Assembly (NCBI GenBank): GCA_026770705.1 | Contig: JANJGN010000009.1 | Coordinates: 163,556,001 to 163,620,000, forward strand | Length of the DNA stretch: 64,000 nucleotides | Reading direction: 5' to 3' | DNA from: Isurus oxyrinchus | Taxonomy: Eukaryota | Part shown: one piece after another, positions 1 through 64,000 of the stretch | Layout of the letters: each line of letters opens with the position of its first letter | Position numbering within the stretch: position 1 is the stretch's first letter | The notes under the pieces: model-generated | Told to the model about the DNA's origin: nothing | Databases searched by the model: none | Seen by the model: the letters and a program-made list of their open reading frames with translations, nothing else | Translations under genes and position numbers: made by a program

Positions 1-200
1 GGAGGCTGAGGTGGAGGCCGTGGCTGAGCAGCTTCAGGTGGAGGCCGTGGCTGAGGAGGTTGAGGTGGGGGCAGTGACTGAGGAGGCTGAGGTGGAGGCA
101 GTGACTGAGGAGGCTGAGGAGGAGGTGGTGACTGAGGAGGCTGAGGTGGAAGCAGTGACTGAGGAGACTGAGGTGGAGGTGGTGACTGAGGAGGCTGAGT
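1..200. repeat. 27-bp minisatellite (GAGGAGGCTGAGGTGGAGGCAGTGACT)n, truncated by window start
   Basis: Direct tandem repeats visible. Confidence 0.9.
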
Positions 201-811
201 TGGAGAGTAAGAGAGAATGGGAGAGGTGATGAGAGAGAGTGGGAGAGAGAGAGACAAAGAGAGACCAAGATGGAAAGGTGGGAGAGTGATAGAGGGCAGG
301 AAACTGGAGACAGAGAGAGAGACAGTGGGAAAGGGGGAGAAAGAGAGTGGGAACACGGTGGGCAGAGAGAGAGAGAAAGTGGGAAAGGGTCAGGGTGGGA
401 AGGCCAGGCAGGGGGATCAGGTCAGGGACACAGGCCCATGCAAGCACATTCCTGGCAGGCCTGAGGGGGAGGGGATGTATCCAGGCTGGTTTGAGGATTG
501 GGTGGTCCTGACTCCCTCCAGGGGAAGGGGCTGTAGAAGAGAATTGAAAGTGAGAGGGGGGTGAGCCGCAGACTGCTCCGTTGGTCTCACCAGCACTTTC
601 ACCCCACTCCTCCAGTGAGGGGACTCACACGTTTTCTGGCAGAGGCAGCAACAGCCTCAGAGAAGGCGGCAACTGAGGAGGACACGGCAATGGCTGAAGT
701 GGAGGCACAGAAATGGGGGTGGAGGCTGCAGGTCTGGCAATACGGCAGAGGAGGAGTTGGCAAGGGCAGCGGAAGCAGAGGTGGTGGTGGAGTTGGCAAT
801 AGCAGTGGAGT

Positions 812-1190
812 TGACTGAGGAAGAGGCAAGAGTGGAGGAGGTTGAGGTGGAGGTGATGACTGAGGAGGCTGAGGTGGAGTCATTGGCTGAGGAGGCTGAG
901 GTGGAGTCAGTGACTGAGGAGGTTGAGGTGGAGGCAGTGACTGAGAAGGTTGAGATGGAGTCATTGGCTGAGGAGGCTGAGGTGGAGGTGGTGACTGAGG
1001 AGGTTGAGGTGGAGGCAGTGACTGAGGACGTTGAGGTGGAGGCAGTAACTGAGGAGGTTGAGGTGGAGGCAGTGACTGAGTAGGTTGAGGTGGAGGCAGT
1101 GACTGAGGAGGCTGAGGTGGAGGCAGTGACTGAGGAGGCTGAGGTGGAGGCAGTGACTGAGGAGGCTGAGGTGGAGGTGGTTGCCGAGGC
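812..1190. repeat. 27-bp minisatellite array (copy A)
   Basis: Same unit; reads EEAEVEAVT on + and TASTSASSV / PPPQPPQSL on -. Confidence 0.9.
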
Positions 1191-3099
1191 GATGGAGGTA
1201 GTGAATGTGGGGGTGGAGGAGGAGACATCAGCAGCGGCAGCAGCAGAGACAGTGACTGAGGCTGAGGAGGGGGAGGCAGCGGCTGTGACAGTGACAGAGG
1301 GAGAAGCAGCGAAGGCGGCAGCAGCAAAGGCTGAGGCCACAGTGAGGGAGGCTGTGGAGAGGGAGCTGGAGGTGGGGCAGAGGCAGCGAGGAGACGGTAC
1401 GAGACCAGGAGCAGCAACAAAACCTGCCTTGTGGTTTGTGAGGCTCAGGGCAATGGCGACTGAGAGTTGATATCTTCCATGTGCCATGTGTGTGTCTCCG
1501 AGTCAGCGCACCGGACCACACTGCTTCTGCCCGATTAGGGCGCTTCAGTGGAGTCCGACACCAGTCCAGTGCCACCCAGCTCCCATTCCCGAGGACAGGT
1601 GATGGAACCTGCCCAGTGCCAGGATGAGCTGCTTGGTAAGATCGGGAGGTGGGAAGTAGAGAAGGCAGCCGACCAGGAAAAGCTGGAGGATATCTCCAGG
1701 ATTACTGACTGTCTCCAAGAAGAAACTCTTGTAGCCTTCAGGCAGGGTATATATATGTTTATATAGCTGCAATTTAAAGTTACCTGCCACATCCCTTTTA
1801 ACACTTTCTAATGCAGCATCGCTCTGATCAGAATCAGATTTATTGGGGTTGTGCAAATGTCTCCCCAGCCTCTGATATAACAATAAAAAGCTGCTTTTTC
1901 CTTTCCAGTTGCAGTAAGAGGACTGTCCCAGCCTCTCACTGTGACAGGGCAGCCCAGGACTATGTCTCTCAGTGCAACACCCAGGAACACACACAGTGCA
2001 GCCCCCACATTGATTGTTCCAGTTGGTGGAGGGGCGGAAAGTGTGCATGTGGGAAGATATTGATTCTCACAACATTTCCATGGCTTTAACTCAGATTATT
2101 CTGAGTGTTTTGCCTGGAGTCAATTACAAGCAGCGTAGACAATGTCTGTGTTTTAATTGTGTCTGGCTGTCCTCGTTTTTCACAAGAAAATATGTGCAGA
2201 TTTTGTTCAACTTTTATTCTGAGTGTTTTTTCTGAGTTTATGGAGATGTAACCTCATATCAATTTAATTCAGAGCACCTTCATACACTCGCACACACCCA
2301 CACACACACACAAATATCCTCAATCACCCACACACCCACACACATACACACACACACAAACATGGGAATGCGTGATTTCAGTTCATTATTGACATTCTTG
2401 ATCCTCATTTGTCCCTGCAATATATAAGTGCACCAGCAATAAACACCAACAGATAAACGGGAAAAGTAACCAGTTTGGACCAGTACTACCTACATCACCA
2501 GTATTTCTGGCTGTTCCTACTGGGCGACCGGTAATACCGGTGATATTGACAGTTTTACTGGTCCTACCTAGTTCAGAACTGGTCTTCATTTACCAGTTTG
2601 GAATTAGGATCTACTGGTGCCGGTATTACAGGGACTTCCTTCTGGGAATGACAATAAATGAATGTGCTTCTCAACTCACTGCATTGTCAACCTGAGGTCC
2701 ATTGCTTTAGACATGTAAGAGTGAAGACTTTACCCATGTGGAACAGATTGCCTTTCGAGGCCTGAGCTTCTTTCCGGTTTCAATGGTTGAAAACTTTTTG
2801 TTGTGTACAGAATGGTGAGGGTGGATGTTCAATCCTAAATGAACATTGTTCAGTTTCAGCGCAATTCATTAACTCCACAACTAATTTAACAATTGATGAC
2901 CAACGTAAATAGAGTTAAACTGAAAAAAATGTTTTCAAAGCTGTTGCACCTTGTCATGTAGATGGTGGCTTGAAACCACAAGAAAAATGTGCTGCTATTG
3001 TTAGGATTGAGGTGTGACAGAAAGCTGTGAATGTACAACAGGTGTTAGTCACAAAATGAAGGGTTGTGTTTGCAAATGCGAGAAGAAGAAGAACTGCAT

Positions 3100-6000
3100 T
3101 GTTACAGGGCAAACACGTTGGCAGTAAGTGTTTGAAGGTTAAGCAGCTTCAGCTCAGAACAGACACTGAGACACATCAGGGAGAAGGAAAGTTACCTGGA
3201 TTCTTTGTGCCAGGAGGCAATCACAGATCTTAGGACAGGGTGAGTGTGACTGCGAGTGCGGCAGGTAAAGGGACCCAGAGGGCAGGAGCGCAGGAGCCTC
3301 AGCCTTTACAATTGTTCTACAGGTCTGAACTTTTCTCAGCTTGTTTGGACAAGAGCAGCGGGTGAGCAGGGGGGATGAGCGAACTGACCATGGCACCATG
3401 GCACAGGAAGCCATCCAAGTGGGGGGACCAAACAGGAATGTAGCGGTAGTGAGGGATAGTATAGTCAGAGGGATTGACTCTGTTCTCTGCAGCAAACAGC
3501 GTGAGTCCACACAAGCAAGTTGCCTGCCCGGTGCCAGGATGTGGGACGTTGGCTCGGGGCTTGGGAGGAACTTGCATTGGGAGGGGGAGCACCCAGTCAT
3601 CGTGGTCCATGTAAGCACCAACGACATAGGCAGCACAGAGAAGGTGGTTCTGCACAATCAGTATGAGGAATGAGGCATCAGATTAAGAAGCAGAACCACA
3701 AAGGTCATAACCGATGGATTATTACCTGAGCCATGTGCAAATTGCCACAGGACAAATCAGACTCAGGAAGTGAATGTGGCTCAAAGGCTGGTGTGGAAGA
3801 AGTGGGTTCTGGTTTGTAGGGCACAACAACCAGTACTGGGGAAAGTGGGATCTGTACCATTGGGATGGTCTACACCTGAACCGTGCTGGGACCAGTGTTC
3901 TTGCAAGCCACATAACTAGGGAGGTAGAGAGGGTTTTAAACTAAATAGTGGACAACAGATCATATTTGGGATAATGTTGTAATTCAAGGAGCAGAAACAA
4001 GTCAAAAGATAAAGGTATTATTAGGAAAAATGAAAAACAGACACTGACAAGGGGGGATAGAGAGAACAAATCTAACAGTAAATCAACAGATGAAACTAAA
4101 AGTTTTTAAAAGCATAAAAGGATAAAACTAAAAGCTCTGTATCTGAATGCACGTAGCATTCAAAACAAAACAGATGAACTGAGAGCGCACATAGAAATAA
4201 ATAATTACAATTTGATAGCCATTACGGAGACTTGGCTGCAGGAGGACATGGATTGGGATGTGAATATTGAAGGGTACAGGGTACTTAGGAAAGATAGGAA
4301 GCGAGGAAAAGGTGTAGCGGTGGCTCTGTTAGTGAATGATGGTATTAGTACAAGAGAGGAAGAAATAATTGGAGCTTGTCAGAAAGTCATGGTGATAATC
4401 ATGGGAGACTTTAATTTACATATAGAATGGAAAAGTCAGATGGGCAAAGATAGCCTAACAGAGGATTACATTGAATGTTTTCAAGATAGTTTCTGAGAAC
4501 GGCATGTTCTGGATTCAGCCAGACAGCAGGCTATACTAGACCTGCTATTGTGCAATGAGATGGGAGGAATTAACAATCTCACCATGAAGATGCCCCTAGG
4601 AAACAGTGAACATAATAGGATGAATTTTACATTCAGTTTGAAGGAGAGAGGAGTGGGTCTGCGTCTAAGGCGGGGATTTTTGGGCCCTGCTGCTGGTGGG
4701 ACTCGCTGTGGGGGAGGCAGTTCCCCAGTCAGAAGCCCCACTGACTTGCGACAGGACAGGAAGGGCCGGCGAGCGGGTGTGGAAAATCCCACTGTAAGTT
4801 TTTAAACTTTAATAAGGGCAATTATAAGGACATGAAAGCTGGGATGGCTAAAGTGAATTGGCAAAATAGGTTAAGGGACAGGTCAATCAAGATGCAATGG
4901 CTCATATTTAAGGGGATATTTCAGAATGCACATTCCAACGAGTAAGAAAAAGTCTAAGTGACGGACACACCATCCGTGGTTAACTTGAATGTTTAAACAT
5001 AGTATCAACCTCGAAGGAAAAGTATATAATTCTGCAAAGAGAGGTGGCAGGTCAGAAGATTGGACAGAATATAAGGAACAGAAAAGAATGACTAACAGAC
5101 TAATAAGAAGGGAAAATTTAGTCTATGAGAGAATATAACAGGAATATAACAACAGATAGGAAGAGTCTTTATAAGCACGTAAAAAAGAAAAGAGTGAACA
5201 AAGTGTGTGCTGGTCCTATAGAAGGTGAGCCTGGAGAATTGATAATGGAAAACAAGGAGATGGCAGATGAATTGAACAGGCATTTTGCACCAGTCATATT
5301 GAAAATGTTAGAAGCTATTATTAAAGAAATTATAGCAGGACACTTGGATAAGGTCATGGTCACCAGGCAGAATCAACATGGTTTTGTGAAAGGGAAATCT
5401 GTTTATCCAGTTTTTTGGAGTTCTTTGAGGAAGTAACATGTGCTGTGGATAAAGTGGAACTGGTGGATGTACTGTACTGAGGTTTCTAGAAGGCGTTTCA
5501 TAAGTTATTGTGGAAAATAAAAGCTCACGGTATAGGGGGTCACATACTGGTATGGATAGAAAACTGTCTGGCTAACAAGAAACAGAGTAGGCATGAATGA
5601 GTCTTTTTTAGTTTGGCAAGATATAAGAGTGTTGTGGCACAGGGATCAGTGCTGGGACCTCAACAGTTTGCACTTAATATCAACGACTTGGATGAAGGGT
5701 TTGAAGGGATGGTTTCTGAATTTGCTGATGACACAAAGATAGGTAGAAAGTAAGTTGTGAGGGGGACATAAGGAGGCTACAAAAAGATATAGATAGGTTT
5801 AGACATTGGACAAAGATCTGGAAAATGGAGTATAATGTGGGAAAATGTAAAATTGTCCATTTTGGCAGGAAGAATAAAAGAGAAGCTTGTTGTCTTAATG
5901 GTGAGAGATTGCAGAGCTCTGAGGTGCAGAGGGATCTGGCTGTCCTAGTGCATGAATCACAAAAGGTTAGTATGGAGATACCGCAAGTAATTAGGAAAGC

Positions 6001-6465
6001 TGATAGAATGATTTCATTTATTGTGAAGGAGATTGAATTCAAAAGTAGGGAAGTTATTCTTCATCTGCATAGGGCACGAGTGAGACTACATTTGGAGGAC
6101 TGTGTACAGTATTGGTCACAATATTTAAGGAAGGATGAAATGCATTGGAAGCAGTTCAGAGAAGGTTTACCAGGCTAATACCAGGAATGGGTGGATTGTC
6201 TAATGAGGAAAGGTTGGACAGACTAGGCTTCTATCTGCTGGAGTTTAGAAGAGTAAGAAGCGAATTGATTGAAACATATAAGTTCCTGAGGGGTCTTGAC
6301 AGGGTGAGTGCAGAGAGGATGTTTCCTCTTGTGGGAAAATGAGGGGTCACCAATTTAGAACAGAGATTAGGTGATTTTTTTGAACTCAGAGGCTCGTGAG
6401 TCTTTGGAAATCTCTTCCTGAAAAGGTGATGAAGGGGAGGCTTCGAATATTTTTAAGGTAGAGGT
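3100..6465 (+). mobile_element. Degenerate CR1 LINE (SGNH esterase ORF1 + APE/RT ORF2)
   Basis: VVRDSIVRGID, CLPGAR, VHVSTNDIG, DGLHLN (ORF1); IAITETWL, MGDFN, NQHGFVKGKS, YNVGKCKIVHFG, EAVQRRFTRLIPGM (ORF2); many stops and deletions. Confidence 0.9.
4669..4794. mobile_element. Small Harbinger/Tourist-type MITE inserted in CR1 ORF2 (also at ~34141-34266)
   Basis: Imperfect TIRs GGCGGGGATTTT / AAAATCCCACTG flanked by TAA on both sides; interrupts the CR1 reading frame. Confidence 0.55.
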
Positions 6466-6610
6466 GGAGTGGTACAAATCAGCAGTAACTTGTGGCAACT
6501 CACGATTCATTGGCTTTTTTCTTCATCGTCAAAAGTTGCTGATGATTTTCACATTAAAAGAGGTGTTTGTTGTTCATATCCCATTATATTTTCAGTACGT
6601 TCTAGCCCAT

Positions 6611-7200
6611 TGTTATAGAGTTGATTTTCCAGGCAACTTTTCTGGGTGGAAACATTGAACTTTATTTACAAGACAGCAGCAGCAGCTACATGTGTGTATC
6701 TAACTCTATAACTAAAGGACAAATCCCGTGGAGGTTCCCCATGCTGCAAATTGGTTGGTTTACACAGATCATGTTCTCTTACAACAAAGGATTATTCTTA
6801 ATGTTACAGTCCTACATTGATCAAAACTATAATTATTACATTCCTCACCCTTTACCTTTTCTGTACATTTGTATTTACAAGGATGTTGATCTCATAACAT
6901 TAAAATACTTCCACAGGTCATGAAATTATAAGCTTGGTCTTTCAAATGGTTCCATGTGGAACGTTTTAGTTTCATGACCTCAGATTCTCTGACAGGAACC
7001 ACAGTCTCTGCAATAACATCAGGTACCTCATTAGACACAGGCAGATCAGTGTCGTCCACTCCGACAGAGACATCGGGCATGACTATCCTTGGCTGTACAA
7101 TTTTAACAGGAACAACAGGTTCAACAATGGCTACAGGTGGAAAATTATTTTGTGGGGTATCTCCATTCGTTTTAAATCAATCAGGAGCTTACCGGTGATC
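6611..7200 (-). mobile_element. Gypsy-type LTR retrotransposon remnant: integrase C-tail, polypurine tract, 3' LTR (6611-6840); copy at ~36089-36690
   Basis: - strand KLKRSTWIRKPLERPSL* in copy B resembles the RRSxRxRKPPERL end of Gypsy pol; PPT GGTAAAGGGTGAGGAA precedes TGTAAT; TG...CA termini. Confidence 0.55.
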
Positions 7201-7499
7201 TACAAAGATTAGTAAATAAAACCAAAATATTAAGAAATCTCTGTATTCAATTTGACAACTAAATTTCAGAAATGAAAAAAATACTTCTGTTCCTGTGGGG
7301 TTTGTGGAAATTGGGAGGGGGTTCCTGTTCTAAATCACTTCACAATTCAGTATAAATACTAGCTCAGCTCATCATTATCCATATGTTCTAACTTTTTAAC
7401 ATTCTTGTTTTCAGGATTTTATATCCTTTCAATGAAAATTAGTTTAGTTCTTTTGTTAAATATAACTGACAGAAGTTCAAGTTCTCAGGGGTCAGATTT

Positions 7500-7657
7500 C
7501 ATCAGCTGCCTTAATGTGGTTTCATGACCTGGCTTCCTGCTATCTTCTTCCTCATTTAAATTCCTTGTATCATTTATATTAGACAATTATTTCAACGTGA
7601 GAAACAAGAGCTGAGTGTCTGGAAACAAGTTCTGTCCTGATCTTTGTGAACAAAACG
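7500..7657 (+). promoter_or_regulatory. Putative proximal promoter of gene A (E-box, RUNX, two ETS cores)
   Basis: CAGCTG 7503, TGTGGTTT 7515, GGCTTCCTG and CTTCCTCATTT within 160 nt of the ATG; motif match only. Confidence 0.35.
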
Positions 7658-7694
7658 ATGTGGATTTTGATTCTCCTCATTAGTTCTCTGCCCG
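7658..7694 (+). CDS. Gene A (activating-type CD300/pIgR-like Ig receptor) exon 1, leader MWILILLISSLP
   Basis: ATG at 7658, hydrophobic signal peptide, phase-1 donor G|GTGAGT; identical exon in copy B at 37142. Confidence 0.85.
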
Positions 7695-9549
7695 GTGAGT
7701 GACAGCCAGAGCTGGATGTTCCGATATTCTGAGTTGGTTTAACTCTCGTGCGCTGGTTATACAGGAGATGTTTAAATATTTGGAGACATGCAAAGGCACA
7801 AGAGAGGTCTTGGGCACAGTGGGTAGTGTCTCTGTATCTGAGCCAAAAGCTCTGTGTTTGAGTCCCACTTCTGTTCTTGTTGAGAATGGAAGGCGCGTTC
7901 TAACCAGGACCAACAGATTGATTATCAACCTGAAAATCTTCCAACAGACCGAAGGCTGGTGGTAAGAGGGTTTAAGATCCCAGTCCAACATGTTTGATGT
8001 GGAGTGGTGCCGCTCATTCTGTTGTCTCCGGAGGTTAGTGACCTGTTCCAGGGAAAACAAGCTTTGGAAAGCAAAAGTAAACATGTGCTTTGTCTGCCGC
8101 ATCCGTCTCTAGATGTGGGAAGTCTCCTAAGTCTAAAGGCACAGAATAGTCAGCAAAACCAAATGAGTAATAATTGTGAAGTATTTTATTACCCTGTGAA
8201 TTTACTATCACACCATGGGAATAGTTAACAAATAAACTGAACTGCATTATTAATTATGAATGATAAGTAAAGGAGAATTCAATTTTCAGAAAGCTATGCA
8301 ACATTTTGAAAATGAAAACCTTTTTTAATTGGTAATTTTCAATATAATCTGATGTCCAGTATACACTGAAGACTGCAGCGGTAATAATCCCACAAATAAA
8401 ACATGTCCCAAGTTGGCGAATATTTCTGTTTTTTAAAGTACATTTGATGAAATATTGTGTTATGAGGCTCTCTCAGTGACACTGTTCCTCACTGGTAGAT
8501 GGTTGGTCTACATCACTCTTCTCATAAGTAGCCTTTTCTTGTTCATTCTTTAACTTTAAGAAACTAGATTTTGCTCATCACTCAGTATTGCCACCTCTCC
8601 ATCATTTTCGATGAATCTATTTTATAACACACAATGTTAAACTCCCAGCCCCATCTGCTCTTAACCACCTCCCCAAAATAGTTTGTGCCTCTAGCTGATC
8701 AATTTTATGCAGAATACTTGATGTACTTATGGACAGGAAACTGAATCATGTTTCTGTCTGTTTGGCAATCTTCTTCTTTTCAATCCTTCCTCTTTCTGAT
8801 CTGATCTCTTTCCCATTCCCTTTTCATCTGTAACTTTCCCTGTATCTTTTTCCTTTTCTTCATTTCTCTCTAGCCATTTAATTATTTTCAATCCCTCTTT
8901 TGTTATTTTAGTGCAAACTCTTTCTCAACAGCATGAGTTTCTCTCCCAGCAAGGCCATTGGTCTCATGAACGTTCAAGTCAAGGCATCCAAATCCCTACC
9001 TCAGGAATCCATCCATACTGTAAGGCCACCTATCACACAACCTCGCAAACTTTCAAGACCTTCAAATCCTACCTTTGGACATCCCTAACTCATTCAAGAT
9101 CTGAACAACCCCTCCTGCAAGGACACAAACCTACCCCGCACCCCACCCACCTCAGATCAGAGCAGGGAACTGTCGGCTCCTGTGACCCCCTCCACACTGC
9201 TCCCCAGCCGACTGCAAATCAGGCCTGTCAATCAGACTGGTTTCTGGCTGTGGAACCTCCTGATGATGTCAAACGCAGTCTAGGGTGAAACCCCAAAATA
9301 TGAGGCAGAACCCCAATTTCCAGGTTCCCTCACTCTACCAGCCCCTGCCAATATGTCAAGAAAATGTCCCAATTATCTCACGAGTATATCATTGTCTGAG
9401 ACGTGCTTTGGAACAGAGTGAGGCTCTGATAAGTGTCTATATGAATGATTACTCTCATCACAAACTTGATGGAATTTAACTCATTAAAATGTATCTGTTT
9501 GAATTAAGCAGTTATTTCCTGTTCAATTCCTGAAATGTTGTCTCCTCAG

Positions 9550-9864
9550 TTTCAGGTGCATTGTGGGCAAAAGAGAGAGTAACAGGAGTTGTGGGAAGAG
9601 CGATCACAATAGAATGTCACTATGATGCGTGGAGGTACAAGTCACATATAAAATATTGGTGTCGCGGCTGGACTCGCCAGTGTAATGTTGTAGCATCGAC
9701 AAATTGGCCAAATGGAAGAATATCGATCACAGATAACAAGTCACAAGGATTATTTATTGTTACTATGGAGAATCTTCACTCAGGAGATACAGGATGGTAC
9801 AGCTGTGGTATTGAAGCAACTGGCCACGATCCAATGTTTAATGTAAAGCTACAAATATCTTACG
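9550..9864 (+). CDS. Gene A exon 2, V-set Ig domain of CD300/pIgR/TREM type
   Basis: Acceptor TCTCCTCAG; ITIECHY...KYWCRGWTRQC...DTGWYSCG gives the B-strand Cys, C-strand Trp, DxGxYxC and the extra C-C' Cys pair; 315 nt, phase 1/1. Confidence 0.92.
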
Positions 9865-10141
9865 GTACATTTCTTACGGATTTTCTTTATTACTCTCGAC
9901 TGAAATGTCTGCTCAATGTTTTATCTGGGAGGAAACATGACAGCTCCGATATCCCGAGGCTCCACAGCAATGCAGAGTCTTAAAGGTAAAGGGCAGAGGT
10001 CGGGAAATCCAACTCATGTTACCCAAACCCAATTCATGGCCTGTCCAACATGTCAGAGTTGAACTTTACAAGTGAACTAAACGGAAATTGAGAAGTTGTT
10101 TTGATGGTAAAAGAAGCCTCTTTATTAATTGTTGAGACATT

Positions 10142-12730
10142 GGGCTGGATATTCAGCCTCAAAGCGGGTAGGGGGAATTCGGAAAATTCCCCGCTCGGCC
10201 TTGGAAGAAAGTGCCCACAAAGGTGGGATTCCCATTGCTGGGAGCTGTGCCCGGGCTGCAGTCTGGCCAGCCACACCAGGAAGAAATGCAGAGGCAGCCA
10301 CAGGGGCTGCCGGCTGCGGAGACGGGCTGTTTAAAAGGCCCCTCCTTAATGCCCTTGGACTTTGTAACAGCTAAAATCAAAACACAAAGGCCCTTCACCC
10401 CTCACCCCTCACAGCCCACAAAGGGGGTGGATGTGAGGGGAAAATTTGTCATGAGGGGGCTTGGAGGTGGGTGGAAGTGTACAGCTTGAAGTCAGGAGCA
10501 TGAGGGGGTATAAGGCGTGGGTATAGGGATAGAGGGGGAACGAAGGGCCAAGCGGGTTGGATGGGGGTGTGACTTGACATAGCGGGCATGAAATGCACCT
10601 TTTGAACTTAGCTGTTAAAAGATCCCCTCATGCAGACCAGTGTTTACAGCTCCTCTGAGGGGCTTTGGATTACGACTCATTCAAAACCTGGCCCGAGTCC
10701 ATGAAAATTGCAGAGGAGTAGGACGTCACTTTGGTCTGAAGGCTGCACAAAGCACAGGGTAGAGGCCCTGGACTGAGACACCAGCCTTTATCTTGTACAG
10801 AAAGTGTTCACATGTGAGTGACATGAACATTGCTCATCAAAACAAGGAGCGATAGGCAGGGAGACATTCTTTGGAGTTTATTGACAACAATGAACAGTAT
10901 GTACAAGTGATTAACACCCGTGCCCAGGACGTGAAACTACATCTCCTCAGCCACGCGGTGTCTGGCGGCACCGTCGAGACCTTCTGTGCTCAGTGGGTGA
11001 CCACGGGGGTTGGGGTCCTTTATCCAGCCTCTTAATCACATTTTGGTTTGATGTTGTAAGTGTCCTTTAAATCATGTCTTTGGTTTTGCAGTGACCCTAA
11101 CTTAGGGGCTGCGTTTTATATGATCCCTCATTTTGTTAATTTAGTTTATTGGGTTGGCTTTAAAAGAGCTACATCTTCTCAACTTTCCTAATCCTCCCGC
11201 TACATCTTGGTGCTCTGCAGACATCCACAGTGGAGGTAAAGACAGTCTGCTGACTGCTATGCTCTGTCTGTGATAACTTTGGCGGGCGTCCTCTGGAGGC
11301 CTGAGGCCTGGAGGGCCCCGGCTTCCTTTCGAGGTCCTACTGTGTGGCATTAGCACCCTCCTTGGCCTGTGGACTTGGAGCTGTCAAGGTCACAGTAAGA
11401 GGGGAGTTACCAGGATGAATGGCCCCGGAGGGTACACATGTTGATCCTTCTCGCTATGGGTACCCAATGGCCATTGGCTGAATCCTTGAGGAGCAGGTGT
11501 AGCTGGAGTGAGATCGAGCTGCCTGCACCCCTCTCGCATACACACTGTCAGGGGCCAACTATACATCAGCAATGGAGTTCAGCCCCGCAGCAATGTAGGA
11601 ACGATGCCCTGGACCAACGTCTCCATGGCAGCTGCCATCCTACCAGTGTTGACCTCGGTGCAGTGACATGCCGGCGCTATCACCTCAGAGTGCAGGCGGA
11701 CGGACTCCTCCATTGTGCCTTGCAATCTGAGGGGTGCAGCAGATATCCCTTCCTGATGTTCCCGCGTTGGCCTTTCCAGCTCCAGCAACTGTGACATGAC
11801 CAAATCCAGAAACGCGTCACCTGACTCGACCTCAGCAAATTTATGGCCTCCAGCTGCCCACTGAGTGCTGGACACCTGGGAAGCCCCTGCCGCTGCCAGC
11901 TGTGGATCAGGCAGTGCAATTTGCTCACCAGCTGTGACCCTGAGTCTACTCTAAAGCTAGATCTCACCGAGGGGTGTGCCTCTGCGCTGGTGGAGGGTGT
12001 GGGTGAGGGCAGTGACGGTACATCAAGGAGGGTCCCTCCAGGTTCCTCTTCAGAGATTTCTTTGGGGATTACTTGGTGTCCCTGGGTCTCCATCGGCTGT
12101 TTCCCAGATGTGCATGTGGAAGCAAGTGGAAATATTTTGTGCATGGCAGTGGCCTGTGAAACAGGACACATCACTCACAGCATGGTTGTCTGATGGATGT
12201 TGCACTGCTGGACCCTCACTTGGCTGAGCACCGCCGACCTCACCGTCAGCACAGGATTGGTCCAGGCCGTTGCCGGCCAGCTGGATGGCTCTGTTTACAA
12301 AGTACTAGTACTGTTCAGGAACATGATGTTCATATTTTCATACATGTCGCTGAATTTGTCAGTCACATTTACGCCTCTATTATCAACCAAAGAGCGGGAT
12401 TGTCCCCGATTTGCGCTAAGTGCGTTAGTGGGCGGGGAAATCGATGTTTTACCCACCGGCCACAATGGGGGGTTTTCAGGTCGCATCTTCCCAAACCCAA
12501 CGCATTAGTTATGCATTCCTGGGAAACATACCATTTCCATGGTGGGTGGGATCTCATTCACCCCAAACACCATCACTTCACTGCTTCATCAGGCCCAGCA
12601 CCATATGTAAAGTCCAGCCTCGTGCACACATCTCAGTGTTTCCAACCCAGGACCACAGCAGGGAAGATATCCCCAAGAGGCAAAAAGACTGTAGCTCCCA
12701 GGTTTAGTGAGCTGTCACTGTAACACATTG
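10142..12730 (-). mobile_element. Rearranged Harbinger-like element with Myb/SANT gene remnants (intron 2, copy A)
   Basis: GGGCTGGATATT end; - strand coiled-coil exon MSQLLELERPTREHQEG homologous to 25453-25677; inverted 5' piece 12391-12730 with RGKKTVAPRFSELSL. Confidence 0.7.
10952..11168 (+). mobile_element. Tx1-clade LINE 3' fragment with ~15-bp target duplication
   Basis: Homologous to ORF2 end/3' UTR at 47030-47243; ends AAAAGAG; flanked by CTACATCTCCTCAGC (10937) and CTACATCTTCTCAAC (11169). Confidence 0.75.
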
Positions 12731-13909
12731 TGTACACTGTGGGGGCCCTGCTGTGATGTCCTCTACTCCCACTCTGGCTGCAGTATGGACAGCGCTGTGA
12801 CCAACCAGGCCTGGGAGGCGGGGGCAGCGGTGGTATACCCACTGAATGTTATTAAGTTAACCCTCACTGTCAGATAATGTAAACAGTATGAAAAGTGTGG
12901 TTGAGAAACCCTTAGAAACTGTCCTTGCTGGATGGAAACAAATGCTGGAGAGATTGGAAATTTCTAAATGAAATGAGTGGATGCCTGATTGTTTTAGAGA
13001 ATGAAATGCAGGTACAACAAATTTTTTAGGGATCTGAGGAGAGGGCTATCTTGCAATATGATAAAGTAGAGAATATTGAGATTTTTAATTCAATTTGTTT
13101 CACACTTTTTGGTCACCATATTAACTGAAAATTTTATTTAAATGAGAGAAGGTCATCATCTAATCGTTTATTAATTGTGTTTAATTTTATGCAGTGGTGG
13201 CATTAATTGGTGATTCACTTGTGCACCTATAAACAGATGCAGACTGAAACTGCGGGTGGTGGATTTGATTAGATTCACACAGTAAACAGCACTTTAAAAC
13301 AGTTCCACAAGTCTTAACCTATCTAACCTCAGAGCTAATCTGTCTCTTTTCTGTTCAGCAACGAACACTGTAGATTTAAAAAGCTATAGAAGTCCAATAA
13401 TTTTACCACACAGTGCTTTCACATTGGGGTGTCCACTGACAGAAACTGGGTCTTCAGATCTGGGCCTTGTTCACACTGTCTCCTGGGAATTCTGACCAGC
13501 TACCCTGCTGTCTTCAGGGAGATCTGGCCAACCATCCTGCTGTGTTCTGGGAGATCTAAGCAGCTACCCCCTCACATAGGCTTCAGTATTCCCTTAAATG
13601 TGTTTCTTCTCTTTCATCTCTCTTTGTCGTACCCAGTCTGTTCAGAAATGCTTTTATCCCAGGATTGATTAAATCAATCTTCACTTTAATTCTTAGACTT
13701 GTAAAAACAAACTTACCCTATCTTTATGTCACTTCATGACACCTTTTTACAACCTGCATATATCCCCCTTTGAACTAAAACAAATTAATTCAAACTATTC
13801 CTGTTATTGCTTCATGTACAAAAATGTTGAAGTTCTCTTTTGTTCATTAACATATCAAAACCACTTCTTACTGTTGACTTTTGACCCTATCCACTGATGA
13901 GGCAGTCCA

Positions 13910-14190
13910 CGTCATGGAACCATAAACTTAAATCTGGAGATAGGATCGTCAGGGATGTCAGGAAGCACTTCTTCACGCAAAGTATAGCGGAAATCAGGAA
14001 CACTCTCCTCAAAAAAGCTCTTTCGCTCAATTGAAAATTTCAAAACTGATTGACAGATTTTATCTGGTAGCAATATTCGGGTTATGGGACCCCGGTAGGT
14101 AAATGGACAGAAGATACTGGTCAGTTGGGATTTAATTGAATTGTGGAACAGGCTGAAGGGGCTGCATGTCCGAATCCCTTTTCCATGTTC
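13910..14190 (+). mobile_element. CR1 3'-end fragment
   Basis: GATGTCAGGAAGCACTTCTTCACGCAAAG and downstream 3' UTR-like sequence; copy at ~48535-48815. Confidence 0.55.
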
Positions 14191-14833
14191 TGGAGCCCCA
14201 GTTAATTTTTCAGTGGTCTGGGCCTTGTGAGTAACAATGTGCTGTGAAACAAGCTCACAAACAGTTAGCATTTCAAAGAGACACTTTCCAATCACCAGGC
14301 AAACTGTGACCTGTGTTGTTTCAGAGTACAGTTTGTGACAGTGAAAGCAGTGAAGGCCTGCCAAACCTCATTAAAAATGTTGGTGAAAGTGTCACTTTTC
14401 TCTGGCTAATCCCTTGACCAAAGAGGGAATTTTAATTCCCCTCCCCCATCCTGCATCGTGTTGAAGCATGATGGGATTTGCTGGATCCAGAACCTTCTCC
14501 AGCACAGCTTGTGATCCAGGAGACACACGAAAGCTTCACCCCCACCCCCAGGCAAATGTTTTATACAATTTCTCCCTCCCCATGATTGGCCAATCCTGCC
14601 CCAAGCAGCAAAGTCACCCTGACTCCCTCCTCGCTGCTGTGCTCCGAGGACAAATTCCCACCAATTTCTCCCATGTCCAGTTCCCAAACCCAAATTTAAC
14701 ATCCACCCCATAGAGTGGTAGATGTGTTGGTGAGATTCCAACATGGCAGAGCCTGGCTGAGATGAAGTGCAAAGTTTGAAGAGTATTTGATTATTAAATG
14801 TTCAGTATCTGAATGTTTCTTTCTTTCCAACAG

Positions 14834-15163
14834 AACCCGTGTCTGTTCCTGTGCTTAGATTTTCATCACCAGCAAATGTCTCATGTTCTGGGAGTTCAGT
14901 GTCCGTCTCCTGTGAGTCTGTCCAGGGATCCCTTCCCATTCAATACACATGGTATGAAAAGACCCTGTCTGAAGATTCAAAGATCTCTGACACCAATAAA
15001 CTGGATCTACATTGTCAATCCTTCAAACAGCAACATCATCAATATTACTGCACAGCCTTGAATAATCAGGGAGAAAAATCCAGTGACACTGTCACTGTTA
15101 ACTTAACACTCATGAATGTAACAACGAAAAGCTGCAGTTATGTGATACAAATTGGAAACATTG
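14834..15163 (+). CDS. Gene A exon 3, C2-type Ig domain
   Basis: Acceptor TTTCCAACAG, donor G|GTAAGT; PVSVPVL...VSCESVQGSLPIQYTWY...YYCTALN; 330 nt, phase 1/1. Confidence 0.9.
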
Positions 15164-15489
15164 GTAAGTGTTACTTTCTACAAACAATGTGGCGAATGAA
15201 TGTTTTAAATTCATGTCTATCCAAACTGGTCACTGTTTCAGTTCCTTCAGTCAATCTGAGAAATTGCAACTGGCCAAATTCACTCTCTCTGGTTCCTCAA
15301 ACATTCTGAACAAGGTCACTAAGTTGCATTTTTCATGAAAAATGGACAGGATCAGAAAATATCCCCAAAACATGCAAAAATATTGCAGAATCTCCAACAA
15401 ACCCATCGAATCAAAATAGCATTTGATTGACAGAGCTTTCATAAAGCAATTTGTCTATTTCCAGCAGATGGAATTGTGAAATGCAACCT

Positions 15490-15960
15490 CCAACTGTTGT
15501 GTCCTAGTTTGGGAAGGATATCACTGATAGAATAGAGAAGAATTGAATTAAAATGAACCCTTGGATGAGAGGTTTTAGTCATGAGGAAAGTATCATCACA
15601 ACTGCGGTGAAAGACCAGCTGGAGGACGTGGAAATTGTTAGAAATTTGGATAAGGTAACTCTAACTATTTCCACTAGTCAGTGAGTCAGCAACAAGAGAG
15701 CATTAACTTTAAAATTATCACTAAAAGGACAAAGGGAGAAATTTGGAGAATTTTATTGATGCAAACTGTTTTTAGGACATGGAATGCCCAACTGAAATAA
15801 GTTTACAAACAAATTTAATAATAGATTTTAAAAGGGAAACAAATGTATGAGGGTGTGGGAAAAGGACAATGAAATGGAATTAAATGACGAGATCATTCAG
15901 AGAACCAGCATTGGAGCGATGGGCTGAATTCCCTCCCCTGTGTTGTAAAAATTCCATCAT
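15490..15960 (+). mobile_element. Old CR1 3' fragment
   Basis: Degenerate ORF2 end and GATGGGCTGAAT 3' motif; copy at ~51265-51735. Confidence 0.5.
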
Positions 15961-16479
15961 TCCAGACAAAATCTCAAATTATCCTGTATAAAAAATTTAT
16001 TCGCTCCCCATAAAACAATGACCCTGGTTCTGACATAAGGAGGACTTTAGCCTATTTGAATGTAACGGTTCAATTTTCTGCAGAGTGGGTGCAGCATGTT
16101 CACCGAGAAACACCAACATGGGCACAAAACAAAGAGAATCACATTTTCCCCTGAGCAGCAGGAGACAGGAATTTACATATGCAAATATAATGACTCTGGT
16201 CATGTGGTCTCTTGCCTCAGTTGTCAGGGAAGAAGGGTGGAATTTTACACCCCCATTGCGCCAGGGACTGGGCTGTAAAATGCAGCCAGCCATTCTAAAC
16301 TCCATGCACTCCAGCAGGACCATAAAATCCCACTGTCACATGGCTCTGAGCAAAGGCTATCAGCAGCAGGTAGAAATTACCCCTGTAAACTGTGTTTGTA
16401 CTGGAGTTGTCAGCAGGGACTCAGTTGCACTCTGACCTTTGATGCCAGTCTTTTGTAGTTACAAGTTCCCCTTAAGAAT

Positions 16480-16900
16480 TAAAATTCAGGCTGATACCAC
16501 TGTCCCGCACTGAGGTAGTGCTATACTGGTGGTGGTGCTGCTGTGTAGATGAGGTGTTAAACTGAGGATCCACATCCCCCTTAGGTAGATGTAAACATTT
16601 CCAGGGTATTATTCACAGAATAGGGAAGTTCTCCTGGTGTCCTTGAAGCCTTTATTCCTCAACCAATACACACAAATTGGGAGCAGGAGCAGGCCACTTG
16701 GTCTTTTGAGCCTGTTAATGTCACTACAAAACAGATCATCTAGTGAATGTTTTACTGATGTTTGTGGGGCTTTATTGTGTAGGAATGAACTTCCACGTTT
16801 CCCAACATTAAAACTTTGGCTTTACTTCAAAAAAGTACTTCATAGGCTCTGAAGCACTTTGGAATATCCCAAGTTGTGAAAGGTGATGAATCAGCACAAC
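16480..16900 (+). mobile_element. Deu-domain SINE fragment
   Basis: CACTGAGGTAGTGCT...AGATGAGGTGTTAAACTGAGG...AGGTAGATGTAAA resembles the Deu domain; copy at ~52260-52670. Confidence 0.55.
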
Positions 16901-17486
16901 TTGTTTCTTACTTTTTGAAACAAACCATTTATTAAAATACATCTGAACCAATTATCTGAGTGCAAACTGCAGGGGGGGGAGGGGGAGGGAGGAGCCAGTC
17001 CCAGCAGCAAGGTGGTCATTATAATTAAATGGTCAGAAAATCACTGGCAGGTTTGAGACATTCATGGTCAGTGGGTGAAGATTCTCATCTTTACTGCAAG
17101 CTCAGAAAACTGCCCCCAAAGTGCAGGAAGTGACCATTGCCAGTATTAGGATGTGACTGTTTAATGTGTTCACATGAAATTCATGTCAAGAATGTGTATC
17201 TCTGGATTGCAGTCCACCAACTTGAGCCCTTACCATGCCCACTTCTAACTCTGTCCCACCAACTCTCAGATATAGGAAAGAAAGTGGAATTACCAGTAAA
17301 GATAGATCACCATCAGGTATCAGCAACCTCTCCACTTGTGACCAGAGAGGGGTAAATTACACAGAAATCAATTCTACCAGCCAGGCTTTTCCTCAATTAA
17401 TGAGGTTCCATTTGACAATGATGCTCTCTCAGTTGACTACAAGTGAAAATGAGGTGAATCTGAATGTTATTCCCTTGTGTCAACAG

Positions 17487-17604
17487 GACCTGAGTATTGT
17501 TGTGAAGCTTGTACAAGAGTATCACCAACTACATATTTGACAAGTACAGATATAATTTCCACTACCAATCGAGCCACAACTTCAGATCCCGAAAATGCTG
17601 AAAG
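17487..17604 (+). CDS. Gene A exon 4, Ser/Thr-rich stalk (GPEYCCEACTRVSPTTYLTSTDIISTTNRATTSDPENAE)
   Basis: CAACAG acceptor, AG|GTACAA donor, phase 1 in and phase 2 out; same length (118 nt) and frame in copy B. Confidence 0.8.
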
Positions 17605-18415
17605 GTACAATGTTCTCATGGATTGGCATTGCTTCCATATGTGAGAGATACAATTGGCCAAAGGAGTGAAAGTTGTTCATTAATTGTAAAGTAGCTCATC
17701 AGAATGGAAATGGTGGCTGGGTTTATATCATGCTGTTGTGTTAGCTTCTTAATGAGGCTGCATTTTTCTGTTGGAAAATACAAGCAAGGAGTGAGCTTTT
17801 CCATTGTGTTGCCGCTCAGATGGTGTTTTTTGCCTTATTCACCTTGATTACTTCACCGCTAAGGTAACCTCACAGTGTGTGAGGAGTTGTACTTGTCAAA
17901 CTTACCTTGCTGCTGTCTACACTGACAGAGTGGTTGTATTTGGGCTGATGAAAAGGAAGAATTAGCGTGATATATCTGCACATCCCTTGGTTTCACTAAT
18001 GAGAGACATCTTGCAACTCTGGTCCCGTTTCCATATGATTAGCCTGAGCTGTCGACAATAAGTAGCAGAAATTGTAGTCCGATGTAAACACTCAGGAATC
18101 GGGTCTTTGAAGTTACAATGGTGATAAAGACAAAACGCCAACTAAATGTCAAACAGAAAGAGGGACAGTTGGAAATGGGCAGCAGGTATGTCCGCAGCTG
18201 TGGAGAAAATAAACACGTTCATGGTTTGGGTGCAGACACTTCTTCAGAATTCTAGTCCACACACGAAGCGAAGCAGGTCCACTCACCCCACAGATCCCAA
18301 CTGAGCTGCTGAATGTTTCCAGAATCTTCTGTTTTCCATTCATATTTCTAGCACATGCAGTGCACTTACTTTTATGCAGATTATTGTCAATGATTTAAAA
18401 AGTATTGAAAGTCTA

Positions 18416-18700
18416 GGGTCTGAATTTTCCGCTCGGCGGGGGTGGGGTTGGGGTAGAGCGGGAGCGAGCACGGGCAGCTGTGGACCCCATCGCCATCCAC
18501 CATCGGGTTTTTGATGCCATTTTGCGCGGGCGGCCAATTTAGGCCATCCCAGCGTATTTCCCGGCTCCCGAGGATAGCGGCAGTGGGCGAGAAGCGGGGG
18601 GTGTGCACAGACAACCGGGTCCAATGGTGACCCAGCGGCCTGTTTAAATGAAGGCCTGGCAGCCTGTTCCAGCTGCTCACAATGGCCAGTGCAAAGAATT
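18416..18700. mobile_element. Harbinger-TIR-type GC-rich element fragment at the duplication breakpoint
   Basis: Begins GGGTCTGAATTTTCC, like the ends at 23981, 55094 and 63596. Confidence 0.55.
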
Positions 18701-18948
18701 TTCACTTTCAATTCCGCTTAGCCTTACAGTTAGACATTATGGACATGCTAAAGAAATTTGCTTCGTTTGATTTTTATCTAATGATCATGAAGTTGATAAG
18801 TAGAACTTTAGTTGATTCTTTCAGCTAAAGTCCCTTGTCTACTTTATGTTGCTGCAAAAAATTACAGTGTAAAGCGGAGAGTCATGTTTCAAAAATGAAA
18901 CAGTCTCATTTCATTTAAATGGTTTGATATTTCTTCTCTTTTGCTCAG

Positions 18949-19039
18949 TTACATTATCTGGGATGTGATACGCTGGGTGCTCTTTACTCTCCTGGTGATT
19001 TGTGCTGTTTCAGGCACATGGTGTACGAGAAAATCTAAG
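18949..19039 (+). CDS. Gene A exon 5, transmembrane segment with Asp/Arg (SYIIWDVIRWVLFTLLVICAVSGTWCTRKSK)
   Basis: Polypyrimidine acceptor TTCTTCTCTTTTGCTCAG; phase 2 matches the stalk exon; hydrophobic run followed by RKSK; donor GTGAGA. Confidence 0.8.
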
Positions 19040-19092
19040 GTGAGAGTTATGGTCTGTATAAGAATCATTATGGGCAGTTTGCAATGTTATGA

Positions 19093-20009
19093 TGTGGCAG
19101 ATGATGTGTGTCAGGCAGACCAAATCCACGAGTGAAACTTGGTCGAGCTGTCACAACGGTTTTGCAATTTATATTTATTATGAGATGCATGCACTGAATT
19201 CAGACACCATAAGTCTACCAAACTTTTAGAGATTTAAAAAATATATCGTTAAATATATTTATTAGCAAAAGATAGATTTCAATTACATACATAAGTCTAC
19301 TAATTTCTTCTATAATAACTCGTAAAATTCCTAATTAGCCTCACTCCCAGTTACACCTCCTTTAAGGCAACTGTACAAAGAATAGATATTAGGTTTCAAG
19401 CAGATCCAGCAAATTGACACAATGATCTAGACAGTGGAATTCCAAATGGCTTTCACCAGCTTCAGTTTCGTTAGACAGCAGGCTTATGCACAAATGCTGG
19501 AGGCTTCATTAAGGCTACTTCAAACACATCTGTTAGGTCTCATATGGACTTCTCCTGACACATAGCCTCATTCTCCTTTATATATGTTTCCCTCTATTTA
19601 ACATGTAAACCCTATTGTTTCAGATACCTTTGAAACTGTGTCTTCCTCACAATGTAAAAACTTTCATGTCGATACTATATATTGTCAGTAACCTTTGAGA
19701 TAAAGAAACACATTCCTTCATCTTGCTTAGCTGCCTAATTGTAAAGAGACTAAAATACTTTTGAAATCCAAATCTCCCTTCATTTATCTAAAAAGGCAAA
19801 TTCCCTTTCCACTTTACTTGCTAAACCAGTATCCATGTTTACTCATTAGCATGTCAAATACCTAGCTTCTTTTGTTGAGTTATATCATGCCATCTACCTG
19901 ATTCCAAATGTAATTAAATCTCACACAGACAGACCCAAACACTTACCCCCATAAACCGACTCCACAATAAAGCAGAAAATATTATGAAAATTATTATACT
20001 TTCATGACA
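19093..20009. mobile_element. Probable solo LTR, related to 23257-27080
   Basis: TG...CA ends and colinear motifs (CTCCCAGTTACACCTCCTTTAAGGCA vs CTCCAAGTTATACCTCCGTTAAGGCA) shared with the element interrupted by the 23981 transposon. Confidence 0.4.
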
Positions 20010-20069
20010 GTAAATTCTCCATCAATTATTTCAAAAACATTGATCACAGATATTGTCAAGAAAAACTTG

Positions 20070-21020
20070 CATTGATGTTAAGGTCCACAGATTGAAACAA
20101 GGTGTTTTACAGATTCTATGGGCAGAATCATCTGAGATTTGCACAAAATGCCGTAGTGAGTGGGAAAAAGGACATCCCGGGTGTGAAAAAACAGCACAGA
20201 CCAAGACCCTGATTTCCCAGTTTTTACTGGTGTTCCATGTTAAAGTATATGAGCCCCACTCAGGCCCGTATTCTTATTTCCCATTTTTTACTGTTTTTCC
20301 CTTCTGGGATATTATCCGCCGGCTGCAATGGCAGATTTTCACACCTTATTATCCTAATCCTGGCACGTCCCACCTCATTAATTATGCGTTCACTGGAAAC
20401 ACACCAGGTCGCTGGTAGGAAGGCCACTGATGCGCCACCCCACCATCACCTCAGGCCTTCATTTATCCAGACGCCCTATTTAAAGGCCGTTCCTGCAGAG
20501 AGATAGCTCTCTCTAAGGCATCAAAAACTGATAGGAATTCATAGCTGCCAAAGGGAGGAAACATGTTGCATCCAAAATTTAGCACTGCCTCCCTCAGCCT
20601 ACTGGGCACTGTGAGAGCTGCCGTGAAGTCCTCTACCCCAATTCTAGGCAAAGACCAACAAGCATGGCAACAAATCTAGCATGGGAGATGGTGGCAGCAG
20701 TGGTCAGTGCCAATGCACTGCTAAAGAGGACGGCCACCCAGCGCTGAAAGAGGATGAATGGTCACCTTTTTTCTGCTAGGTTAAATCACTTTTCTCATCA
20801 CTTACAACTCAAAAACCCATCACACATTCACTGGGATCTCACTCAATACCAGTTCAAGGGACATCACCATTCTCCCTCTCACACACACCTTCCTCTGCCC
20901 TGCCGTTCCTGTCCTCATCCATGGCACCACTTACCACCCACACGTGCCGGGTGCCCTTCTCATGTGGCCTGGCAGGCACCCTGCTTACGCTCTCTCCATC
21001 TGTATTCCTGCAGAACAAGC
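20070..21020 (+). mobile_element. Harbinger-like 5' fragment with degenerate Myb/SANT exon
   Basis: GGGCAGAATC end; AWEMVAAVVSANALLKRTATQR*KRMN trihelix-like motif at ~20680-20780. Confidence 0.65.
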
Positions 21021-21099
21021 TGGATGATGTCAGGGATCTGACACTTACTGAGAATATAGGAGTCACAGACACTCCCTTGGAATCGCGCGCAGACCCGTG

Positions 21100-22290
21100 G
21101 AAGCTCTTGCTGTTTGTTTAAATATTTCTTGCCATTCCATCTCATAATCATCTTTCTCTCTCTTTATTCGTTTTTTGGTCATCCGCTGCTGGTTCCTAAA
21201 AAGTTCCTAATCCTCAAGCATACCATTAGTTTTCCCCCCTTTTTATACTTTAGTTGTTGATTGGATACTCTCCTTGACTGCCGTCGTTAACCATGGGTGG
21301 TTCACCCTTCTCATCGAGTCCTTCCTTTTGAGCGGGATAAATTTTTTCTGAGCGTTATGAAATATTTACTTAAATGTCTGCCACTGCTCACCCACTGACC
21401 TTCCTGTTAGTCTATTCTCCCAGCCAACTCTTCCTTCATAACTCTGTAATTGGCCTTATTTAGGTTGAGGACACTGGTTTTAGAGACGAGCTGCTCACCC
21501 TCAAACAGAATTTCAAATTCTACAATGTTGTGTGATCGCTATCCCCTAGAGGATCCCTAACTACATGATCTCTTATGAATCCTACCTCATTACGCATTGC
21601 TAGATGCAAAATAGCCTGTTCCCAAGTAGGTTATGCAACATATTGCTGAAAGAAACTATCCTTGGTACACTCTACAAATTTGTCTTCCAAGTTAGCCCTG
21701 CCTATCTGATTTCTCCAGTCAATATGCAGATTAAAATAATCCATGACAATTGTAGAACCCTTCTTACATGCCTACATTATTTCCCAATTTATGCTTTGTC
21801 CTACAGTGAGCAAACTCTTTGGAGGCCCATAGATGAGTCCAACGCATGGCTCGTTCCCCTTACTAATTGTTATTTCTACCCAAACTGATTCCACATCACG
21901 ATCTATGCCAGCTATATCACCACCGCACTGATACCTTCATTTATTAACAAAGCTACCCCACCTCCTTTTCCTTTTTGCCATTTTTTCCAGATTGCCGAAT
22001 ACCCTTGAATATTGAATTCCCAGTCTTGGTCACTCTGCAACCATGTCTCTGTCATGGCTATCAAGTCATATCCATATATTTCTATTCGTGCCGTCAACTC
22101 ATCTGCGTGCATTCAGATAACAAGCCTTAAGCTTGGATTGTTTACCATTATTGCCCATTCTGCTTCTCATTTTTGCTGCACTCTTCTGCTCCTTGTTCTG
22201 CCCCTTCTCATCATACTTTGATTACCATTCGGCTCTTCACTACCCAGCACCTCTGCTCTCTCATTTCCTTTAGATGTTTTAAACTTCCCT
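21100..22290 (-). mobile_element. CR1 ORF2 (endonuclease region) fragment
   Basis: DELTARIEIYGYDLIAMTETWLQ...KGGGVALLI on - strand. Confidence 0.85.
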
Positions 22291-22817
22291 TCAATTGTCC
22301 CTGTTACTATGATCCCATGTAACCCATCCATAATAGAAACATTCCATAGTTTAATCTAATCTTACAAAATAATCGATACAAGAAAAGGAAGCGAGGAAAT
22401 GGAGGCAGAAACTAACAGAGCACCAGGGATGATTGTTTGTCAACAAGAACACAAGGAGATGTAAAATTATACAGACTGCAACAGGAGACTGAGATACAGA
22501 TCCAAGAGAATTGTTACTGGAAGCAGCAATTGCACTGTATAAAATATATTTAATAAAGTAGCCACAGCAATCAATTTCTACCCATAACGCCAGTTGCAGG
22601 GGAACATTAGTTACCCATGAGAAAATGGTGTTACATCTCTTCAAGAGGGGCACAACTGATAACTTTTCCCAGCACACATGCAATGGGTGAGGAGTGTGAT
22701 GTTGCCACAGCTCCAGCTCATCACAAGCTTTGCCTCGATTTGTTGGCATAGCCAGAATTCTGTTCACATGTAAAATAATGCATCGTTCTCAGTCTCAATT
22801 AATCTGGTGATTTTCAG

Positions 22818-22859
22818 TTCCAGACACTCAACGGATCAGATCCTCAGAGCTTGACCTAA
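22818..22859 (+). CDS. Candidate gene A last coding exon, short tail FQTLNGSDPQSLT*
   Basis: TTTTCAG acceptor in apparently non-repetitive DNA, phase 0 fits exon 5, AATAAA at 22967; no independent support. Confidence 0.3.
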   Translation, partial: FQTLNGSDPQSLT

Positions 22860-23980
22860 GAGGGAAAATGAAGATTCCGGGGTTACATCTACATTGATGG
22901 AATTTTTCATCCTGACAAAATATTCATTATTCGTCGAGCTTTGAATTTCTTTTAATAATTCTACAGAATAAAAATCGATTTTCTCATCAAATAATTTTGA
23001 CCATTACATTAGTGGAGCAATCAAAAAGCAAAATGATGGCTGCAAACTTCAAATTGTATATCTACATCCTGACAATAATTTCTCTGTTTGCTGCCTTAGT
23101 GTCTACACAACTTTATTTCTTGTTTTAAGACTATCAAATTCTTTAAGAAATAAGCAACTTGAAAGGTTCATTTATTGGAAACCAATCGCTTCATATTATG
23201 ATGCAGCTGAGCTAAATGCTGAGCGGTTCAAATCCAGGAGGGAAACTTGAACCAACTGTCATAAGTAACTGTTGCAATTTGTATGATTGAAGATGCAGGC
23301 TTTGAATTCAATAGTAATAAGACGACTGAGTCTCAACAGGTTTTTATAAAACTAAATTAAACATTTATTAATACAAGAAAGATTGTGAGCACATGCATAT
23401 GTTGACAAAATTACTACTATAATGTCTACAAAAATCCCCTAATTAATCTGGCTCCAAGTTATACCTCCGTTAAGGCATCAGTAAAACACATGGATTTAAA
23501 CAGACCCTGGGCAAAGCTCACTCTGGACAGTCACATTCAAATTGAGTTTCTTTCAGCTCTGGCTCTTTGCAGACAGCGGCTTGAGGCTTACGGACTGGAG
23601 GCTTTAGTTCTTAGAATCGCTCTCCTTTTTACCAACAGCCTTCTAATCCTTTTTACATATTTTTCTCTTTGAATGCAATTTTCATTCTACCACTATTTCT
23701 TTTGAAATTTTAACTCGTCAAATAATAAGACACTTTCATACGACCCACTTTATTAGTAATCCTTGGGAAAAATAAACAAACACACAGTTTCTGAGCTTCA
23801 CCTGGTTAGGTGTAATATTTCACACCATCTCTGAACCCAAGGTAGGGGAGTTAGTTTAAAGAAAAAATGCAAATTGCCCCCATATTTACCTAATTAACAT
23901 TTCAAACCTACTCCTTTTCTATACATCAAAGCCTCTAGACAAGCTGGCTTTAATCCAATTAGGACACACACACACACAGA

Positions 23981-26900
23981 GGGCAGGATTTTCCGAGCCC
24001 GCTGGCAGCATGTGTAATAAGTGGCATGTGTGGATAATATGGTGTGAGCTGCTTCACAATGGCAGCATGAAGGCAGGTTGTGATCGTCCGCTCAGCCCAC
24101 CTACAGCGGGTCGTGCTTCCCGCTATCGGTCAGCGGGGAGCTAATTGTTATACATCAGCATGTAAATAAAAGGCCATCCTGCCAGGCTCTTGGAACCCGG
24201 CCGTATCCTCTGTCCACGTTAGCGGGAAAGCACGCCGACGTGATTCACAACAGCACACAGGCAATTTGTACCTGGTGGCCTTGACTCTGGGGGAAATGGG
24301 GTGAGTGAGCAGCAGCGTTCTCCACAGCTTGCCTGTTGTTTACAGGCTTCAGGGATGCCTGACCCCGGATGTGACTGCTGAGAGGGGGGTCTCCGGGGGG
24401 GGTAAGAGCTGGCCAGCCTTGAAATGCTGAGGGCAAGGTGTCTAGTGGCAAGTGCTGGCTGCCTTGGAGGTGGATACTGAGGGGGAGATGTCCAGGGTCA
24501 TGTGATGACCAACCTCAGAGGCGAATGGTGTCGGTGGCTCCATGCTCAGGACCATCTCAGATGCAGCCATTAAACTTAAGACACATCTGGTGCTGTGTCC
24601 TCCTTCAGCACCTCAGCCCATTCAGGAGCTAGTGCGCAGTATCACTGGTCACAGATGCTGGTGTGATGGGGGTCAGCCCCACCTTAAAGATGCTGAGAGC
24701 TCAAAGTGAGAATGAGAGAACTCTGTGGGGCCTGCCCACTCCATTCTGGCAGCAATGCCCAGCTCCGCCGAGGTGCGGGCATCAGTAATGTGTCCAGGGA
24801 GTGTGAGGCTGGACCATCACTGTTATCTGAAGGTTGCACAGAGCACAGGGAAAAGGCCCTGGACTCATACACCTGCCCTTTATCTTGCACAGGAAGGTTT
24901 CACATCTGAGTGACAAGAACACTGCTCATCAGAACAAGGAGCCACAGGCAGGGTGACGTTCTTAGGAGTTTACTGACAATAGTGAACAATATGTACATGT
25001 GACCAACACCCGTACCCAGGCTGTGCAACTACATTTCCCTAACTTTCCTAACCCTGCCACTACATCTTGCTGCTCCCCGGACATCCACAGCAGAGGTGGA
25101 GCTAACCTGCTGCATGTGACGCCCTGTCTGTGATGACACTGGTGGGCGTCCTCTGGAGGGCTGAGACTTGGTGGGCCCCGGCCTGCTTTCGGGGTCCTGC
25201 TGTGTGGTAGTGGCCCCCTCCTCGGCCTGGGGGGCTGGAGCTGCTGAGATCCTAGGAAGAGGGGAGTCGGGTTGGCCAGTCACTCCCAGAACCTCCTGAG
25301 TCGATGGCCCCGGAGTGTGTACCTGCTGCTCCTCCTCCCTATCGGTGTCTGAGTGCCCCAGGCTGACTCGGAGAGTGGAGGATGTAGCTGGAGTGAGATT
25401 GAGCTAATTGTAACCCCTCTCTCATACACACTGTTGGAGGCCAAATATAGCATCAGCGATGGAGTAAACCATGCACAGGAGTGACGTCCTGGGCCAAGGT
25501 CTCCATGGCAGCTGCCATCCTGCCAGTGTTGACCTCAGTGTATTGCAGCACCGGAGTTATCACATCAGCCTGAAGATAGACAGACCCCTCCATCATGCCT
25601 TGCAATCTGAGGAGTGCAGCGGGCATCCCTTCCTGATGTTCCCGAGCTTGCCTTTGCAATTCCAGTAACTGTGACATGACCGAGCCCAGAGGCTGTCATC
25701 TGACTCGGACTCAGCAACATTGTGGCCTCCAGCAGTCCTCTGAGGGGCAGGGGACCTGGGAAGTCCCTGCCTCCACCTGCTGTAGATCAAACAGTGCGAT
25801 GTGCTCCCAGATTGTGATCCTCAGGCTACTCTAAAGCTAGGGCCCACTGAGGTGTGTGTCTCTGCGCTGGCAGAGGCTGTGGGTGAGCTCTGTGACAGAA
25901 CTTCAGGGAGAGTGCCTTCCGATTCCTCTTCAGAGGTTTCTTCAGGAGACCCTGGGTCATGGACTCTGTCGGCTGCTTCCCAGATGTGTCTGTGAAAGCA
26001 AGGGGAGATAATGAGTGCATGGCAGTGGCCTGTGATAAAGGACACATCACTCACAGCATGGTTATCTGATGGGTGTTGCACTGCTGGACCCTCACTTGAT
26101 AGGGCAGTGCCAACCTTACCATCAGCACAGGACTGGCCCCGATCATTGCCGGTCAGCTGGATGGCTCTGCTTTCGAATTCTGTCAGAACTTTGATCTCCG
26201 GCATCCCTCCACCTGTCTCTGACCTTTCCCCCCTGTTGTGTGCCAGTTTGTCCTGTGTGGATATGGATGGGGACAGTGTGTCAGGATGCCTGCAGGGGAC
26301 AGATGATAAGTATGCCTGGCCTGTGTGGGTGGGGAGTGGTCCCGTGGACAGGGTGAGAACAATGAAGGTGTATGTGAACAGGTGAATGGTGACGTCCCTT
26401 GCACTGGCAGTGAGTGAGGGCCCTGTAGATGTGTGATGGGTTTGTGAGTGTGTGAGTTGGGTTTGTGAAAAGAGTGACTTACCCTGGAGGAACGGAGGAG
26501 ATCATTCATCCTTTTGCGGTACTGGGTGACTGTCCTCCTCTGCAGGACGTTCACACTGACCACCGCTGCCTCCACCTCCCAAGCCGGGTTGGGTACTTTG
26601 CTGCCCACCCTGCGGTCAGAGCGTGGGTTAGAGCACATGCCGGTGCCCCTCCACGGCATCCAGCAGTCGCTTGAGGGACCCATCAATGAAGCAGGGGTCT
26701 GCAGTCTTTTTTCCCTCTGTTGGCCATGTCTCCCAGGCAGGGGTGGTGAGCTGGTGGCGATGAGCGCTTTGATGGTAGCTGCCTTTTAAAGATGGTGGCC
26801 AGCGTGATGTAACAGCGGGGTGATGGTGCGTGGGCGAATGAGAGCCCGCTTGCCATGGAAACGGTGTGTTTCACGGGGGTGAATAAATAATGAGCCGGGT

Positions 26901-27003
26901 TCGGGATGATATGGTGTGAAAACCCGTCATCTTCGTCGGCAGGTAGGACTCCATTTTACCCACCCGCTACCGCACTTAGTGCAATTCTGGGAAAATTCTG
27001 CCC
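23981..27003 (-). mobile_element. Harbinger-like DNA transposon (non-autonomous) carrying a multi-exon Myb/SANT pseudogene (ATG 26727, stop 25029)
   Basis: TIRs GGGCAGGATTTTCC / GGAAAATTCTGCCC; MANRGKK(fs)TADPCFIDGSLKRLLDAV, AWEVEAAVVSVNVLQRRTVTQYRKRMNDLLR, coiled-coil exon; no transposase recognised. Confidence 0.8.
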
Positions 27004-27679
27004 ACAGATACAGACACCACTAAAACTCTCATTTAAAATAATTTCCAATAACATTATAAACATTAATATAATGCTTCACACTTCAATAATATGTGTAACA
27101 TGGGATGGAACCTTTATAACTGTAGAATGGGAGACCCACAGGTATAATAAAGAAGGTGTTTTCCTTTTAGAAACCTGATATGATCTTAATGTTATTATGT
27201 TATGATTTTTATCCATATTTTAGCAAATACAATCTACACTTGTGAGGAATTCCCTGTTTCCTAATGACCACAAGCGCAGTTTCAAGCACGAAGCCTGATT
27301 CCCTGTTTGACCACCTCCTCTCTTGCCCCCTCCATTGTCTCTGTGCTGTCAGACTGCCTGTCCAGCTGCTTGTCCAACAGCCAGTCCCAGATTACAACTG
27401 AACATTGTGAAGACTGAAGCCACTGTCTTTGTCCCCACTACAAACACTTTTCCTTATAGCCACTGATTGTATCCACCTCCCTGTCCAATTGAGTTTTCAT
27501 CCAATGTTGTTCTTACCTACAAATTCGACTGTTCCAATACCATCCGAGTTGACCTTACATCTTCCACCCTGAACCAACTTAAGCTCATCAAAACCTTTGC
27601 TGCCAGTTTAACGATGAGTAAGGCTCTATATCAATGCAAGTTATTGTTCTTGTGCTCCACACTTCCCAGTAGGAAATAA

Positions 27680-28145
27680 CATGTTGGACCAGAAAGTGCA
27701 GGAGAGGTTTAGAGGAATGGTTCCAAGAAGAAGCAACTTCAGTTACGAAGATAAATTGGAGAGATTGGGACTGTTCTCCTTGGGGAGGAGAAGGCTAAGA
27801 GGAGATTTAATCGAGGTGTTCAGAATCATGACGGGGCTGGATAGAGTAGAGAGGGAGAAACTGTTCCCGCTCGTAAAAGTGTCAAGAACAAGAGTGCACA
27901 GATTTAATGAGATTTGCAACAGAAGCAACTGTGATGTGAGAAATGAACTTTTCCACATGAGTAGCTCGAGTTTGGAAAGCGCTGCCTAGAAGTGTGGTGG
28001 ATACAAGTTTAATTGAGTCTTTCAACGCAGCATTAGATTATTATTTGAAAAGAAACAATGTGCAAGGATACAGGGAAAAATCAGGAGAATGGCACAAAGT
28101 CATATTGCTCATTTGGAGAGCCGGTGCAGACACGATCGGCCAGGT
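27680..28145 (+). mobile_element. CR1 3' end
   Basis: EDKLERLGLFSLGRRRLRGDLIEVFRIMTGLDRV. Confidence 0.9.
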
Positions 28146-28566
28146 GGTCTCTACTGGATTCTACTGGACTCATCAGAAATCCAGTAGGGATTCCAGTTGC
28201 TTCAGCTAAATTGAGCTGGAACCACAGCACCTGTTCCCAATTGGACTAGGAGTCAGAGAGGGACAATGCAAGAACTGGGGCATAAACTCTCATTCAGTGG
28301 GTGGTGCAGTCTGAGGAGGACCTGAGAAGGCTTCGAGAGAAAGGTGGGAAAGTGGGAGAAAGGGAGACAGAGACAGAAGCATCCATGACATTGTCCCCAG
28401 AGTTGGTCACTCTGGCAGAATCAGCATCAGCCTCAGGGAAGGAGGCAACTGTGGAGGAGATGGCAGTGGCGGAGGTGGAGGTGGCAGATACGGTACATGG
28501 CAGAGGAGGTGGCGATAGCAGCGGAACTGAAGGTTGCAGTGAAGTCGGCAACAATAGTGGAGAAGG

Positions 28567-29380
28567 ATGAGGTGGAGGCAGTGACTGAGGAGGCTGAGGT
28601 GGAGGCAGTGACTGAGGAGGTTGTTGGAGGCTGAGGTGGAGGCAGTGAGTGAGGAGGCTGAGGTGGAGGTGGTGGCTGAGGAGGCTGAAGTGGAGGCAGT
28701 GACTGAGGAGGCTGAGGTGGAGGCAGTGACTGAGGAGGCTGAGGAAGAGGCAGTGACTGAGGAGGCTGAGGTGGAGGCAGTGACTGAGGAGGCTGAGGTG
28801 GAGGCAGTGACTGAGGAGGCTGAGGTGGAGGCAGTGACTGAGGAGGCTGAGGTGGAGGTGGTGAATGAGGAGGCTGAGGTGGAGGTGGTGGTTGAGGAGG
28901 CTGAGGTGGAGGCAGTGACTGAGAAGGTTGAGGTGGAGGCAGTGACTGAGGAGGCTGTGGTGGAGGTGGTGGTTGAGGAGGCTGAGGTGGAGGCAGTGAC
29001 TGAGGAGGCTGATGTGGAAATGGTGACTGAGGAGGCTGAGGTGGAGCCAGTGACTGAGGAGGCTGAGGTGGAGGCAGTGACTGAGGAGGTTGAGGTAGAG
29101 GTGGTGACTGAGGAGGCTGAGGTGGTGGCAGTGGCTGAGGAGGCTGAGGTGGAGGTGGTGCCTGAGGAGGTTGAGGTGGAGGCAGTGACTGAGGAGGCTG
29201 AGGTGGAGGTGGTGCCTGAGGAGGTTGAGGTGGAGGCAGTGACTGAGGAGGCTGAGGTGGAGGCAGTGACTGAGGAGGCTGAGGTGGTGGCAGTGGCTGA
29301 GGAGGCTGAGGTGGAGGTGGTGCCTGAGGAGGTTGAGGTGGAGGCAGTGACTGAGGAGGCTGAGGTGGAGGTGGTTGCCG
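28567..29380. repeat. 27-bp minisatellite array (copy B, longer)
   Basis: Same unit, roughly 30 copies. Confidence 0.9.
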
Positions 29381-30302
29381 AGGCGATGGAGGTAGTGAAT
29401 GTGGGGGTGGAGGAGGAGACATCAGCAGCGGCAGCAGCAGAGACAGTGACTGAGGCTGAGGAGGGGGAGGCAGCGGCTGTGACAGTGACAGAGGGAGAAG
29501 CAGCGAAGGCGGCAGCAGCAAAGGCTGAGGCCACAGTGAGGGAGGCTGTGGAGAGGGAGCTGGAGGTGGGGCAGAGGCAGCGAGGAGACGGTACGAGACC
29601 AGGAGCAGCAACAAAACCTGCCTTGTGGTTGTGAGGCTCAGGGCAATGGCGACTGTGAGTTGATATCTTCCATGTGCCATGTGTGTGTCTCCGAGTCAGC
29701 GCACCGGACCACACTGCTTCTGCCCGATTAGGGCGCTTCAGTGGAGTCCGACACCAGTCCAGTGCCACCCAGCTCCCATTCCCGAGGACAGGTGATGGAA
29801 CCTGCCCAGTGCCAGGATGAGCTGCTTGGTAAGATCGGGAGGTGGGAAGTAGAGAAGGCAGCCGACCAGGAAAAGCTGGAGGATATCTCCAGGATTACTG
29901 ACTGTCTCCAAGAAGAAACTCTTGTAGCCTTCAGGCAGGGTATATATATGTTTATATAGCTGCAATTTAAAGTTACCTGCCACATCCCTTTTAACACTTT
30001 CTAATGCAGCATCGCTCTGATCAGAATCAGATTTATTGGGGTTGTGCAAATGTCTCCCCAGCCTCTGATATAACAATAAAAAGCTGCTTTTTCCTTTCCA
30101 GTTGCAGTAAGAGGAATGTCCCAGCCTCTCAATGTGACAGGGCAGCCCAGGACTATGTCTCTCAGTGCAACACCCAGGAACACACACAGTGCAGCCCCCA
30201 CATTGATTGTTCCAGTTGTGCGGGGAAAGCGTGCATGTGGAGTAAGTGTACAATTGGGAAGATATTGATTCTCACAACATTTCCACGGCTTTAAATCAAA
30301 TT

Positions 30303-30406
30303 GAGTTCTGTTGAAGGGTCATGAGGACTCGAAACTTCAACTTTGCTCTTCTCCGCCGATGCTGACAGACCTGCTGAGTTTTTCCACTTATTTCTGTTTT
30401 TGTTTT
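30303..30406 (+). mobile_element. Penelope terminal fragment (copy-B-specific insertion)
   Basis: Absent at the matching copy A site (~2097); matches the pseudo-LTRs at 40256, 42690 and 44615. Confidence 0.75.
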
Positions 30407-30459
30407 ATTCTGAATGTTTTGTCTGGAGTCAATTACAAGCAGCGTAGACAATGTCTGTG

Positions 30460-30702
30460 ATAAAAACAAAGAGAACTGCGGATGCTGGAAATGCAAAACA
30501 AAAACAGAATTACCTGGAAAAACTCAGCAGGTCTGGCAGCATCGGCGGAGAAGAAAAGAGTTGACGTTTCGAGTCTTCATGACCCTTCGACAGAACTGGA
30601 CTGTCGAAGTCGAAGGGTCATGAAGACTCGAAACGTCAACTCTTTTCTTCTCCGCCGATGCTGCCAGACCTGCTGAGTTTTTCCAGGTAATTCTGTTTTT
30701 GT
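30460..30702. mobile_element. Palindromic Penelope terminal insertion with 15-bp TSD
   Basis: TAGACAATGTCTGTG at 30445 and 30703 (single at copy A ~2136); inverted arms 30497-30591 / 30609-30703. Confidence 0.85.
30559..30597 (-). ncRNA. Hammerhead-like motif, second intact copy
   Basis: Reverse complement AGTT-CTGTCGA-A-GGGTC-ATGAA-GACTC-GAAA-CG-TC-AACT. Confidence 0.5.
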
Positions 30703-30845
30703 TAGACAATGTCTGTGTTTTAATTGTGTGTGGCTGTCCTCGTTTTTCACAATAAAATTTGCCAGGCTTTTACTCAACTTTTATTCTGAGTGTTTTTTCT
30801 GAGTTTATGGAGATATAACCTCATATTCTGCTGAAATGCACTTTA

Positions 30846-31219
30846 NNNNNNNNNNNNNNNNNNNNNNNNNNNNNNNNNNNNNNNNNNNNNNNNNNNNNNN
30901 NNNNNNNNNNNNNNNNNNNNNNNNNNNNNNNNNNNNNNNNNNNNNNNNNNNNNNNNNNNNNNNNNNNNNNNNNNNNNNNNNNNNNNNNNNNNNNNNNNNN
31001 NNNNNNNNNNNNNNNNNNNNNNNNNNNNNNNNNNNNNNNNNNNNNNNNNNNNNNNNNNNNNNNNNNNNNNNNNNNNNNNNNNNNNNNNNNNNNNNNNNNN
31101 NNNNNNNNNNNNNNNNNNNNNNNNNNNNNNNNNNNNNNNNNNNNNNNNNNNNNNNNNNNNNNNNNNNNNNNNNNNNNNNNNNNNNNNNNNNNNNNNNNNN
31201 NNNNNNNNNNNNNNNNNNN
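30846..31219. other. Assembly gap (N run)
   Basis: 374 N. Confidence 1.
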
Positions 31220-31723
31220 ACACACAAATATCCTCAATAACCCCACAAACACCGATACGCACAGACAGCAATATCGTCCATCACCCCACACACACACACA
31301 GAAACCTAAGCACACACAGTAATATCCTCAATCACCCCCACACACACACACACATACACACACACACACAAACCTAAGCACACACAATAATATCCTCAAT
31401 CACCCCCCCCACACACACACATACACACACACACACACAAACCTAAGCACACACAGTAATATCCTCAATCACCCACACACACACACACACACATACACAC
31501 ACACATACACACACACACACACAAACATAAGCACACATAGTAATATCCTCAATCACCCCCACACACACACACACATTCACACACACACACACATACACAC
31601 ACACACACACACAAACCTAAGCACACACAGTAATATCCTCAATCACCCCCACACACACACACATACACACACACACACACACAAACATAAGCACACACAG
31701 TAATATCCTCAATTACCACCCAC

Positions 31724-31770
<47 letters not shown>

Positions 31771-31830
31771 GCACACACAAACATAAGCACACACACTAAT
31801 ATCCTCAATCACATACACACACACACAAAC
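31220..31830. repeat. Compound minisatellite: AAACCTAAGCACACACAGTAATATCCTCAATCACCCC + (CA)n
   Basis: Tandem ~55-90 bp units; only a short version at 2280-2360 in copy A. Confidence 0.9.
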
Positions 31831-32569
31831 ATGGGAATGCGTGATTCAGTTCATTGTTGACATTCTTGATCCTCATTTGGCCCTGCAATATATCAGTGCA
31901 CCAGCAATAAACACCAACAGATAAACGGGAAAAGTAACCAGTTTGGACCAGTACTACTTACATCACCAGTATTTCTGGCTGTTCCTACTGGGCGACCGGT
32001 AATAACGGTGATATTGACAGTTTTACTGGTCCTACCTAGTTCAGAACTGGTCTTCATTTACCAGTTTGGAATTGGGATCTACTGGTGTCAGTATTACAGG
32101 GACTTCCTTCTGGGAATGACAATAAATGAATGTGCTTCTCAACTCACTGCATTGTCAACCTGAGGTCCATTGCTTTAGACATGTAAGAGTGAAGACTTTA
32201 CCCATGTGGAACAGATTGCCTTTAGAGGCCTGAGTTTCCTTCCGGTTTCAATGGTTGAAAACTTTTTGTTGTGTACAGAATGGTGAGGGTGGATGTTCAA
32301 TCCTAAATGAACGTAGTTCAGTTTCAGCGCAATTCGTTAACTCCACAAATAATTTAACGGTTGATGACCAACGTAAATAAAGAGTTGAACTCTGAAAAAA
32401 ATGTTTTCAAAGCTGTTGCACCTTGTCATGTAGATGGTGGCTTGAAACCACAAGAAAAATGTGCTGCTATTGTTAGGATTGAGGTGTGACAGAAAGCTGT
32501 GAATGTACAACAGGTGTTAGTCACAAAATGAAGGGTTGTGTTTGCAAATGCGAGAAGAAGAAGAACTGC

Positions 32570-35500
32570 ATTGTTACAGGGCAAACACGTTGGCAGTAAG
32601 TGTTTGAAGGTTAAGCAGCTTCAGCTCAGAACAGACACTGAGACGCATCAGGGAGAAGGAAAGTTACCTGGATTCTTTGTGCCAGGAGGCAATCACAGCT
32701 CTTAGGACAGGGTGAGTGTGACTGCGAGTGCGGCAGGTAAAGGGACCCAGAGGGCAGGAGCGCAGGAGCCTCAGCCTTTACAATTGTTCTACAGGTCTGA
32801 ACTTTTCTCAGCTTGTTTGGACAAGAGCAGCGGGTGAGCAGGGGGGATGAGCGAACTGACCATGGCACCATGGCACAGGAAGCCATCCAAGTGGGGGGAG
32901 CAAACAGGAATGTAGCGGTAGTGAGGGATAGTATAGTCAGAGGGATTGACACCGTTCTCTGCAGCAAACAGCGTGAGTCCACACGACCATGTTGCCTGCC
33001 CGGTGCCAGGGTGTGGGATGTCGGCTCGGGGCTGGGGAGGAACTTGCATTGGGAGGGGGAGCACCCAGTCATCATGGTCCATGTAAGCACCAACGACATA
33101 GGCAGCACAGAGAAGGTGGTTCTGCACAATCAATATGAGGAATGAGGCATCAGATTAAGAAGCAGAACCACAAAGGTCATAACCGATGGATTATTACCTG
33201 AGCCATGTGCAAATTGCCACAGGACCAATCAGACTCAGGAGGTGGATGTGGCTCAAAGGCTGGTGTGGAAGAAGTGGGTTCTGGTTTGTAGGGCACAACA
33301 ACCAGTACTGGGGAAAGTGGGATCTGTACCATTGGGATGGTCTACACCTGAACCGTGCTGGGACCATTGTTCTTGCAAGCCACATAACTAGGGAGGTAGA
33401 GAGGGTTTTAAACTAAATAGTGGACAACAGATCATATTTGGGATAATGTTGTAATTCAAGGAGCAGAAACAAGTCAAAAGATAAAGGTATTATTCGGAAA
33501 AATGAAAAACAGACACTGACAAGGGGGGATAGAGAGAACAAATCTAACAGTAAATCAACAGATGAAACTGAAGGGTATAAAAAGCATAAAAGGATAAAAC
33601 TAAAAGCTCTGTATCTGAATGCACGTAGCATTCAAAACAAAACAGATGAACTGAGAGCGCACATAGAAATCAATAATTACAATTTGATAGCCATTACGGA
33701 GACTTGGCTGCAGGAGGACATGGATTGGGATGTGAATATTGAAGGGTACAGGGTACTTAGGAAGGATAGGAAGCGAGGAAAAGGTGTAGCGGTGGCTCTG
33801 TTAGTGAATGATGGTATTAGTACAAGAGAGGAAGAAATAATTGGAGCTTGTCAGAAAGTCATGGTGATAATCATGGGAGATTTTAATTTACATATGGAAT
33901 GGAAAAGTCAGATGGGCAAAGATAGCCTAACGGAGGAGTACATTGAATGTTTTCAAGATAGTTTCTGAGCGCGGGATGTTCTGGATTCAGCCAGACAGCA
34001 GGCTATACTAGACCTGCTATTGTGCAATGAGATGGGAGGAATTAACGATCTCATCATGAAGATGCCCCTAGGAAACAATGACCATAATAGGATGAATTTT
34101 ACATTCAGTTTGAAGGAGAGAGGAGTGGGTCTGAGTCTAAGGCGGGGATTTTTGGGCCCTGCTGCTGGTGGGACTCGCTGTGGGGGAGGCAGTTCCCCAG
34201 TCAGAAGCCCCACTGACTTGCGACAGGACAGGAAGGGCCGGCGAGCGGGTGTGGAAAATCCCACTGTAAGTTTTTAAACTTTAATAAGTGCAATTATAAG
34301 GACATGAAAGCTGGGATGGCTAAAGTGAATTGGCAAAATAAGTTAAGGGACAGGTCAATCGAGATGCAATGGCTCATATTTAAGGGGATATTTCAGAATG
34401 CACATTCCAACGAGTAAGAAAAAGTCTAAGTGACGGACACACCATCCGTGGTTAACTTGAATGTTTAAACATAATATCAAACTCAAAGGAAAAGTATATA
34501 ATTCTGCAAAGAGAGGTGGCGGGTCAGAAGATTGGACAGAATAAAAGGAACAGAAAAGAATGACTAAAAGACTAATAAGAAGGGAAAATTTAGTTTATGA
34601 GAGAAAGGTAGCCAGGAATATAACAACAGATAGGAAGAGTTTTTATAAGTACGTAAAAAAGAAAAGAGTGAACAAAGTGTGTGCTGGTCCTATGGAAGGT
34701 GAGCCTGGAGAATTGATAATGGAAAACAAGGAGATGGCAGATGAATTGAACAGGCATTTTGCACCAGTCATATTGAAAATGTTAGAAGCTATTATTAAAG
34801 AAATTATAGCAGGACACTTGGATAAGGTCATGGTCATCAGGCAGAATCAACATGGTTTTGTGAAAGGGAAATCTGTTCAACCAGTTTTTTGGAGTTCTTT
34901 GAGGAAGTAACATATGCTGTGGAGAAAGGGGATCTGGTGGATGTACTGTACTGAGGTTTCTAGAAGGCATTTCATAAGTTATTGTGGAAAATAAAAGCTC
35001 ATGGTATAGGGGGTCACATACTGGTATGGATAGAAAACTGTCTGGCTAACAAGAAACAGAGAGTAGGCATGAATGAGTCTTTTTTAGTTTGGCAAGATAT
35101 AAGAGTGGTGTGGCACAGGGATCATTGCTGGGACCTCAACAGTTTGCACTTAATATCAATGACTTGGATGAAGGGTTTGAAGGGATGGTTTCTGAATTTG
35201 CTGATGACACAAAAATAGGTAGAAAGTAAGTTGTGAGGGGGACATAAGGAGGCTACAAAAAGATATAGATAGGTTTAGACAGTGGGCACTGATCTGGAAA
35301 ATGGAGTATAATGTGGGAAAATGTAAAATTGTCCATTTTGGCAGGAAGAATAAAAGAGAAGCATGTTATCTTAATGGTGAGAGATTGCAGAGCTCTGAGG
35401 TGCAGAGGGATCTGGCTGTCCTAGTGCATGAATCACAAAAGGTTAGTATGGAGATACCGCAAGTAATTAGGAAAGCTGATAGAATGATTTCATTTATTGT

Positions 35501-35945
35501 GAGGGAGATTGAATTCAAAAGTAGGGAAGTTATTCTTCATCTGCATAGGGCACTAGTGAGACTACATTTGGAGGACTCTGTACAGTATTGGTCACATTAT
35601 TTAAGGAAGGATGTAAATGCATTGGAAGCAGTTCAGAGAAGGTTTACCAGGCTAATACCAGGAATGGGTGGATTGTCTAATGAGGAAACGTTGGACAGAC
35701 TAGGCTTCTATCTGCTGGAGTTTAGAAGAGTAAGAGGCGAATTGATTGAAACATATAAGTTCCTGAGGGGAATTGACAGGGTGAGTGCAGAGAGGATGTT
35801 TCCTCTTGTGGGAAAATGTGGGGTCACCAATTTAGAACAGAGATTAGGTGATTTTTTTTAACTCAGAGGCTCGTGAGTCTTTGGAAATCTCTTCCTGAAA
35901 AGGTGGTGAAGGGGAGACTTCGAATATTTTTAAGGCAGAGGTGGA
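32570..35945 (+). mobile_element. Degenerate CR1 LINE (duplicate of 3100-6465)
   Basis: Same ORF1/ORF2 motifs and the same internal deletions. Confidence 0.9.
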
Positions 35946-37141
35946 GTGGCACAAATCAGCAGTAACTTGTGGCAATTCACGATTCATTGGCTTTTTTCTT
36001 CATCGCCAAAAGTTGCTGACTGATTTTCACATTAAAAGAGGTGTTCGTAGTTCATACCCCATTATATTTTCAGTAAGTTCTAGCCCATTGTTATAGAATT
36101 GATTTTCCAGGCAACTTTTCTGGGTGGAAACATTGAACTTTATTTACAAGACAGCAGCAGCAGCTACATGTGTGTATCTAACTCTATAACTAAAGGACAA
36201 CTCCCCCATGGAGGTTCCCCATGCTGCAAACTGGTTGGATCACACAGATCATGTTCTCTTACCAGAAAGGATTATTCTTAATGTTACAGTCCTACATTGA
36301 TCAAAACTATAATTATTACATTCCTCACCCTTTACCTTTTCTGTACATTTGTATTTACAAGGATGTTGATCTCATGACATTAAAATACTTCCACAGGTCA
36401 TGAAATTATAAGCTTGGTCTTTCAAGTGGTTTCCTGATCCATGTGGAACGTTTTAGTTTCACGACCTCAGATTCTCTGACAGGAACCACAGTCTCTGCAA
36501 TAACATCAGGTACCTCATTAGGCACAGGCAGATCAGTGTCGTCCACTCCGACAGAGACATCGGGCATGACTATCCTTGGCTGTACAATTTTAACAGGAAC
36601 CACAGGTTCAACAATGGCTACAATTGGAACATCATTTTGTGGGGTATCTCCATTCTTTTTAAATCAATCAGATGCTAATGGGTGATCTACAAAGATTAGC
36701 AAATAAAACCAAAATGTTAAGAAATCTCTGTATTCAATTTGACAACTAAATTTCAGAAATGAAAAAAATACTTCTGTTCCTGTGGGGTTTGTGGAAATTG
36801 GGAGGGGGTTCCTTTTCTAACTCACCTCACAATTCAGTATCAATACTAGCTCAGCTCATCATTATCCATATGTTCTAACATTTTAACATTCTGGTTTTCA
36901 GGATTTTATATCCTCAATGAAAATTAGATTTGTTCTTTTGTTAAATATAACTGACAGAAGTTCACGTTCTTAGGGCCAGATTTCATCAGATGCCTTAATA
37001 TGGCTTCATGACCTGGCTTCCTGCTATCTTCTTCCTCATTTAAATTCCTTGCATCATTTATATTAGACACTTACTTCGATGTGAGAAACAAGAGCTGAGT
37101 GTCTGGAAACAAGTTCTGTCCTGAGCTTTGTGAACAAAACG

Positions 37142-37178
37142 ATGTGGATTTTGATTCTCCTCATTAGTTCTCTGCCCG
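37142..37178 (+). CDS. Gene B (inhibitory-type CD300/pIgR-like Ig receptor) exon 1, leader
   Basis: ATG at 37142, MWILILLISSLP, donor G|GTGAGT. Confidence 0.85.
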
Positions 37179-39041
37179 GTGAGTGACAGCCAGAGCTGGA
37201 TGTTCCGATAATCTGAGTTGGTTTAACTCTCGTGCGCTGGTTATACAGCAGATGTTTAAATATTTGGAGACATGCAAAGGCACAAGAGAGGTCTTGGGCT
37301 CAGTGGGTAGTGTCTCTGTATCTGAGCCAGAAGCTCTGTGTTTGAGTCCCACTTCAGTTCTTGTTGAGAATGGAAGGCGCGTTCTAACCAGGCCCAACAG
37401 GTTGATTATCAACCTGAAAATCTTCCAACAGACCGAAGGCTGGTGGGAAGAGGGTTTGAGATCCCAGTGCAACATGTTTGATGTGGAGTGGTGCCGCTCA
37501 TTCTGTTGTCTCCGGAGGTTAGTGACCTGTTCCAGGGAAAACAAGCTTTGGAAAGCAAAAGTAAACATGTGCTTTGTCTGCCGCATCCGTCTCTAGATGT
37601 GGGAAGTCTCCTAAGTCTAAAGGCACAAAATAGTCAGCAAAACCAAATGAATAATAATTGTGAAATATATTATTACCCTGTGAATTTACTATCACACCAT
37701 GGGAATAGTTAACAAATAAACTGAACTGCATTATTAATTATGAATGATAAGTAAAGGAGAATTCAATTTTCAGAAATCTATGCAAGCAACATTTTGAAAA
37801 TGAAAACCTGTTTTAATTGGTAATTTTCAATATAATCTGATGTCCAGTATACACTGAAAACTGCAGCGGTAATAATCCCACAAATAAAACATGTCCCAAG
37901 TTGGCGAATATTTCTGTTTTTTAAAGTACAGTTGATGAAATATTGTGTTATGAGGCTCTCTCAGTGACACTGTTCCTCACTGGTAGATGGTTGGTCTACA
38001 TCACTCTTCTCATAATTAGCCTTTTCTTGTTCATTCTTTAACTTTAAGAAACTAGATTTTGCTCATCACTCAGTATTGCCACCTCTCCATCATTTTCAAT
38101 GAATGTATTTTATAACACACAATGTTAAACTCCCAGCCCCATCTGCTCTAAGCCACTACTTTAACTTCCGCAAAATATTTTGTGCCTCTAGCTTATCAAT
38201 TTTATGCAGAATACTTGATGTACTTATGGACAGGAAACTGAATCATGTTTCTGTCGGTTTGGCAATCTTCTTCTTTTCAATCCTTCCTCTTTCTGATCTG
38301 ATCTCTTTCCCATTTGCTTTTCAACTGTAACTTTTCCTGTATCTTTTTCCTTTTCTTTACTTCTCTCTAGCCATTTAATTATTTTCAATCTCTCTTTTGT
38401 TATTTTAGTGCAAACTCTTTCTCCACAGCATGAGTTTCTCTCCCAGCAAGGCCATTGGTCTCATGAACGTTCAAGTCAAGGCATCCAAATCCCTACCTCA
38501 GGAATCCATCCATCCTTCAAGGCCACCTATCACACAACCTCTCAAACCTTCAAGGCCTTCAAATCCTACCTATGGACATCCCTAACTCATTCAAGATCTG
38601 AACACCCCCTCCTGCAAGGACCCAAGCATCCCCCGCACCCCACCCACCTCAGATCAGAGCAGGGAACTGTCGGCTCCTGTGACCCCCTCCACACTGCTCC
38701 CCAACCAACTGCAAATCAGGCCTGTCAATCAGACTGGTTTCTGGAACCTCTTGATGATGTCATACGCAGTCTGGGGTTAAACCCTACAGTATGGGGCAGA
38801 ACCTCAATTTCCAGGTTCCCCACACTCTACCAACCCCTGCCAATAAGTCAAGAAAATGCCCCAAATATCTCACAAGTAAATCATTGTCTGAGACGTGCTT
38901 TGGAACACAGTGAGGCTCTGATAAGTGTCTATATGAATGATTACTCTCATCACAAACTTGATGGAATTTAACTCATTAAAATGCATCTGTTTGAATTAAG
39001 CAGTTATTTCCAGTTCAGTTTCTCAAATGTTGTCTCCTCAG

Positions 39042-39356
39042 TTTCAGGTGCATTGTGGGCAAAAGACAGAGTAACAGGAGTTGTGGGAAGAGCGATCACA
39101 ATAGAATGTCACTATGATGCACGTTACAAGTCACATATAAAATATTGGTGTTGCGGCTGGAGTCGCCAGTGTAATATTTTAGTATTGACAAATCAGCAAA
39201 ATGGAAGAATATCGATCACAGATAACAAGGCAACAGGAATATTTATTGTTACTATGGTGGATCTTCACTCAAGAGATACAGGATGGTACAGCTGTGGTAT
39301 TGACAAACCTGGCCTCCTCGATTCAATGTTTGCTGTGTGGCTACAAATATCTTACG
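39042..39356 (+). CDS. Gene B exon 2, V-set Ig domain of CD300/pIgR/TREM type
   Basis: ITIECHY...KYWCCGWSRQC...DTGWYSCG; 315 nt, phase 1/1; paralog of 9550-9864. Confidence 0.92.
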
Positions 39357-40255
39357 GTATATTTCTTACTGATTTTCTTTATTATTCTCAACTGAAATGT
39401 CTGCTCAATGTTTTATCTGGGAGGAAACATGACAGCTCCGATATCCCGAGGCTCCACAGCAATGCAGAGACTTAAAGGTAAAGGGCAGAGGTCGGGAAAT
39501 CCAACTCATGTTACCCAAACCCAATTCATGGCCTGTCAAACATGTCAGAGTTGAACTTTACAAGTGAACTAAACGGAAATTGAGAAGTTGTTTTGATGGT
39601 AAAAGAAGCCTCTTTATTAATTGTTGAGACATTGGGCTGGATATTCAGCCTCAAAGCGGGTAGGGGCAATTCGGAAAATTCCCCGCTCGGCCTTGGAAGA
39701 AAGTGCCCACAAAGGTGGGATTTCCATTGCTGGGAGCTGTGCCCAGGCTGCAGTCTGGCCAGCCACACCAGGAAGAAATGCAGAGGCAGCCACAGGGACT
39801 GCCGGCTGCGGAGACGGGCTGTTTCAAAGGCCCCTCCTTAATGCCCTTGGACTTTGTAACAGCTAAACTCAAAACACAAAGGCCCTTCACCCCTCACCCC
39901 CCACAGCCCACAAAGAGGGTGGGTATAAGGGGAAAATTTGTCATGAGAGTTCTTGGAGGTGGGTGGAAGTGTACAGCTTGAAGTCAGGAGCATGATGGAT
40001 TATAAGGCGTGGGTAAAGGGACATAGGGGGCATTAACGGCCAAACGTGATGGATGAGGATGTGACTTGACATAGGGGGCATGAGATGGACCTTTTGAACT
40101 TAGCTCTTAAAAGGTCCCCTCATGCAAACCAGTGTTTACAGCTCCTCTGAGGGGCTTTGGACTACGACTCATTCAAAACCTGGCCCGAGTCCATGAAAAT
40201 TGCAGAGGAGTAGGACGTGTCCATCTCCACAATGGAGGCAGCCAGGTTGGAGAGT

Positions 40256-43200
40256 AAAAAACAAAAATACAAACAAAAAACTGCGGATGCTGGAAATCCA
40301 AAACAAAAAGTAAGAAATACCTGGAAAAACTCAGCAGGTCTGGCAGCATCGGCGGAGAAGAGCACAGTTGATGTTTCGAGTCCTGATGACCCTTCAACAG
40401 AACTAAGTAAAAAGAAGAGAGGGGTGAAATATAAGCTTGTCTAAGGGGTGGGGGTGGGGGTGCGGGTGGTGAGAGAAGGGGAGAGGTGGTTGTTGGGACA
40501 AGCAAGCAGTGATAGGAGGAGATAACCAAAAGATGTCACAGACAAAAGAACAAAGAGGTGTTGAAGGTGGTGATATTATCTAAAAGAATGTGGTAATTAA
40601 GAACGTATAGCAAGACAAGCAAGGTACAGATAGGTCATGTGGGGGTGGGGTGAAATAAGACTAAAAGGGCATAAAATGTATAGATAAATGATCAGTGGAA
40701 TACATTAAAAATATTGCAAATAGGTGGGAAAAGAAAAATCTATATAAATTATTGGAAAAAAGAAAAAGGATGGGGAAGAAATGGAAAGAGGGTGGGGATG
40801 GAGGAGGGAGTTCAAGATCTAAAATTGTTGATCTCAATATTCAGTCCGGAAGGCTGTAAGGTGCCTAGTCGGAAGATGAGGTGTTGTTCCTCCAGTTTGC
40901 GTTGAGCTTCACTGGAACAATGCAGCAAGCCAAGGACAGACATGTGGGCAAGAGAGCAGGGTGGAGTGTTAAAATGGCAAGCGACAGGGAGGTTTGGGTC
41001 ATTCTTGCAGACAGACCGCAGGTGTTCTGCAAAACAATCACCCAGTCTGCGTTTGGTCTTTCCAATGTAGAGGAAACTGCATTGGGAGCAACGAATGCAG
41101 TAGACTAAGTTGGGGGAAATGCAAGCGAAATGCTGCTTCACTTGAAAGGAGCGTTTGGGCCCTTGGACGGTGAGGAGAGAGGAATTGAAGGGGCAGGTGT
41201 TGCACCTTTTGCGTGGGCATGGGGAGTTGCCATAGGTGGGGGTTGAGGAGTAGAGGGTGATGGAGGAGTGGACCAGAGTGTCCCAGAGGGAACGATCCCT
41301 ATGGAATGCCACCGGGGGGGTGAAAGGAAGATGTGTTTGGTGGTGGCTTCATGCTGGAGTTGGCGGAAATGGTGGAGGATGATCCTTTGAATGTGGAGGC
41401 TGGTGGGGTGATAAGTGAGGACAAGGGGGACCCTATCATGTTTCTGGGAGGGAGGAGAAGGCGTGAGGGTGGATGCGCGGTAGATGGGCCGGACACGGTT
41501 GAGAGCCCTGTCAACGACCGTGGGTGGAAAACCTCAGTTAAGGAAGAAGGAGGACATCTCAGAGGAACTGTTTTTGAAGGTAGCATCATCGGAACAGATG
41601 CGACGGAGGCAAAGGAACTGGGAGAATGGGAAAGTGTCCTTACAGGAAGCGGGGTGTGAGGAGCTGTAGTCGAGGTAGCTGTGGGAGTCGGTAGGCTTGT
41701 AATGGATATTGGTGGACAGTCTATCACCAGAGATTGAGACACAGAGGTCAAGGAAGGGAAGGGAAGTGTCAGAGATGGACCATTTGAAAATGATGGAGGG
41801 GTGGAGATTGGAAGCAAAATTAATAAATTTTTCCAGGTCCAAACGAGAGCATGAAGCGGCACCGAAGTAATCATCAATGTACCGGAGAAAGAGTTGTGGG
41901 AGTGGGCCGGAATAGGACTGGAACAAGGAATGTTCCACATACCCCATAAAGGGACAGGGGCTCATGTGGGTACCCTTAGTCACACCTTTTATTTGGAGGA
42001 AGTGAGAGGAGTTGAAGGAGAAATTGTTCAGCGTGAGAACAAGTTCAGCCAGATGGAGGAGAGTAGTGGTGGATGGGGATTGTTCGGGCATCTGTTCGAG
42101 GAAAAAGCTAAGGGCCCTCAGACCATCCTGGTGGGGGATGGAGGTGTAGAGGGATTGGACGTCCATGGTGAAGAGGAAACAGTTGGGGGCAGGGAACTGG
42201 AAATTGTTGATGTGACGTAAGGTGTCAGAGGAATCACGGATGTAGGTGGGAAGGGACTGGACAAGGGCAGAGAAAAAGGATTCAAGATAACGAGAAATGA
42301 GTTCCGTGGGGCAGGAACAGACTGACACGATCAGTCTGCCGGGACAGTTCTGTTTGTGGATTTTGGGTAGGAGGTAGAAGCGGGCCGTCCGAGGTTGGGC
42401 GACTATCAGGTTGGAAGCTGTGGGAGGAAGATCCCCAGAGGGGATGAGGTCAGTGACAGTCCTGGAAACAATGGCTTGATGTTCAGTGATGGGGTCATGG
42501 TCCATGGAGAGGTCGGAGGAAGTTTCTGCGAATTGACGCTCAGCCTCTGTGAGGTAGAGGCCAGTGCGCCAGACAACAACAGCACCACCCTTGACAGCGG
42601 GTTTGATGACAACGTTGGGGTTGGATCTGAGGGAACGGAGTGCAATAAGTCACAAAACAACTGTTTGCTGAAATGCTAAACAAAGATAAATATTGAGATA
42701 AAAGCAAAGAACTGCGGATGCTGGAAATGCAAACCAAAGACAGAAATAGAAATATCTGGAAAAACTCAGCAGGTCTGGCAGCATCGGTGGAGAAGAGCAC
42801 AGTTGATGTTTCGAGTCCTCATGACCCTTCAACAGAACTAAGTAACAATAGGAAAGGGGTGAAATATAAGCTGGTTTAAGAGGAAGGTGGGTGCGTTGTT
42901 GGGACAAGAAGCCAGTAATAGGTGGAGATAACCAAAAGATGTCACAGACAAAAGAACAAAGAGGTGTTGAAGGTGGTGATATTTTCTAAAGGAATGTGCT
43001 AATTAAGGGTAGAAAGCAGGACAAACAAGGTACAGATAGACCTAGTGGGGGTGGGGTGGGGTGAAGGAATACTAAAAATTCTAAAAATTAGAGATTAACA
43101 GTGGATGGAAATACATTTAAAAATAATGGAAATAGTTGGGAAAAGAAAACTCTATATAAACTATTGGAAAAAACAAAAAGTGGAGGAAGAAACGGAAAGG

Positions 43201-45689
43201 GGATGGAGATGGCGGTTGGGGCCAGGGAACTGGAAATTGTTGATGTGACATAAGGTGTCAGAGGAATCACGGATGTAGGTGGGAAGGGACTGGACAAGGG
43301 GAGAGCGAAGGGAGTCAAGATAATGAGAATTGAGTTCCGTGGGGCAGGAAGAGGCTGACACGATCAGTCTGCCGGGACAGTCCTGTTTGTGGATTTTGGG
43401 TAGGAGGTAGAAGCGGGCTGTCCGAGGTTGGGAGACTATCAGGTTGGAAGCTGTGGGAGGAAGATCTCCAGAGGAGATGAGGTCAGTGACAGATCTGGAA
43501 ACAATGGCTTGATGTTCAGTGGTGGGGTCATGGTCCAGGGAGAGGTAGGAGGAAGTGTCTGCGAGTTGACGCTCAGCCTCCACAAGGTAGAGGTCAGTGC
43601 GCCAGACAACAACTGCACCACCCTTGTCAGCGGGTTTGATGGCAATGTTGGGGTTAGGCCTGAGAGAATGGAGTGCAGTATGTTCAGAGAGAGACAGGTT
43701 AGAATGGGTGAGAGGAGCAGAGAAATTGAGACGACTAATGTCACGCCGACAGTTCTCAATGAAAAGATCAAGAGAAGGTAAGAATCCAGAGGGAGGGGTC
43801 CAGGTGGAGGGAGAATATTGGAGGTGGGTAAAAGGATCCGTTGAATGGGGAGAGGACTCCTGCCCAAAGAAGTGAGCCCGGAGACGAAGACGGTGGAAGA
43901 AGAGTTCAGCATCATGCCGAGCCCGAAATTCATTGAGGTGAGGACGTAAGGATATGAAACTAAGTCCTTTGCTGAGCACTGAACGTTCAGCATCAGAGAG
44001 GGGAAGGTCAGGGTGTATAGTGAATACCCGACCGGGGCTGGGATTGGAAGATGGGGTGGGGACAGAGGGACAGGCAGGGTTGGAGGGTCCTGGATGTGTG
44101 TTGGTATCACTGAGTTGTTGCAGCTTGCGTTCCTTAGCACTTGAGAGAAAGAGAAAAGGTTTCTTGTTGAGGCGACGGATGAGACGAAGAATAGAATGAA
44201 ACTGGGGGCACGGGCAGCTTTGGAAAGGGGTACGGCGATGCTGCTGGAGGGAGAGGTCGAATGTGTTCATATGGCAGCGCATGGCACTGAGTGTGGATCT
44301 CAGAATGCAACGGGAACAGTATTCCGAGGAATGTTGTATGTCCCAGAGATACCTGTAATCCTGGGTTGGTTCGAATCCGATGGAATTTCAGTTGAGATCC
44401 ACATGGGGTAAGTCGGAGACGGAGACAGTCACTGAGAAAGGAAATATGGCTGTGAAAGCGGGTTTTAGTAAACACCTTGTCAAACAGCAGGAGAGAAATG
44501 GAAAGCAATGAAGGTAAATAAGGCAAAAGAGAGATATGAAAATCCTGACGGAGAGTAGTACAAAACTTCTTTAAGGTAGGGATGTCTTGAAGAGAAGTGG
44601 CAGTCAATTAAACACGGATAAAAGCAAAAAACTGCGGATGCTGGAAATTCAAAACAAAAACAGAAACATAAATAGCTGGAAAAACTCAGCAGGTCTGGCA
44701 GCATCAGCGGAAAGAGCACAGTTGATGTTTCGAGTCCTCATGACCCATCAACAGAACTAAGTAAAAATAGGAGAGGGGTGAAATATAAGCTGGTCTAAGG
44801 GGTGGGGGTGGGTGGTGGTGGAGGGAGAAGTTGTTGGGACAAGCAAGCAGTGATAGGAGGAGATAACCAAAAGATGTCACAGACAAATGAACAAAGAGGT
44901 GTTGAAGGTGGCGATATTATCCAAAAGATTGTGCTAATTAAGGATGGGTAGCAGGACAAGCAAGGTACATGGTGGCATCATGCTGCAGTTGGAGGCGGAA
45001 ATGGTGGAGAATGATCCTTTAGTGCGGAGGCTGGTGGAGTGATAAGTGAGGACAAGGGAGACCTCTTCATGTTTCTGGTAGACTTGCTGCCTTCTTCCAG
45101 TGAAGCTCAATGTAAACTGGAGGAACAGCACGTCATCTTCCGACTAGGCACTTTAGAGCCATTGGGACTGAATATTAAGTTCAACAATTTTAGATCATAA
45201 ACTCCCTCCTCCATCCCCACCCCCTTTCTGTTTCTTCCCCCTCCTTTTTCCTTTTTCCAATACTTTATATAGATTTTTCTTTTCCCACCTATTTCCATTA
45301 TTTTTAATGTATTCCACCGATCATTTATCTATACCTTTTAAGCCCTTTAAGTCTTATTTCACCCCACCCTCCACTAGAGCTATCTGTACCTTGATTGTCC
45401 TGCTATCCATTCTTAATTAGCACATTCTTTTAGATGATGTCACCACATTCAACACCTCTTTGTTCTTTTGTCTGTGACATCTTTGGGTTATCGCCTCCTA
45501 TCACTGCTTGCTTGTCCCAACAACTACCGCCGACTTCTCTCTCCACCGCCCCCCCCGCCCCCCGACCCATTAGACCAGCTTATATTTCACCCCTTTCCTA
45601 TTTTTACTTCGTTCTGTTGAAGGGTCATAAGGACTCTAAATGTCAACTGTGCTCTTCTCTGCCGATGCTGCCAGACCTGCTGAGTTTTT
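40256..45689 (-). mobile_element. Penelope-like (Neptune-type) retroelement, rearranged, with RT, Cys-rich linker and GIY-YIG endonuclease
   Basis: IKPADKGGAVVVW, FYLLPKIHK, MDVQSLYTSIPH, LRYIDD, CPRKRCNTC, NLVYCIRCSQC..YIGKT; three pseudo-LTRs on - and an inverted end 45080-45689; TSD CCAGGTTGG(A/G)GAGT at 40242 and 45690. Confidence 0.92.
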
Positions 45690-46071
45690 CCAGGTTGGGG
45701 AGTTCTGGGTGTGGGTTTTGAAGGAGCCAGCCTGGATCCTTTAAAGCTGCTCCCAAAATCACACAACCCTGGAAAGCAGTTGGGAATCCCAGAATTAGGA
45801 CACACCCGCCATTTTTAAAGGGCTCCTGAATCAACCCAAGTTGGTGAAATCCAGGCGGTCACTTTGGTCTGAAGGCTGCACAAAGCACAGGGTAGAGGCC
45901 CTGGACTGAGACACCTGCCTTTATCTTGTACAGAAAGTGTTCACATGTGAGTGACATGAACATTGCTCATCAAAACAAGGAGCGATAGGCAGGGAGACAT
46001 TCTTTGGAGTTTATTGACAATAATGAACAGTATGTACAAGTGATTAACACCCGTGCCCAGGACGTGCAACT

Positions 46072-46209
46072 GGCCTAAATAGCCAAGTGGTTATGGTACT
46101 GGGTTTGTAACCCCAAGATCAGGAATTCAAATCTCACAATGGCAAAATATGAAACAATGTAACTTGATCTGAATAGGAACAGATGGAAATGTGTTTGTAC
46201 TCAAAAGAG
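46072..46209 (+). mobile_element. tRNA-derived SINE-like insertion ending AAAAGAG
   Basis: A-box TAGCCAAGTGG, anticodon-like GGG-TTTGTAA-CCC, B-box-like GAATTCAAATC; absent from copy A. Confidence 0.65.
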
Positions 46210-46224
46210 TTACATTTCCTCAAC

Positions 46225-47455
46225 TCTCGAGGCCTTCCGTGCTCAGTGGGGACTGGGGTGCTTTATTGACCCCTTTTAGCACTTTTTGGTTTAAAGTTGT
46301 AAGTTTCCTTTAAACTTCGTTCTTGGTTTTACAGCTGACCTAAATTAGGGGCTGTCCCTTATTTATCCTAATTTTGTAAATTTAGTTTAATTGTTTTGAC
46401 TCTATAAGAGTTACATCTCCTCAACCCCCGTAATATGAGCCGCCTCGGGGACATGTTCTCTGTGCCATTTGGCACAGCAAAGAGGAGCTTTTTGTACGGA
46501 CTGCTGCTGCACATCTTCCATTTTCTCGCCCTTGTCCGCCGCCTGGATATGCCCTGGCATGCCTTGTTGCCTTCCGGCAGCGGAGGCCCCCGATGGGAGG
46601 CCCTCTGAGGAGGTGTCCTCCCCCTTTCTATCGGGGACCTGGGTTCGAGGGTGTTGCATGCAGCAGTCCCCTATAATAGGAGAATTCATAGGTTCACGGA
46701 CTCCCAAGACACATGCCCTTTTCGTGGTCTTGTGGAGTCCGTGGACCATGCATACATAGGGTGTGGTAGGTTGCACTCCCTTTTCAGTTACTTAATGAAC
46801 CTTTTGTTAATGTTTTGTTTGCACTTCAGCCCCACGCTCCTGATCTATGGACACCCGGTGCGGAAGGGGGTCGGAAAGGAGGAGGACCTCCTCGTGAACC
46901 TGCTCCTGGGCCTGGCCAAGTTGGCCATTAACAGGTCCAGGCAGCAGGCGATCGAAGGGGGAGTCCCGCCCAATTATTTATCCCTCTTCCGCGGCTACGG
47001 TCGCAGCCGGATGTCCCTGGAAAGGGAGCATGCGGTGTCTGCCGGCACTCTCGAACCCTTCCGTGCTCGGTGGGCACCGCGGGGACTGGGGTGTTTTGTT
47101 GACCTCTTTTATCACATTTTGGTTTAAAGTTGTAAGTTTCCTTCAAACTTTGTTCTTGGTTTTACAGCTGACCTGAATTAGGGGCTGTGCCTGATTTATC
47201 CCAATTTTGTTAATTTAGTTTAATTGCTTTGACTCTATAAGAGTTACATCTCCTCAACTCTCGAGACCTTCTGTGCTCGATGGGTGACCACGGGGGTTGG
47301 GGTGCTTTATCCAGCCTCTTAATCACATTTTGGTTTGATGTTGTAAGTTTCCTTTAAATCCTGTCTTTGGTTTTGCAGTGACCCTAACTTAGGGGCTGCG
47401 TTTTATTTTGTTCCTCATTTTGTTAATTTAGTTTATTTGTTTGGCTTTAAAAGAG
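46225..47455 (+). mobile_element. Three stacked Tx1-clade LINE 3' fragments (46225-46410, 46426-47243, 47259-47455)
   Basis: ORF2 C-terminus IGDLG.RVLHAAVP...CPF..LVESVDHAYIGC...LLLGLAKLAI; each fragment ends AAGAG and is followed by a copy of the 15-bp target. Confidence 0.85.
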
Positions 47456-49000
47456 CTACATCTTCTCAACTTTCCTAATCCTCCCGCTACATCTTGGTGC
47501 TCCGCAGACATCCAGAGTGGAAGTAAAGACAGTCTGCTGACTGCTATGCTCTGTCTGTGATAACTTTGGCGGGCGTCCTCTGGAGGCCTGAGGCCTGGAG
47601 GGCCCCGGCTTCCTTTCGAGGTCCTGCTGTGTGGCATTACCACCCTCCTTGGCCTGTGGACCTGGAGCTGTCAAGGTCACAGTAAGAGGGGAGTTACCAG
47701 GATGAATGGCCCCGGAGGGTACACATGTTGATCCTTCTCGCTATTGGCTGAATTAGCGAGCAGCAGGGGTAGCTGAAGTGAGATTGAGCTGCCCGCACCC
47801 CTCTCTCATACACACTGTCAGGGGCCAACTATACATCAGCAATGGAGTTCAGCCCCACAGCAGTGTAGGAACGGTGCCCTGGACCAACATCTCCAAGGCA
47901 CCTACGATCCTACCAGTGTTGACCTTGGTGCATTGACATGCCAGCGCTATCACCTCAGAGTGCAGGTGGATGGATTCCTCCATATTAACTGAAAATTTTA
48001 TTTAAAAAGAGAGAAGGTCACCATCTAATCCTTTATTAACTGTGTTTAATTGTATGCAGTGGTAGCATTAAACAGATGTCTTCAGGTCTGGGCCTTGTAC
48101 ACACTGTCTCCTGGGAGTTCTGACCAGCTACCCTGCTGTCTTCAGGGAGATCTGGCCAACCATCCTGCTGTGTTCTGGGAGATCTAAGCAGCTACCCCCT
48201 CACATAGGCTTCAGTATTCCCTTAAATGTGTTTCTTCTCTTTCATCTCTCTTTGTTGCAACCAGTCTGAAAAGAAATGCTTTTCTTCAAAGGATTGATTA
48301 AATCAATCTTTACCTCTTAGACTTGTAAAAACAAACTTACTCTATGTTTATGTCACGTCCTTACACCTTTTTACAACCTGCATATATCTCCCTTTGAACT
48401 AAAACAACACAATTCAAACTATTTCTGTTATTGCTTCATGTACAAGTCTGTTGTAGTTCTTTTTTGTTTATTAACATATCAAAACCACTTCAAATTGTTG
48501 ACTTTTGACTCTATCCACTGATGAGGCAGTCCATGTCATGGAACCATAACCTTAAATCTGGAGATAGGCTCGTCAGGGATGTCAGGAATCACTTCTTCAC
48601 GCAAAGTATAGCGGAAATCAGGAACACTCTCCTCAAAAAAGCTCTTGAACTTAAATGAAAATTTCAAAACTGATTGACAGATTTTATCTGGTAGCAATAT
48701 TCGGGTTATGGGACCCCGGTAGGTAAATGGACAGAAGATACTGGTCAGTTGGGATTTAATTGAATTGTGGAACAGGCTGAAGGGGCTGCATGTCCGAATC
48801 CCTTTTCCATGTTCTGGAGCCCCAGTTAATTTTTCAGTGGTCTGGGCCTTGTGAGTAACAATGTGCTGTGAAACAAGCTCACAAACAGTTAGCATTTCAA
48901 AGAGACACTTTCCAATCACCAGGCAAACTGTGACCTGTGTTGTTTCAGAGTACAGTTTGTGACAGTGAAAGCAGTGAAGGCCTGCCAAACCTCATTAAAA

Positions 49001-49141
49001 TCAAGTTCTGTCGAAGGGTCATGAGGACTCGAAACGTCAACTCTTTTCTTCTCCATCGATGCTGCCAGACCTGCTGAGTTTTTCCAGGTAATTCTGTTTT
49101 TGTTTTGGATTTCCAGCATCCGCAGTTTTCTTTGTTTTTAT
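49001..49141 (+). mobile_element. Penelope terminal fragment with TSD CTCATTAAAA (copy-B-specific)
   Basis: TSD at 48991 and 49142; single site in copy A at ~14367. Confidence 0.85.
49004..49042 (+). ncRNA. Minimal type-I hammerhead ribozyme-like motif (variant core)
   Basis: AGTT-CTGTCGA-A-GGGTC-ATGAG-GACTC-GAAA-CG-TC-AACT: stem I, stem II, GAAA, GUC site; position 6 is U instead of canonical A. Confidence 0.55.
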
Positions 49142-50610
49142 CTCATTAAAATGTTGGTGAAATTGTCACTTTTCTCTGGCTAATCCCTTGACCAAAGAGG
49201 GAATTTTAATTCCCCTCCCCCATCCTGCATCGTGTTGAGGCATGATGGGATTTGCTGGATCCAGAACCTTCTCCAGCACGGCTTGTGATCCAGGAGACAC
49301 ACGAAAGCTTCACCCCCACCCCCAGGCAAATGTTTTATACAATTTCTCCCTCCCCATGATTGGCCAATCCTGCCCCAAGCAGCAAAGTCACCCTGACTCC
49401 CTCCTCGCTGTTGTGCTCCGAGGCAACATTCCCACCAATTTCCAAACTTTTACCATAACGTTCCTACTTGGAAACCAGCCAAACATTCAATCAGTCTGCA
49501 AGAATTCTGGTGAGATTTTGCTGTTAAATTCGGCACAAACTCAACATTCCTGGTATTTCCAGCTTTCTCACCACCCCACGCACAGTCCCCCCTCTCGTCT
49601 CCACGTACCAGGGTTGAAGTGTTCTATCGCAGCATGCAGAGAACCAGAGCCAATCACATTTACATTCTTATCCAAAGCTACAAAACATGTAACCGATATC
49701 TGACAACATTTTGCCCTCATTTTACCCTTTGCTTTTCTAAGATTCTCTCCAACCAATTCACATTCAACTCACAAACAATGAAACAGCATTGGAGGCTCAC
49801 TACCAGCTACGAAGAGATATTGTTCACCATGATATTCATGTTAACATACTCTCAGTATCATAGCTGCTGTTCTGATCTGGAGACCTGATATGTTCTGATA
49901 TAATGGCTGAAAGGGTAACTCAGGCCTCTAAGAGGATGGAGAGATATGGGGATGGATTTTTAAAAAGTATGGTGTCAGGATTAGAGATGGGTGGGTGTGA
50001 AATTTGACACCGCTGGTCTCCATGCCAATTTACTGTTACAATCCCAAGCCCGAAACATTTAGAAAGCAGGCAGCTTGCAGTCAAGTGGTGGGCAGCTAAC
50101 TTAGGAAATAACATTTACCAAAGGGGCCAATTAAAGACCCATTCCTGCGACCACTGGGATTTCATTCAGCAATGCAAGCAGACCACATTACCCCTTCAGG
50201 ATCATGGCCCGGCAGCTGCTGGGTTTTGAAACATAAAATAAACTTACCTGGACTTTCCCCTTGCTGTCTCCATGCTCAGGTCAGCAACTCCCACCTCACC
50301 TGGTGAGGCCCTCTAGCATCAGGAGCCCGCCCTCTGTCCCTGATTGGATGGTGAGCCAGTTCCAGTCTTTTGATTGGCAAGAACATTGAAAATTGCAGTG
50401 GGCATGCCTAAAGAATGGTGAATGGTGTCAGGACCTGAAACTATCTCCCATGTCCAGTTCCCAAACCCAAATTTAACATCCACCCCATAGAGTGGTAGAT
50501 GTGTTGGTGAGATTCCAACATGGCAGAGCCTGGCTGAGATGAAGTGCAAAGTTTGAAGAGTATTTGATTATTAAATGTTCAGTATCTGAATGTTTCTTTC
50601 TTTCCAACAG

Positions 50611-50940
50611 AACCCGTGTCTGTTCCTGTGCTTAGATTTTCATCACCAGCAAATGTCTCATGTTCTGGGGGTTCAGTGTCCGTCTCCTGTGAGTCTGTCC
50701 AGGGATCCCTTCCCATTCAGTACACATGGTATGAAAAGAACCTGTCTGAAGATTCAAAGATCTCTGACACCAATAAACTGGATCTACATTGTCAATCCTT
50801 CAAACAGCAACATCATCAATATTACTGCACAGCCTCAAATAATCAGGGAGTAAAATCCAGTGACACTGTCACTGTTAACTCAACACTCATGAATGTAACA
50901 ACGAAAAGCTACAGTTATGTGATACAAATTGGAAACATTG
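50611..50940 (+). CDS. Gene B exon 3, C2-type Ig domain
   Basis: TTTCCAACAG acceptor, G|GTAAGT donor, 330 nt; paralog of 14834-15163. Confidence 0.9.
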
Positions 50941-53249
50941 GTAAGTGTTACTTTCTACAAACAACGTGGCGAATGAATGTTTAAAATTCATGTCTATCCA
51001 AACTGGTCACTGTTTCAGTTCCTTCAGTTTATCTGAGAAATTGCAGCTGGCCAAATTCACTCTCTCTGGTTCCTCAAACATTCTGAACAAGGTCACTAAG
51101 TTGCATTTTTCATGAAAAATGGACAGGATCAGAAAATATCCCCAAAACATGCAAAAATATTGCAGAATCTCCAATAAACCCATCGAATCAAAATAGCATT
51201 TGATTGACAGAGCTTTCATAAAGCAATTTGTCTATTTCCAGCAGATGGAATTGTGAAATGCAACCTCCAACTGTTGTGTCCTAGTTTGGGAAGGATATCA
51301 CTGATAGAATAGAGAAGAATTGAATTAAAATGAACCCTTGGACGAGAGGTTTTAGTCATGAGGAAAGTATCATCACAACTGAGGTGAATGACCAGCTGGA
51401 GGACGTGGAAATTGTTAGAAATTTGGATAAGATAACTCTAACTATTTCCACTAGTCAGTGAGTCAGCAACAAGAGAGCATTAACTTTAAAATTATCACTA
51501 AAAGGACAAAGGGAGAAATTTGGAGAATTTTATTGATGCAAACTGTTTTTAGGACATGGAATGCCCAACTGAAAGAAGTTTACAAACAAATTTAATAATA
51601 GATTTTAAAAGGGAAACAAATGTATGAGGGTGTGGGAAAAGGACAATGAAATGGAATTAAATGAGGAGATCATTCAGAGAACCAGCATTGGAGCGATGGG
51701 CTGAATTCCCTCCCCTGTGTTGTAAAAATTCCATCATTCCAGACAAAATCTCAACTTATCCTGTCTAAAAAATTAACTATTCCCTCCCCATAAAACAATG
51801 ACCCTGGTTCTGAAACAAGGAGGACTTTAGCCTATTTGAATGTAGCGGTTCAATTTTCTGCAGAGTGGGTGCAGCATGTTCACCGAGAAACACCAACATG
51901 GGCACAAAACAAAGAGAATCACATTTTCACCTGAGCAGCAGGAGACAGGAATTTACATATGCAAATATATTGACTCTGGTCATGTGGTCTCTTGCCTCAG
52001 TTGTCAGGGAAGAAGGGTGGAATTTTACACCCCCATTGCGCCAGGGACTGGGCTGTAAAATGCAGCCAGCCATTCTAAACTCCATGCACTCCAGCAGGAC
52101 CATAAAATCCCACTGTCACAAGGCTCTGAGCAAAGGCTGTCAGCAGCAGGTAGAAATTACACCTGTAAACTGTGTTTGTACTGGAGTTGTCAGCAGGGAC
52201 TCAGTTGCACTCTGACCTTTGATGCCAGTCTTTTGTAGTTACAAGTTCCCCTTAAGAGTTAAAATTCGGGCTGATACCATGATCCAGCACTGAGGTAGTG
52301 CTATACTGGTGGTGGTGCTGCTGTGTAGATGAGGTATTAAACTGAGGATCCACGTCCCCGTTAGGTAGATGTAAACATTTCCAGGGTATTTTTCACAGAA
52401 TAGGGAAGTTCTCCTGGTGTCCTTGAAGCCTTTATTCCTCAACCAATACACACAAATTGGGAGCAGGAGCAGGCTATTTGGTCTTTTGAGCCTGTTAATG
52501 TCACTACAAAACAGATCATCTAGTGAATGTTTTACTGATGTTTGTGGGGCTTTGCTGTGTACGAATTAACTTCCACGTTTCTTGATATTAAAACTGTGGC
52601 TTTACTTCAAAAAAGTACTTCATAGGCTCTGAAGCACTTTGGGATATCCCAAGGTTGTGAAAGGTGATGAATCAACACACATTGTTTCTTACTTTTTGAA
52701 ACAAATGATTTATTAAAATACATCTGAACCAATTATCTGAGTGCAAACGGCAGGGGGGAGGGGGAGGGAGGAGCCAGTCCCAGCAGCAAGGTGGGTCATT
52801 ATAATTAAATGGACAGAAAATCACTGGCAGGTTTGAGACATTCATGGTCTGTTGGTGAAGATTCTCATCTTTACTGCAAGCTCAGAAAACTGCCCCCAAA
52901 GTGCAGAAAGTGACCATTGCCAGTATTAGGATGTGACTGTTTAATGTGTTCACATGAAATTCATGTAATGAAAGTGTATCTCTGGATTGTAGTCCACCAA
53001 CCTGAGCCCTTAACTGGCCCACCAACTCTCAGATATAGTAAAGAAAGTGGAATTACCAGTAAAGATAGATCACCACCAAGTATCTGCGACCACTCCACTT
53101 GTGACCAGAGAGGGGTAAATAACACAGAAATCAATTCTACCAGCCAGGCTTTTCCTCAATTAATGAGGTTCCATTTGACAATGATGCTCTCTCAGTTGAC
53201 TACAAGTGAAAATGAGCTGAATCTGAGTGTTATTCTTTTGCTTCCACAG

Positions 53250-53367
53250 GACCTGAGTATTTTTGTGATGTTTCTACAACAGTATCACCAACTACACATT
53301 CGACAAGTACAGATATAATTTCCACTACCAATCGATCCACACCTTCAGATCCCGAAAATGCTGAAAG
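53250..53367 (+). CDS. Gene B exon 4, Ser/Thr-rich stalk (GPEYFCDVSTTVSPTTHSTSTDIISTTNRSTPSDPENAE)
   Basis: Acceptor CTTTTGCTTCCACAG, donor AG|GTACAA, 118 nt, phase 1/2. Confidence 0.85.
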
Positions 53368-54357
53368 GTACAATGTTCTCATGGACTGGCACTGCTTCCA
53401 TATGTGAGAGATACGATTGGCCAAAGGAGTGAAAGTTGTTCATTAATTTGGAAAGTAGCTCATCAGAATGGAAATGGTGGCTGGGTTTATATCATGCTGT
53501 TGTGTTAGCTTCTTAATGAGGGTGCATTTTTCTGTTGGAAAATACAAGCAAGGAGTGAGCTTTTCCATTGTGTTGCCGCTCAGATGGTGTTTTTTGCCTT
53601 ATTCACCTTGATTACTTCACCGCTAAGGTAATCTCACAGTGTGTGAGGAGTTGTACTTGTCAAACTTACCTTGCTGCTGTCTACACTGACAGAGTACTTG
53701 TATTTGGGCTGATGAAAAGGAAGAATTAGCGTGATATATCTGCACATCCTTTGGTTTCACTAATGAGAGACATCTTGTAGCTCTCGGCCCGTTTCCATAT
53801 TATAAACCTAAGCTGTTGACAATAAGTAGCAGAAATTGTAGTCCGATGTAAACACTCAGGAATCGGGTCTTTGAAGTTACAATGGTGATAAAGACAAAAC
53901 GCCAACTAAATGTCAAACAGAAAGAGGGACAGTTGGAAATGGACAGCAGGTATGTCCGCAGCTGTGGAGAAAATAAACACGTTCATGGTTTGGGTGCAGA
54001 CACTTCTTCAGAATTCTAGTCCACACACGAAGTGAAACAGGTCCACTCACCCCACAGATCCCAACTGAGCTGCTGAATGTTTCCAGAATCTTCTGTTTTC
54101 CATTCATATTTCTAGCACATGCAGTGCACTTACTTTTATCCAGATTATTGTCAATGATTTAAGAAGTATAGAAAGTATCTGATTTTTATTTTAAGACAAA
54201 TCTCTATGTCTGCTCTGTTGTATAAAGTTGACAACAAAGATCATCTGAATATGAAATCCATATATGTATGAAACAGTTATTACTTCCACTTTTTTCAGGG
54301 AACATCAGGTATTCTTGCATTTGGATTTTAATAATTAAAACTGACTCAGTATTAAAC

Positions 54358-54790
54358 AAGGCTCAGTGGTAACACACTCACCTTACATGTCAAAGGCTGT
54401 GGGTTCACTTCCACTCCAGAGACCTCAGCACATTATCTTGGCTGACACTCCAGTGCACTACTGAGGGAGTGCTGTGCAGTTGGAGGTGCCACCTCTCAGA
54501 TGTGATACACCCAAGGCCCATCTGCTCTCTCAGGTGGGTGTAACAGATCCCATAGTGACATTCATAGAAGAGCAGGGCAGTTCTCCCTCGAGACCTGGGC
54601 AACATCACTAAAAAAAACAAATTATTTGTTCATCCAACTAATTGCTATTTGTGGGAGCATGCTGTGTGCAAATTGAGTGCCACATTTGCCAAATTACCAC
54701 AGTTACACTGCATTAAAAATATTCATTGCTTGTAAAGTGCTTTGGGATGTCCTGAGGTCATGAAAGCCACTTTATAAATATCTACCTTTA
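54358..54790 (+). mobile_element. tRNA-derived Deu-domain SINE
   Basis: GGCTCAGTGG A box, GGGTTCA B box, CTACTGAGGGAGTGCTG...CTCTCAGGTGG..GTAA..GATCCCAT. Confidence 0.7.
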
Positions 54791-54864
54791 AATATTTCTT
54801 TAAACAAATGGCCAATAATCAATTGTGAACCAACACTGTCCCTTGTCTATTCTCTGTTTCACAG

Positions 54865-54953
54865 TCTGATTTACATTGTGCTCGGAGTGCTGGGGGGCAT
54901 TCTTGTGGTGTTTGCTGTTTCTCTACTTCTGTACCTGAGGCAAATCAACAAGG
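54865..54953 (+). CDS. Gene B exon 5, uncharged transmembrane segment (SLIYIVLGVLGGILVVFAVSLLLYLRQINK)
   Basis: Acceptor TTCTCTGTTTCACAG, phase 2 in, donor G|GTGAGT phase 1; long hydrophobic run; too short for the ORF track. Confidence 0.88.
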
Positions 54954-55093
54954 GTGAGTTTTTATTTCTCTTTAATCATTTTATTATATGGCAATAATTT
55001 GCTGCAGAAGGAAAGAATATACAGTTTGTTGGATCAATCAACAATCACCCATGACCCTAGTATTCTCATTCTGGTCTACACATATTGAACATG

Positions 55094-55782
55094 GGGCTGA
55101 ATTTTTCTCTATTCGAGCGGGCGCACACCAGATCCAAACGAGAGTAAAATAGTGCGCGATGAGGTCAGACGAGCGTCTGGACATTATCGTACACTCTGGC
55201 GATATTTCTCTCTGCAGGCACGTGCGAGAGGCGGCAGCACGCCCGCTGACAATGAAGCAACCTATTAAGGCCCTTAATCAATTAATAGAATTGAATTTTT
55301 TGCTGCCTGTCCAACTGTTCGGTTGGTTTGTGGTCAAATCGGCCAATCAGCCTTTGCACTTTTGGCGAAACCTCATCAATGGGCGGGATGGGGTTTTGAC
55401 CAGTGATTAAAGCCAAAACTTTGAGAACTCGTATTTAAATGGCCATGGTCATGTGACAGAGTCACATGAGGGAACATGTTTTCATTAGTTTTCAATTCTT
55501 TATTTTGATTGTTCAAAATCTTCAGCTCCCTGAGGCAGCTCTGAGACTCAGGGAGCTTTCACTGTGAGCACGCGCACACATGCACAAACTTGCACGCTTG
55601 CCCTCCTCCCACCCTCACGCCAGCAGTGCTGAGCGTTGCAGCGCGTATTATGTACTGACTGGCCATTAATTGTCCAGCCCGTGTGAAATCGATGTTGGGG
55701 CCTGATTCGGGGCAGTGGTCGGCTTCACAACCACTCCTGAGCCCACCTGCCATGCCCATCCGACAAGGGCAAAATTCTGCCC
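55094..55782. mobile_element. Harbinger-type non-autonomous element with 3-bp TSD ATG
   Basis: ATG|GGGCTGAATTTT ... AAAATTCTGCCC|ATG. Confidence 0.75.
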
Positions 55783-55824
55783 ATGGAATAATTAAGTTGA
55801 GTATTGCTGATAAAAAATACATTT

Positions 55825-56200
55825 GAACAGATGAACAAGGAGCAGGAGTAGGCCATTCAGCCCCTCGAGCCTGCGCCGTTATTCAATAAGGTCATGACTG
55901 ATCTGATGGTAACCTGAAATCTGCATCCCAGCTACCCCCCACATAACCTATCAATCCCTTGTTTACCAAGAATCTATTCACCTTCCCCTTAAAAATATTC
56001 AAAGACTCTGCTTCCCCCACCTTTTCAGGAAGAGACTTCCAAAGACTCATGACCCTTGGCGTGAAAAAATTTTGCCTCATCTCCATTTTAAATGAGGGCG
56101 ACCCCTTATTTTTAAATAATGACCCCTAGCTCTAGATTCTTCCACAAGAGGAAACATTCTCTCCACATCCAGCCCATCAAGACCCCTCAGGATTTTATTC
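55825..56200 (-). mobile_element. CR1 3' end
   Basis: EMRQNFFTPRVMSLWKSLPEKVGEAESLNIFK on - strand plus 3' UTR. Confidence 0.85.
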
Positions 56201-56584
56201 TGTTGAAGCAATCAGCACTCTCTTCTCATGCAGTATAAATTGTTGCTCCCTTTATTGTTGGTATTGTTGCAAACTGTCCTGATGAGAACAAGGCAAAAAG
56301 CTTTGACAGTGCGTCTCTTTGAATGAGAAAAATTGGGCCTCTGATTTCTCCCTGTGATGAATTGCTTGACCTTACATCAATGACACAACATAACAGGTAC
56401 TTGTATTCAGGATAGAATTGATCAGTTTTTGAAATGCTCAATCCTAAACACACGGGAGTTAATTTTCTCTTTCACATCACGGGTGTTAATCTGTCAGAGT
56501 GCTAAATAGAAATTAATGGAATGAAATTTGGGTGCGTTCTCTAATAGACAATCTGTTCTGTCAGACAGAAAACGTCATATGCTG

Positions 56585-56834
56585 GTAGTGTAGTTGCTGG
56601 TTTCTGGTATGTGTGGCCTATCTTAACGAGAGAAACTAGTGTTACTCTGTGACTTGCTTTAAACTGCTTTATTAACACTGTATTTAAGAGAGGTTACAGA
56701 GTAGGTATGCCTCCCCTGAGTAGAGTGTTCCATCCTCTCTCCCAGGTAAATAGCACATGACTGCCAATTTCATTGATACATCATGGTGTACATCACTCAT
56801 CAGCATAGCTATTCTATTAACCCATTACACTACA
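56585..56834. mobile_element. Possible short solo LTR
   Basis: Terminal inverted GTAGTGTA / TACACTAC; no other support. Confidence 0.3.
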
Positions 56835-57042
56835 AACCCTTTTGTCATGCTATGTATAATAACCAGGCTGATTGTTCAATCCATGTTGGAAATCATTGGT
56901 GCAATGCAGATGAACACATTTCCATGAATGTGGATCAATGTCAGGTTTAGCACACTTGCAACTCATGTTTAGTTTAGAGATTTTAAACATATTAACCATT
57001 CCTTGTTACAGTTCTTTCAACAGTTACATTGTAATTTTTCAG

Positions 57043-57095
57043 GTACAAACTGCATTCCAAGTCAGCGGAGAGACAAGACTCTCCATTATAATCAG
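57043..57095 (+). CDS. Gene B exon 6, cytoplasmic linker (GTNCIPSQRRDKTLHYNQ)
   Basis: TTTTTCAG acceptor, CAG|GTAAG donor; phase 1 in and phase 0 out bridges exons 5 and 7 exactly. Confidence 0.8.
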
Positions 57096-57164
57096 GTAAG
57101 GATATAAACATTACTTCTCTGAATACTGTTTGGAAATTTGCAAGCTGGTGGATATAGAATTTAC

Positions 57165-57595
57165 TAAGAACTTACAGCCATTCGGCCCATCTGCACGAGG
57201 CTGGTTTTTATGCTCCACATGAACCTCCTCTCACCCCTCTTCATCCCACCCTATCAGCATATCCTTCTGTCCTTTACTCTCTCATGTGCTTATCTAGCTT
57301 TCCTTTAAATGCAGCAATCCTATTGGACTCAACTCCTCCCCAGGGAAGGAATAAGGAATTCAGAAGAAACTTCTTTACCCAGAGAGTGTCAGAATCTGAA
57401 ATTCGTTACTTTAAGTCAAAGTTCAGGCAAAAACCATAAATAAAGCTGGATAAAGCTGGATAAGCAGTTGAGGGAGAAAGTAATAGAAAGATATTTTGAA
57501 GAGGTTGGATGAAGAGGGGTGGGAGGAGGCTTGTGAGGAGAATGATACTGGTATAGACCCATTGGGCTGAATTGTTTGTTCCTGTGCTGTAAATA
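57165..57595. mobile_element. CR1 3' fragments in inverted arrangement
   Basis: GCCATTCGGCCCATC (- strand end) joined to AGAAGAAACTTCTTTACCCAGAGAGT (+ strand ORF2 end). Confidence 0.6.
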
Positions 57596-57725
57596 ATTTT
57601 TAATATCTTGTAATCCTTTATAAACTGATTTATAATAATGGATATATAGCTTTCTCCTCATAACAGCACAAGTCACCATTCAGGCTAATCAAAAATAAAT
57701 GCAATCATTTTTTTAATATATTTAG

Positions 57726-58037
57726 GAATTGGCAGCAGAGGAAGAGGGCACTGTGTATGCAAATGTAAACCACACTCAAAGGAGCTCGGCAGGAACACAC
57801 AGAGAGGGAACTGCCGAGTTGAATAATGAGGAAATCACATATGCAGCAGTGCAATTACAAAAGAAATCGTCTACACAGAGAGGTGAAGGGACAAGTCACT
57901 CAGTTAACAACCCGGACAGTGTCATCTACAGTGGAGTCATGATTCACAACCAGCCCACAAAGAAAAACCCTAAAACTCCATTACATGATACTCCCCAGGA
58001 ATCTGAAATGGCAATTTATGCTACCGTTACTCATTAG
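57726..58037 (+). CDS. Gene B exon 7, cytoplasmic tail with TVYANV, ITYAAV, VIYSGV, AIYATV (ITSM/ITIM motifs), stop TAG
   Basis: TTTAG acceptor phase 0; ORF 57729-58037; the seven exons sum to 1254 nt = 417 aa + stop. Confidence 0.9.
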   Translation, partial: ELAAEEEGTVYANVNHTQRSSAGTHREGTAELNNEEITYAAVQLQKKSSTQRGEGTSHSVNNPDSVIYSGVMIHNQPTKKNPKTPLHDTPQESEMAIYATVTH

Positions 58038-58414
58038 GGAAACCATTCGGATGGCACATGTACTGCCCAGTGCACTTAACGTTGCATCTCAGTTGCATTG
58101 AATTTCTTCTGCCATGAGCTGTCCACATATTTACTTTAGTCCAATTCTTCCTTTAACTTCGGAATTGTTTCCTCCATTCCCACTGCTCCTCCCAGTTTGG
58201 AATCATCAGCAAATGTAATCAATTCACCTTGAGTTTCAGAGTCCAGGACATTAATGTAAATTAGAGTGGTCCCAATACCAGGTCTTATAGCACCACACTC
58301 ACCAGCCAGACCCCCCACCCCCCCAACACCCCCAGCATTGGTAGCTCTCAGCGTCCAACTCGAGTCTGCAAGTCAGATCGTCATGGGTTACCTCCGGGAC
58401 TTGATCATACAATC

Positions 58415-59690
58415 CAGGCAGATACTTCAGTGCAGTACTGAGAGAGTGCTGCACTGTTGGGACTGCCTTCTTTTAGGTGTGATATTAAACTGAAGCCAAA
58501 ACAGAAAGATGGGGGTGTTGAATGGCAAGCAACAGGAAGTTCTGGGTCATGCTTGCGTAGAGACCCCCTTTTTTTTTCCCCAATAAATTATATAGATTGT
58601 TCTTTTCCCACCCATTTCCATTATTTTTAAATATTTTAAAATCTTTTATGCTCCCCCCACCCCCACTAGAGCTGTACCTTGAGTGCCCTACCATCCATTC
58701 TTAATTAGCACATTCGTTTAGATAATATCACCAACTTTAACTTTAACACCTATGTGTTCTTTTGTACCATTGTCGCTGACATCTTTTGATGATCTGCTTC
58801 TATCACTGCTTGTTTGTCCACACAACCACCTCTCTCTCTCTCTATCTCTCTGCCCCCCCCCACACACACCTTAAACCAGCTTATATTTCAATTCTTTCTT
58901 GGACTCGAAATCAAGTTCTGTCGAAGGGTCATGAGGACTTGAAACGTCAACTCTTTTCTTCTCCGCCGATGCTGCCAGACCTGCTGAGTTTTTCCAGGTA
59001 ATTCTGTTTTTGTTTTAGAGACCAAGGTGGTCCTGCAAAGCGATCACCCCACCCTCACAAGGACCATCTCTCACTTGTTCATGTTGTTCTTTCCAGAGAG
59101 CTTACCCTTGTCCTGTCATTATCACATTCTGCTTTCTGATCTTAATGTCACCATTAGCACCTCCTTTAGCCAGTATCACTATCAAGAAGACCCCTTTGTC
59201 CTTTTGTCTATGACATCTCTGGCAATCTCTCCTTTGCCTCCACCTATCACTGATCTTCTATCCACCTTCACCTGCTCCACCTCCACTTAAACAGCATAAA
59301 TTTCATTACATTTTTACTACTCTCTCGGTTCAAGAAGAGTCATTAGGATTCCCTCCACAGATGCTGTTAGACCTGCTGAGTTTTTCCAGCATTTTCTGTT
59401 TTTGTTTCAGATTTCCAGCATCTGCAGTATTTTGCATTTATCTTAGTATTAAACTGAAGACCCTCCTATACCTTAGGTGGATGTAAAAGATCCCATGGCA
59501 CTATTCAAACAGTTCTCCCAGTGTCCTGGTCAATATTCTGCACCCAGTATCGAGTAAAGAGATTACCTGCTTATTCATCCAGTTTTGGGCCCTTGCTGTA
59601 TGATGATTTGTTGCCACATCTCTCTGTTTCAAAAATACTTCATTGGCTGTGAAAGGCATTGTATAAATTGTAAGTTCAACTCTTCTTTCT
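58415..59690 (+). mobile_element. Deu-domain SINE interrupted by Penelope terminal fragments (58496-59446, TSD TATTAAACTGAAG)
   Basis: GTGCAGTACTGAGAGAGTGCTGCACTG...[insert]...AGGTGGATGTAAAAGATCCCATGGCACTATT; 13-bp duplication at 58483 and 59447; hammerhead-like motif at ~58914. Confidence 0.75.
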
Positions 59691-59989
59691 TTTCTAATGA
59701 GCATTAGTTTCATTTTGTCGTTCAAACAATCTTTTTATCTCAGGGATTACCCTAAATACACAGAGTTTTGGGGATGCCCGGGTTGAGGCCTCTGACCCTG
59801 TACAAGGAACAGGCTGAAGGGAACAGTACCATTCCTGTGTAAAGGGCAAGGTTGGTATCCCCCAACAAGCCAGTGAGGGGCTAATAAAATAAATGGTATT
59901 AAAATTGTAAGTCCACCTCTGTGGAGGGGTACAACTTCAAATGCAATTTGGCAAATACATTTTGAAAATCAGAACACTTTCCAGACTAG

Positions 59990-60770
59990 CACTTGTGCTA
60001 CACAAGTGTCAGGCAATGACCATCTCCAACAAGAGAGAATCTAACCATCGCCCCTTGATGTTCAATGGTATTACCATCACTGGATCCCCCACTATCAGTG
60101 TGGAGGCTTACCATTGACCAGAAACTGAACTGGACTAGCCATAGAAATACTGTGGCTACAAGGGCAGGTCAAGGTCAGGGAATCCAGCGGCAAGTAACTC
60201 ACCTCCTGACTCTCCAAAGCTTGTCCACCGTTTACAAGGCACAAGTCAGCAGTGTGATGGAATACTCTCCACTTACCTGGATGAGTGCAGCTCCCATAAC
60301 ACTGAAGAAGCTGGACACCCGTCCAGGACAAAGCAGTCCGCTTGATTGGCAGCACATCCACAAACATTCAATCCCTCCACCACCGACGCACAGTAGCAGC
60401 AGTGTGTACCATCTACAAGATGCACTGCAGGAATTCACCAAGGCTCCTTAGAAAGCACCTTCCAAACCCACAGCCACTACCGTCTAGAAGGACAAGGGCA
60501 GCAGATAGATTGCAACATCACCACCTGGAAGTTCCCCTCTAAGTAACTCACCGTCCTGACTTGGAAATATTTCACCGTTCCTTAACTGTCACTGGGTCAA
60601 AGTCCTGGAAGTCCCTTCCTAACAGCCCTGTGGGTGTAACCACACCACATGGACAGCAGCAGTTCAAGAAGGCAGCTCAGCACCACCTTCTCAAGGGCAA
60701 TTATTGATGGGCAATAAATGGTGGCCCAGCCAGTGAAGTCCACGTCCCATGAATGAATTTTTAAAAAAAT
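59990..60770 (+). mobile_element. CR1/L2-superfamily LINE 3' end
   Basis: TIDQKLNWTSH...YKAQVSSVMEYSPLTWMSAAP; tail GGGCAATAAATG...CCCATGAATGAA. Confidence 0.8.
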
Positions 60771-61177
60771 CCAGTGGGGAGATGTTATTCCTCAAAGAGA
60801 TCATGAAGGTTTTCGGCAATATTTTCCCATATCAAACCTATGTTAGTATTTATTTCTCAACTTTACTCCTTTCAATACTTTCTATTACTTGTCATGAATG
60901 GAAGTGAAACTAAAGCTCGTGGGGCACCAATGAAGCAGCTTCTGAAAACATCCCAGGCCTTGTCTGCAGGAGTCACACAGGGGAACTGCTGTAAACCCAA
61001 TACCAATAAAGAAATGACAGAAATATTGGATATCTCTGTCTCAGTTTTTACCAAGTTTTTCACTTGAGGGTGAAGTTAAAAATCATATTAAAGCAGTTGT
61101 GATAGAAGGGGAGAAAATAATTGACAAAGTAGCAAAACAGAAGGCAGGATAACCCCAGTAGCAGACAGGACGCCCAC

Positions 61178-61531
61178 TAGGTTGCCAACCCTCCAGAATT
61201 GGCCTGGAGTCTCTAGGAATTGAGGATTAATCTCCAGAACATTGCTGTGCGCAACCCTAGAGAAAAATCATTGGGGCTTTAGAAAAGATTGTTTTTTTTT
61301 TCATTTTCTTTGAACATTTCTCTTTATCAGATATGAAAGTATTGAAAATGGAGGGAAACCATTGTTTGGCTAACAGTCAAGCATGATCCAATTGGGTACT
61401 GAGTCATTTTGCTTTCCTTTTGCCATAGGAAGGCAGTGCATTGTAAAGATAGATGTGCTGGCCAACTAATGGCCTGACCATGAGGGTGCGATGAAACCTC
61501 CCAGAATGCATTTAATCACTAGCAACCCTAG
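61178..61531. mobile_element. hAT-like MITE
   Basis: TAGGTTGCCA ... TAGCAACCCTA termini with near-duplicated C(G/A)CCCACT flanks. Confidence 0.45.
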
Positions 61532-62234
61532 CACCCACTGAGAGCCAAGCCCAGCAGGCGTCTGGAAATGACCTGGGGCATCCGTGTGACCTCCTGTTTT
61601 AACTCGCAACTGGAGGTGCAGTCGGCAACACCTGGGGTCACTAGCTTTTATAACAGTGGATAACTCTCCAGAGGGCGCCTCAAAATGGGGGCACCCTTAC
61701 GTTCCCCTCTCTGCAGCAGCAGTGCCCACCTCTGCCAGTGGAATTGCACCCCTGCCAAGGCTGCAGGCCCTTTAGCCTGCCCGCCTTCCTCAATCGGATG
61801 ATAGGCCCGGGTGTGGATTCTTAATTGGCTGCCTCCAGGAAGGTCTCTCAGGCAGACACATGGGTCGAGAGCCAAATATGGTCCCACGTTTTGATTATTT
61901 TTAAAGGGCACAAGATTCTGCCCAAGGTGTGCAGCCCTCTGAGGGCAATTACTTCTGATGTAAAATACTGCCACTCACATCTTGTAAAGGAAATTCTTCA
62001 TTTATTCTCTTACCTATGAGCAGGAAACATGAATTTTAGTCAGGGTTTGTTGTCCTGAATTTTGCAGTTACTTTGGAGTTCTGAGATTGGTACATCTAGA
62101 AAAACTTGAAGTGAACTCATTAGCTTCATGATAAGCTCACCGTATGGACTGGTTCTCTGACTGCTCAGAGGCCTGATTTGATGGTTCTTCAAGGGTTTAC
62201 CAATGTCTGACTAAAGTATATATTATTGATCCAG

Positions 62235-62425
62235 CTCTACCCCCCACCCCCTTAAACCAGCTTATATTTCACCTCTTTTCTATTTTTACTTAATTCTGTT
62301 GAAGATACATACGGACTCAAAACGTTAACTGTGTTCCTCTCTGCAGATGCTGCCAGACCTGCTGAGTTTTTCCAGGTATTTTTATTTTTGTTTTGGATTT
62401 CCAGCATCCGCAGTTTTTTGATTTT
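62235..62425 (+). mobile_element. Penelope terminal fragment
   Basis: Same pseudo-LTR tail (GATGCTGCCAGACCTGCTGAGTTTTTCCAGG) with a degenerate hammerhead motif. Confidence 0.75.
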
Positions 62426-62763
62426 ATATATTATTCCATCCAAAGTAAAAGAAGCTATTTAATAAGAATTTCTGTTCGGTGCTCTTGCATTGATATCAAT
62501 GTGGTTTACATTTGTAGAAGGAAAACAGAAATTACAAAATAACTTTGTAGAACAGAAAATTTAAATTTTCTGTCTAATTTCTTGCTTCTTGGAGATTTTC
62601 TTTACATCTGTTGAAATACCTACAGTCATTTCTGTTAAACAGCTGTGAAAATCACCTTAATGTGAACATTAGATTTAGATCTTTCATTCTCTATTTTTGT
62701 TTCAGTGAGAATAAGCGAAAATCTTTGTTCCTCATTAATACTGGGAATACATATTATTCAACA

Positions 62764-63505
62764 TTTTTATTCATTCATGGGATGTGGGCATCGCTGGCTG
62801 GGCCAGCATTTATTGTCCATCCGTAATTGCCCTTGAGAAGGTGGTGGTGAGCTGTCTTCTTGAACCACTGCAGTAGCGTGGGTACACCCACAGGAGAGAG
62901 GTTCCAGGATTTTGACCCAGCGACAGTGAAGGAATAGTGATATATTCCAAGTCAGGATGGTGAGTGACTTGGAGGGAAGCTTCCAGGTGTTGCTGTTCCT
63001 ATGTATCTGCTGCCCTTGTCATTCAATATGGTGATGGTCAAGGGTTTGGAAGGTGCTGTCTAAGGAACCTTGGTGAGTTCCTGCAGTACATCTTGTAGAT
63101 GGTACTCTGCATTGCCGATGGAGGAAATGGATGTTTTTGGATGAGGTGCTAATCAAGCGGAGCTGCTTTGTCCTGGATGGTATTGAGCTTCTTGAGTGTT
63201 GTTGGAGCTGCCCTCATCCAGGTAAGTGGAGTGTATTCCATCACACTCCTGACCTGTAACTTGTAGATGGTGGACAGGCTTTGGGGGAGTCAGGTGAGTT
63301 ACTCACTGCAGGATTCCCTGTCTTTGATCTGCTCTTATAGCCACAGTATTTATATGGTAAGTCCAGATCAGTTTCTAGTAACCCCCCAGACTGGTAGTGG
63401 GGGATTCAGCGATGGTAATGCTATTAAAAGTCAAGGGCTGTTATTAGGGATGGGCAATAAATGATGGCCTAAACAGTGACACCCACATCCCATGAATGAA
63501 TTAAA
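62764..63505 (-). mobile_element. LINE 3' end of the same family as 59990-60770, with a small inverted end
   Basis: Reverse-complement similarity to 60000-60770; 63448-63505 repeats the tail on +. Confidence 0.75.
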
Positions 63506-63595
63506 GAGAAATAATGTCCAGTATGACTTTGACTGAAGTGGAAGATTTCCTGATGTTGCAGCTGAAGCAGCTTTAGTTATTAAGATAAACTAAAA

Positions 63596-64000
63596 GGGCA
63601 GGATTTTCCTGTGGGCTTCAGCATCCCAATGTCGGGATCAAATGGAGCTCCCAAGCTGGCACTCATCCCGAGTGAGATGGAGGTGCAATCTTCCCAGAGG
63701 CAGCCTGCTGATTTGCTGCCTCTGTGTTTGCTGTTCTATTAAGGGTGGTCGGCGTCTCCTGGTTCTCCAGGCTCAGTCAAAGGGCTGCCAGTTCTAGAGC
63801 CTCAGTAACTCTACTGGGAGAGGGAGGTGCTACTGAGGCATTTCGGGCCCGTGAGGGTATCTCAATGTGGAGGCACCCTCGCAGGTGAAAATTTAAAGGA
63901 TGATTTCAAAGGGACTAAGCTGGTGGGCTCCTTGGAGAGGAGGGGAGACCCTTCTGGTGGAAGTGTCTGGGCCGCGGGTGCAGTCTTTCCTTGGGCCTCC
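63596..64000. mobile_element. Harbinger-TIR-type element, truncated by window end
   Basis: Begins GGGCAGGATTTTCC, identical to the 23981 TIR. Confidence 0.6.

Follow-up and report, generated by a model that had tools for sequence, protein, structure and literature searches.

Tandem MDIR genes of the shark Isurus oxyrinchus combine a shared ectodomain with distinct putative activating and inhibitory signalling modules

Organization of the locus

The window, i.e., the whole 64,000-nt stretch of Isurus oxyrinchus DNA that was analysed (assembly GCA_026770705.1, contig JANJGN010000009.1, positions 163,556,001 to 163,620,000 of the forward strand), contains two tandem genes, hereafter A and B, whose leader, V, C2 and stalk exons measure 37, 315, 330 and 118 nt in each (Table 1). 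The borders of gene B exons 1 to 4 are all GT-AG and their lengths match those of gene A. Coordinates and lengths are as claimed in an earlier note made from the sequence alone, which described tandem genes sharing a leader-V-C2-stalk ectodomain and differing in their signalling ends. The two genes lie within a colinear duplication of at least 16 kb, in which positions 2281-18412 of copy A align with positions 31748-54176 of copy B at ~96% nucleotide identity, and which reaches upstream to a 27-bp minisatellite in both copies. Copy B is longer through repeat insertions, including 40218-45858. The transmembrane (TM) exon of gene A is found 537 nt past the end of the duplication and that of gene B 689 nt past its end, and the 3' ends of the two genes are unrelated to each other. 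Adjacent genes with alike ectodomains and unlike TM and cytoplasmic modules are what characterizes paired receptors. Each gene is predicted to encode a signal peptide, a V domain with an extra C-C' disulfide, a C2 domain and a Ser/Thr-rich stalk. Searches for tRNA genes and Rfam families returned none in the window. Open reading frames of retroelement type in gene B intron 2 were also considered; they yielded only a sub-threshold Pfam match to reverse transcriptase and none to GIY-YIG.

Table 1. Features of the locus (positions are those of the window)
Feature	Position	Strand	Remarks
Duplication unit, copy A	1..18412		begins in 27-bp minisatellite (1-1285), ends in intron 4
Gene A exon 1, start codon and leader	7658..7694	+	37 nt, ends in phase 1; ATG, GT donor; identical to gene B exon 1
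Gene A exon 2, CD300/pIgR-type V-set	9550..9864	+	315 nt; Pfam V-set E 1.9e-10
Gene A exon 3, C2-type Ig domain	14834..15163	+	330 nt; Pfam Ig_2/Ig_3; RNA contigs
Gene A exon 4, Ser/Thr-rich stalk	17487..17604	+	118 nt, ends in phase 2; RNA contigs, spliced on both sides
Gene A exon 5, TM with Asp and Arg near outer end	18949..19039	+	91 nt; YIIWDVIRWVLF...TRKSK
Gene A predicted terminal exon	22824..22990	+	TLNGSDPQSLT then stop; CDS to 22859; AATAAA at 22967
Duplication unit, copy B	28411..54176		begins in 27-bp minisatellite (28411-29470), ends in intron 4
Assembly gap	30846..31219		intergenic, at edge of CA-rich repeat (31220-31831)
Gene B exon 1, leader	37142..37178	+	37 nt; 100% identical to gene A exon 1
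Gene B exon 2, V domain	39042..39356	+	315 nt; 88.8% nt and 77% aa identity to gene A
Gene B exon 3, C2 domain	50611..50940	+	330 nt; 97.7% nt identity to gene A
Gene B exon 4, stalk	53250..53367	+	118 nt; 9 nt differences from gene A, all non-synonymous
Gene B exon 5, uncharged TM	54865..54953	+	89 nt, ends in phase 1; LIYIVLGVLGGILVVFAVSLLLYLRQINK
Gene B predicted exon 6, cytoplasmic	57043..57095	+	53 nt; G-TNCIPSQRRDKTLHYNQ; AG/GT borders; phase 1 in, 0 out
Gene B exon 7, tail then stop	57726..58037	+	TVYANV, ITYAAV, VIYSGV, AIYATV

Structure and expression of gene A

Gene A would comprise 6 exons and encode ~308 amino acids ending in a Tyr-free tail of ~17 residues; its translation is stop-free down to ...SYIIWDVIRWVLFTLLVICAVSGTWCTRKSK. 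Splicing was checked against RNA-type contigs for exons 3 to 5. Contigs from three runs (X1, X7 and X10, representing two samples and two studies) contain the joints 15163|17487 and 17604|18949, mapped as 15162>17486 (cut +1) and 17602>18947 (cut +2), both GT..AG. The in-phase splice of gene A to an Arg-bearing TM exon, proposed earlier together with a search for the 17604 to 18949 joint in transcripts, is thus demonstrated in these contigs. The runs were typed as RNA by guess; the spliced joints and the empty introns argue for RNA, contig depth being found on gene A exons and none in unique intron sequence. The contigs match gene A exon 4 without a mismatch, where gene B exon 4 would give 9. 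They originate from other individuals and carry in exon 3 variants of other alleles or paralogues; judging from these variants, what is expressed may be a nearly identical relative within the family and not gene A itself.

Gene A does not end at its TM exon: the donor at 19039 is used in RNA contigs, and a short terminal exon is predicted to follow. Two of the contigs extend exactly 167 nt beyond 19039, and 167 nt counted from 22824 end 18 nt past an AATAAA signal. The exon at 22824 has an AG acceptor in phase 0 and would encode a tail resembling the xLN(E/D)SD of activating homologues. A stringent homology search with the tails of other species returned nothing convincing for this last exon; in a relaxed scan requiring an acceptor and a stop, 22824 was the sole tail-like candidate with a pyrimidine-rich acceptor. 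On the weak tail similarity and the coincidence in length, we predict that the last exon of gene A begins there. A candidate at 30610 scored higher but was rejected, having a weak acceptor and being longer. Between the gene A TM exon and the gap no exon encoding an ITIM or ITAM tail was found, as the earlier note had it for Tyr-motif exons.

Structure of gene B

Homology to other elasmobranch proteins leads us to infer that gene B is made of 7 exons encoding 417 amino acids, with a neutral TM and a tail of ~125 residues bearing one ITSM, two canonical ITIMs and one ITIM-like motif. RNA contig X8 carries five of the six B-specific letters of exon 3 within its covered range. A direct splice of the TM exon to the tail at 57726, as initially proposed, is out of frame; it misses the 53-nt exon 6, located by homology to inhibitory homologues, which restores the frame. 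The tail had been described as having one ITSM-like and three ITIM-like motifs. TVYANV fits the ITSM consensus TxYxx(V/I), and ITYAAV and VIYSGV fit the ITIM consensus (I/V/L/S)xYxx(I/V/L), whereas AIYATV misses the -2 rule and is retained as ITIM-like.

Family membership and fold of the V domain

Homology searches performed exon by exon retrieved 'Modular domain immune-type receptor 2' and '5' of the clearnose skate (MDIR2, P0198; MDIR5, P0161) together with 70+ shark and ray models. Comparison by blastp of individual exons with MDIR2 and MDIR5 gave 52-63% identity for V and 60-74% for C2, with E-values of 1e-40 to 1e-53, and the TM of gene A is 47% identical to that of MDIR5. More than 15 sharks and rays have RefSeq models of this family, named 'pIgR-like' or 'CMRF35-like'. 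Both genes associate a CD300/pIgR/TREM-like domain with a C2/I-type domain, as indicated by fold and by Pfam V-set plus Ig_2/Ig_3 matches (the latter just under the cut-offs for gene A and over them for gene B), and the family exists in an Arg-TM form, represented by gene A and 28 shark and ray homologues, and in an ITIM form, represented by gene B and 15. On sequence grounds, genes A and B belong to the MDIR family of elasmobranchs, which is akin to CD300 and pIgR; the connection with skate MDIRs drawn in the earlier note hence amounts to family membership, with Ig exons 52-74% identical to MDIR2 and MDIR5.

The V sequence matches pIgR and CD300LF in the PDB, pIgR being best (E 4e-40 summed over domains). 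An AlphaFold model of the gene A V domain (pLDDT 92.8) matches best the fold of CD300LF (TM-score 0.91-0.93, rmsd 1.3-1.5 Å, 35-37% identity), and also those of pIgR D1 and TREM2. Its cysteines align with the C-C' pair of pIgR D1, which bears out the proposed CD300/pIgR type of V domain.

A phylogenetic comparison of the V domains with those of their homologues, MDIRs included, had been suggested beforehand. In the resulting tree, activating and inhibitory types are intermixed, with 18 label changes where shuffling gives 20 on average, and V domains cluster by lineage, as illustrated by an activating and an inhibitory member of Heptranchias paired with 99% support. Other species have activating/inhibitory pairs in which the V domains are 75-93% identical.

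Signalling modules

The W-x-V-x-R-W motif of the gene A TM occurs in 28 shark and ray proteins, never with a B-type TM and, in clean models, always with a short tail. When the Arg position was left free, Arg was found in 36/36 homologues while the Asp position varied (K 13, D 7, S 5, others), so that the Asp initially included in the TM signature drops out of it and the Arg alone is invariant. The TM exon of gene A is 87% identical to that of Scyliorhinus canicula XP_038676045, against 58% for the ectodomain. For the gene B TM, identity reaches 90% with the TM of an S. canicula XP protein (P0175) and 70% with that of skate MDIR2, and the gene B tail shows 53-61% identity with its counterparts in homologues from Heptranchias, Heterodontus and Scyliorhinus; inhibitory homologues (n=15) carry 1-3 ITIM/ITSM motifs at matching places. 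Judged by these identities, both signalling modules are of ancient origin and have orthologues in other sharks and rays. The earlier description of the system as young fits the recent duplication bearing the ectodomains and not the signalling modules, which sharks and rays have alike conserved.

In FcalphaRI, LILRA, NKp46 and GPVI, coupling to FcRgamma/CD3zeta has as its signature a TM Arg situated in the outer third. With an invariant Arg predicted at this place in its TM helix, gene A would most likely pair in the membrane with an ITAM adaptor having an acidic TM, either of the FcRgamma/CD3zeta type or DAP12. Gene B, by virtue of its tail motifs, would most likely recruit SH2 phosphatases and dampen signalling.

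Alternative explanations

Two of the alternatives to a matched activating/inhibitory pair concern the assembly and the function of gene A. The copies share 96% identity across >16 kb and a gap (30846-31219) separates them, so that A and B could be two haplotypes, or parts of a mis-joined scaffold, artificially placed in tandem. We consider this highly improbable, because the whole 3' ends of the genes differ, each corresponding by orthology to its own conserved module in other species, and because 12 kb of unique sequence stand between gene A and the gap. The gap itself is outside every exon, 11.8 kb after the gene A TM exon and 5.9 kb before the gene B ATG, and the reading frames are therefore unaffected. 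Its left flank (30703-30826) matches 2136-2259 of copy A, and on its right side the CA-rich repeat is followed by sequence that matches copy A from 2281 onward, beginning at 31748. As these two counterparts are only 22 nt apart in copy A, order and orientation across the gap mirror the ungapped copy; this colinearity supports, short of proof, the continuity of the two sides. In Chiloscyllium punctatum, activating and inhibitory members also bear locus tags that follow one another (chiPu_0012807 and chiPu_0012808), adjacency in other sharks being read from consecutive locus tags and shared contigs only. As for gene A, its Arg could serve interface anchoring, oligomerisation or a non-ITAM partner, or the protein could be a tail-less ligand decoy competing with gene B, instead of an adaptor-coupled activator. 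The Arg is indeed close to the membrane edge, being the seventh residue of a hydrophobic run of ~24, from where its side chain could snorkel, and the residue beside it is variable and often Lys. Yet the invariance of the Arg in 36/36 proteins and the conservation of the TM exon above that of the ectodomain form the pattern expected of a protein-protein contact in the membrane and, together with the known coupling signature, make such roles unlikely.

A third alternative bears on the V exon. Amino acid identity between A and B drops from 94.5% in C2 to 77% in V, and the V exon shows 11.6% nucleotide differences against 4.0% in non-exon sequence. With 28 non-synonymous and 3 synonymous changes, dN/dS reaches 2.66 (dN 0.125, dS 0.047), a value above 1 that is not significant on its own with 31 changes; nor do the differences fall significantly more often in loops than in strands (16/51 vs 8/53, p = 0.06). 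Positive selection on point mutations arising after the duplication, as in an arms race with pathogens, would account for such a ratio, for a dS equal to the intron divergence and for a dN about 3 times the neutral rate. Among the 25 columns at which A and B differ, however, the great white shark homologue agrees with A at 9, with B at 10 and with neither of them at 6, a block-wise pattern which implies that many variants predate the species split and were shuffled. Point mutation by itself is consequently a less probable explanation than exchange of patches between paralogues, although one that keeps some weight, and both may act together. As read from this alignment, the V exon is a mosaic of older sequence patches, some of them common to the great white shark homologue. 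Given this mosaic and a divergence about 3 times that of the introns, the A and B receptors probably no longer bind ligand identically.

Proposed origin of the pair and relation to known receptors

We propose, with a probability of about 80%, that the two adjacent MDIR genes are a matched pair, activating (A) and inhibitory (B), having a recently shared 5' part and ancient signalling modules. The shared part, from the upstream region through intron 4, would stem from a recent copying event, either unequal crossing-over or conversion, whose breakpoint lies in intron 4. More tentatively, and with slightly more doubt than confidence, MDIR clusters may be regarded as a cassette system in which two ancient and highly conserved signalling modules, one an Arg-TM with a short tail and the other a neutral TM with an ITIM/ITSM tail, are repeatedly recombined with current ectodomains through breakpoints in the intron preceding the TM, while V patches are shuffled among paralogues. 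If so, each lineage would time and again rebuild its matched activating/inhibitory pairs to meet new ligands, a germline diversification of innate receptors that would predate the shark-ray split.

MDIRs were described in skates (Cannon et al. 2006, Immunogenetics 58:362, as cited in PMC3031540), where they form multigene families of activating and inhibitory receptors (PMC3031540). The shark genes have the same V-C2 unit by direct sequence homology; MDIR5 resembles gene A with its W-K-V-G-R-W TM motif, and MDIR2 resembles gene B with a neutral TM and an ITIM tail. While the skate sequences are cDNAs, the shark locus provides the genomic exon structure and resolves a tandem activating/inhibitory pair, its 96%-identical 5' half and its breakpoint in intron 4. 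It is no new kind of system, the family being known from skates since 2006 and its shark members already present in RefSeq under automatic names. Among the papers available to a literature search, none on CD300/MDIR paired receptors of sharks turned up. The locus documents a matched activating/inhibitory pair of a shark at good genomic resolution and, for part of it, with RNA support; in this pair conserved, old signalling modules are joined to recently shared ectodomains with fast-evolving V exons. It also supplies concrete constructs for asking, in the oldest jawed vertebrates, which adaptor is recruited by such an outer-third Arg.

The paired-receptor logic of mammalian KIR, LILR, SIRP and CD300 thus appears to operate in the MDIR family of cartilaginous fish. 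KIR, LILR/PIR, SIRP, Siglec and PILR likewise consist of gene neighbours whose ectodomains are almost the same and whose signalling ends oppose each other; their likeness is kept by unequal crossing-over or conversion, and their ligand-binding domains evolve fast. They belong to unrelated Ig domain families, so that the pair of cartilaginous fish would be an independent instance of paired receptors. Mammalian CD300 (CMRF35-like) proteins share the V fold with its extra C-C' disulfide and comprise both inhibitory (ITIM) and activating (charged TM) members. They differ in having a single V domain and no other Ig domain, whereas a C2 exon follows V in both shark genes, which sets these apart from CD300 orthologues; activating CD300 members moreover have a TM Lys or Glu and are not known to use an outer-third Arg. 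Like the shark receptors, pIgR has a double-disulfide V domain. It differs by a tandem array of 2-5 V-like domains, the lack of C2 and a long transcytosis tail, while genes A and B encode one V plus a C2 and tails of ~17 amino acids or bearing ITIMs. The name 'pIgR-like' given to homologues in RefSeq is an automatic label.

Exon structure and splicing of the paired receptors

As far as sequence and splicing go, the reading of this locus as a pair of activating and inhibitory Ig receptors is well supported. Both tandem genes hold four exons of 37, 315, 330 and 118 nt, all bordered by AG and GT and in stop-free frames, as the earlier note had proposed from the sequence. The product of gene A, the predicted activating-type receptor, runs from a leader through a V domain, a C2 domain and a Ser/Thr-rich stalk into SYIIWDVIRWVLFTLLVICAVSGTWCTRKSK. 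Sequencing-run contigs placed on 14750-20700 (three runs, two samples, two studies) contain the joints 15162>17486 (cut +1) and 17602>18947 (cut +2), both GT..AG and both falling exactly on predicted gene A junctions; the latter is the 17604 to 18949 join suggested earlier as a check on in-phase splicing to an Asp/Arg-bearing transmembrane (TM) exon. Over this interval the contigs cover exons and leave unique intron sequence at zero depth. Against gene A exon 4 the contigs show 0 mismatches, whereas gene B exon 4 has 9 differences; over exon 3, letters of gene B, of other paralogues or of other alleles turn up in some contigs. Given these mixed letters, the RNA proves that an A-type stalk exon is joined to an Arg-bearing TM exon, not that its source is this exact copy.

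Two contigs extend exactly 167 nt past 19039, into sequence that 14750-20700 does not contain, which shows that this donor is in use and that gene A continues past its TM exon. A scan for an acceptor, short ORF and stop, in which candidates were rated by likeness to the short tails that activating homologues carry, returned one plausible exon, preceded by TTTTCAGTTCCAG and coding TLNGSDPQSLT plus a stop. AATAAA follows at 22967, and 22824+167 lies 18 nt past it, which fits a poly(A) end; we infer that the predicted terminal exon starts at 22824. No ITIM or ITAM tail exon was found between 19040 and the assembly gap, in keeping with the earlier statement that no Tyr-motif exon separates gene A from copy B, the duplication unit holding the 5' part of gene B.

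Gene B, the predicted inhibitory-type receptor, retains the neutral TM and ITSM/ITIM tail first described, to which a missed 53-nt exon must be added: a direct TM-to-tail join would be out of frame, because the TM exon ends in phase 1 and the tail starts in phase 0. Inhibitory homologues carry about 18 additional residues between TM and tail, and scanning the intron with these peptides located the 53-nt exon, which restores the frame and gives a seven-exon model of 417 aa. The tail still counts four motifs, now classed as one ITSM (TVYANV), two ITIM (ITYAAV, VIYSGV) and one ITIM-like (AIYATV) rather than one ITSM-like and three ITIM-like. Splicing of gene B as modelled is predicted from homology; RNA adds a single hint, a contig on exon 3 that has 5 of the 6 letters specific to gene B within its covered range. 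The gene B V domain has an extra Cys beside the C-strand Cys at 39150-39155 (YWCCGW vs YWCRGW in gene A), a column at which no homologue of a 24-protein alignment has Cys.

In FcalphaRI, LILRA, NKp46 and GPVI, the TM helix has an Arg in its outer third that pairs with an Asp in the TM segment of FcRgamma or CD3zeta dimers; once phosphorylated, ITIM/ITSM motifs are docking sites for SHP-1/2, SHIP or SAP-type adaptors. By analogy, we infer that gene A would activate on ligand binding and that gene B would inhibit on binding a related ligand.

Features of the locus (window positions)
Feature	Position	Strand	Remarks
Gene A exons	7658-7694, 9550-9864, 14834-15163, 17487-17604, 18949-19039	+	stop-free translation
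Gene B exons 1-4	37142-37178, 39042-39356, 50611-50940, 53250-53367	+	
Gene B TM exon	54865-54953	+	neutral, LIYIVLGVLGGILVVFAVSLLLYLRQINK; ends in phase 1
Gene B 53-nt exon	57043-57095	+	TNCIPSQRRDKTLHYNQ; AG/GT borders; homology to inhibitory homologues
Gene B tail ORF	57726-58037	+	starts in phase 0
Colinear duplication	A 2281-18412, B 31748-54176		about 96% nucleotide identity
Upstream extension	A 815-2097, B 28982-30302		more sensitive self-comparison
Further upstream block	A 2136-2259, B 30703-30826		more sensitive self-comparison
27-bp minisatellite	A 1-1285, B 28411-29470		opens each copy
Assembly gap	30846-31219		N; sole gap of the window
Intron 2 insertion, gene B	40218-45858		about 5.6 kb, relative to gene A
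Retroelement ORFs	41534-42505, 43161-44282	-	two partial tandem copies
LINE-like ORF fragments	33684-35861		shared upstream region of copy B
Short interspersed repeat	30298-30615, 40258-40454, 42691-42892, 44617-44808, 48998-49148, 58856-59019, 62240-62427	both	

Family and fold

The V exon encodes a Pfam V-set domain; of the solved structures, pIgR domains and CD300LF match it best. It has in common with pIgR D1 an extra cysteine pair, its two additional cysteines aligning with the C-C' pair of that domain. The closest fold to the AlphaFold model (pLDDT 92.8) is CD300LF (TM 0.91-0.93, rmsd 1.3-1.5 A), followed by pIgR D1, CD300A, TREM2 and NKp44, so that the CD300/pIgR/TREM-type assignment stands. 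Searching 1.8 billion representatives with the V exon returned 772 proteins at E ≤ 1e-10; the closest are shark and ray proteins automatically named pIgR-like, CMRF35-like molecule 8, Fc receptor-like, CXADR-like or A33-like. A great white shark model is nearest (81-84% identical), so that the sequence probably comes from a lamniform shark. The suspected link to the MDIRs of skates (modular domain immune-type receptors) holds as well: clearnose skate 'Modular domain immune-type receptor 2' and '5' are among the matches, with exon-wise identities of 52-63% (V) and 60-74% (C2). MDIRs are described in PMC3031540, which cites Cannon et al. 2006, as multigene families of activating and inhibitory receptors related to CD300, TREM, FCAR and pIgR. 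Judged by sequence, the locus belongs to this already known family.

Age of the signalling modules

Of the fetched proteins, 28 carry the A-type TM motif W-x-V-x-R-W; they come from Scyliorhinus, Heptranchias, Hemiscyllium, Chiloscyllium, Mobula, Hypanus, Hemitrygon, Amblyraja and Rhinoraja and include skate MDIR5. None of the 28 also has a B-type TM, and in those with clean models the motif gives way to tails of 4-20 residues that lack ITIM and ITAM. When the pattern allowed any residue in place of the Arg, Arg was present in 36 of 36 matches, whereas the Asp position held K, D, S, T, A, N, M, E or G; Arg, not Asp, is therefore the conserved feature. The gene A TM exon shows 87% identity to that of an S. 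canicula protein with only 58% identity in the V domain. For gene B, the TM reaches 90% identity to the S. canicula counterpart and the tail 53-61% to three homologues from sharks. A V-domain tree (68 rows, 106 columns, quick search) splits sharks from rays (99% support) with activating- and inhibitory-type labels interspersed (18 changes vs a shuffled mean of 20), and places both types from one species together, e.g., in Heptranchias (99% support); several species have such pairs with V domains 75-93% identical. The signalling modules are thus old, and ectodomain likeness is renewed within lineages. Of the "young" paired system of the earlier note, only the copied 5' half is young.

Divergence of the V exon

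Differing columns between A and B amount to 4.0% in non-exon sequence, 2.4% in the C2 exon, 7.6% in the stalk exon (9 non-synonymous, 0 synonymous changes) and 11.6% in the V exon (28 non-synonymous, 3 synonymous; dN 0.125, dS 0.047, equal to introns; dN/dS 2.66). V differences cluster in the C' strand and C'-C'' loop and in the F-G loop and G strand, with one indel in the B-C loop; the loop-versus-strand contrast was not significant (p = 0.06). Across the 25 A/B-different columns, the great white shark homologue agrees with A at 9, with B at 10 and with neither at 6, and these states form blocks; many variants are therefore older than the species split. The V exon looks like a mosaic from exchange among paralogues, on which selection for change possibly acts as well.

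Duplication, assembly gap and repeats

The duplication ends in intron 4, beyond which copies A and B are unrelated. Each unit has at its left end the minisatellite (consensus GGAGGCTGAGGTGGAGGCAGTGACTGA, up to 27.6 copies), which yields long spurious ORFs on both strands, e.g., 28407-29768 (-), 453 aa, Ser/Thr/Ala-rich. The assembly gap touches no exon, lying 11.8 kb after the gene A TM exon and 5.9 kb before the gene B ATG. Its left flank matches A 2136-2259; on the right comes a CA-rich repeat, then sequence that matches A from 2281 on. In copy A the corresponding pieces lie 22 nt apart, also followed by a CA-rich run. Since the flanks match A in sequence, order and orientation across the gap mirror ungapped copy A. 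The gap is thus most likely located in an expanded CA-rich repeat, and the colinear flanks support the join, short of proof.

Part of gene A intron 2 (10726-12296) recurs downstream of its TM exon at 24817-26172 (76-84% identical); this copy may stem from an older duplication or be a repeat common to both places, and no remnant of an Ig exon turned up next to it. The retroelement ORFs in gene B intron 2 gave a sub-threshold reverse-transcriptase match (E 7e-6); an adjoining ORF, 40812-41312, seemed GIY-YIG-like and had no Pfam match. The LINE-like fragments match an endonuclease-reverse transcriptase weakly (E 0.008). Copies of a short interspersed repeat, each about 100-190 nt long, occupy at least 7 places in the window at 82-96% identity; no tRNA or Rfam match was found for it, and it is probably a SINE or MITE-like element.

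Follow-up and report, generated by a model that had tools for sequence, protein, structure and literature searches.

Near-identical promoters and ectodomains on two different transmembrane and tail modules in a tandem pair of shark MDIR genes, and the likely meaning of their common edge

The homogenisation of paired immune receptors is already known from mammals, and the shark and ray case described here would be an extension of it. For the KLRC, KLRI, KLRB and PIR pairs the term 'merohomogenisation' has been used (PMC3210942). As in the locus studied here, the opposing variants of those pairs are older than speciation, and homogenisation is patchy, affects only the part that binds ligand and extends into introns, as far as the available text of that study describes it (PMC3210942). 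In contrast, those pairs are mammalian and span tens of millions of years, whereas the modules considered here predate the shark–ray split and the shark block runs from the promoter to the stalk (PMC3210942). For SIGLEC11 and SIGLEC16, the accessible part of the report likewise describes a shared upstream region and shared ectodomain exons, lineage-wise conversion and a simple repeat at the 5' boundary, over ~3 kb as against 17.6 kb here; no defining 3'-boundary motif is given in that part, whereas a repeat edge is present here (PMC5701461). Primate CD300A and CD300C, of a related Ig family, also combine a four-ITIM long tail with a short tail plus charged transmembrane segment (TM), and their extracellular part has been converted; the ITIM/ITSM tail of CD300A works with SHP-1/2, while CD300C uses Glu where gene A of our locus uses Arg and, according to the available text, is often lost, in contrast to the A module kept in many sharks and rays (PMC12447643). 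New activating KIR and Ly49 receptors, as here, are ectodomains recombined with an existing activating signalling domain, but that domain is, in the portion of the source at hand, inhibitory-derived by mutation and short-lived, whereas the modules here are unalignable and old (PMC2213150). Ectodomain-limited homogenisation appears also in the accessible account of the CEACAMs (PMC7042247), and mobile-element insertions may, according to a further partly available source, disrupt converting regions (PMC2720389).

No account of exchange boundaries in the MDIRs of cartilaginous fish was found in our literature search, whose coverage lay mostly outside subscription journals. The original MDIR paper is said to date from 2006. 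MDIRs have been treated, in the available text of one report, as CD300/TREM/pIgR-like families with activating and inhibitory forms (PMC3031540). Skate MDIRs and the genes of our locus are alike in having a V and a second Ig domain, a stalk and the same two tail types: skate MDIR5 (ABC86800.1, P0071) has an RW TM like gene A, and skate MDIR3 (ABC86797.1, P0041) a long tyrosine tail like gene B. The locus differs from the skate MDIRs in that its genes have one V–C unit, not two or three, and in that the A tail is cut to 11 residues, compared to 15 in MDIR5.

Here we describe a block of near-identity between genes A and B that stops abruptly in the intron between stalk and TM. We consider it probable that this point, 18412 in A and 54176 in B, is the 3' edge of a repeated exchange of promoter plus ectodomain between two old TM/tail modules, of which one is likely activating and the other likely inhibitory.

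The gene pair and its exons

The 64-kb window, i.e., the whole stretch of DNA that was analysed, holds two tandem, same-strand CD300/pIgR-like receptor genes, A and B (Table 1), and no Ig exons besides theirs were found in it. The V exon has 114 homologues, every one from cartilaginous fish and including skate MDIR3 and MDIR5; the closest are from Carcharodon and Cetorhinus (81–88%), as would suit a lamniform shark, identity of the V domain to MDIR5 and MDIR3 is 55–59%, and its best PDB matches are pIgR and CD300. With a CD300/pIgR-type V domain homologous to named MDIRs, a C-type Ig domain, a Ser/Thr stalk and a TM, and with an activating-type form (charged TM, short tail) and an inhibitory-type form (tyrosine motifs) both present, A and B are, by their sequences, shark MDIRs (CD300/pIgR-like). 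Their ectodomains are near-identical, as in paired receptors (90% for the second Ig domain plus stalk and, at the protein level, 77% for the V domain). Gene A has an arginine in the TM and an 11-residue tail without tyrosine, and gene B a neutral TM and four tyrosine motifs; A is likely the 'on' (activating) and B the 'off' (inhibitory) gene. Receptors with an arginine in the TM pair with FcR-gamma, and A is predicted to pair through this residue with an ITAM adaptor such as FcR-gamma, while B is predicted to recruit SHP-1/2.

Table 1. Positions of gene features, shared block and repeats in the window
Feature	Position	Strand	Remarks
Gene A exon 1, signal peptide	7658..7694	+	37/37 identical to B
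Gene A exon 2, V-type Ig domain	9550..9864	+	Pfam V-set E 1.9e-10
Gene A exon 3, second Ig domain	14834..15163	+	Exon model, Pfam
Gene A exon 4, Ser/Thr-rich stalk, ends in phase 2	17487..17604	+	Putative RNA contig covers it with 0 differences
Gene A exon 5, Arg-bearing TM (putative activating type)	18949..19039	+	29/30 identical to Cetorhinus P0002
Gene A exon 6 (predicted), 11-residue tyrosine-free tail	22824..22859	+	Best of 607 AG acceptors, z 6.6
Gene B exon 1	37142..37178	+	Exon model
Gene B exon 2, V-type Ig domain	39042..39356	+	Exon model, Pfam
Gene B exon 3, second Ig domain	50611..50940	+	Exon model, Pfam
Gene B exon 4, stalk, ends in phase 2	53250..53367	+	Exon model
Gene B exon 5, uncharged TM	54865..54953	+	28/29 identical to Carcharodon P0010; putative RNA contig, 0 differences
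Gene B exon 6, cytoplasmic	57043..57095	+	Exon model, homologue comparison
Gene B exon 7, four tyrosine motifs (1 ITSM, 2 ITIM, 1 ITIM-like)	57726..58037	+	
Shared promoter and ectodomain block, copy A (17.6 kb)	815..18412	+	577 mismatches in 15,674 aligned columns, 3.7%; self-BLAST HSPs
Shared promoter and ectodomain block, copy B	28982..54176	+	Longer than copy A owing to B-only insertions (up to 5.6 kb)
3' limit of A/B identity	18412..18416	.	Last common base 18412, then 4 nt before the repeat
27-bp minisatellite holding 5' limit of block, copy A	835..1177	.	
27-bp minisatellite holding 5' limit of block, copy B	28626..29371	.	
GC/CpG-rich interspersed repeat, left TIR-like end only	18417..18700	.	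Right end approximate
3.0-kb element with both TIRs of the motif of the 18417 repeat	23981..27003	.	Myb/SANT-like remnant, minus strand
High-copy repeat, B-only part of stalk–TM intron	54345..54780	.	From contig depth, loose ends; limits approximate

The predicted tail exon of A (acceptor 22824) matches 22 short tails of other species, and is a homologue of the 15-residue tails found elsewhere, shortened by an earlier stop. The ancestral 15-codon frame is kept in 22824–22871, with the stop at codon 12, and an alternative acceptor lies 6 nt upstream in the same frame (22818). A tail exon at 21014, as used by the Cetorhinus model P0002, was rejected, being inside a high-copy repeat and without a match to the 22 short tails; in 21014–21121 a repeat-derived splice acceptor is thus taken as the tail of A by that gene model, which implies the same repeat composite behind the A-type gene of Cetorhinus.

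Transcript-like contigs were recovered from the runs X20 and X24, whose RNA nature is a guess; among the matching runs listed, none is recorded as RNA. A 484-nt X20 contig agrees with the A stalk exon at every position and contains 93 letters more, and the depth of the TM-A bin (6.41) equals 9.69 × 93/141. On B, the same piece overruns the stalk exon by 5 letters, as the first bases of TM-A would, and X24, from another study, has the same 5-letter overrun. A 312-nt X20 contig contains TM-B with 0 differences, and its depth also adds at the end of the stalk exon. From these lengths and depths, we infer that the contigs fit splicing of the stalk to TM-A in two studies and to TM-B in one.

The shared block, its edges and the repeat at 18417

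An earlier note, made from the letters of this stretch, had described A/B similarity that continues ~800 nt past exon 4 and stops abruptly at ~18412/~54176, and self-BLAST and alignment agree with this: the last HSP (14667–18412 versus 50444–54176, 96.2% identity) ends 808 nt past the stalk exon, in the stalk–TM intron. These last 808 nt of shared intron 4 have 24 A/B mismatches (3%), and a contig of run X1, possibly the source sample, bridges the junction (18369–18643), the window differing from it at 4 of 275 letters. The common promoter-plus-ectodomain block that the earlier note had inferred on different TM/tail modules was likewise recovered, from ~815 to 18412 in A. At its 5' edge identity is 78% upstream (147/189) versus 290/291 downstream.

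Divergence along the block is uneven, from 0.3% to 10% mismatches per 300 nt, and overdispersed (chi2 176 on 41 non-coding bins, the bins being hand-picked). Just after the minisatellite, 1101–2000 versus ~29300–30200 has 5 mismatches in 899 nt, and is thus probably the most recent exchange tract. The V exon (9550–9864 versus 39042–39356) has a divergence of 9.9% as against 2.4% in the second Ig exon, with 28 nonsynonymous changes over 245 sites (0.114) and 3 synonymous ones; compared to the intron divergence of 0.038 (3.8%) this gives p 3e-7, while a test of dN against dS confined to the V exon falls short of significance (p 0.066). In the stalk exon, A and B differ by 9 nonsynonymous changes and no synonymous one. 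The pattern in the V (and stalk) exon likely reflects positive selection, judging from the substitutions between the two copies.

The alignment is interrupted at nine other places, all of them indels (A-only and B-only) and at least one with retroelement sequence, so that the cause of a break cannot be read from a repeat edge beside it. B has a nested 5.6-kb insertion of its own at 40219–45857 with a reverse-transcriptase remnant (41537–42649, minus strand), and A has segments of its own at 11714–13115 (1.4 kb, including part of a relative of the element 23981–27003) and 13207–13449 (0.24 kb). A 374-base N gap (30846–31219) lies beside a CA-rich array in the upstream region of B. In intron 4, 10 A/B differences cluster in the 68 nt of 53750–53817; a second species (organism B) carries the A state at all 8 listed sites, and a third paralogue may thus be the source of this patch in B. 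An X1 contig over 17580–18067 has mixed states (5 B and 13 A of 18 sites) and was set aside as evidence of exchange, since collapsed contigs can give the same mix.

Homology that resumes to the right of the repeat would have made the repeat a plain insertion between diverged counterparts in the terms of the earlier note, and nothing beyond chance was found there in five local scoring schemes (246–455 of 500 shuffles reach the score), nor in further shuffle tests (215/300 and 12/20). One A segment compared with the last 95 intron bases of B reached 4/300 shuffles, through a 12-nt pyrimidine-rich match in a non-collinear place. Post hoc, the score was reached by 17 of 500 shuffles in a global test with the acceptor included, and by 95 and 32 of 1000 in an anchored one; the 10-nt match of 18768 to 54180, the first unshared bases of B, to which the anchored values refer (1/45 controls), is a post hoc hint only. 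An Rfam search of 17500–19200 gave 0 matches.

As to the repeat itself, the earlier note had placed a Harbinger-type TIR at 18416. The motif is indeed at the edge, with the string GGGTCTGAATTTTCC at 18416–18430, although it fits best from 18417, base 18416 being variable (T in a contig of each of the three DNA runs compared). At no more than one mismatch it occurs at only 7 sites in the 64 kb, and its adjacency to the edge is therefore not random. Contig depth is 25,000–39,000 in the bin 18610–18750 versus 73–247 in the next bin (~100×), depths that are not to be read as copy numbers. PIF/Harbinger insertion leaves a 3-bp target-site duplication, and Harbinger families carry a transposase or Myb/SANT gene. 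No right-hand TIR was found for the repeat, so that the paired TIRs of PIF/Harbinger are lacking; no transposase or Myb/SANT gene was found in 18417–18700, and Pfam and homologue searches with its ORFs were blank. The Harbinger-type label is thus only indirectly supported, through the sibling element 23981–27003, whose single database relative scores as Myb/SANT-like at E 1e-3, below the Pfam cut-off. At 55094–55782, in the TM–tail intron of B, lies a complete element without coding sequence that has TIRs of this motif at either end, and the repeat at 54345–54780 is presumably SINE-like.

The repeat junction is also present in the second species, in which runs X5 and X10, from two studies, each have a contig that starts at 18383 and runs into the repeat, the differences from the window amounting to 19/213 and 13/195 (7–9%). 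A start 30 letters before 18413, with words of 31 letters, is what a branch exactly after 18412 would give, and the junction apparently branches in that species at the same base as the A/B edge. Being common to both organisms, the repeat is old and predates their split; with 7–9% divergence against 3% between A and B in the adjoining intron it looks older than that A/B difference, although the 7–9% may owe something to CpG decay or paralogy. The B-type continuation was found there with 1 difference in 94 at 54175–54268 and 0 in 115 at 54762–54876, other B-type intron and TM pieces differ by 5–8%, and none of the pieces listed has 31 letters on each side of 54176. A-type contigs of this species skip 88 nt of the intron (18840–18929) and a 940-nt repeat behind the TM exon (19069–20010); being ~13% diverged, they point to further, older A-type paralogues.

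These observations bear on the possibility that the end of the repeat set the boundary actively, i.e., that after cutting by a transposase, or one-ended transposition, at the TIR, repair from a B-type gene replaced everything to the left of the element a single time, long ago, later exchange merely keeping the edge. We regard this as unlikely. It would account for identity that reaches within 4 nt of the TIR-like end, for an element with one end only and for the lack of detectable homology to its right in all five scoring schemes, but the indels at the nine other places make truncated repeats ordinary in this block, and the faint 10-nt match would fit a plain insertion. Besides, receptors of opposite type match each other also in lineages as distant as Heptranchias and Mobula, and exchange hardly needs this element.

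Ectodomain and transmembrane lineages

Hidden Markov models of the two TM types recognised 42 A-type and 46 B-type segments with 0 cross-hits in 116 proteins (the 114 homologues plus A and B). The tree of the membrane-proximal Ig domain holds 58 of these 88 TM hits, 30 having been dropped by motif-based extraction rules. TM types interleave in it, with at least nine type changes forced by starred branches, and a single A-type clade is found in 0 of 200 bootstraps and rejected by the AU test (p 2.3e-54). Starred groups of A plus B type are those of Pristiophorus, Heptranchias, Stegostoma, Mobula birostris and the lamniform set. In the window and in the four non-lamniform lineages just named, identity of Ig domain plus stalk between opposite types of the same species is 0.89–0.93, as opposed to a TM identity between types of 0.12–0.38, and of 27–38% for the opposite-type partners themselves. 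The ectodomain and TM trees, whose comparison the earlier note had suggested, are thus strongly incongruent, the split in the TM tree being partly circular since the TM classes were defined from the TMs themselves. Signalling types predate speciation and ectodomains group within lineages, as in ectodomain-limited concerted evolution. The nearest ectodomain is of opposite type and from the same species in only 17 of 42 rows, with gene sets that are partial and many models that are fused, and many ray A-type genes form clades of their own that span genera, which indicates that exchange is episodic, not universal.

With these data, a single unequal crossover in this lineage, joining one front half to the existing TM and tail of the other gene without recurrent conversion, is also quite improbable. 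One long block in the same orientation, a tandem layout and sharp ends agree with it, and the available part of one account describes this route for KIR and Ly49 (PMC2213150). However, it predicts even divergence, which is at odds with the strongly uneven divergence along the block, and the same edge is found in the second species. Moreover, Cetorhinus and Carcharodon already have this ectodomain lineage joined to A and to B TMs.

The earlier note had also stated that the TM exons accept phase 2 without sharing similarity, which stands: both stalk exons end in this phase and both TM exons (~90 nt each) accept it, and the exons are effectively unalignable, with a profile–profile probability of 1.9% for TM A versus TM B and scores reached by 19/300 DNA and 35/2000 protein shuffles. 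A very old common origin of the two exons is possible. The RW pair is kept in 42 of 42 A-type TMs, and 22 proteins have a tail of 15–16 residues directly after the TM; a homologue search with the A-type TM plus tail reached only two bamboo-shark proteins. Sharks and rays alike have both TM/tail types, with skate MDIR5 (A-type) and MDIR3 (B-type) among the examples, and the modules therefore predate the shark–ray split, which took place ~250–300 million years ago.

This distribution largely refutes the view that the pair was born here, by a recent duplication that put the front cassette on a new module or by recent divergence of counterpart TM exons. The similar length and common phase of these exons and their weak protein similarity would suit such an origin, but each shares 96–97% identity with the exon of its own type in another lamniform genus, as against 35% with the exon of the adjacent gene, and no remnant of the tail exons of B was found behind gene A. 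We hold a birth of the pair at this locus to be very improbable, and the claim of the earlier note that the edge records how the pair arose was not sustained, as same-species matching also recurs in other lineages. The edge likely marks where repeated ectodomain copying stops, not where the pair was born. An assembly chimera at the junction, for which a multi-copy, repeat-rich locus and the few differences from the X1 contig might speak, deserves hardly any credence, since that contig spans the junction, contigs of the second species from two studies cross the same point and gene models of other species connect the same stalk to each TM type.

Exchange between modules and its significance

Considering these results, we favour repeated exchange of promoter and ectodomain between the two old modules. 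Such exchange between tandem paralogues would be gene conversion or unequal crossover, and would require matching DNA. Tracts would start in shared sequence, with their 5' limit in the 27-bp minisatellite, run through the promoter and the ectodomain exons and end at the first non-matching DNA, the old one-ended repeat on the A side acting as a passive stop. Tracts that ran on over the TM exon would cost the pair one of its signalling types, and selection would remove them; after each exchange the V domain would diverge again quickly, likely under selection.

The divergence of the V domain, ~3 times faster than that of the surrounding introns, points to the likely ligand-binding surface. It is also possible, if rather doubtful, that sharks and rays have a standing cassette system, in which two unrelated modules, retained from before the shark–ray split, again and again receive matched ectodomains by way of one intron, and in which, in lamniforms, an old transposon stump keeps the site of the swap at the same base in different species; if so, every change of the V domain between resets would be datable and could be read as a record of ligand pressure. 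Besides, a base-exact boundary common to species offers good conditions for finding out what brings conversion tracts to an end. Overall, if repeated exchange is the correct reading, ectodomain-limited homogenisation of paired immune receptors would reach the cartilaginous fish, beyond mammals and frogs, and the activating modules would be long-lived here, as opposed to the short-lived ones of KIR and Ly49.

What the first reader, a model, noticed from the sequence alone, without database searches (positions are those of the whole stretch)
46060..47470. Tx1-clade LINE that repeatedly targets the stop codon of a Harbinger Myb/SANT gene
Seen: the 15-mer (C/T)TACAT(C/T)T(C/T)CTCAAC occurs at 46210, 46411, 47244 and 47456, separating three 5'-truncated Tx1 ends that all finish in AAGAG. 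Copy A has one insertion flanked by the same duplicated 15-mer (10937, 11169). The related element at 23981-27003 has the empty site (25029-25043). On the - strand the 15-mer encodes the last codons and stop of the transposon gene (KVEKM*, KVREM*), so insertions land antisense immediately after the stop and leave the ORF intact. Established: Tx1-clade elements are often sequence-specific, and Xenopus Tx1L inserts into a DNA transposon. Inference: a possibly undescribed target specificity in which a retrotransposon parasitises a Harbinger family.
Basis: partly seen in the sequence, partly recalled or inferred. Interest (0 to 1): 0.8.

Follow-up and report, generated by a model that had tools for sequence, protein, structure and literature searches.

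The report
Retroelement stack at one transposon site
Three truncated copies of an L1/Tx1-type jumping gene and one small tRNA-headed partner element have landed one after another at the same 15-base spot in an old DNA transposon of a shark, which is a good example of a habit already described for Tx1 elements in frogs and crocodilians, not a new kind of system.

Summary
The 15-mer occurs six times (0.06 expected). It separates a tRNA-headed SINE and three 5'-truncated LINE tails that all end in AAGAG. A related element carries the same site once, with no insertion.

- **Not independent copies.** Copies A and B are the two arms of a ~95% identical segmental duplication. A's insert and B's third fragment are most likely one event.
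- **Sequential insertion.** Fragment lengths, subfamilies, private substitutions and inherited 15-mer variants point to at least four insertions, not a tandem duplication.
- **LINE type.** The ORF tail matches the C-termini of endonuclease–RT proteins, some named "Transposon TX1". The RT is not in the window, so Tx1 membership is likely but untested.
- **Host element.** It has 14-nt inverted ends and probably a 3-bp duplication, which fits Harbinger. No search confirmed a Myb/SANT gene or a transposase.
- **Family-wide specificity.** This could not be shown. Reads show thousands of host copies, mostly empty, and a SINE scattered in AT-rich DNA.

Tx1 families that target DNA transposons, Harbinger included, are published (Kojima 2015). 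The scan had already noted this stack in paralogous copies nearby, and a similar stack on another piece.

The parts
45858..46069 (.). Host-element sequence downstream of the - strand ORF's stop. This is the native left flank of the target and ends ..GTGCAA.
   Evidence: 98.6% identical to A 10726-10936 and 85% to C 24817-25028. Read depth is about 4,100, against about 6 in the bin at 45700-45773.
46070..46209 (+). tRNA-headed SINE, about 140 nt, ending AAAAGAG. There is no 15-mer on its left side, and it lacks the first 2 nt of the family's 5' end.
   Evidence: Rfam tRNA model covers 1-71 at 46073-46144 (19.4 bits, E 0.81, below gathering). Read depth is 7,000-11,000. The loose-end consensus shows the family 5' end ..GGCT before 46071.
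46210..46224 (+). 15-mer copy 1 (TTACATTTCCTCAAC)
46225..46410 (+). LINE 3' end, fragment 1 (186 bp, 3' UTR only), subfamily Y
   Evidence: 91% identical to the 3' end of fragment 2. It carries the family-majority letters at the positions matching 47055, 47056, 47105 and 47144, where fragment 2 has private letters.
46411..46425 (+). 15-mer copy 2 (TTACATCTCCTCAAC)
46426..47243 (+). LINE fragment 2 (818 bp). It holds the last ~233 codons of ORF2 (46426-47124, with one internal stop at 46606-08 and the natural stop at 47125-27) and a 116-nt 3' UTR ending TATAAGAG.
   Evidence: Translation. Protein matches. 949 reads continue with LINE sequence to the left of 46426 (agreement 0.98), so this copy is 5'-truncated.
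47244..47258 (+). 15-mer copy 3 (TTACATCTCCTCAAC)
47259..47455 (+). LINE 3' end, fragment 3 (197 bp), subfamily X. It is the paralogue of the insert in copy A.
   Evidence: 94.4% identical to 10974-11168, but only 82-85% to fragments 1 and 2.
47456..47470 (+). 15-mer copy 4 (CTACATCTTCTCAAC), with its native right flank TTTCC... Its first three bases are the stop codon of the - strand ORF.
47456..47680 (-). C-terminal part of the decayed host ORF (..RCSGRIRKVEKM*)
   Evidence: It aligns in frame with C 25029-25283.
10937..11183 (+). Copy A: 15-mer (CTACATCTCCTCAGC), a 217-bp LINE 3' end (10952-11168), then 15-mer (CTACATCTTCTCAAC)
23981..27003 (-). Related 3.0-kb host element C. It has 14-nt inverted ends (23981-94 and 26990-27003, 13 of 14 matching) and an unoccupied target at 25029-25043.
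   Evidence: The end motif occurs 8 times in the window against 1.15 expected.

Best explanation
An L1/Tx1-group LINE with an apurinic-type endonuclease, and a tRNA-headed SINE that shares its ~16-nt tail, inserted repeatedly by target-primed reverse transcription at one position of an old, high-copy, TIR-bounded DNA transposon (Harbinger-like). The position is the junction ..GTGCAA|CTACAT.., which is the stop codon of the element's decayed ORF read on the other strand. The bottom strand is nicked at that junction and the top strand about 15 nt downstream. Each event therefore re-creates the 15-mer on both sides and regenerates a usable target, which is how a stack grows.

Shown: the target duplication, the empty site, at least four separate events, and their antisense orientation.

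Inferred:
- The first event (fragment 3 = the A insert) came before the A/B segmental duplication.
- The later B-only events (fragment 2, fragment 1, SINE) went into a left-hand 15-mer copy. If each went into the copy beside the native upstream flank, their order is fragment 2, then fragment 1, then the SINE.
- The enzyme has a strong preference for this sequence, possibly helped by pairing between the RNA's 3' end (..AAGAG-TTACA) and the target's CTACA.
- This is a preference and not exclusive homing.
For: - The 15-mer occurs 6 times against 0.06 expected. It occurs once at the empty site in element C and once in the empty-site consensus from reads and contigs: 1,024 reads, and 211, 115 and 188 contigs.
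- The units differ in length (140, 186, 818 and 197 bp) and in subfamily (82-91% identity).
- Fragment 1 has family-majority letters where fragment 2 has private ones, so it was not copied from fragment 2.
- The 15-mer copies to the left of an insert (A-left and B copies 1-3) read CTCC or TTCC at positions 7-10. The rightmost copies (A-right and B copy 4) keep CTTC, as does the family consensus. This fits one old insertion shared by A and B, followed by new insertions into the left copy.
- Fragments 1 and 3 both start right after ..CAAC at LINE position ..CAC|TCTCGAG. That is 2-3 nt of microhomology, as expected for 5' end-joining.
- The ORF tail matches the extreme C-termini of Exo_endo_phos + RVT_1 + zf-RVT proteins, two of them named Transposon TX1.
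- Tx1 elements are documented to do exactly this (PMC4494074).
Against: - All the evidence comes from one locus and its paralogue.
- No other genomic LINE copy could be read.
- In the read data most host-element copies are empty. The partner SINE has AT-rich 5' and 3' flanks with no consensus (agreement 0.3-0.4). No abundant LINE-end-to-host-flank joint appeared among the listed joints (the lists are truncated, so this is weak).
- Twenty-two nt of the A insert (10952-10973) are missing from B's fragment 3, and the model does not explain this.
- The SINE has no 15-mer on its left.
Confidence: 0.55

Rival explanations
1. Strict homing. The whole LINE family is specific for this 15-mer and lives only in this transposon family, as R2 lives in 28S rDNA.
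For: Four hits at one nucleotide. Tx1 precedent: 90% of SINEU-3 copies lie in Mariner-N4_AMi. Unchecked scan notes report a similar stack on another piece of the genome.
Against:: host flanks have a depth of ~4,100 (left) and ~1,000-2,300 (right), and the main loose-end cluster at the site is the empty form. The LINE 3' part has a depth of ~2,400, so far fewer occupied sites appear available than there are LINE ends. The SINE with the same tail is dispersed in AT-rich DNA. No LINE-to-host joint was listed, although joints with a handful of reads were.
Confidence: 0.2
2. Self-targeted array growth. The machinery is not specific for the transposon sequence. It tends to insert next to the 3' junction of an existing copy, because the RNA 3' end (..AAGAG-TTACA) pairs there. 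One chance insertion then seeded the stack.
For:: about 970 reads join a SINE end (46213-46217) directly to a SINE start (46071), so head-to-tail multimers are common. The largest SINE 3' loose-end cluster lies after TTACA (46214), not after AAGAG. This suggests TTACA belongs to the element's end and resembles the target's CTACA. The internal 15-mers start with T and the native ones with C.
Against: The B-only insertions lie to the left of the oldest fragment and carry the left-copy variant. None of them went in directly behind the oldest fragment's 3' end, at the rightmost 15-mer copy. This is weak evidence: about 1 chance in 4 if the 15-mer copy is chosen at random. The first insertion also hit this exact position.
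Confidence: 0.2
3. Local rearrangement. The stack arose by tandem duplication or unequal crossing-over of one insertion, and the 15-mer is part of the repeated unit.
For: Fragments 1 and 3 begin at the same LINE nucleotide. The region lies in a duplication-prone array.
Against: Unit lengths and content differ: one is a SINE and one carries 700 nt of ORF. There are two LINE subfamilies at 82% identity. Fragment 1 lacks fragment 2's private substitutions. A 15-nt repeat is too short for efficient homologous exchange. The 15-mer is present in empty elements.
Confidence: 0.05

Closest known systems
Tx1-9_AMi (Alligator mississippiensis), Kojima 2015, PMC4494074
   Same: A Tx1-type LINE that inserts preferentially at a fixed position inside Harbinger DNA transposons.
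   Different: Its target lies ~300 bp from the 5' end of three alligator Harbinger families. Here the target is the 3' end of the element's ORF in a shark repeat whose Harbinger identity is only partly supported. The preference has not been measured here.
Tx1-Mar LINEs and SINEU-3 in crocodilians, targeting Mariner-N4_AMi
   Same: A LINE and its partner SINE share one transposon target. The target duplication is 16 bp. Tandem insertions 'sandwiching a TSD' are explained there by sequential insertion. Partner SINEs range from strong (90%) to weak (13-23%) target preference.
   Different: The host superfamily differs. SINEU has snRNA-derived heads and poly(A) tails. Here the SINE head is tRNA-like and the elements end in AAGAG with no poly(A).
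Tx1L in Tx1D (Xenopus laevis)
   Same: The founding case of a LINE that lives inside a DNA transposon, at one site (as cited).
   Different: According to Kojima 2015, Tx1D is a non-autonomous piggyBac element. The target sequence is unrelated.

Membership tests
Tx1 clade of non-LTR retrotransposons | The RT domain groups with Tx1 and not with L1 in a phylogeny (RTclass-type test) | not testable with these tools
   The window holds only the last ~233 codons of ORF2, with no RT.
Tx1 clade of non-LTR retrotransposons | ORF2 with an N-terminal apurinic-type endonuclease, an RT and a C-terminal zinc knuckle (the L1/Tx1 architecture) | tested here: inconclusive
   Met in relatives only. P0094 and P0104 have Exo_endo_phos + RVT_1 + zf-RVT, and the window tail aligns to their last 160 residues at 33% identity. 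The best solved relative of P0094 is L1 ORF2p, at 5.6e-66. In the window copy the CxxC of the knuckle is degraded.
Tx1 clade of non-LTR retrotransposons | Closest named relatives are Tx1, not L1 | tested here: met
   The cluster of P0051 and the protein P0085 carry the name 'Transposon TX1 uncharacterized 149 kDa protein'. No looked-up hit is named LINE-1. The tail profile finds no L1 ORF2p chain in the PDB at E<=10. The names are automatic, so this is weak evidence.
Target-specific non-LTR retrotransposon | Most genomic copies are flanked by the same target sequence | tested here: inconclusive
   There is one locus and its paralogue in the window. The read lay shows mostly empty host copies and lists no abundant LINE-to-host joint, but its lists are truncated.
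Target-specific non-LTR retrotransposon | Recurrent independent insertions at the identical nucleotide with a regenerated target duplication | tested here: met
   Four units are separated by 15-mers in B, and an empty site is present in C and in reads.
PIF/Harbinger DNA transposon (host element) | Terminal inverted repeats with a 3-bp target duplication | tested here: inconclusive
   Element C has 14-nt ends matching at 13 of 14, with flanks AGA/ACA (or CAG/CAG if the ends are taken 1 nt longer). A 689-bp element with the same ends at 55094-55782 has a perfect ATG/ATG duplication. This fits Harbinger, but a 3-bp duplication is not unique to it.
PIF/Harbinger DNA transposon (host element) | DDE transposase of the Harbinger type | tested here: not met
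   No such ORF was found in 23000-27600. Pfam at E<=10 on all long open frames found nothing. The copies here would have to be non-autonomous derivatives.
PIF/Harbinger DNA transposon (host element) | A second gene encoding a Myb/SANT-like DNA-binding protein | tested here: inconclusive
   Pfam found nothing and two word searches found nothing. The frames are broken by frameshifts and a likely intron. Only a motif-level resemblance from my own memory remains (..W..RT..Q.RKRMNDL..), and that is a lead, not a test.
tRNA-derived SINE | tRNA-like head with a Pol III promoter region, and a tail shared with a partner LINE | tested here: inconclusive
   The Rfam tRNA model spans its full length at 19.4 bits, below the gathering score of 29. 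ARAGORN finds no tRNA. The last ~16 nt resemble the LINE tail at 13 of 16 positions. Very high copy number.

The most novel reading that the evidence does not exclude
A chondrichthyan Tx1 lineage whose endonuclease recognises the 3' end of the ORF of a Harbinger-like transposon family. This would be a target not reported before for Tx1, found in the oldest jawed-vertebrate branch. Its tRNA-Thr-like SINE partner would have largely escaped that specificity and spread genome-wide. That would offer a natural pair for studying how target choice is split between the endonuclease and RNA 3'-end pairing.
Probability: 0.3. Interest if true: 0.45.

Novelty: new member of a known kind. Interest (0 to 1): 0.3.

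Why it matters
If the preference proves to be family-wide, it adds a shark example to the short list of LINEs that live inside DNA transposons. That would suggest this Tx1 habit is old and recurrent in vertebrates. The locus also gives a dated series of events (insertion, segmental duplication, three more insertions). This series could be used to order the expansion of the surrounding receptor-gene array. It does not open a new class of mechanism.

Tried and rejected
- **Fetching other genomic copies.** Protein-pattern scans of metagenome, genome and viral contigs found no relative. A DNA pattern of the LINE tail in metagenome contigs gave 0 hits.
- **Protein atlas.** It was closed for new sequences.
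- **Host gene identity.** Pfam on 15 open frames at E<=1 or E<=10 found nothing relevant. Word searches with the 200-aa and 226-aa frames of element C found nothing. The generic inverted-repeat search missed the short ends; they were found by eye and then tested with a pattern.
- **tRNA.** ARAGORN found no tRNA in the SINE.
- **'The 15-mer is part of the LINE': rejected.** Empty sites carry it. Its first five bases (TTACA) may however coincide with the element's own 3' end.
- **'A and B are independent hits': rejected.** A and B are arms of one duplication. The shared left/right 15-mer variants also favour one ancestral insertion.
- **Scan's findings index.** A search by sequence was blank.
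Full report
**What is there.** The pattern YTACATYTYCTCAAC, with up to one mismatch, matches six times, all on the + strand. The positions are 10937, 11169, 46210, 46411, 47244 and 47456. A shuffled window gives 0.06 matches.

In the right-hand locus (B) the layout is:
- native flank ending ..GTGCAA (to 46069)
- a ~140-nt unit (46070-46209)
- 15-mer
- 186-bp unit (46225-46410)
- 15-mer
- 818-bp unit (46426-47243)
- 15-mer
- 197-bp unit (47259-47455)
- 15-mer (47456-47470)
- native flank TTTCC..

Every unit ends in AAGAG. In the left-hand locus (A) a single 217-bp unit (10952-11168) lies between two 15-mers. A more distant relative of the host element (C, 23981-27003) has the homologous site once, at 25029-25043, with nothing in it.

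**The units.** BLASTN and a MAFFT alignment show that the three B units and the A unit are 3' ends of one LINE family in two subfamilies.
- Fragments 1 and 2 are 91% identical.
- Fragment 3 and the A insert are 94.4% identical.
- Between the two groups, identity is 80-85%.

Only fragment 2 reaches into coding sequence. It holds the last ~233 codons of an ORF, with one internal stop, followed by a 116-nt 3' UTR.

The leftmost unit is not a LINE. The Rfam tRNA model aligns end to end at 46073-46144 (19.4 bits, below threshold). Its last ~16 nt resemble the LINE tail. It is a tRNA-headed SINE, which another first-stage note on this window had also suggested.

**A and B are not independent.** A self-comparison of the window shows that 1-18412 and 28560-54176 are two arms of a segmental duplication, 95-96% identical over 8.5 kb and collinear through both loci. 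The host-element flanks are 98.6% (left) and 94.2% (right) identical between A and B. The A insert and fragment 3 are 94.4% identical.

In both arms the 15-mer to the left of this insert reads ..CTCC.. and the one to its right reads ..CTTC... The second form is also the family consensus seen in reads. A shared left/right difference is most simply one mutation that occurred before the duplication. The A insert and fragment 3 are therefore one event inherited by both arms.

The scan's other notes of near-identical 1,400-letter stacks lie tens to hundreds of kilobases away on the same piece. They are probably further paralogues of this array, but I could not check them.

**Sequential insertion, not tandem duplication.**
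- The 15-mer is target sequence. It is present once in element C.
- It is also present once in the consensus of reads and contigs that run from the left flank straight into ..ACATCTTCTTAAC TTTCCTAACCC.. This consensus rests on 1,024 reads in X21 and on 211, 115 and 188 contigs in X1, X2 and X5.
- The units differ in kind, length and subfamily.
- At four positions the read majority differs from fragment 2 (47055, 47056, 47105, 47144). At each one fragment 1 carries the majority letter. Fragment 1 was therefore not copied from fragment 2 after fragment 2 had diverged.
- The three internal 15-mers carry the left-copy variant. This is expected if each B-only insertion went into a left-hand copy and duplicated it again.
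- Fragment 3 is the oldest unit. If each later insertion used the 15-mer copy beside the native flank, the order is fragment 2, then fragment 1, then the SINE.
- Fragments 1 and 3 both begin at ..CAAC|TCTCGAG, where the LINE reads ..GCAC TCTCGAG. The 2-3 nt of shared sequence fits microhomology-assisted 5' joining and can explain the coincidence.

**Unexplained details.**
- Twenty-two nucleotides of LINE sequence at the 5' end of the A insert (10952-10973) are absent from B's fragment 3. A later small deletion or a conversion from the fragment-1 junction would account for this, but neither is shown.
- The SINE has no 15-mer on its left. Its 5' end, missing the family's first two bases, abuts GTGCAA directly. 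Kojima 2015 reports insertions without target duplication alongside duplications for crocodilian Tx1-mobilised SINEs.

**What kind of LINE.** Pfam finds nothing in the 172-residue stop-free tail. The word search finds only short fragments at 57-72% identity. A profile of the tail and three of those fragments was searched against 1.84 billion representatives and gave 294 hits. The long hits match at their extreme C-termini.
- P0094 and P0104 (about 1,290 aa) have Exo_endo_phos, RVT_1 and zf-RVT domains.
- The medaka cluster of P0051 and the Takifugu protein P0085 are named 'Transposon TX1 uncharacterized 149 kDa protein' by their sources.
- One hit lies in a horn-shark gene model.
- BLASTP gives 33% identity over the last 160 residues.
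- The best solved relative of P0094 is L1 ORF2p.
- The tail profile itself finds no L1 chain.

The element therefore belongs to the L1/Tx1 group and is probably Tx1. The defining test, an RT phylogeny, cannot be done on this window.

**What the host is.** On the - strand an open frame ends at the 15-mer in A, B and C. The last ~75 residues align in frame between copies whose DNA is ~79% identical here, so a native stop codon at this position is credible.

The 'Myb/SANT gene of a Harbinger' label, however, found no support. Pfam at E<=10 on every long frame returned nothing relevant. Two word searches returned nothing. No transposase frame is present.

What does fit Harbinger:
- Element C ends in 14-nt inverted repeats (GGGCAGGATTTTCC and its near-complement, 13 of 14).
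- The end motif is enriched in the window, 8 matches against 1.15 expected.
- A 689-bp element with the same ends at 55094-55782 has a perfect 3-bp duplication, ATG/ATG.

A 3-bp duplication is the hallmark of PIF/Harbinger (my own knowledge) but is not exclusive to it. I therefore call the host 'Harbinger-like'.

**Genome-wide behaviour.** No other copies could be fetched. One read lay was possible. It used about 1.9 Gb of raw reads from a species labelled differently from the best holders, plus Logan contigs of three runs.

| Segment | Read depth (X21) |
|---|---|
| Adjoining bin 45700-45773 | ~6 |
| Left host flank | ~4,100 |
| Right host flank | ~1,000-2,300 |
| LINE (fragment 2) | ~1,750-3,000 |
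| SINE | ~7,000-11,000 |

All three are families of thousands of copies. Four further points follow.
- The dominant form at the site is the empty one.
- The SINE's 5' and 3' flanks are AT-rich with no consensus (agreement 0.3-0.4), so the SINE is dispersed and not confined to this target.
- About 970 reads join a SINE end directly to a SINE start, so head-to-tail multimers are common.
- The largest SINE 3' loose-end cluster lies after TTACA, not after AAGAG. The element's true end may therefore be ..AAGAG-TTACA, which resembles the target's CTACA and would allow pairing during priming.

No abundant joint from the LINE end to the host flank was among the listed joints. Those lists are truncated, so the absence is only a hint.

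Taken together, four hits at one nucleotide cannot be chance, so there is real targeting or self-targeting. The data favour a preference over exclusive homing.

**Comparison with what is known.** Kojima 2015 (PMC4494074) reviews Tx1 elements with sequence preference and describes the following:
- Xenopus Tx1 inserted in Tx1D, a non-autonomous piggyBac element
- crocodilian Tx1-Mar LINEs and SINEU SINEs inserted in Mariner-N4_AMi, with a 16-bp duplication and tandem copies 'sandwiching a TSD'
- Tx1-9_AMi, inserted preferentially ~300 bp from the 5' end of three Harbinger families
- partner SINEs whose preference ranges from 90% down to 13%

The shark locus matches this pattern point by point. 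It differs in host lineage, in the position within the transposon, in the tRNA-like SINE head and in the AAGAG end without poly(A). A search for Tx1 and shark found no paper that describes it.

**Verdict.** This is a new member of a known kind and of modest interest. Earlier follow-ups in this scan reached the same reading on paralogous copies, and one note reports a similar stack on another piece. I used those notes as leads only.

Noticed in passing
window 40219-45857: A 5.6-kb segment is present in arm B but absent from arm A. It sits exactly at the boundary between upstream sequence and the truncated host element. Its ~610-bp terminal regions are inverted copies (40319-40929 and 45083-45695, 90% identical), and it has internal direct repeats. 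Its - strand ORFs look like a reverse transcriptase followed by a GIY-YIG-like region, so it is probably a Penelope-like element that inserted after the duplication.
   Followed up: partly
window 55094-55782: A 689-bp element with the same GGGCWGAATTTT inverted ends as host element C and a perfect 3-bp flanking duplication (ATG/ATG). It is probably a miniature derivative of the same transposon superfamily. More solitary ends lie at 18417 and 63596.
   Followed up: partly
window 46070-46217 (read evidence): The SINE is extremely abundant. Roughly one in five of its 3' ends in reads abuts another SINE start, with only TTACA(T) between them. Many contigs show 3'-truncated SINE pieces joined to a new SINE start. 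So multimers are a regular form of this family.
   Followed up: partly
window 47221 joined to 46118: About 490 raw reads from X21 join LINE 3' UTR sequence at 47221 to the second half of the SINE at 46118. No contig in the other three runs shows this joint. It may be a chimeric repeat family in that species or an alignment artefact at 80% likeness.
   Followed up: no
window 47373-47433: The LINE 3' UTR gives a weak match to Rfam DLEU2_4, a conserved region of a mammalian lncRNA (22.8 bits, E 0.089, gathering score 40). It is most likely chance or a shared ancient repeat tail.
   Followed up: no
window 1-1285 and 28560-29480: Long arrays of a ~27-bp minisatellite lie at the left edge of both arms of the segmental duplication.
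   Followed up: no
window 11713-13450 versus 47983-48078: Arm A has ~1.7 kb where arm B has ~95 bp. Part of the extra sequence (to 12296) still aligns with element C, so arm B has lost host-element sequence there.
   Followed up: no
window 10952-10973: Twenty-two nt of LINE sequence at the 5' end of the A insert are absent from the paralogous fragment 3 in B, which instead begins at the same nucleotide as fragment 1. The cause (deletion or conversion) is unresolved.
   Followed up: partly
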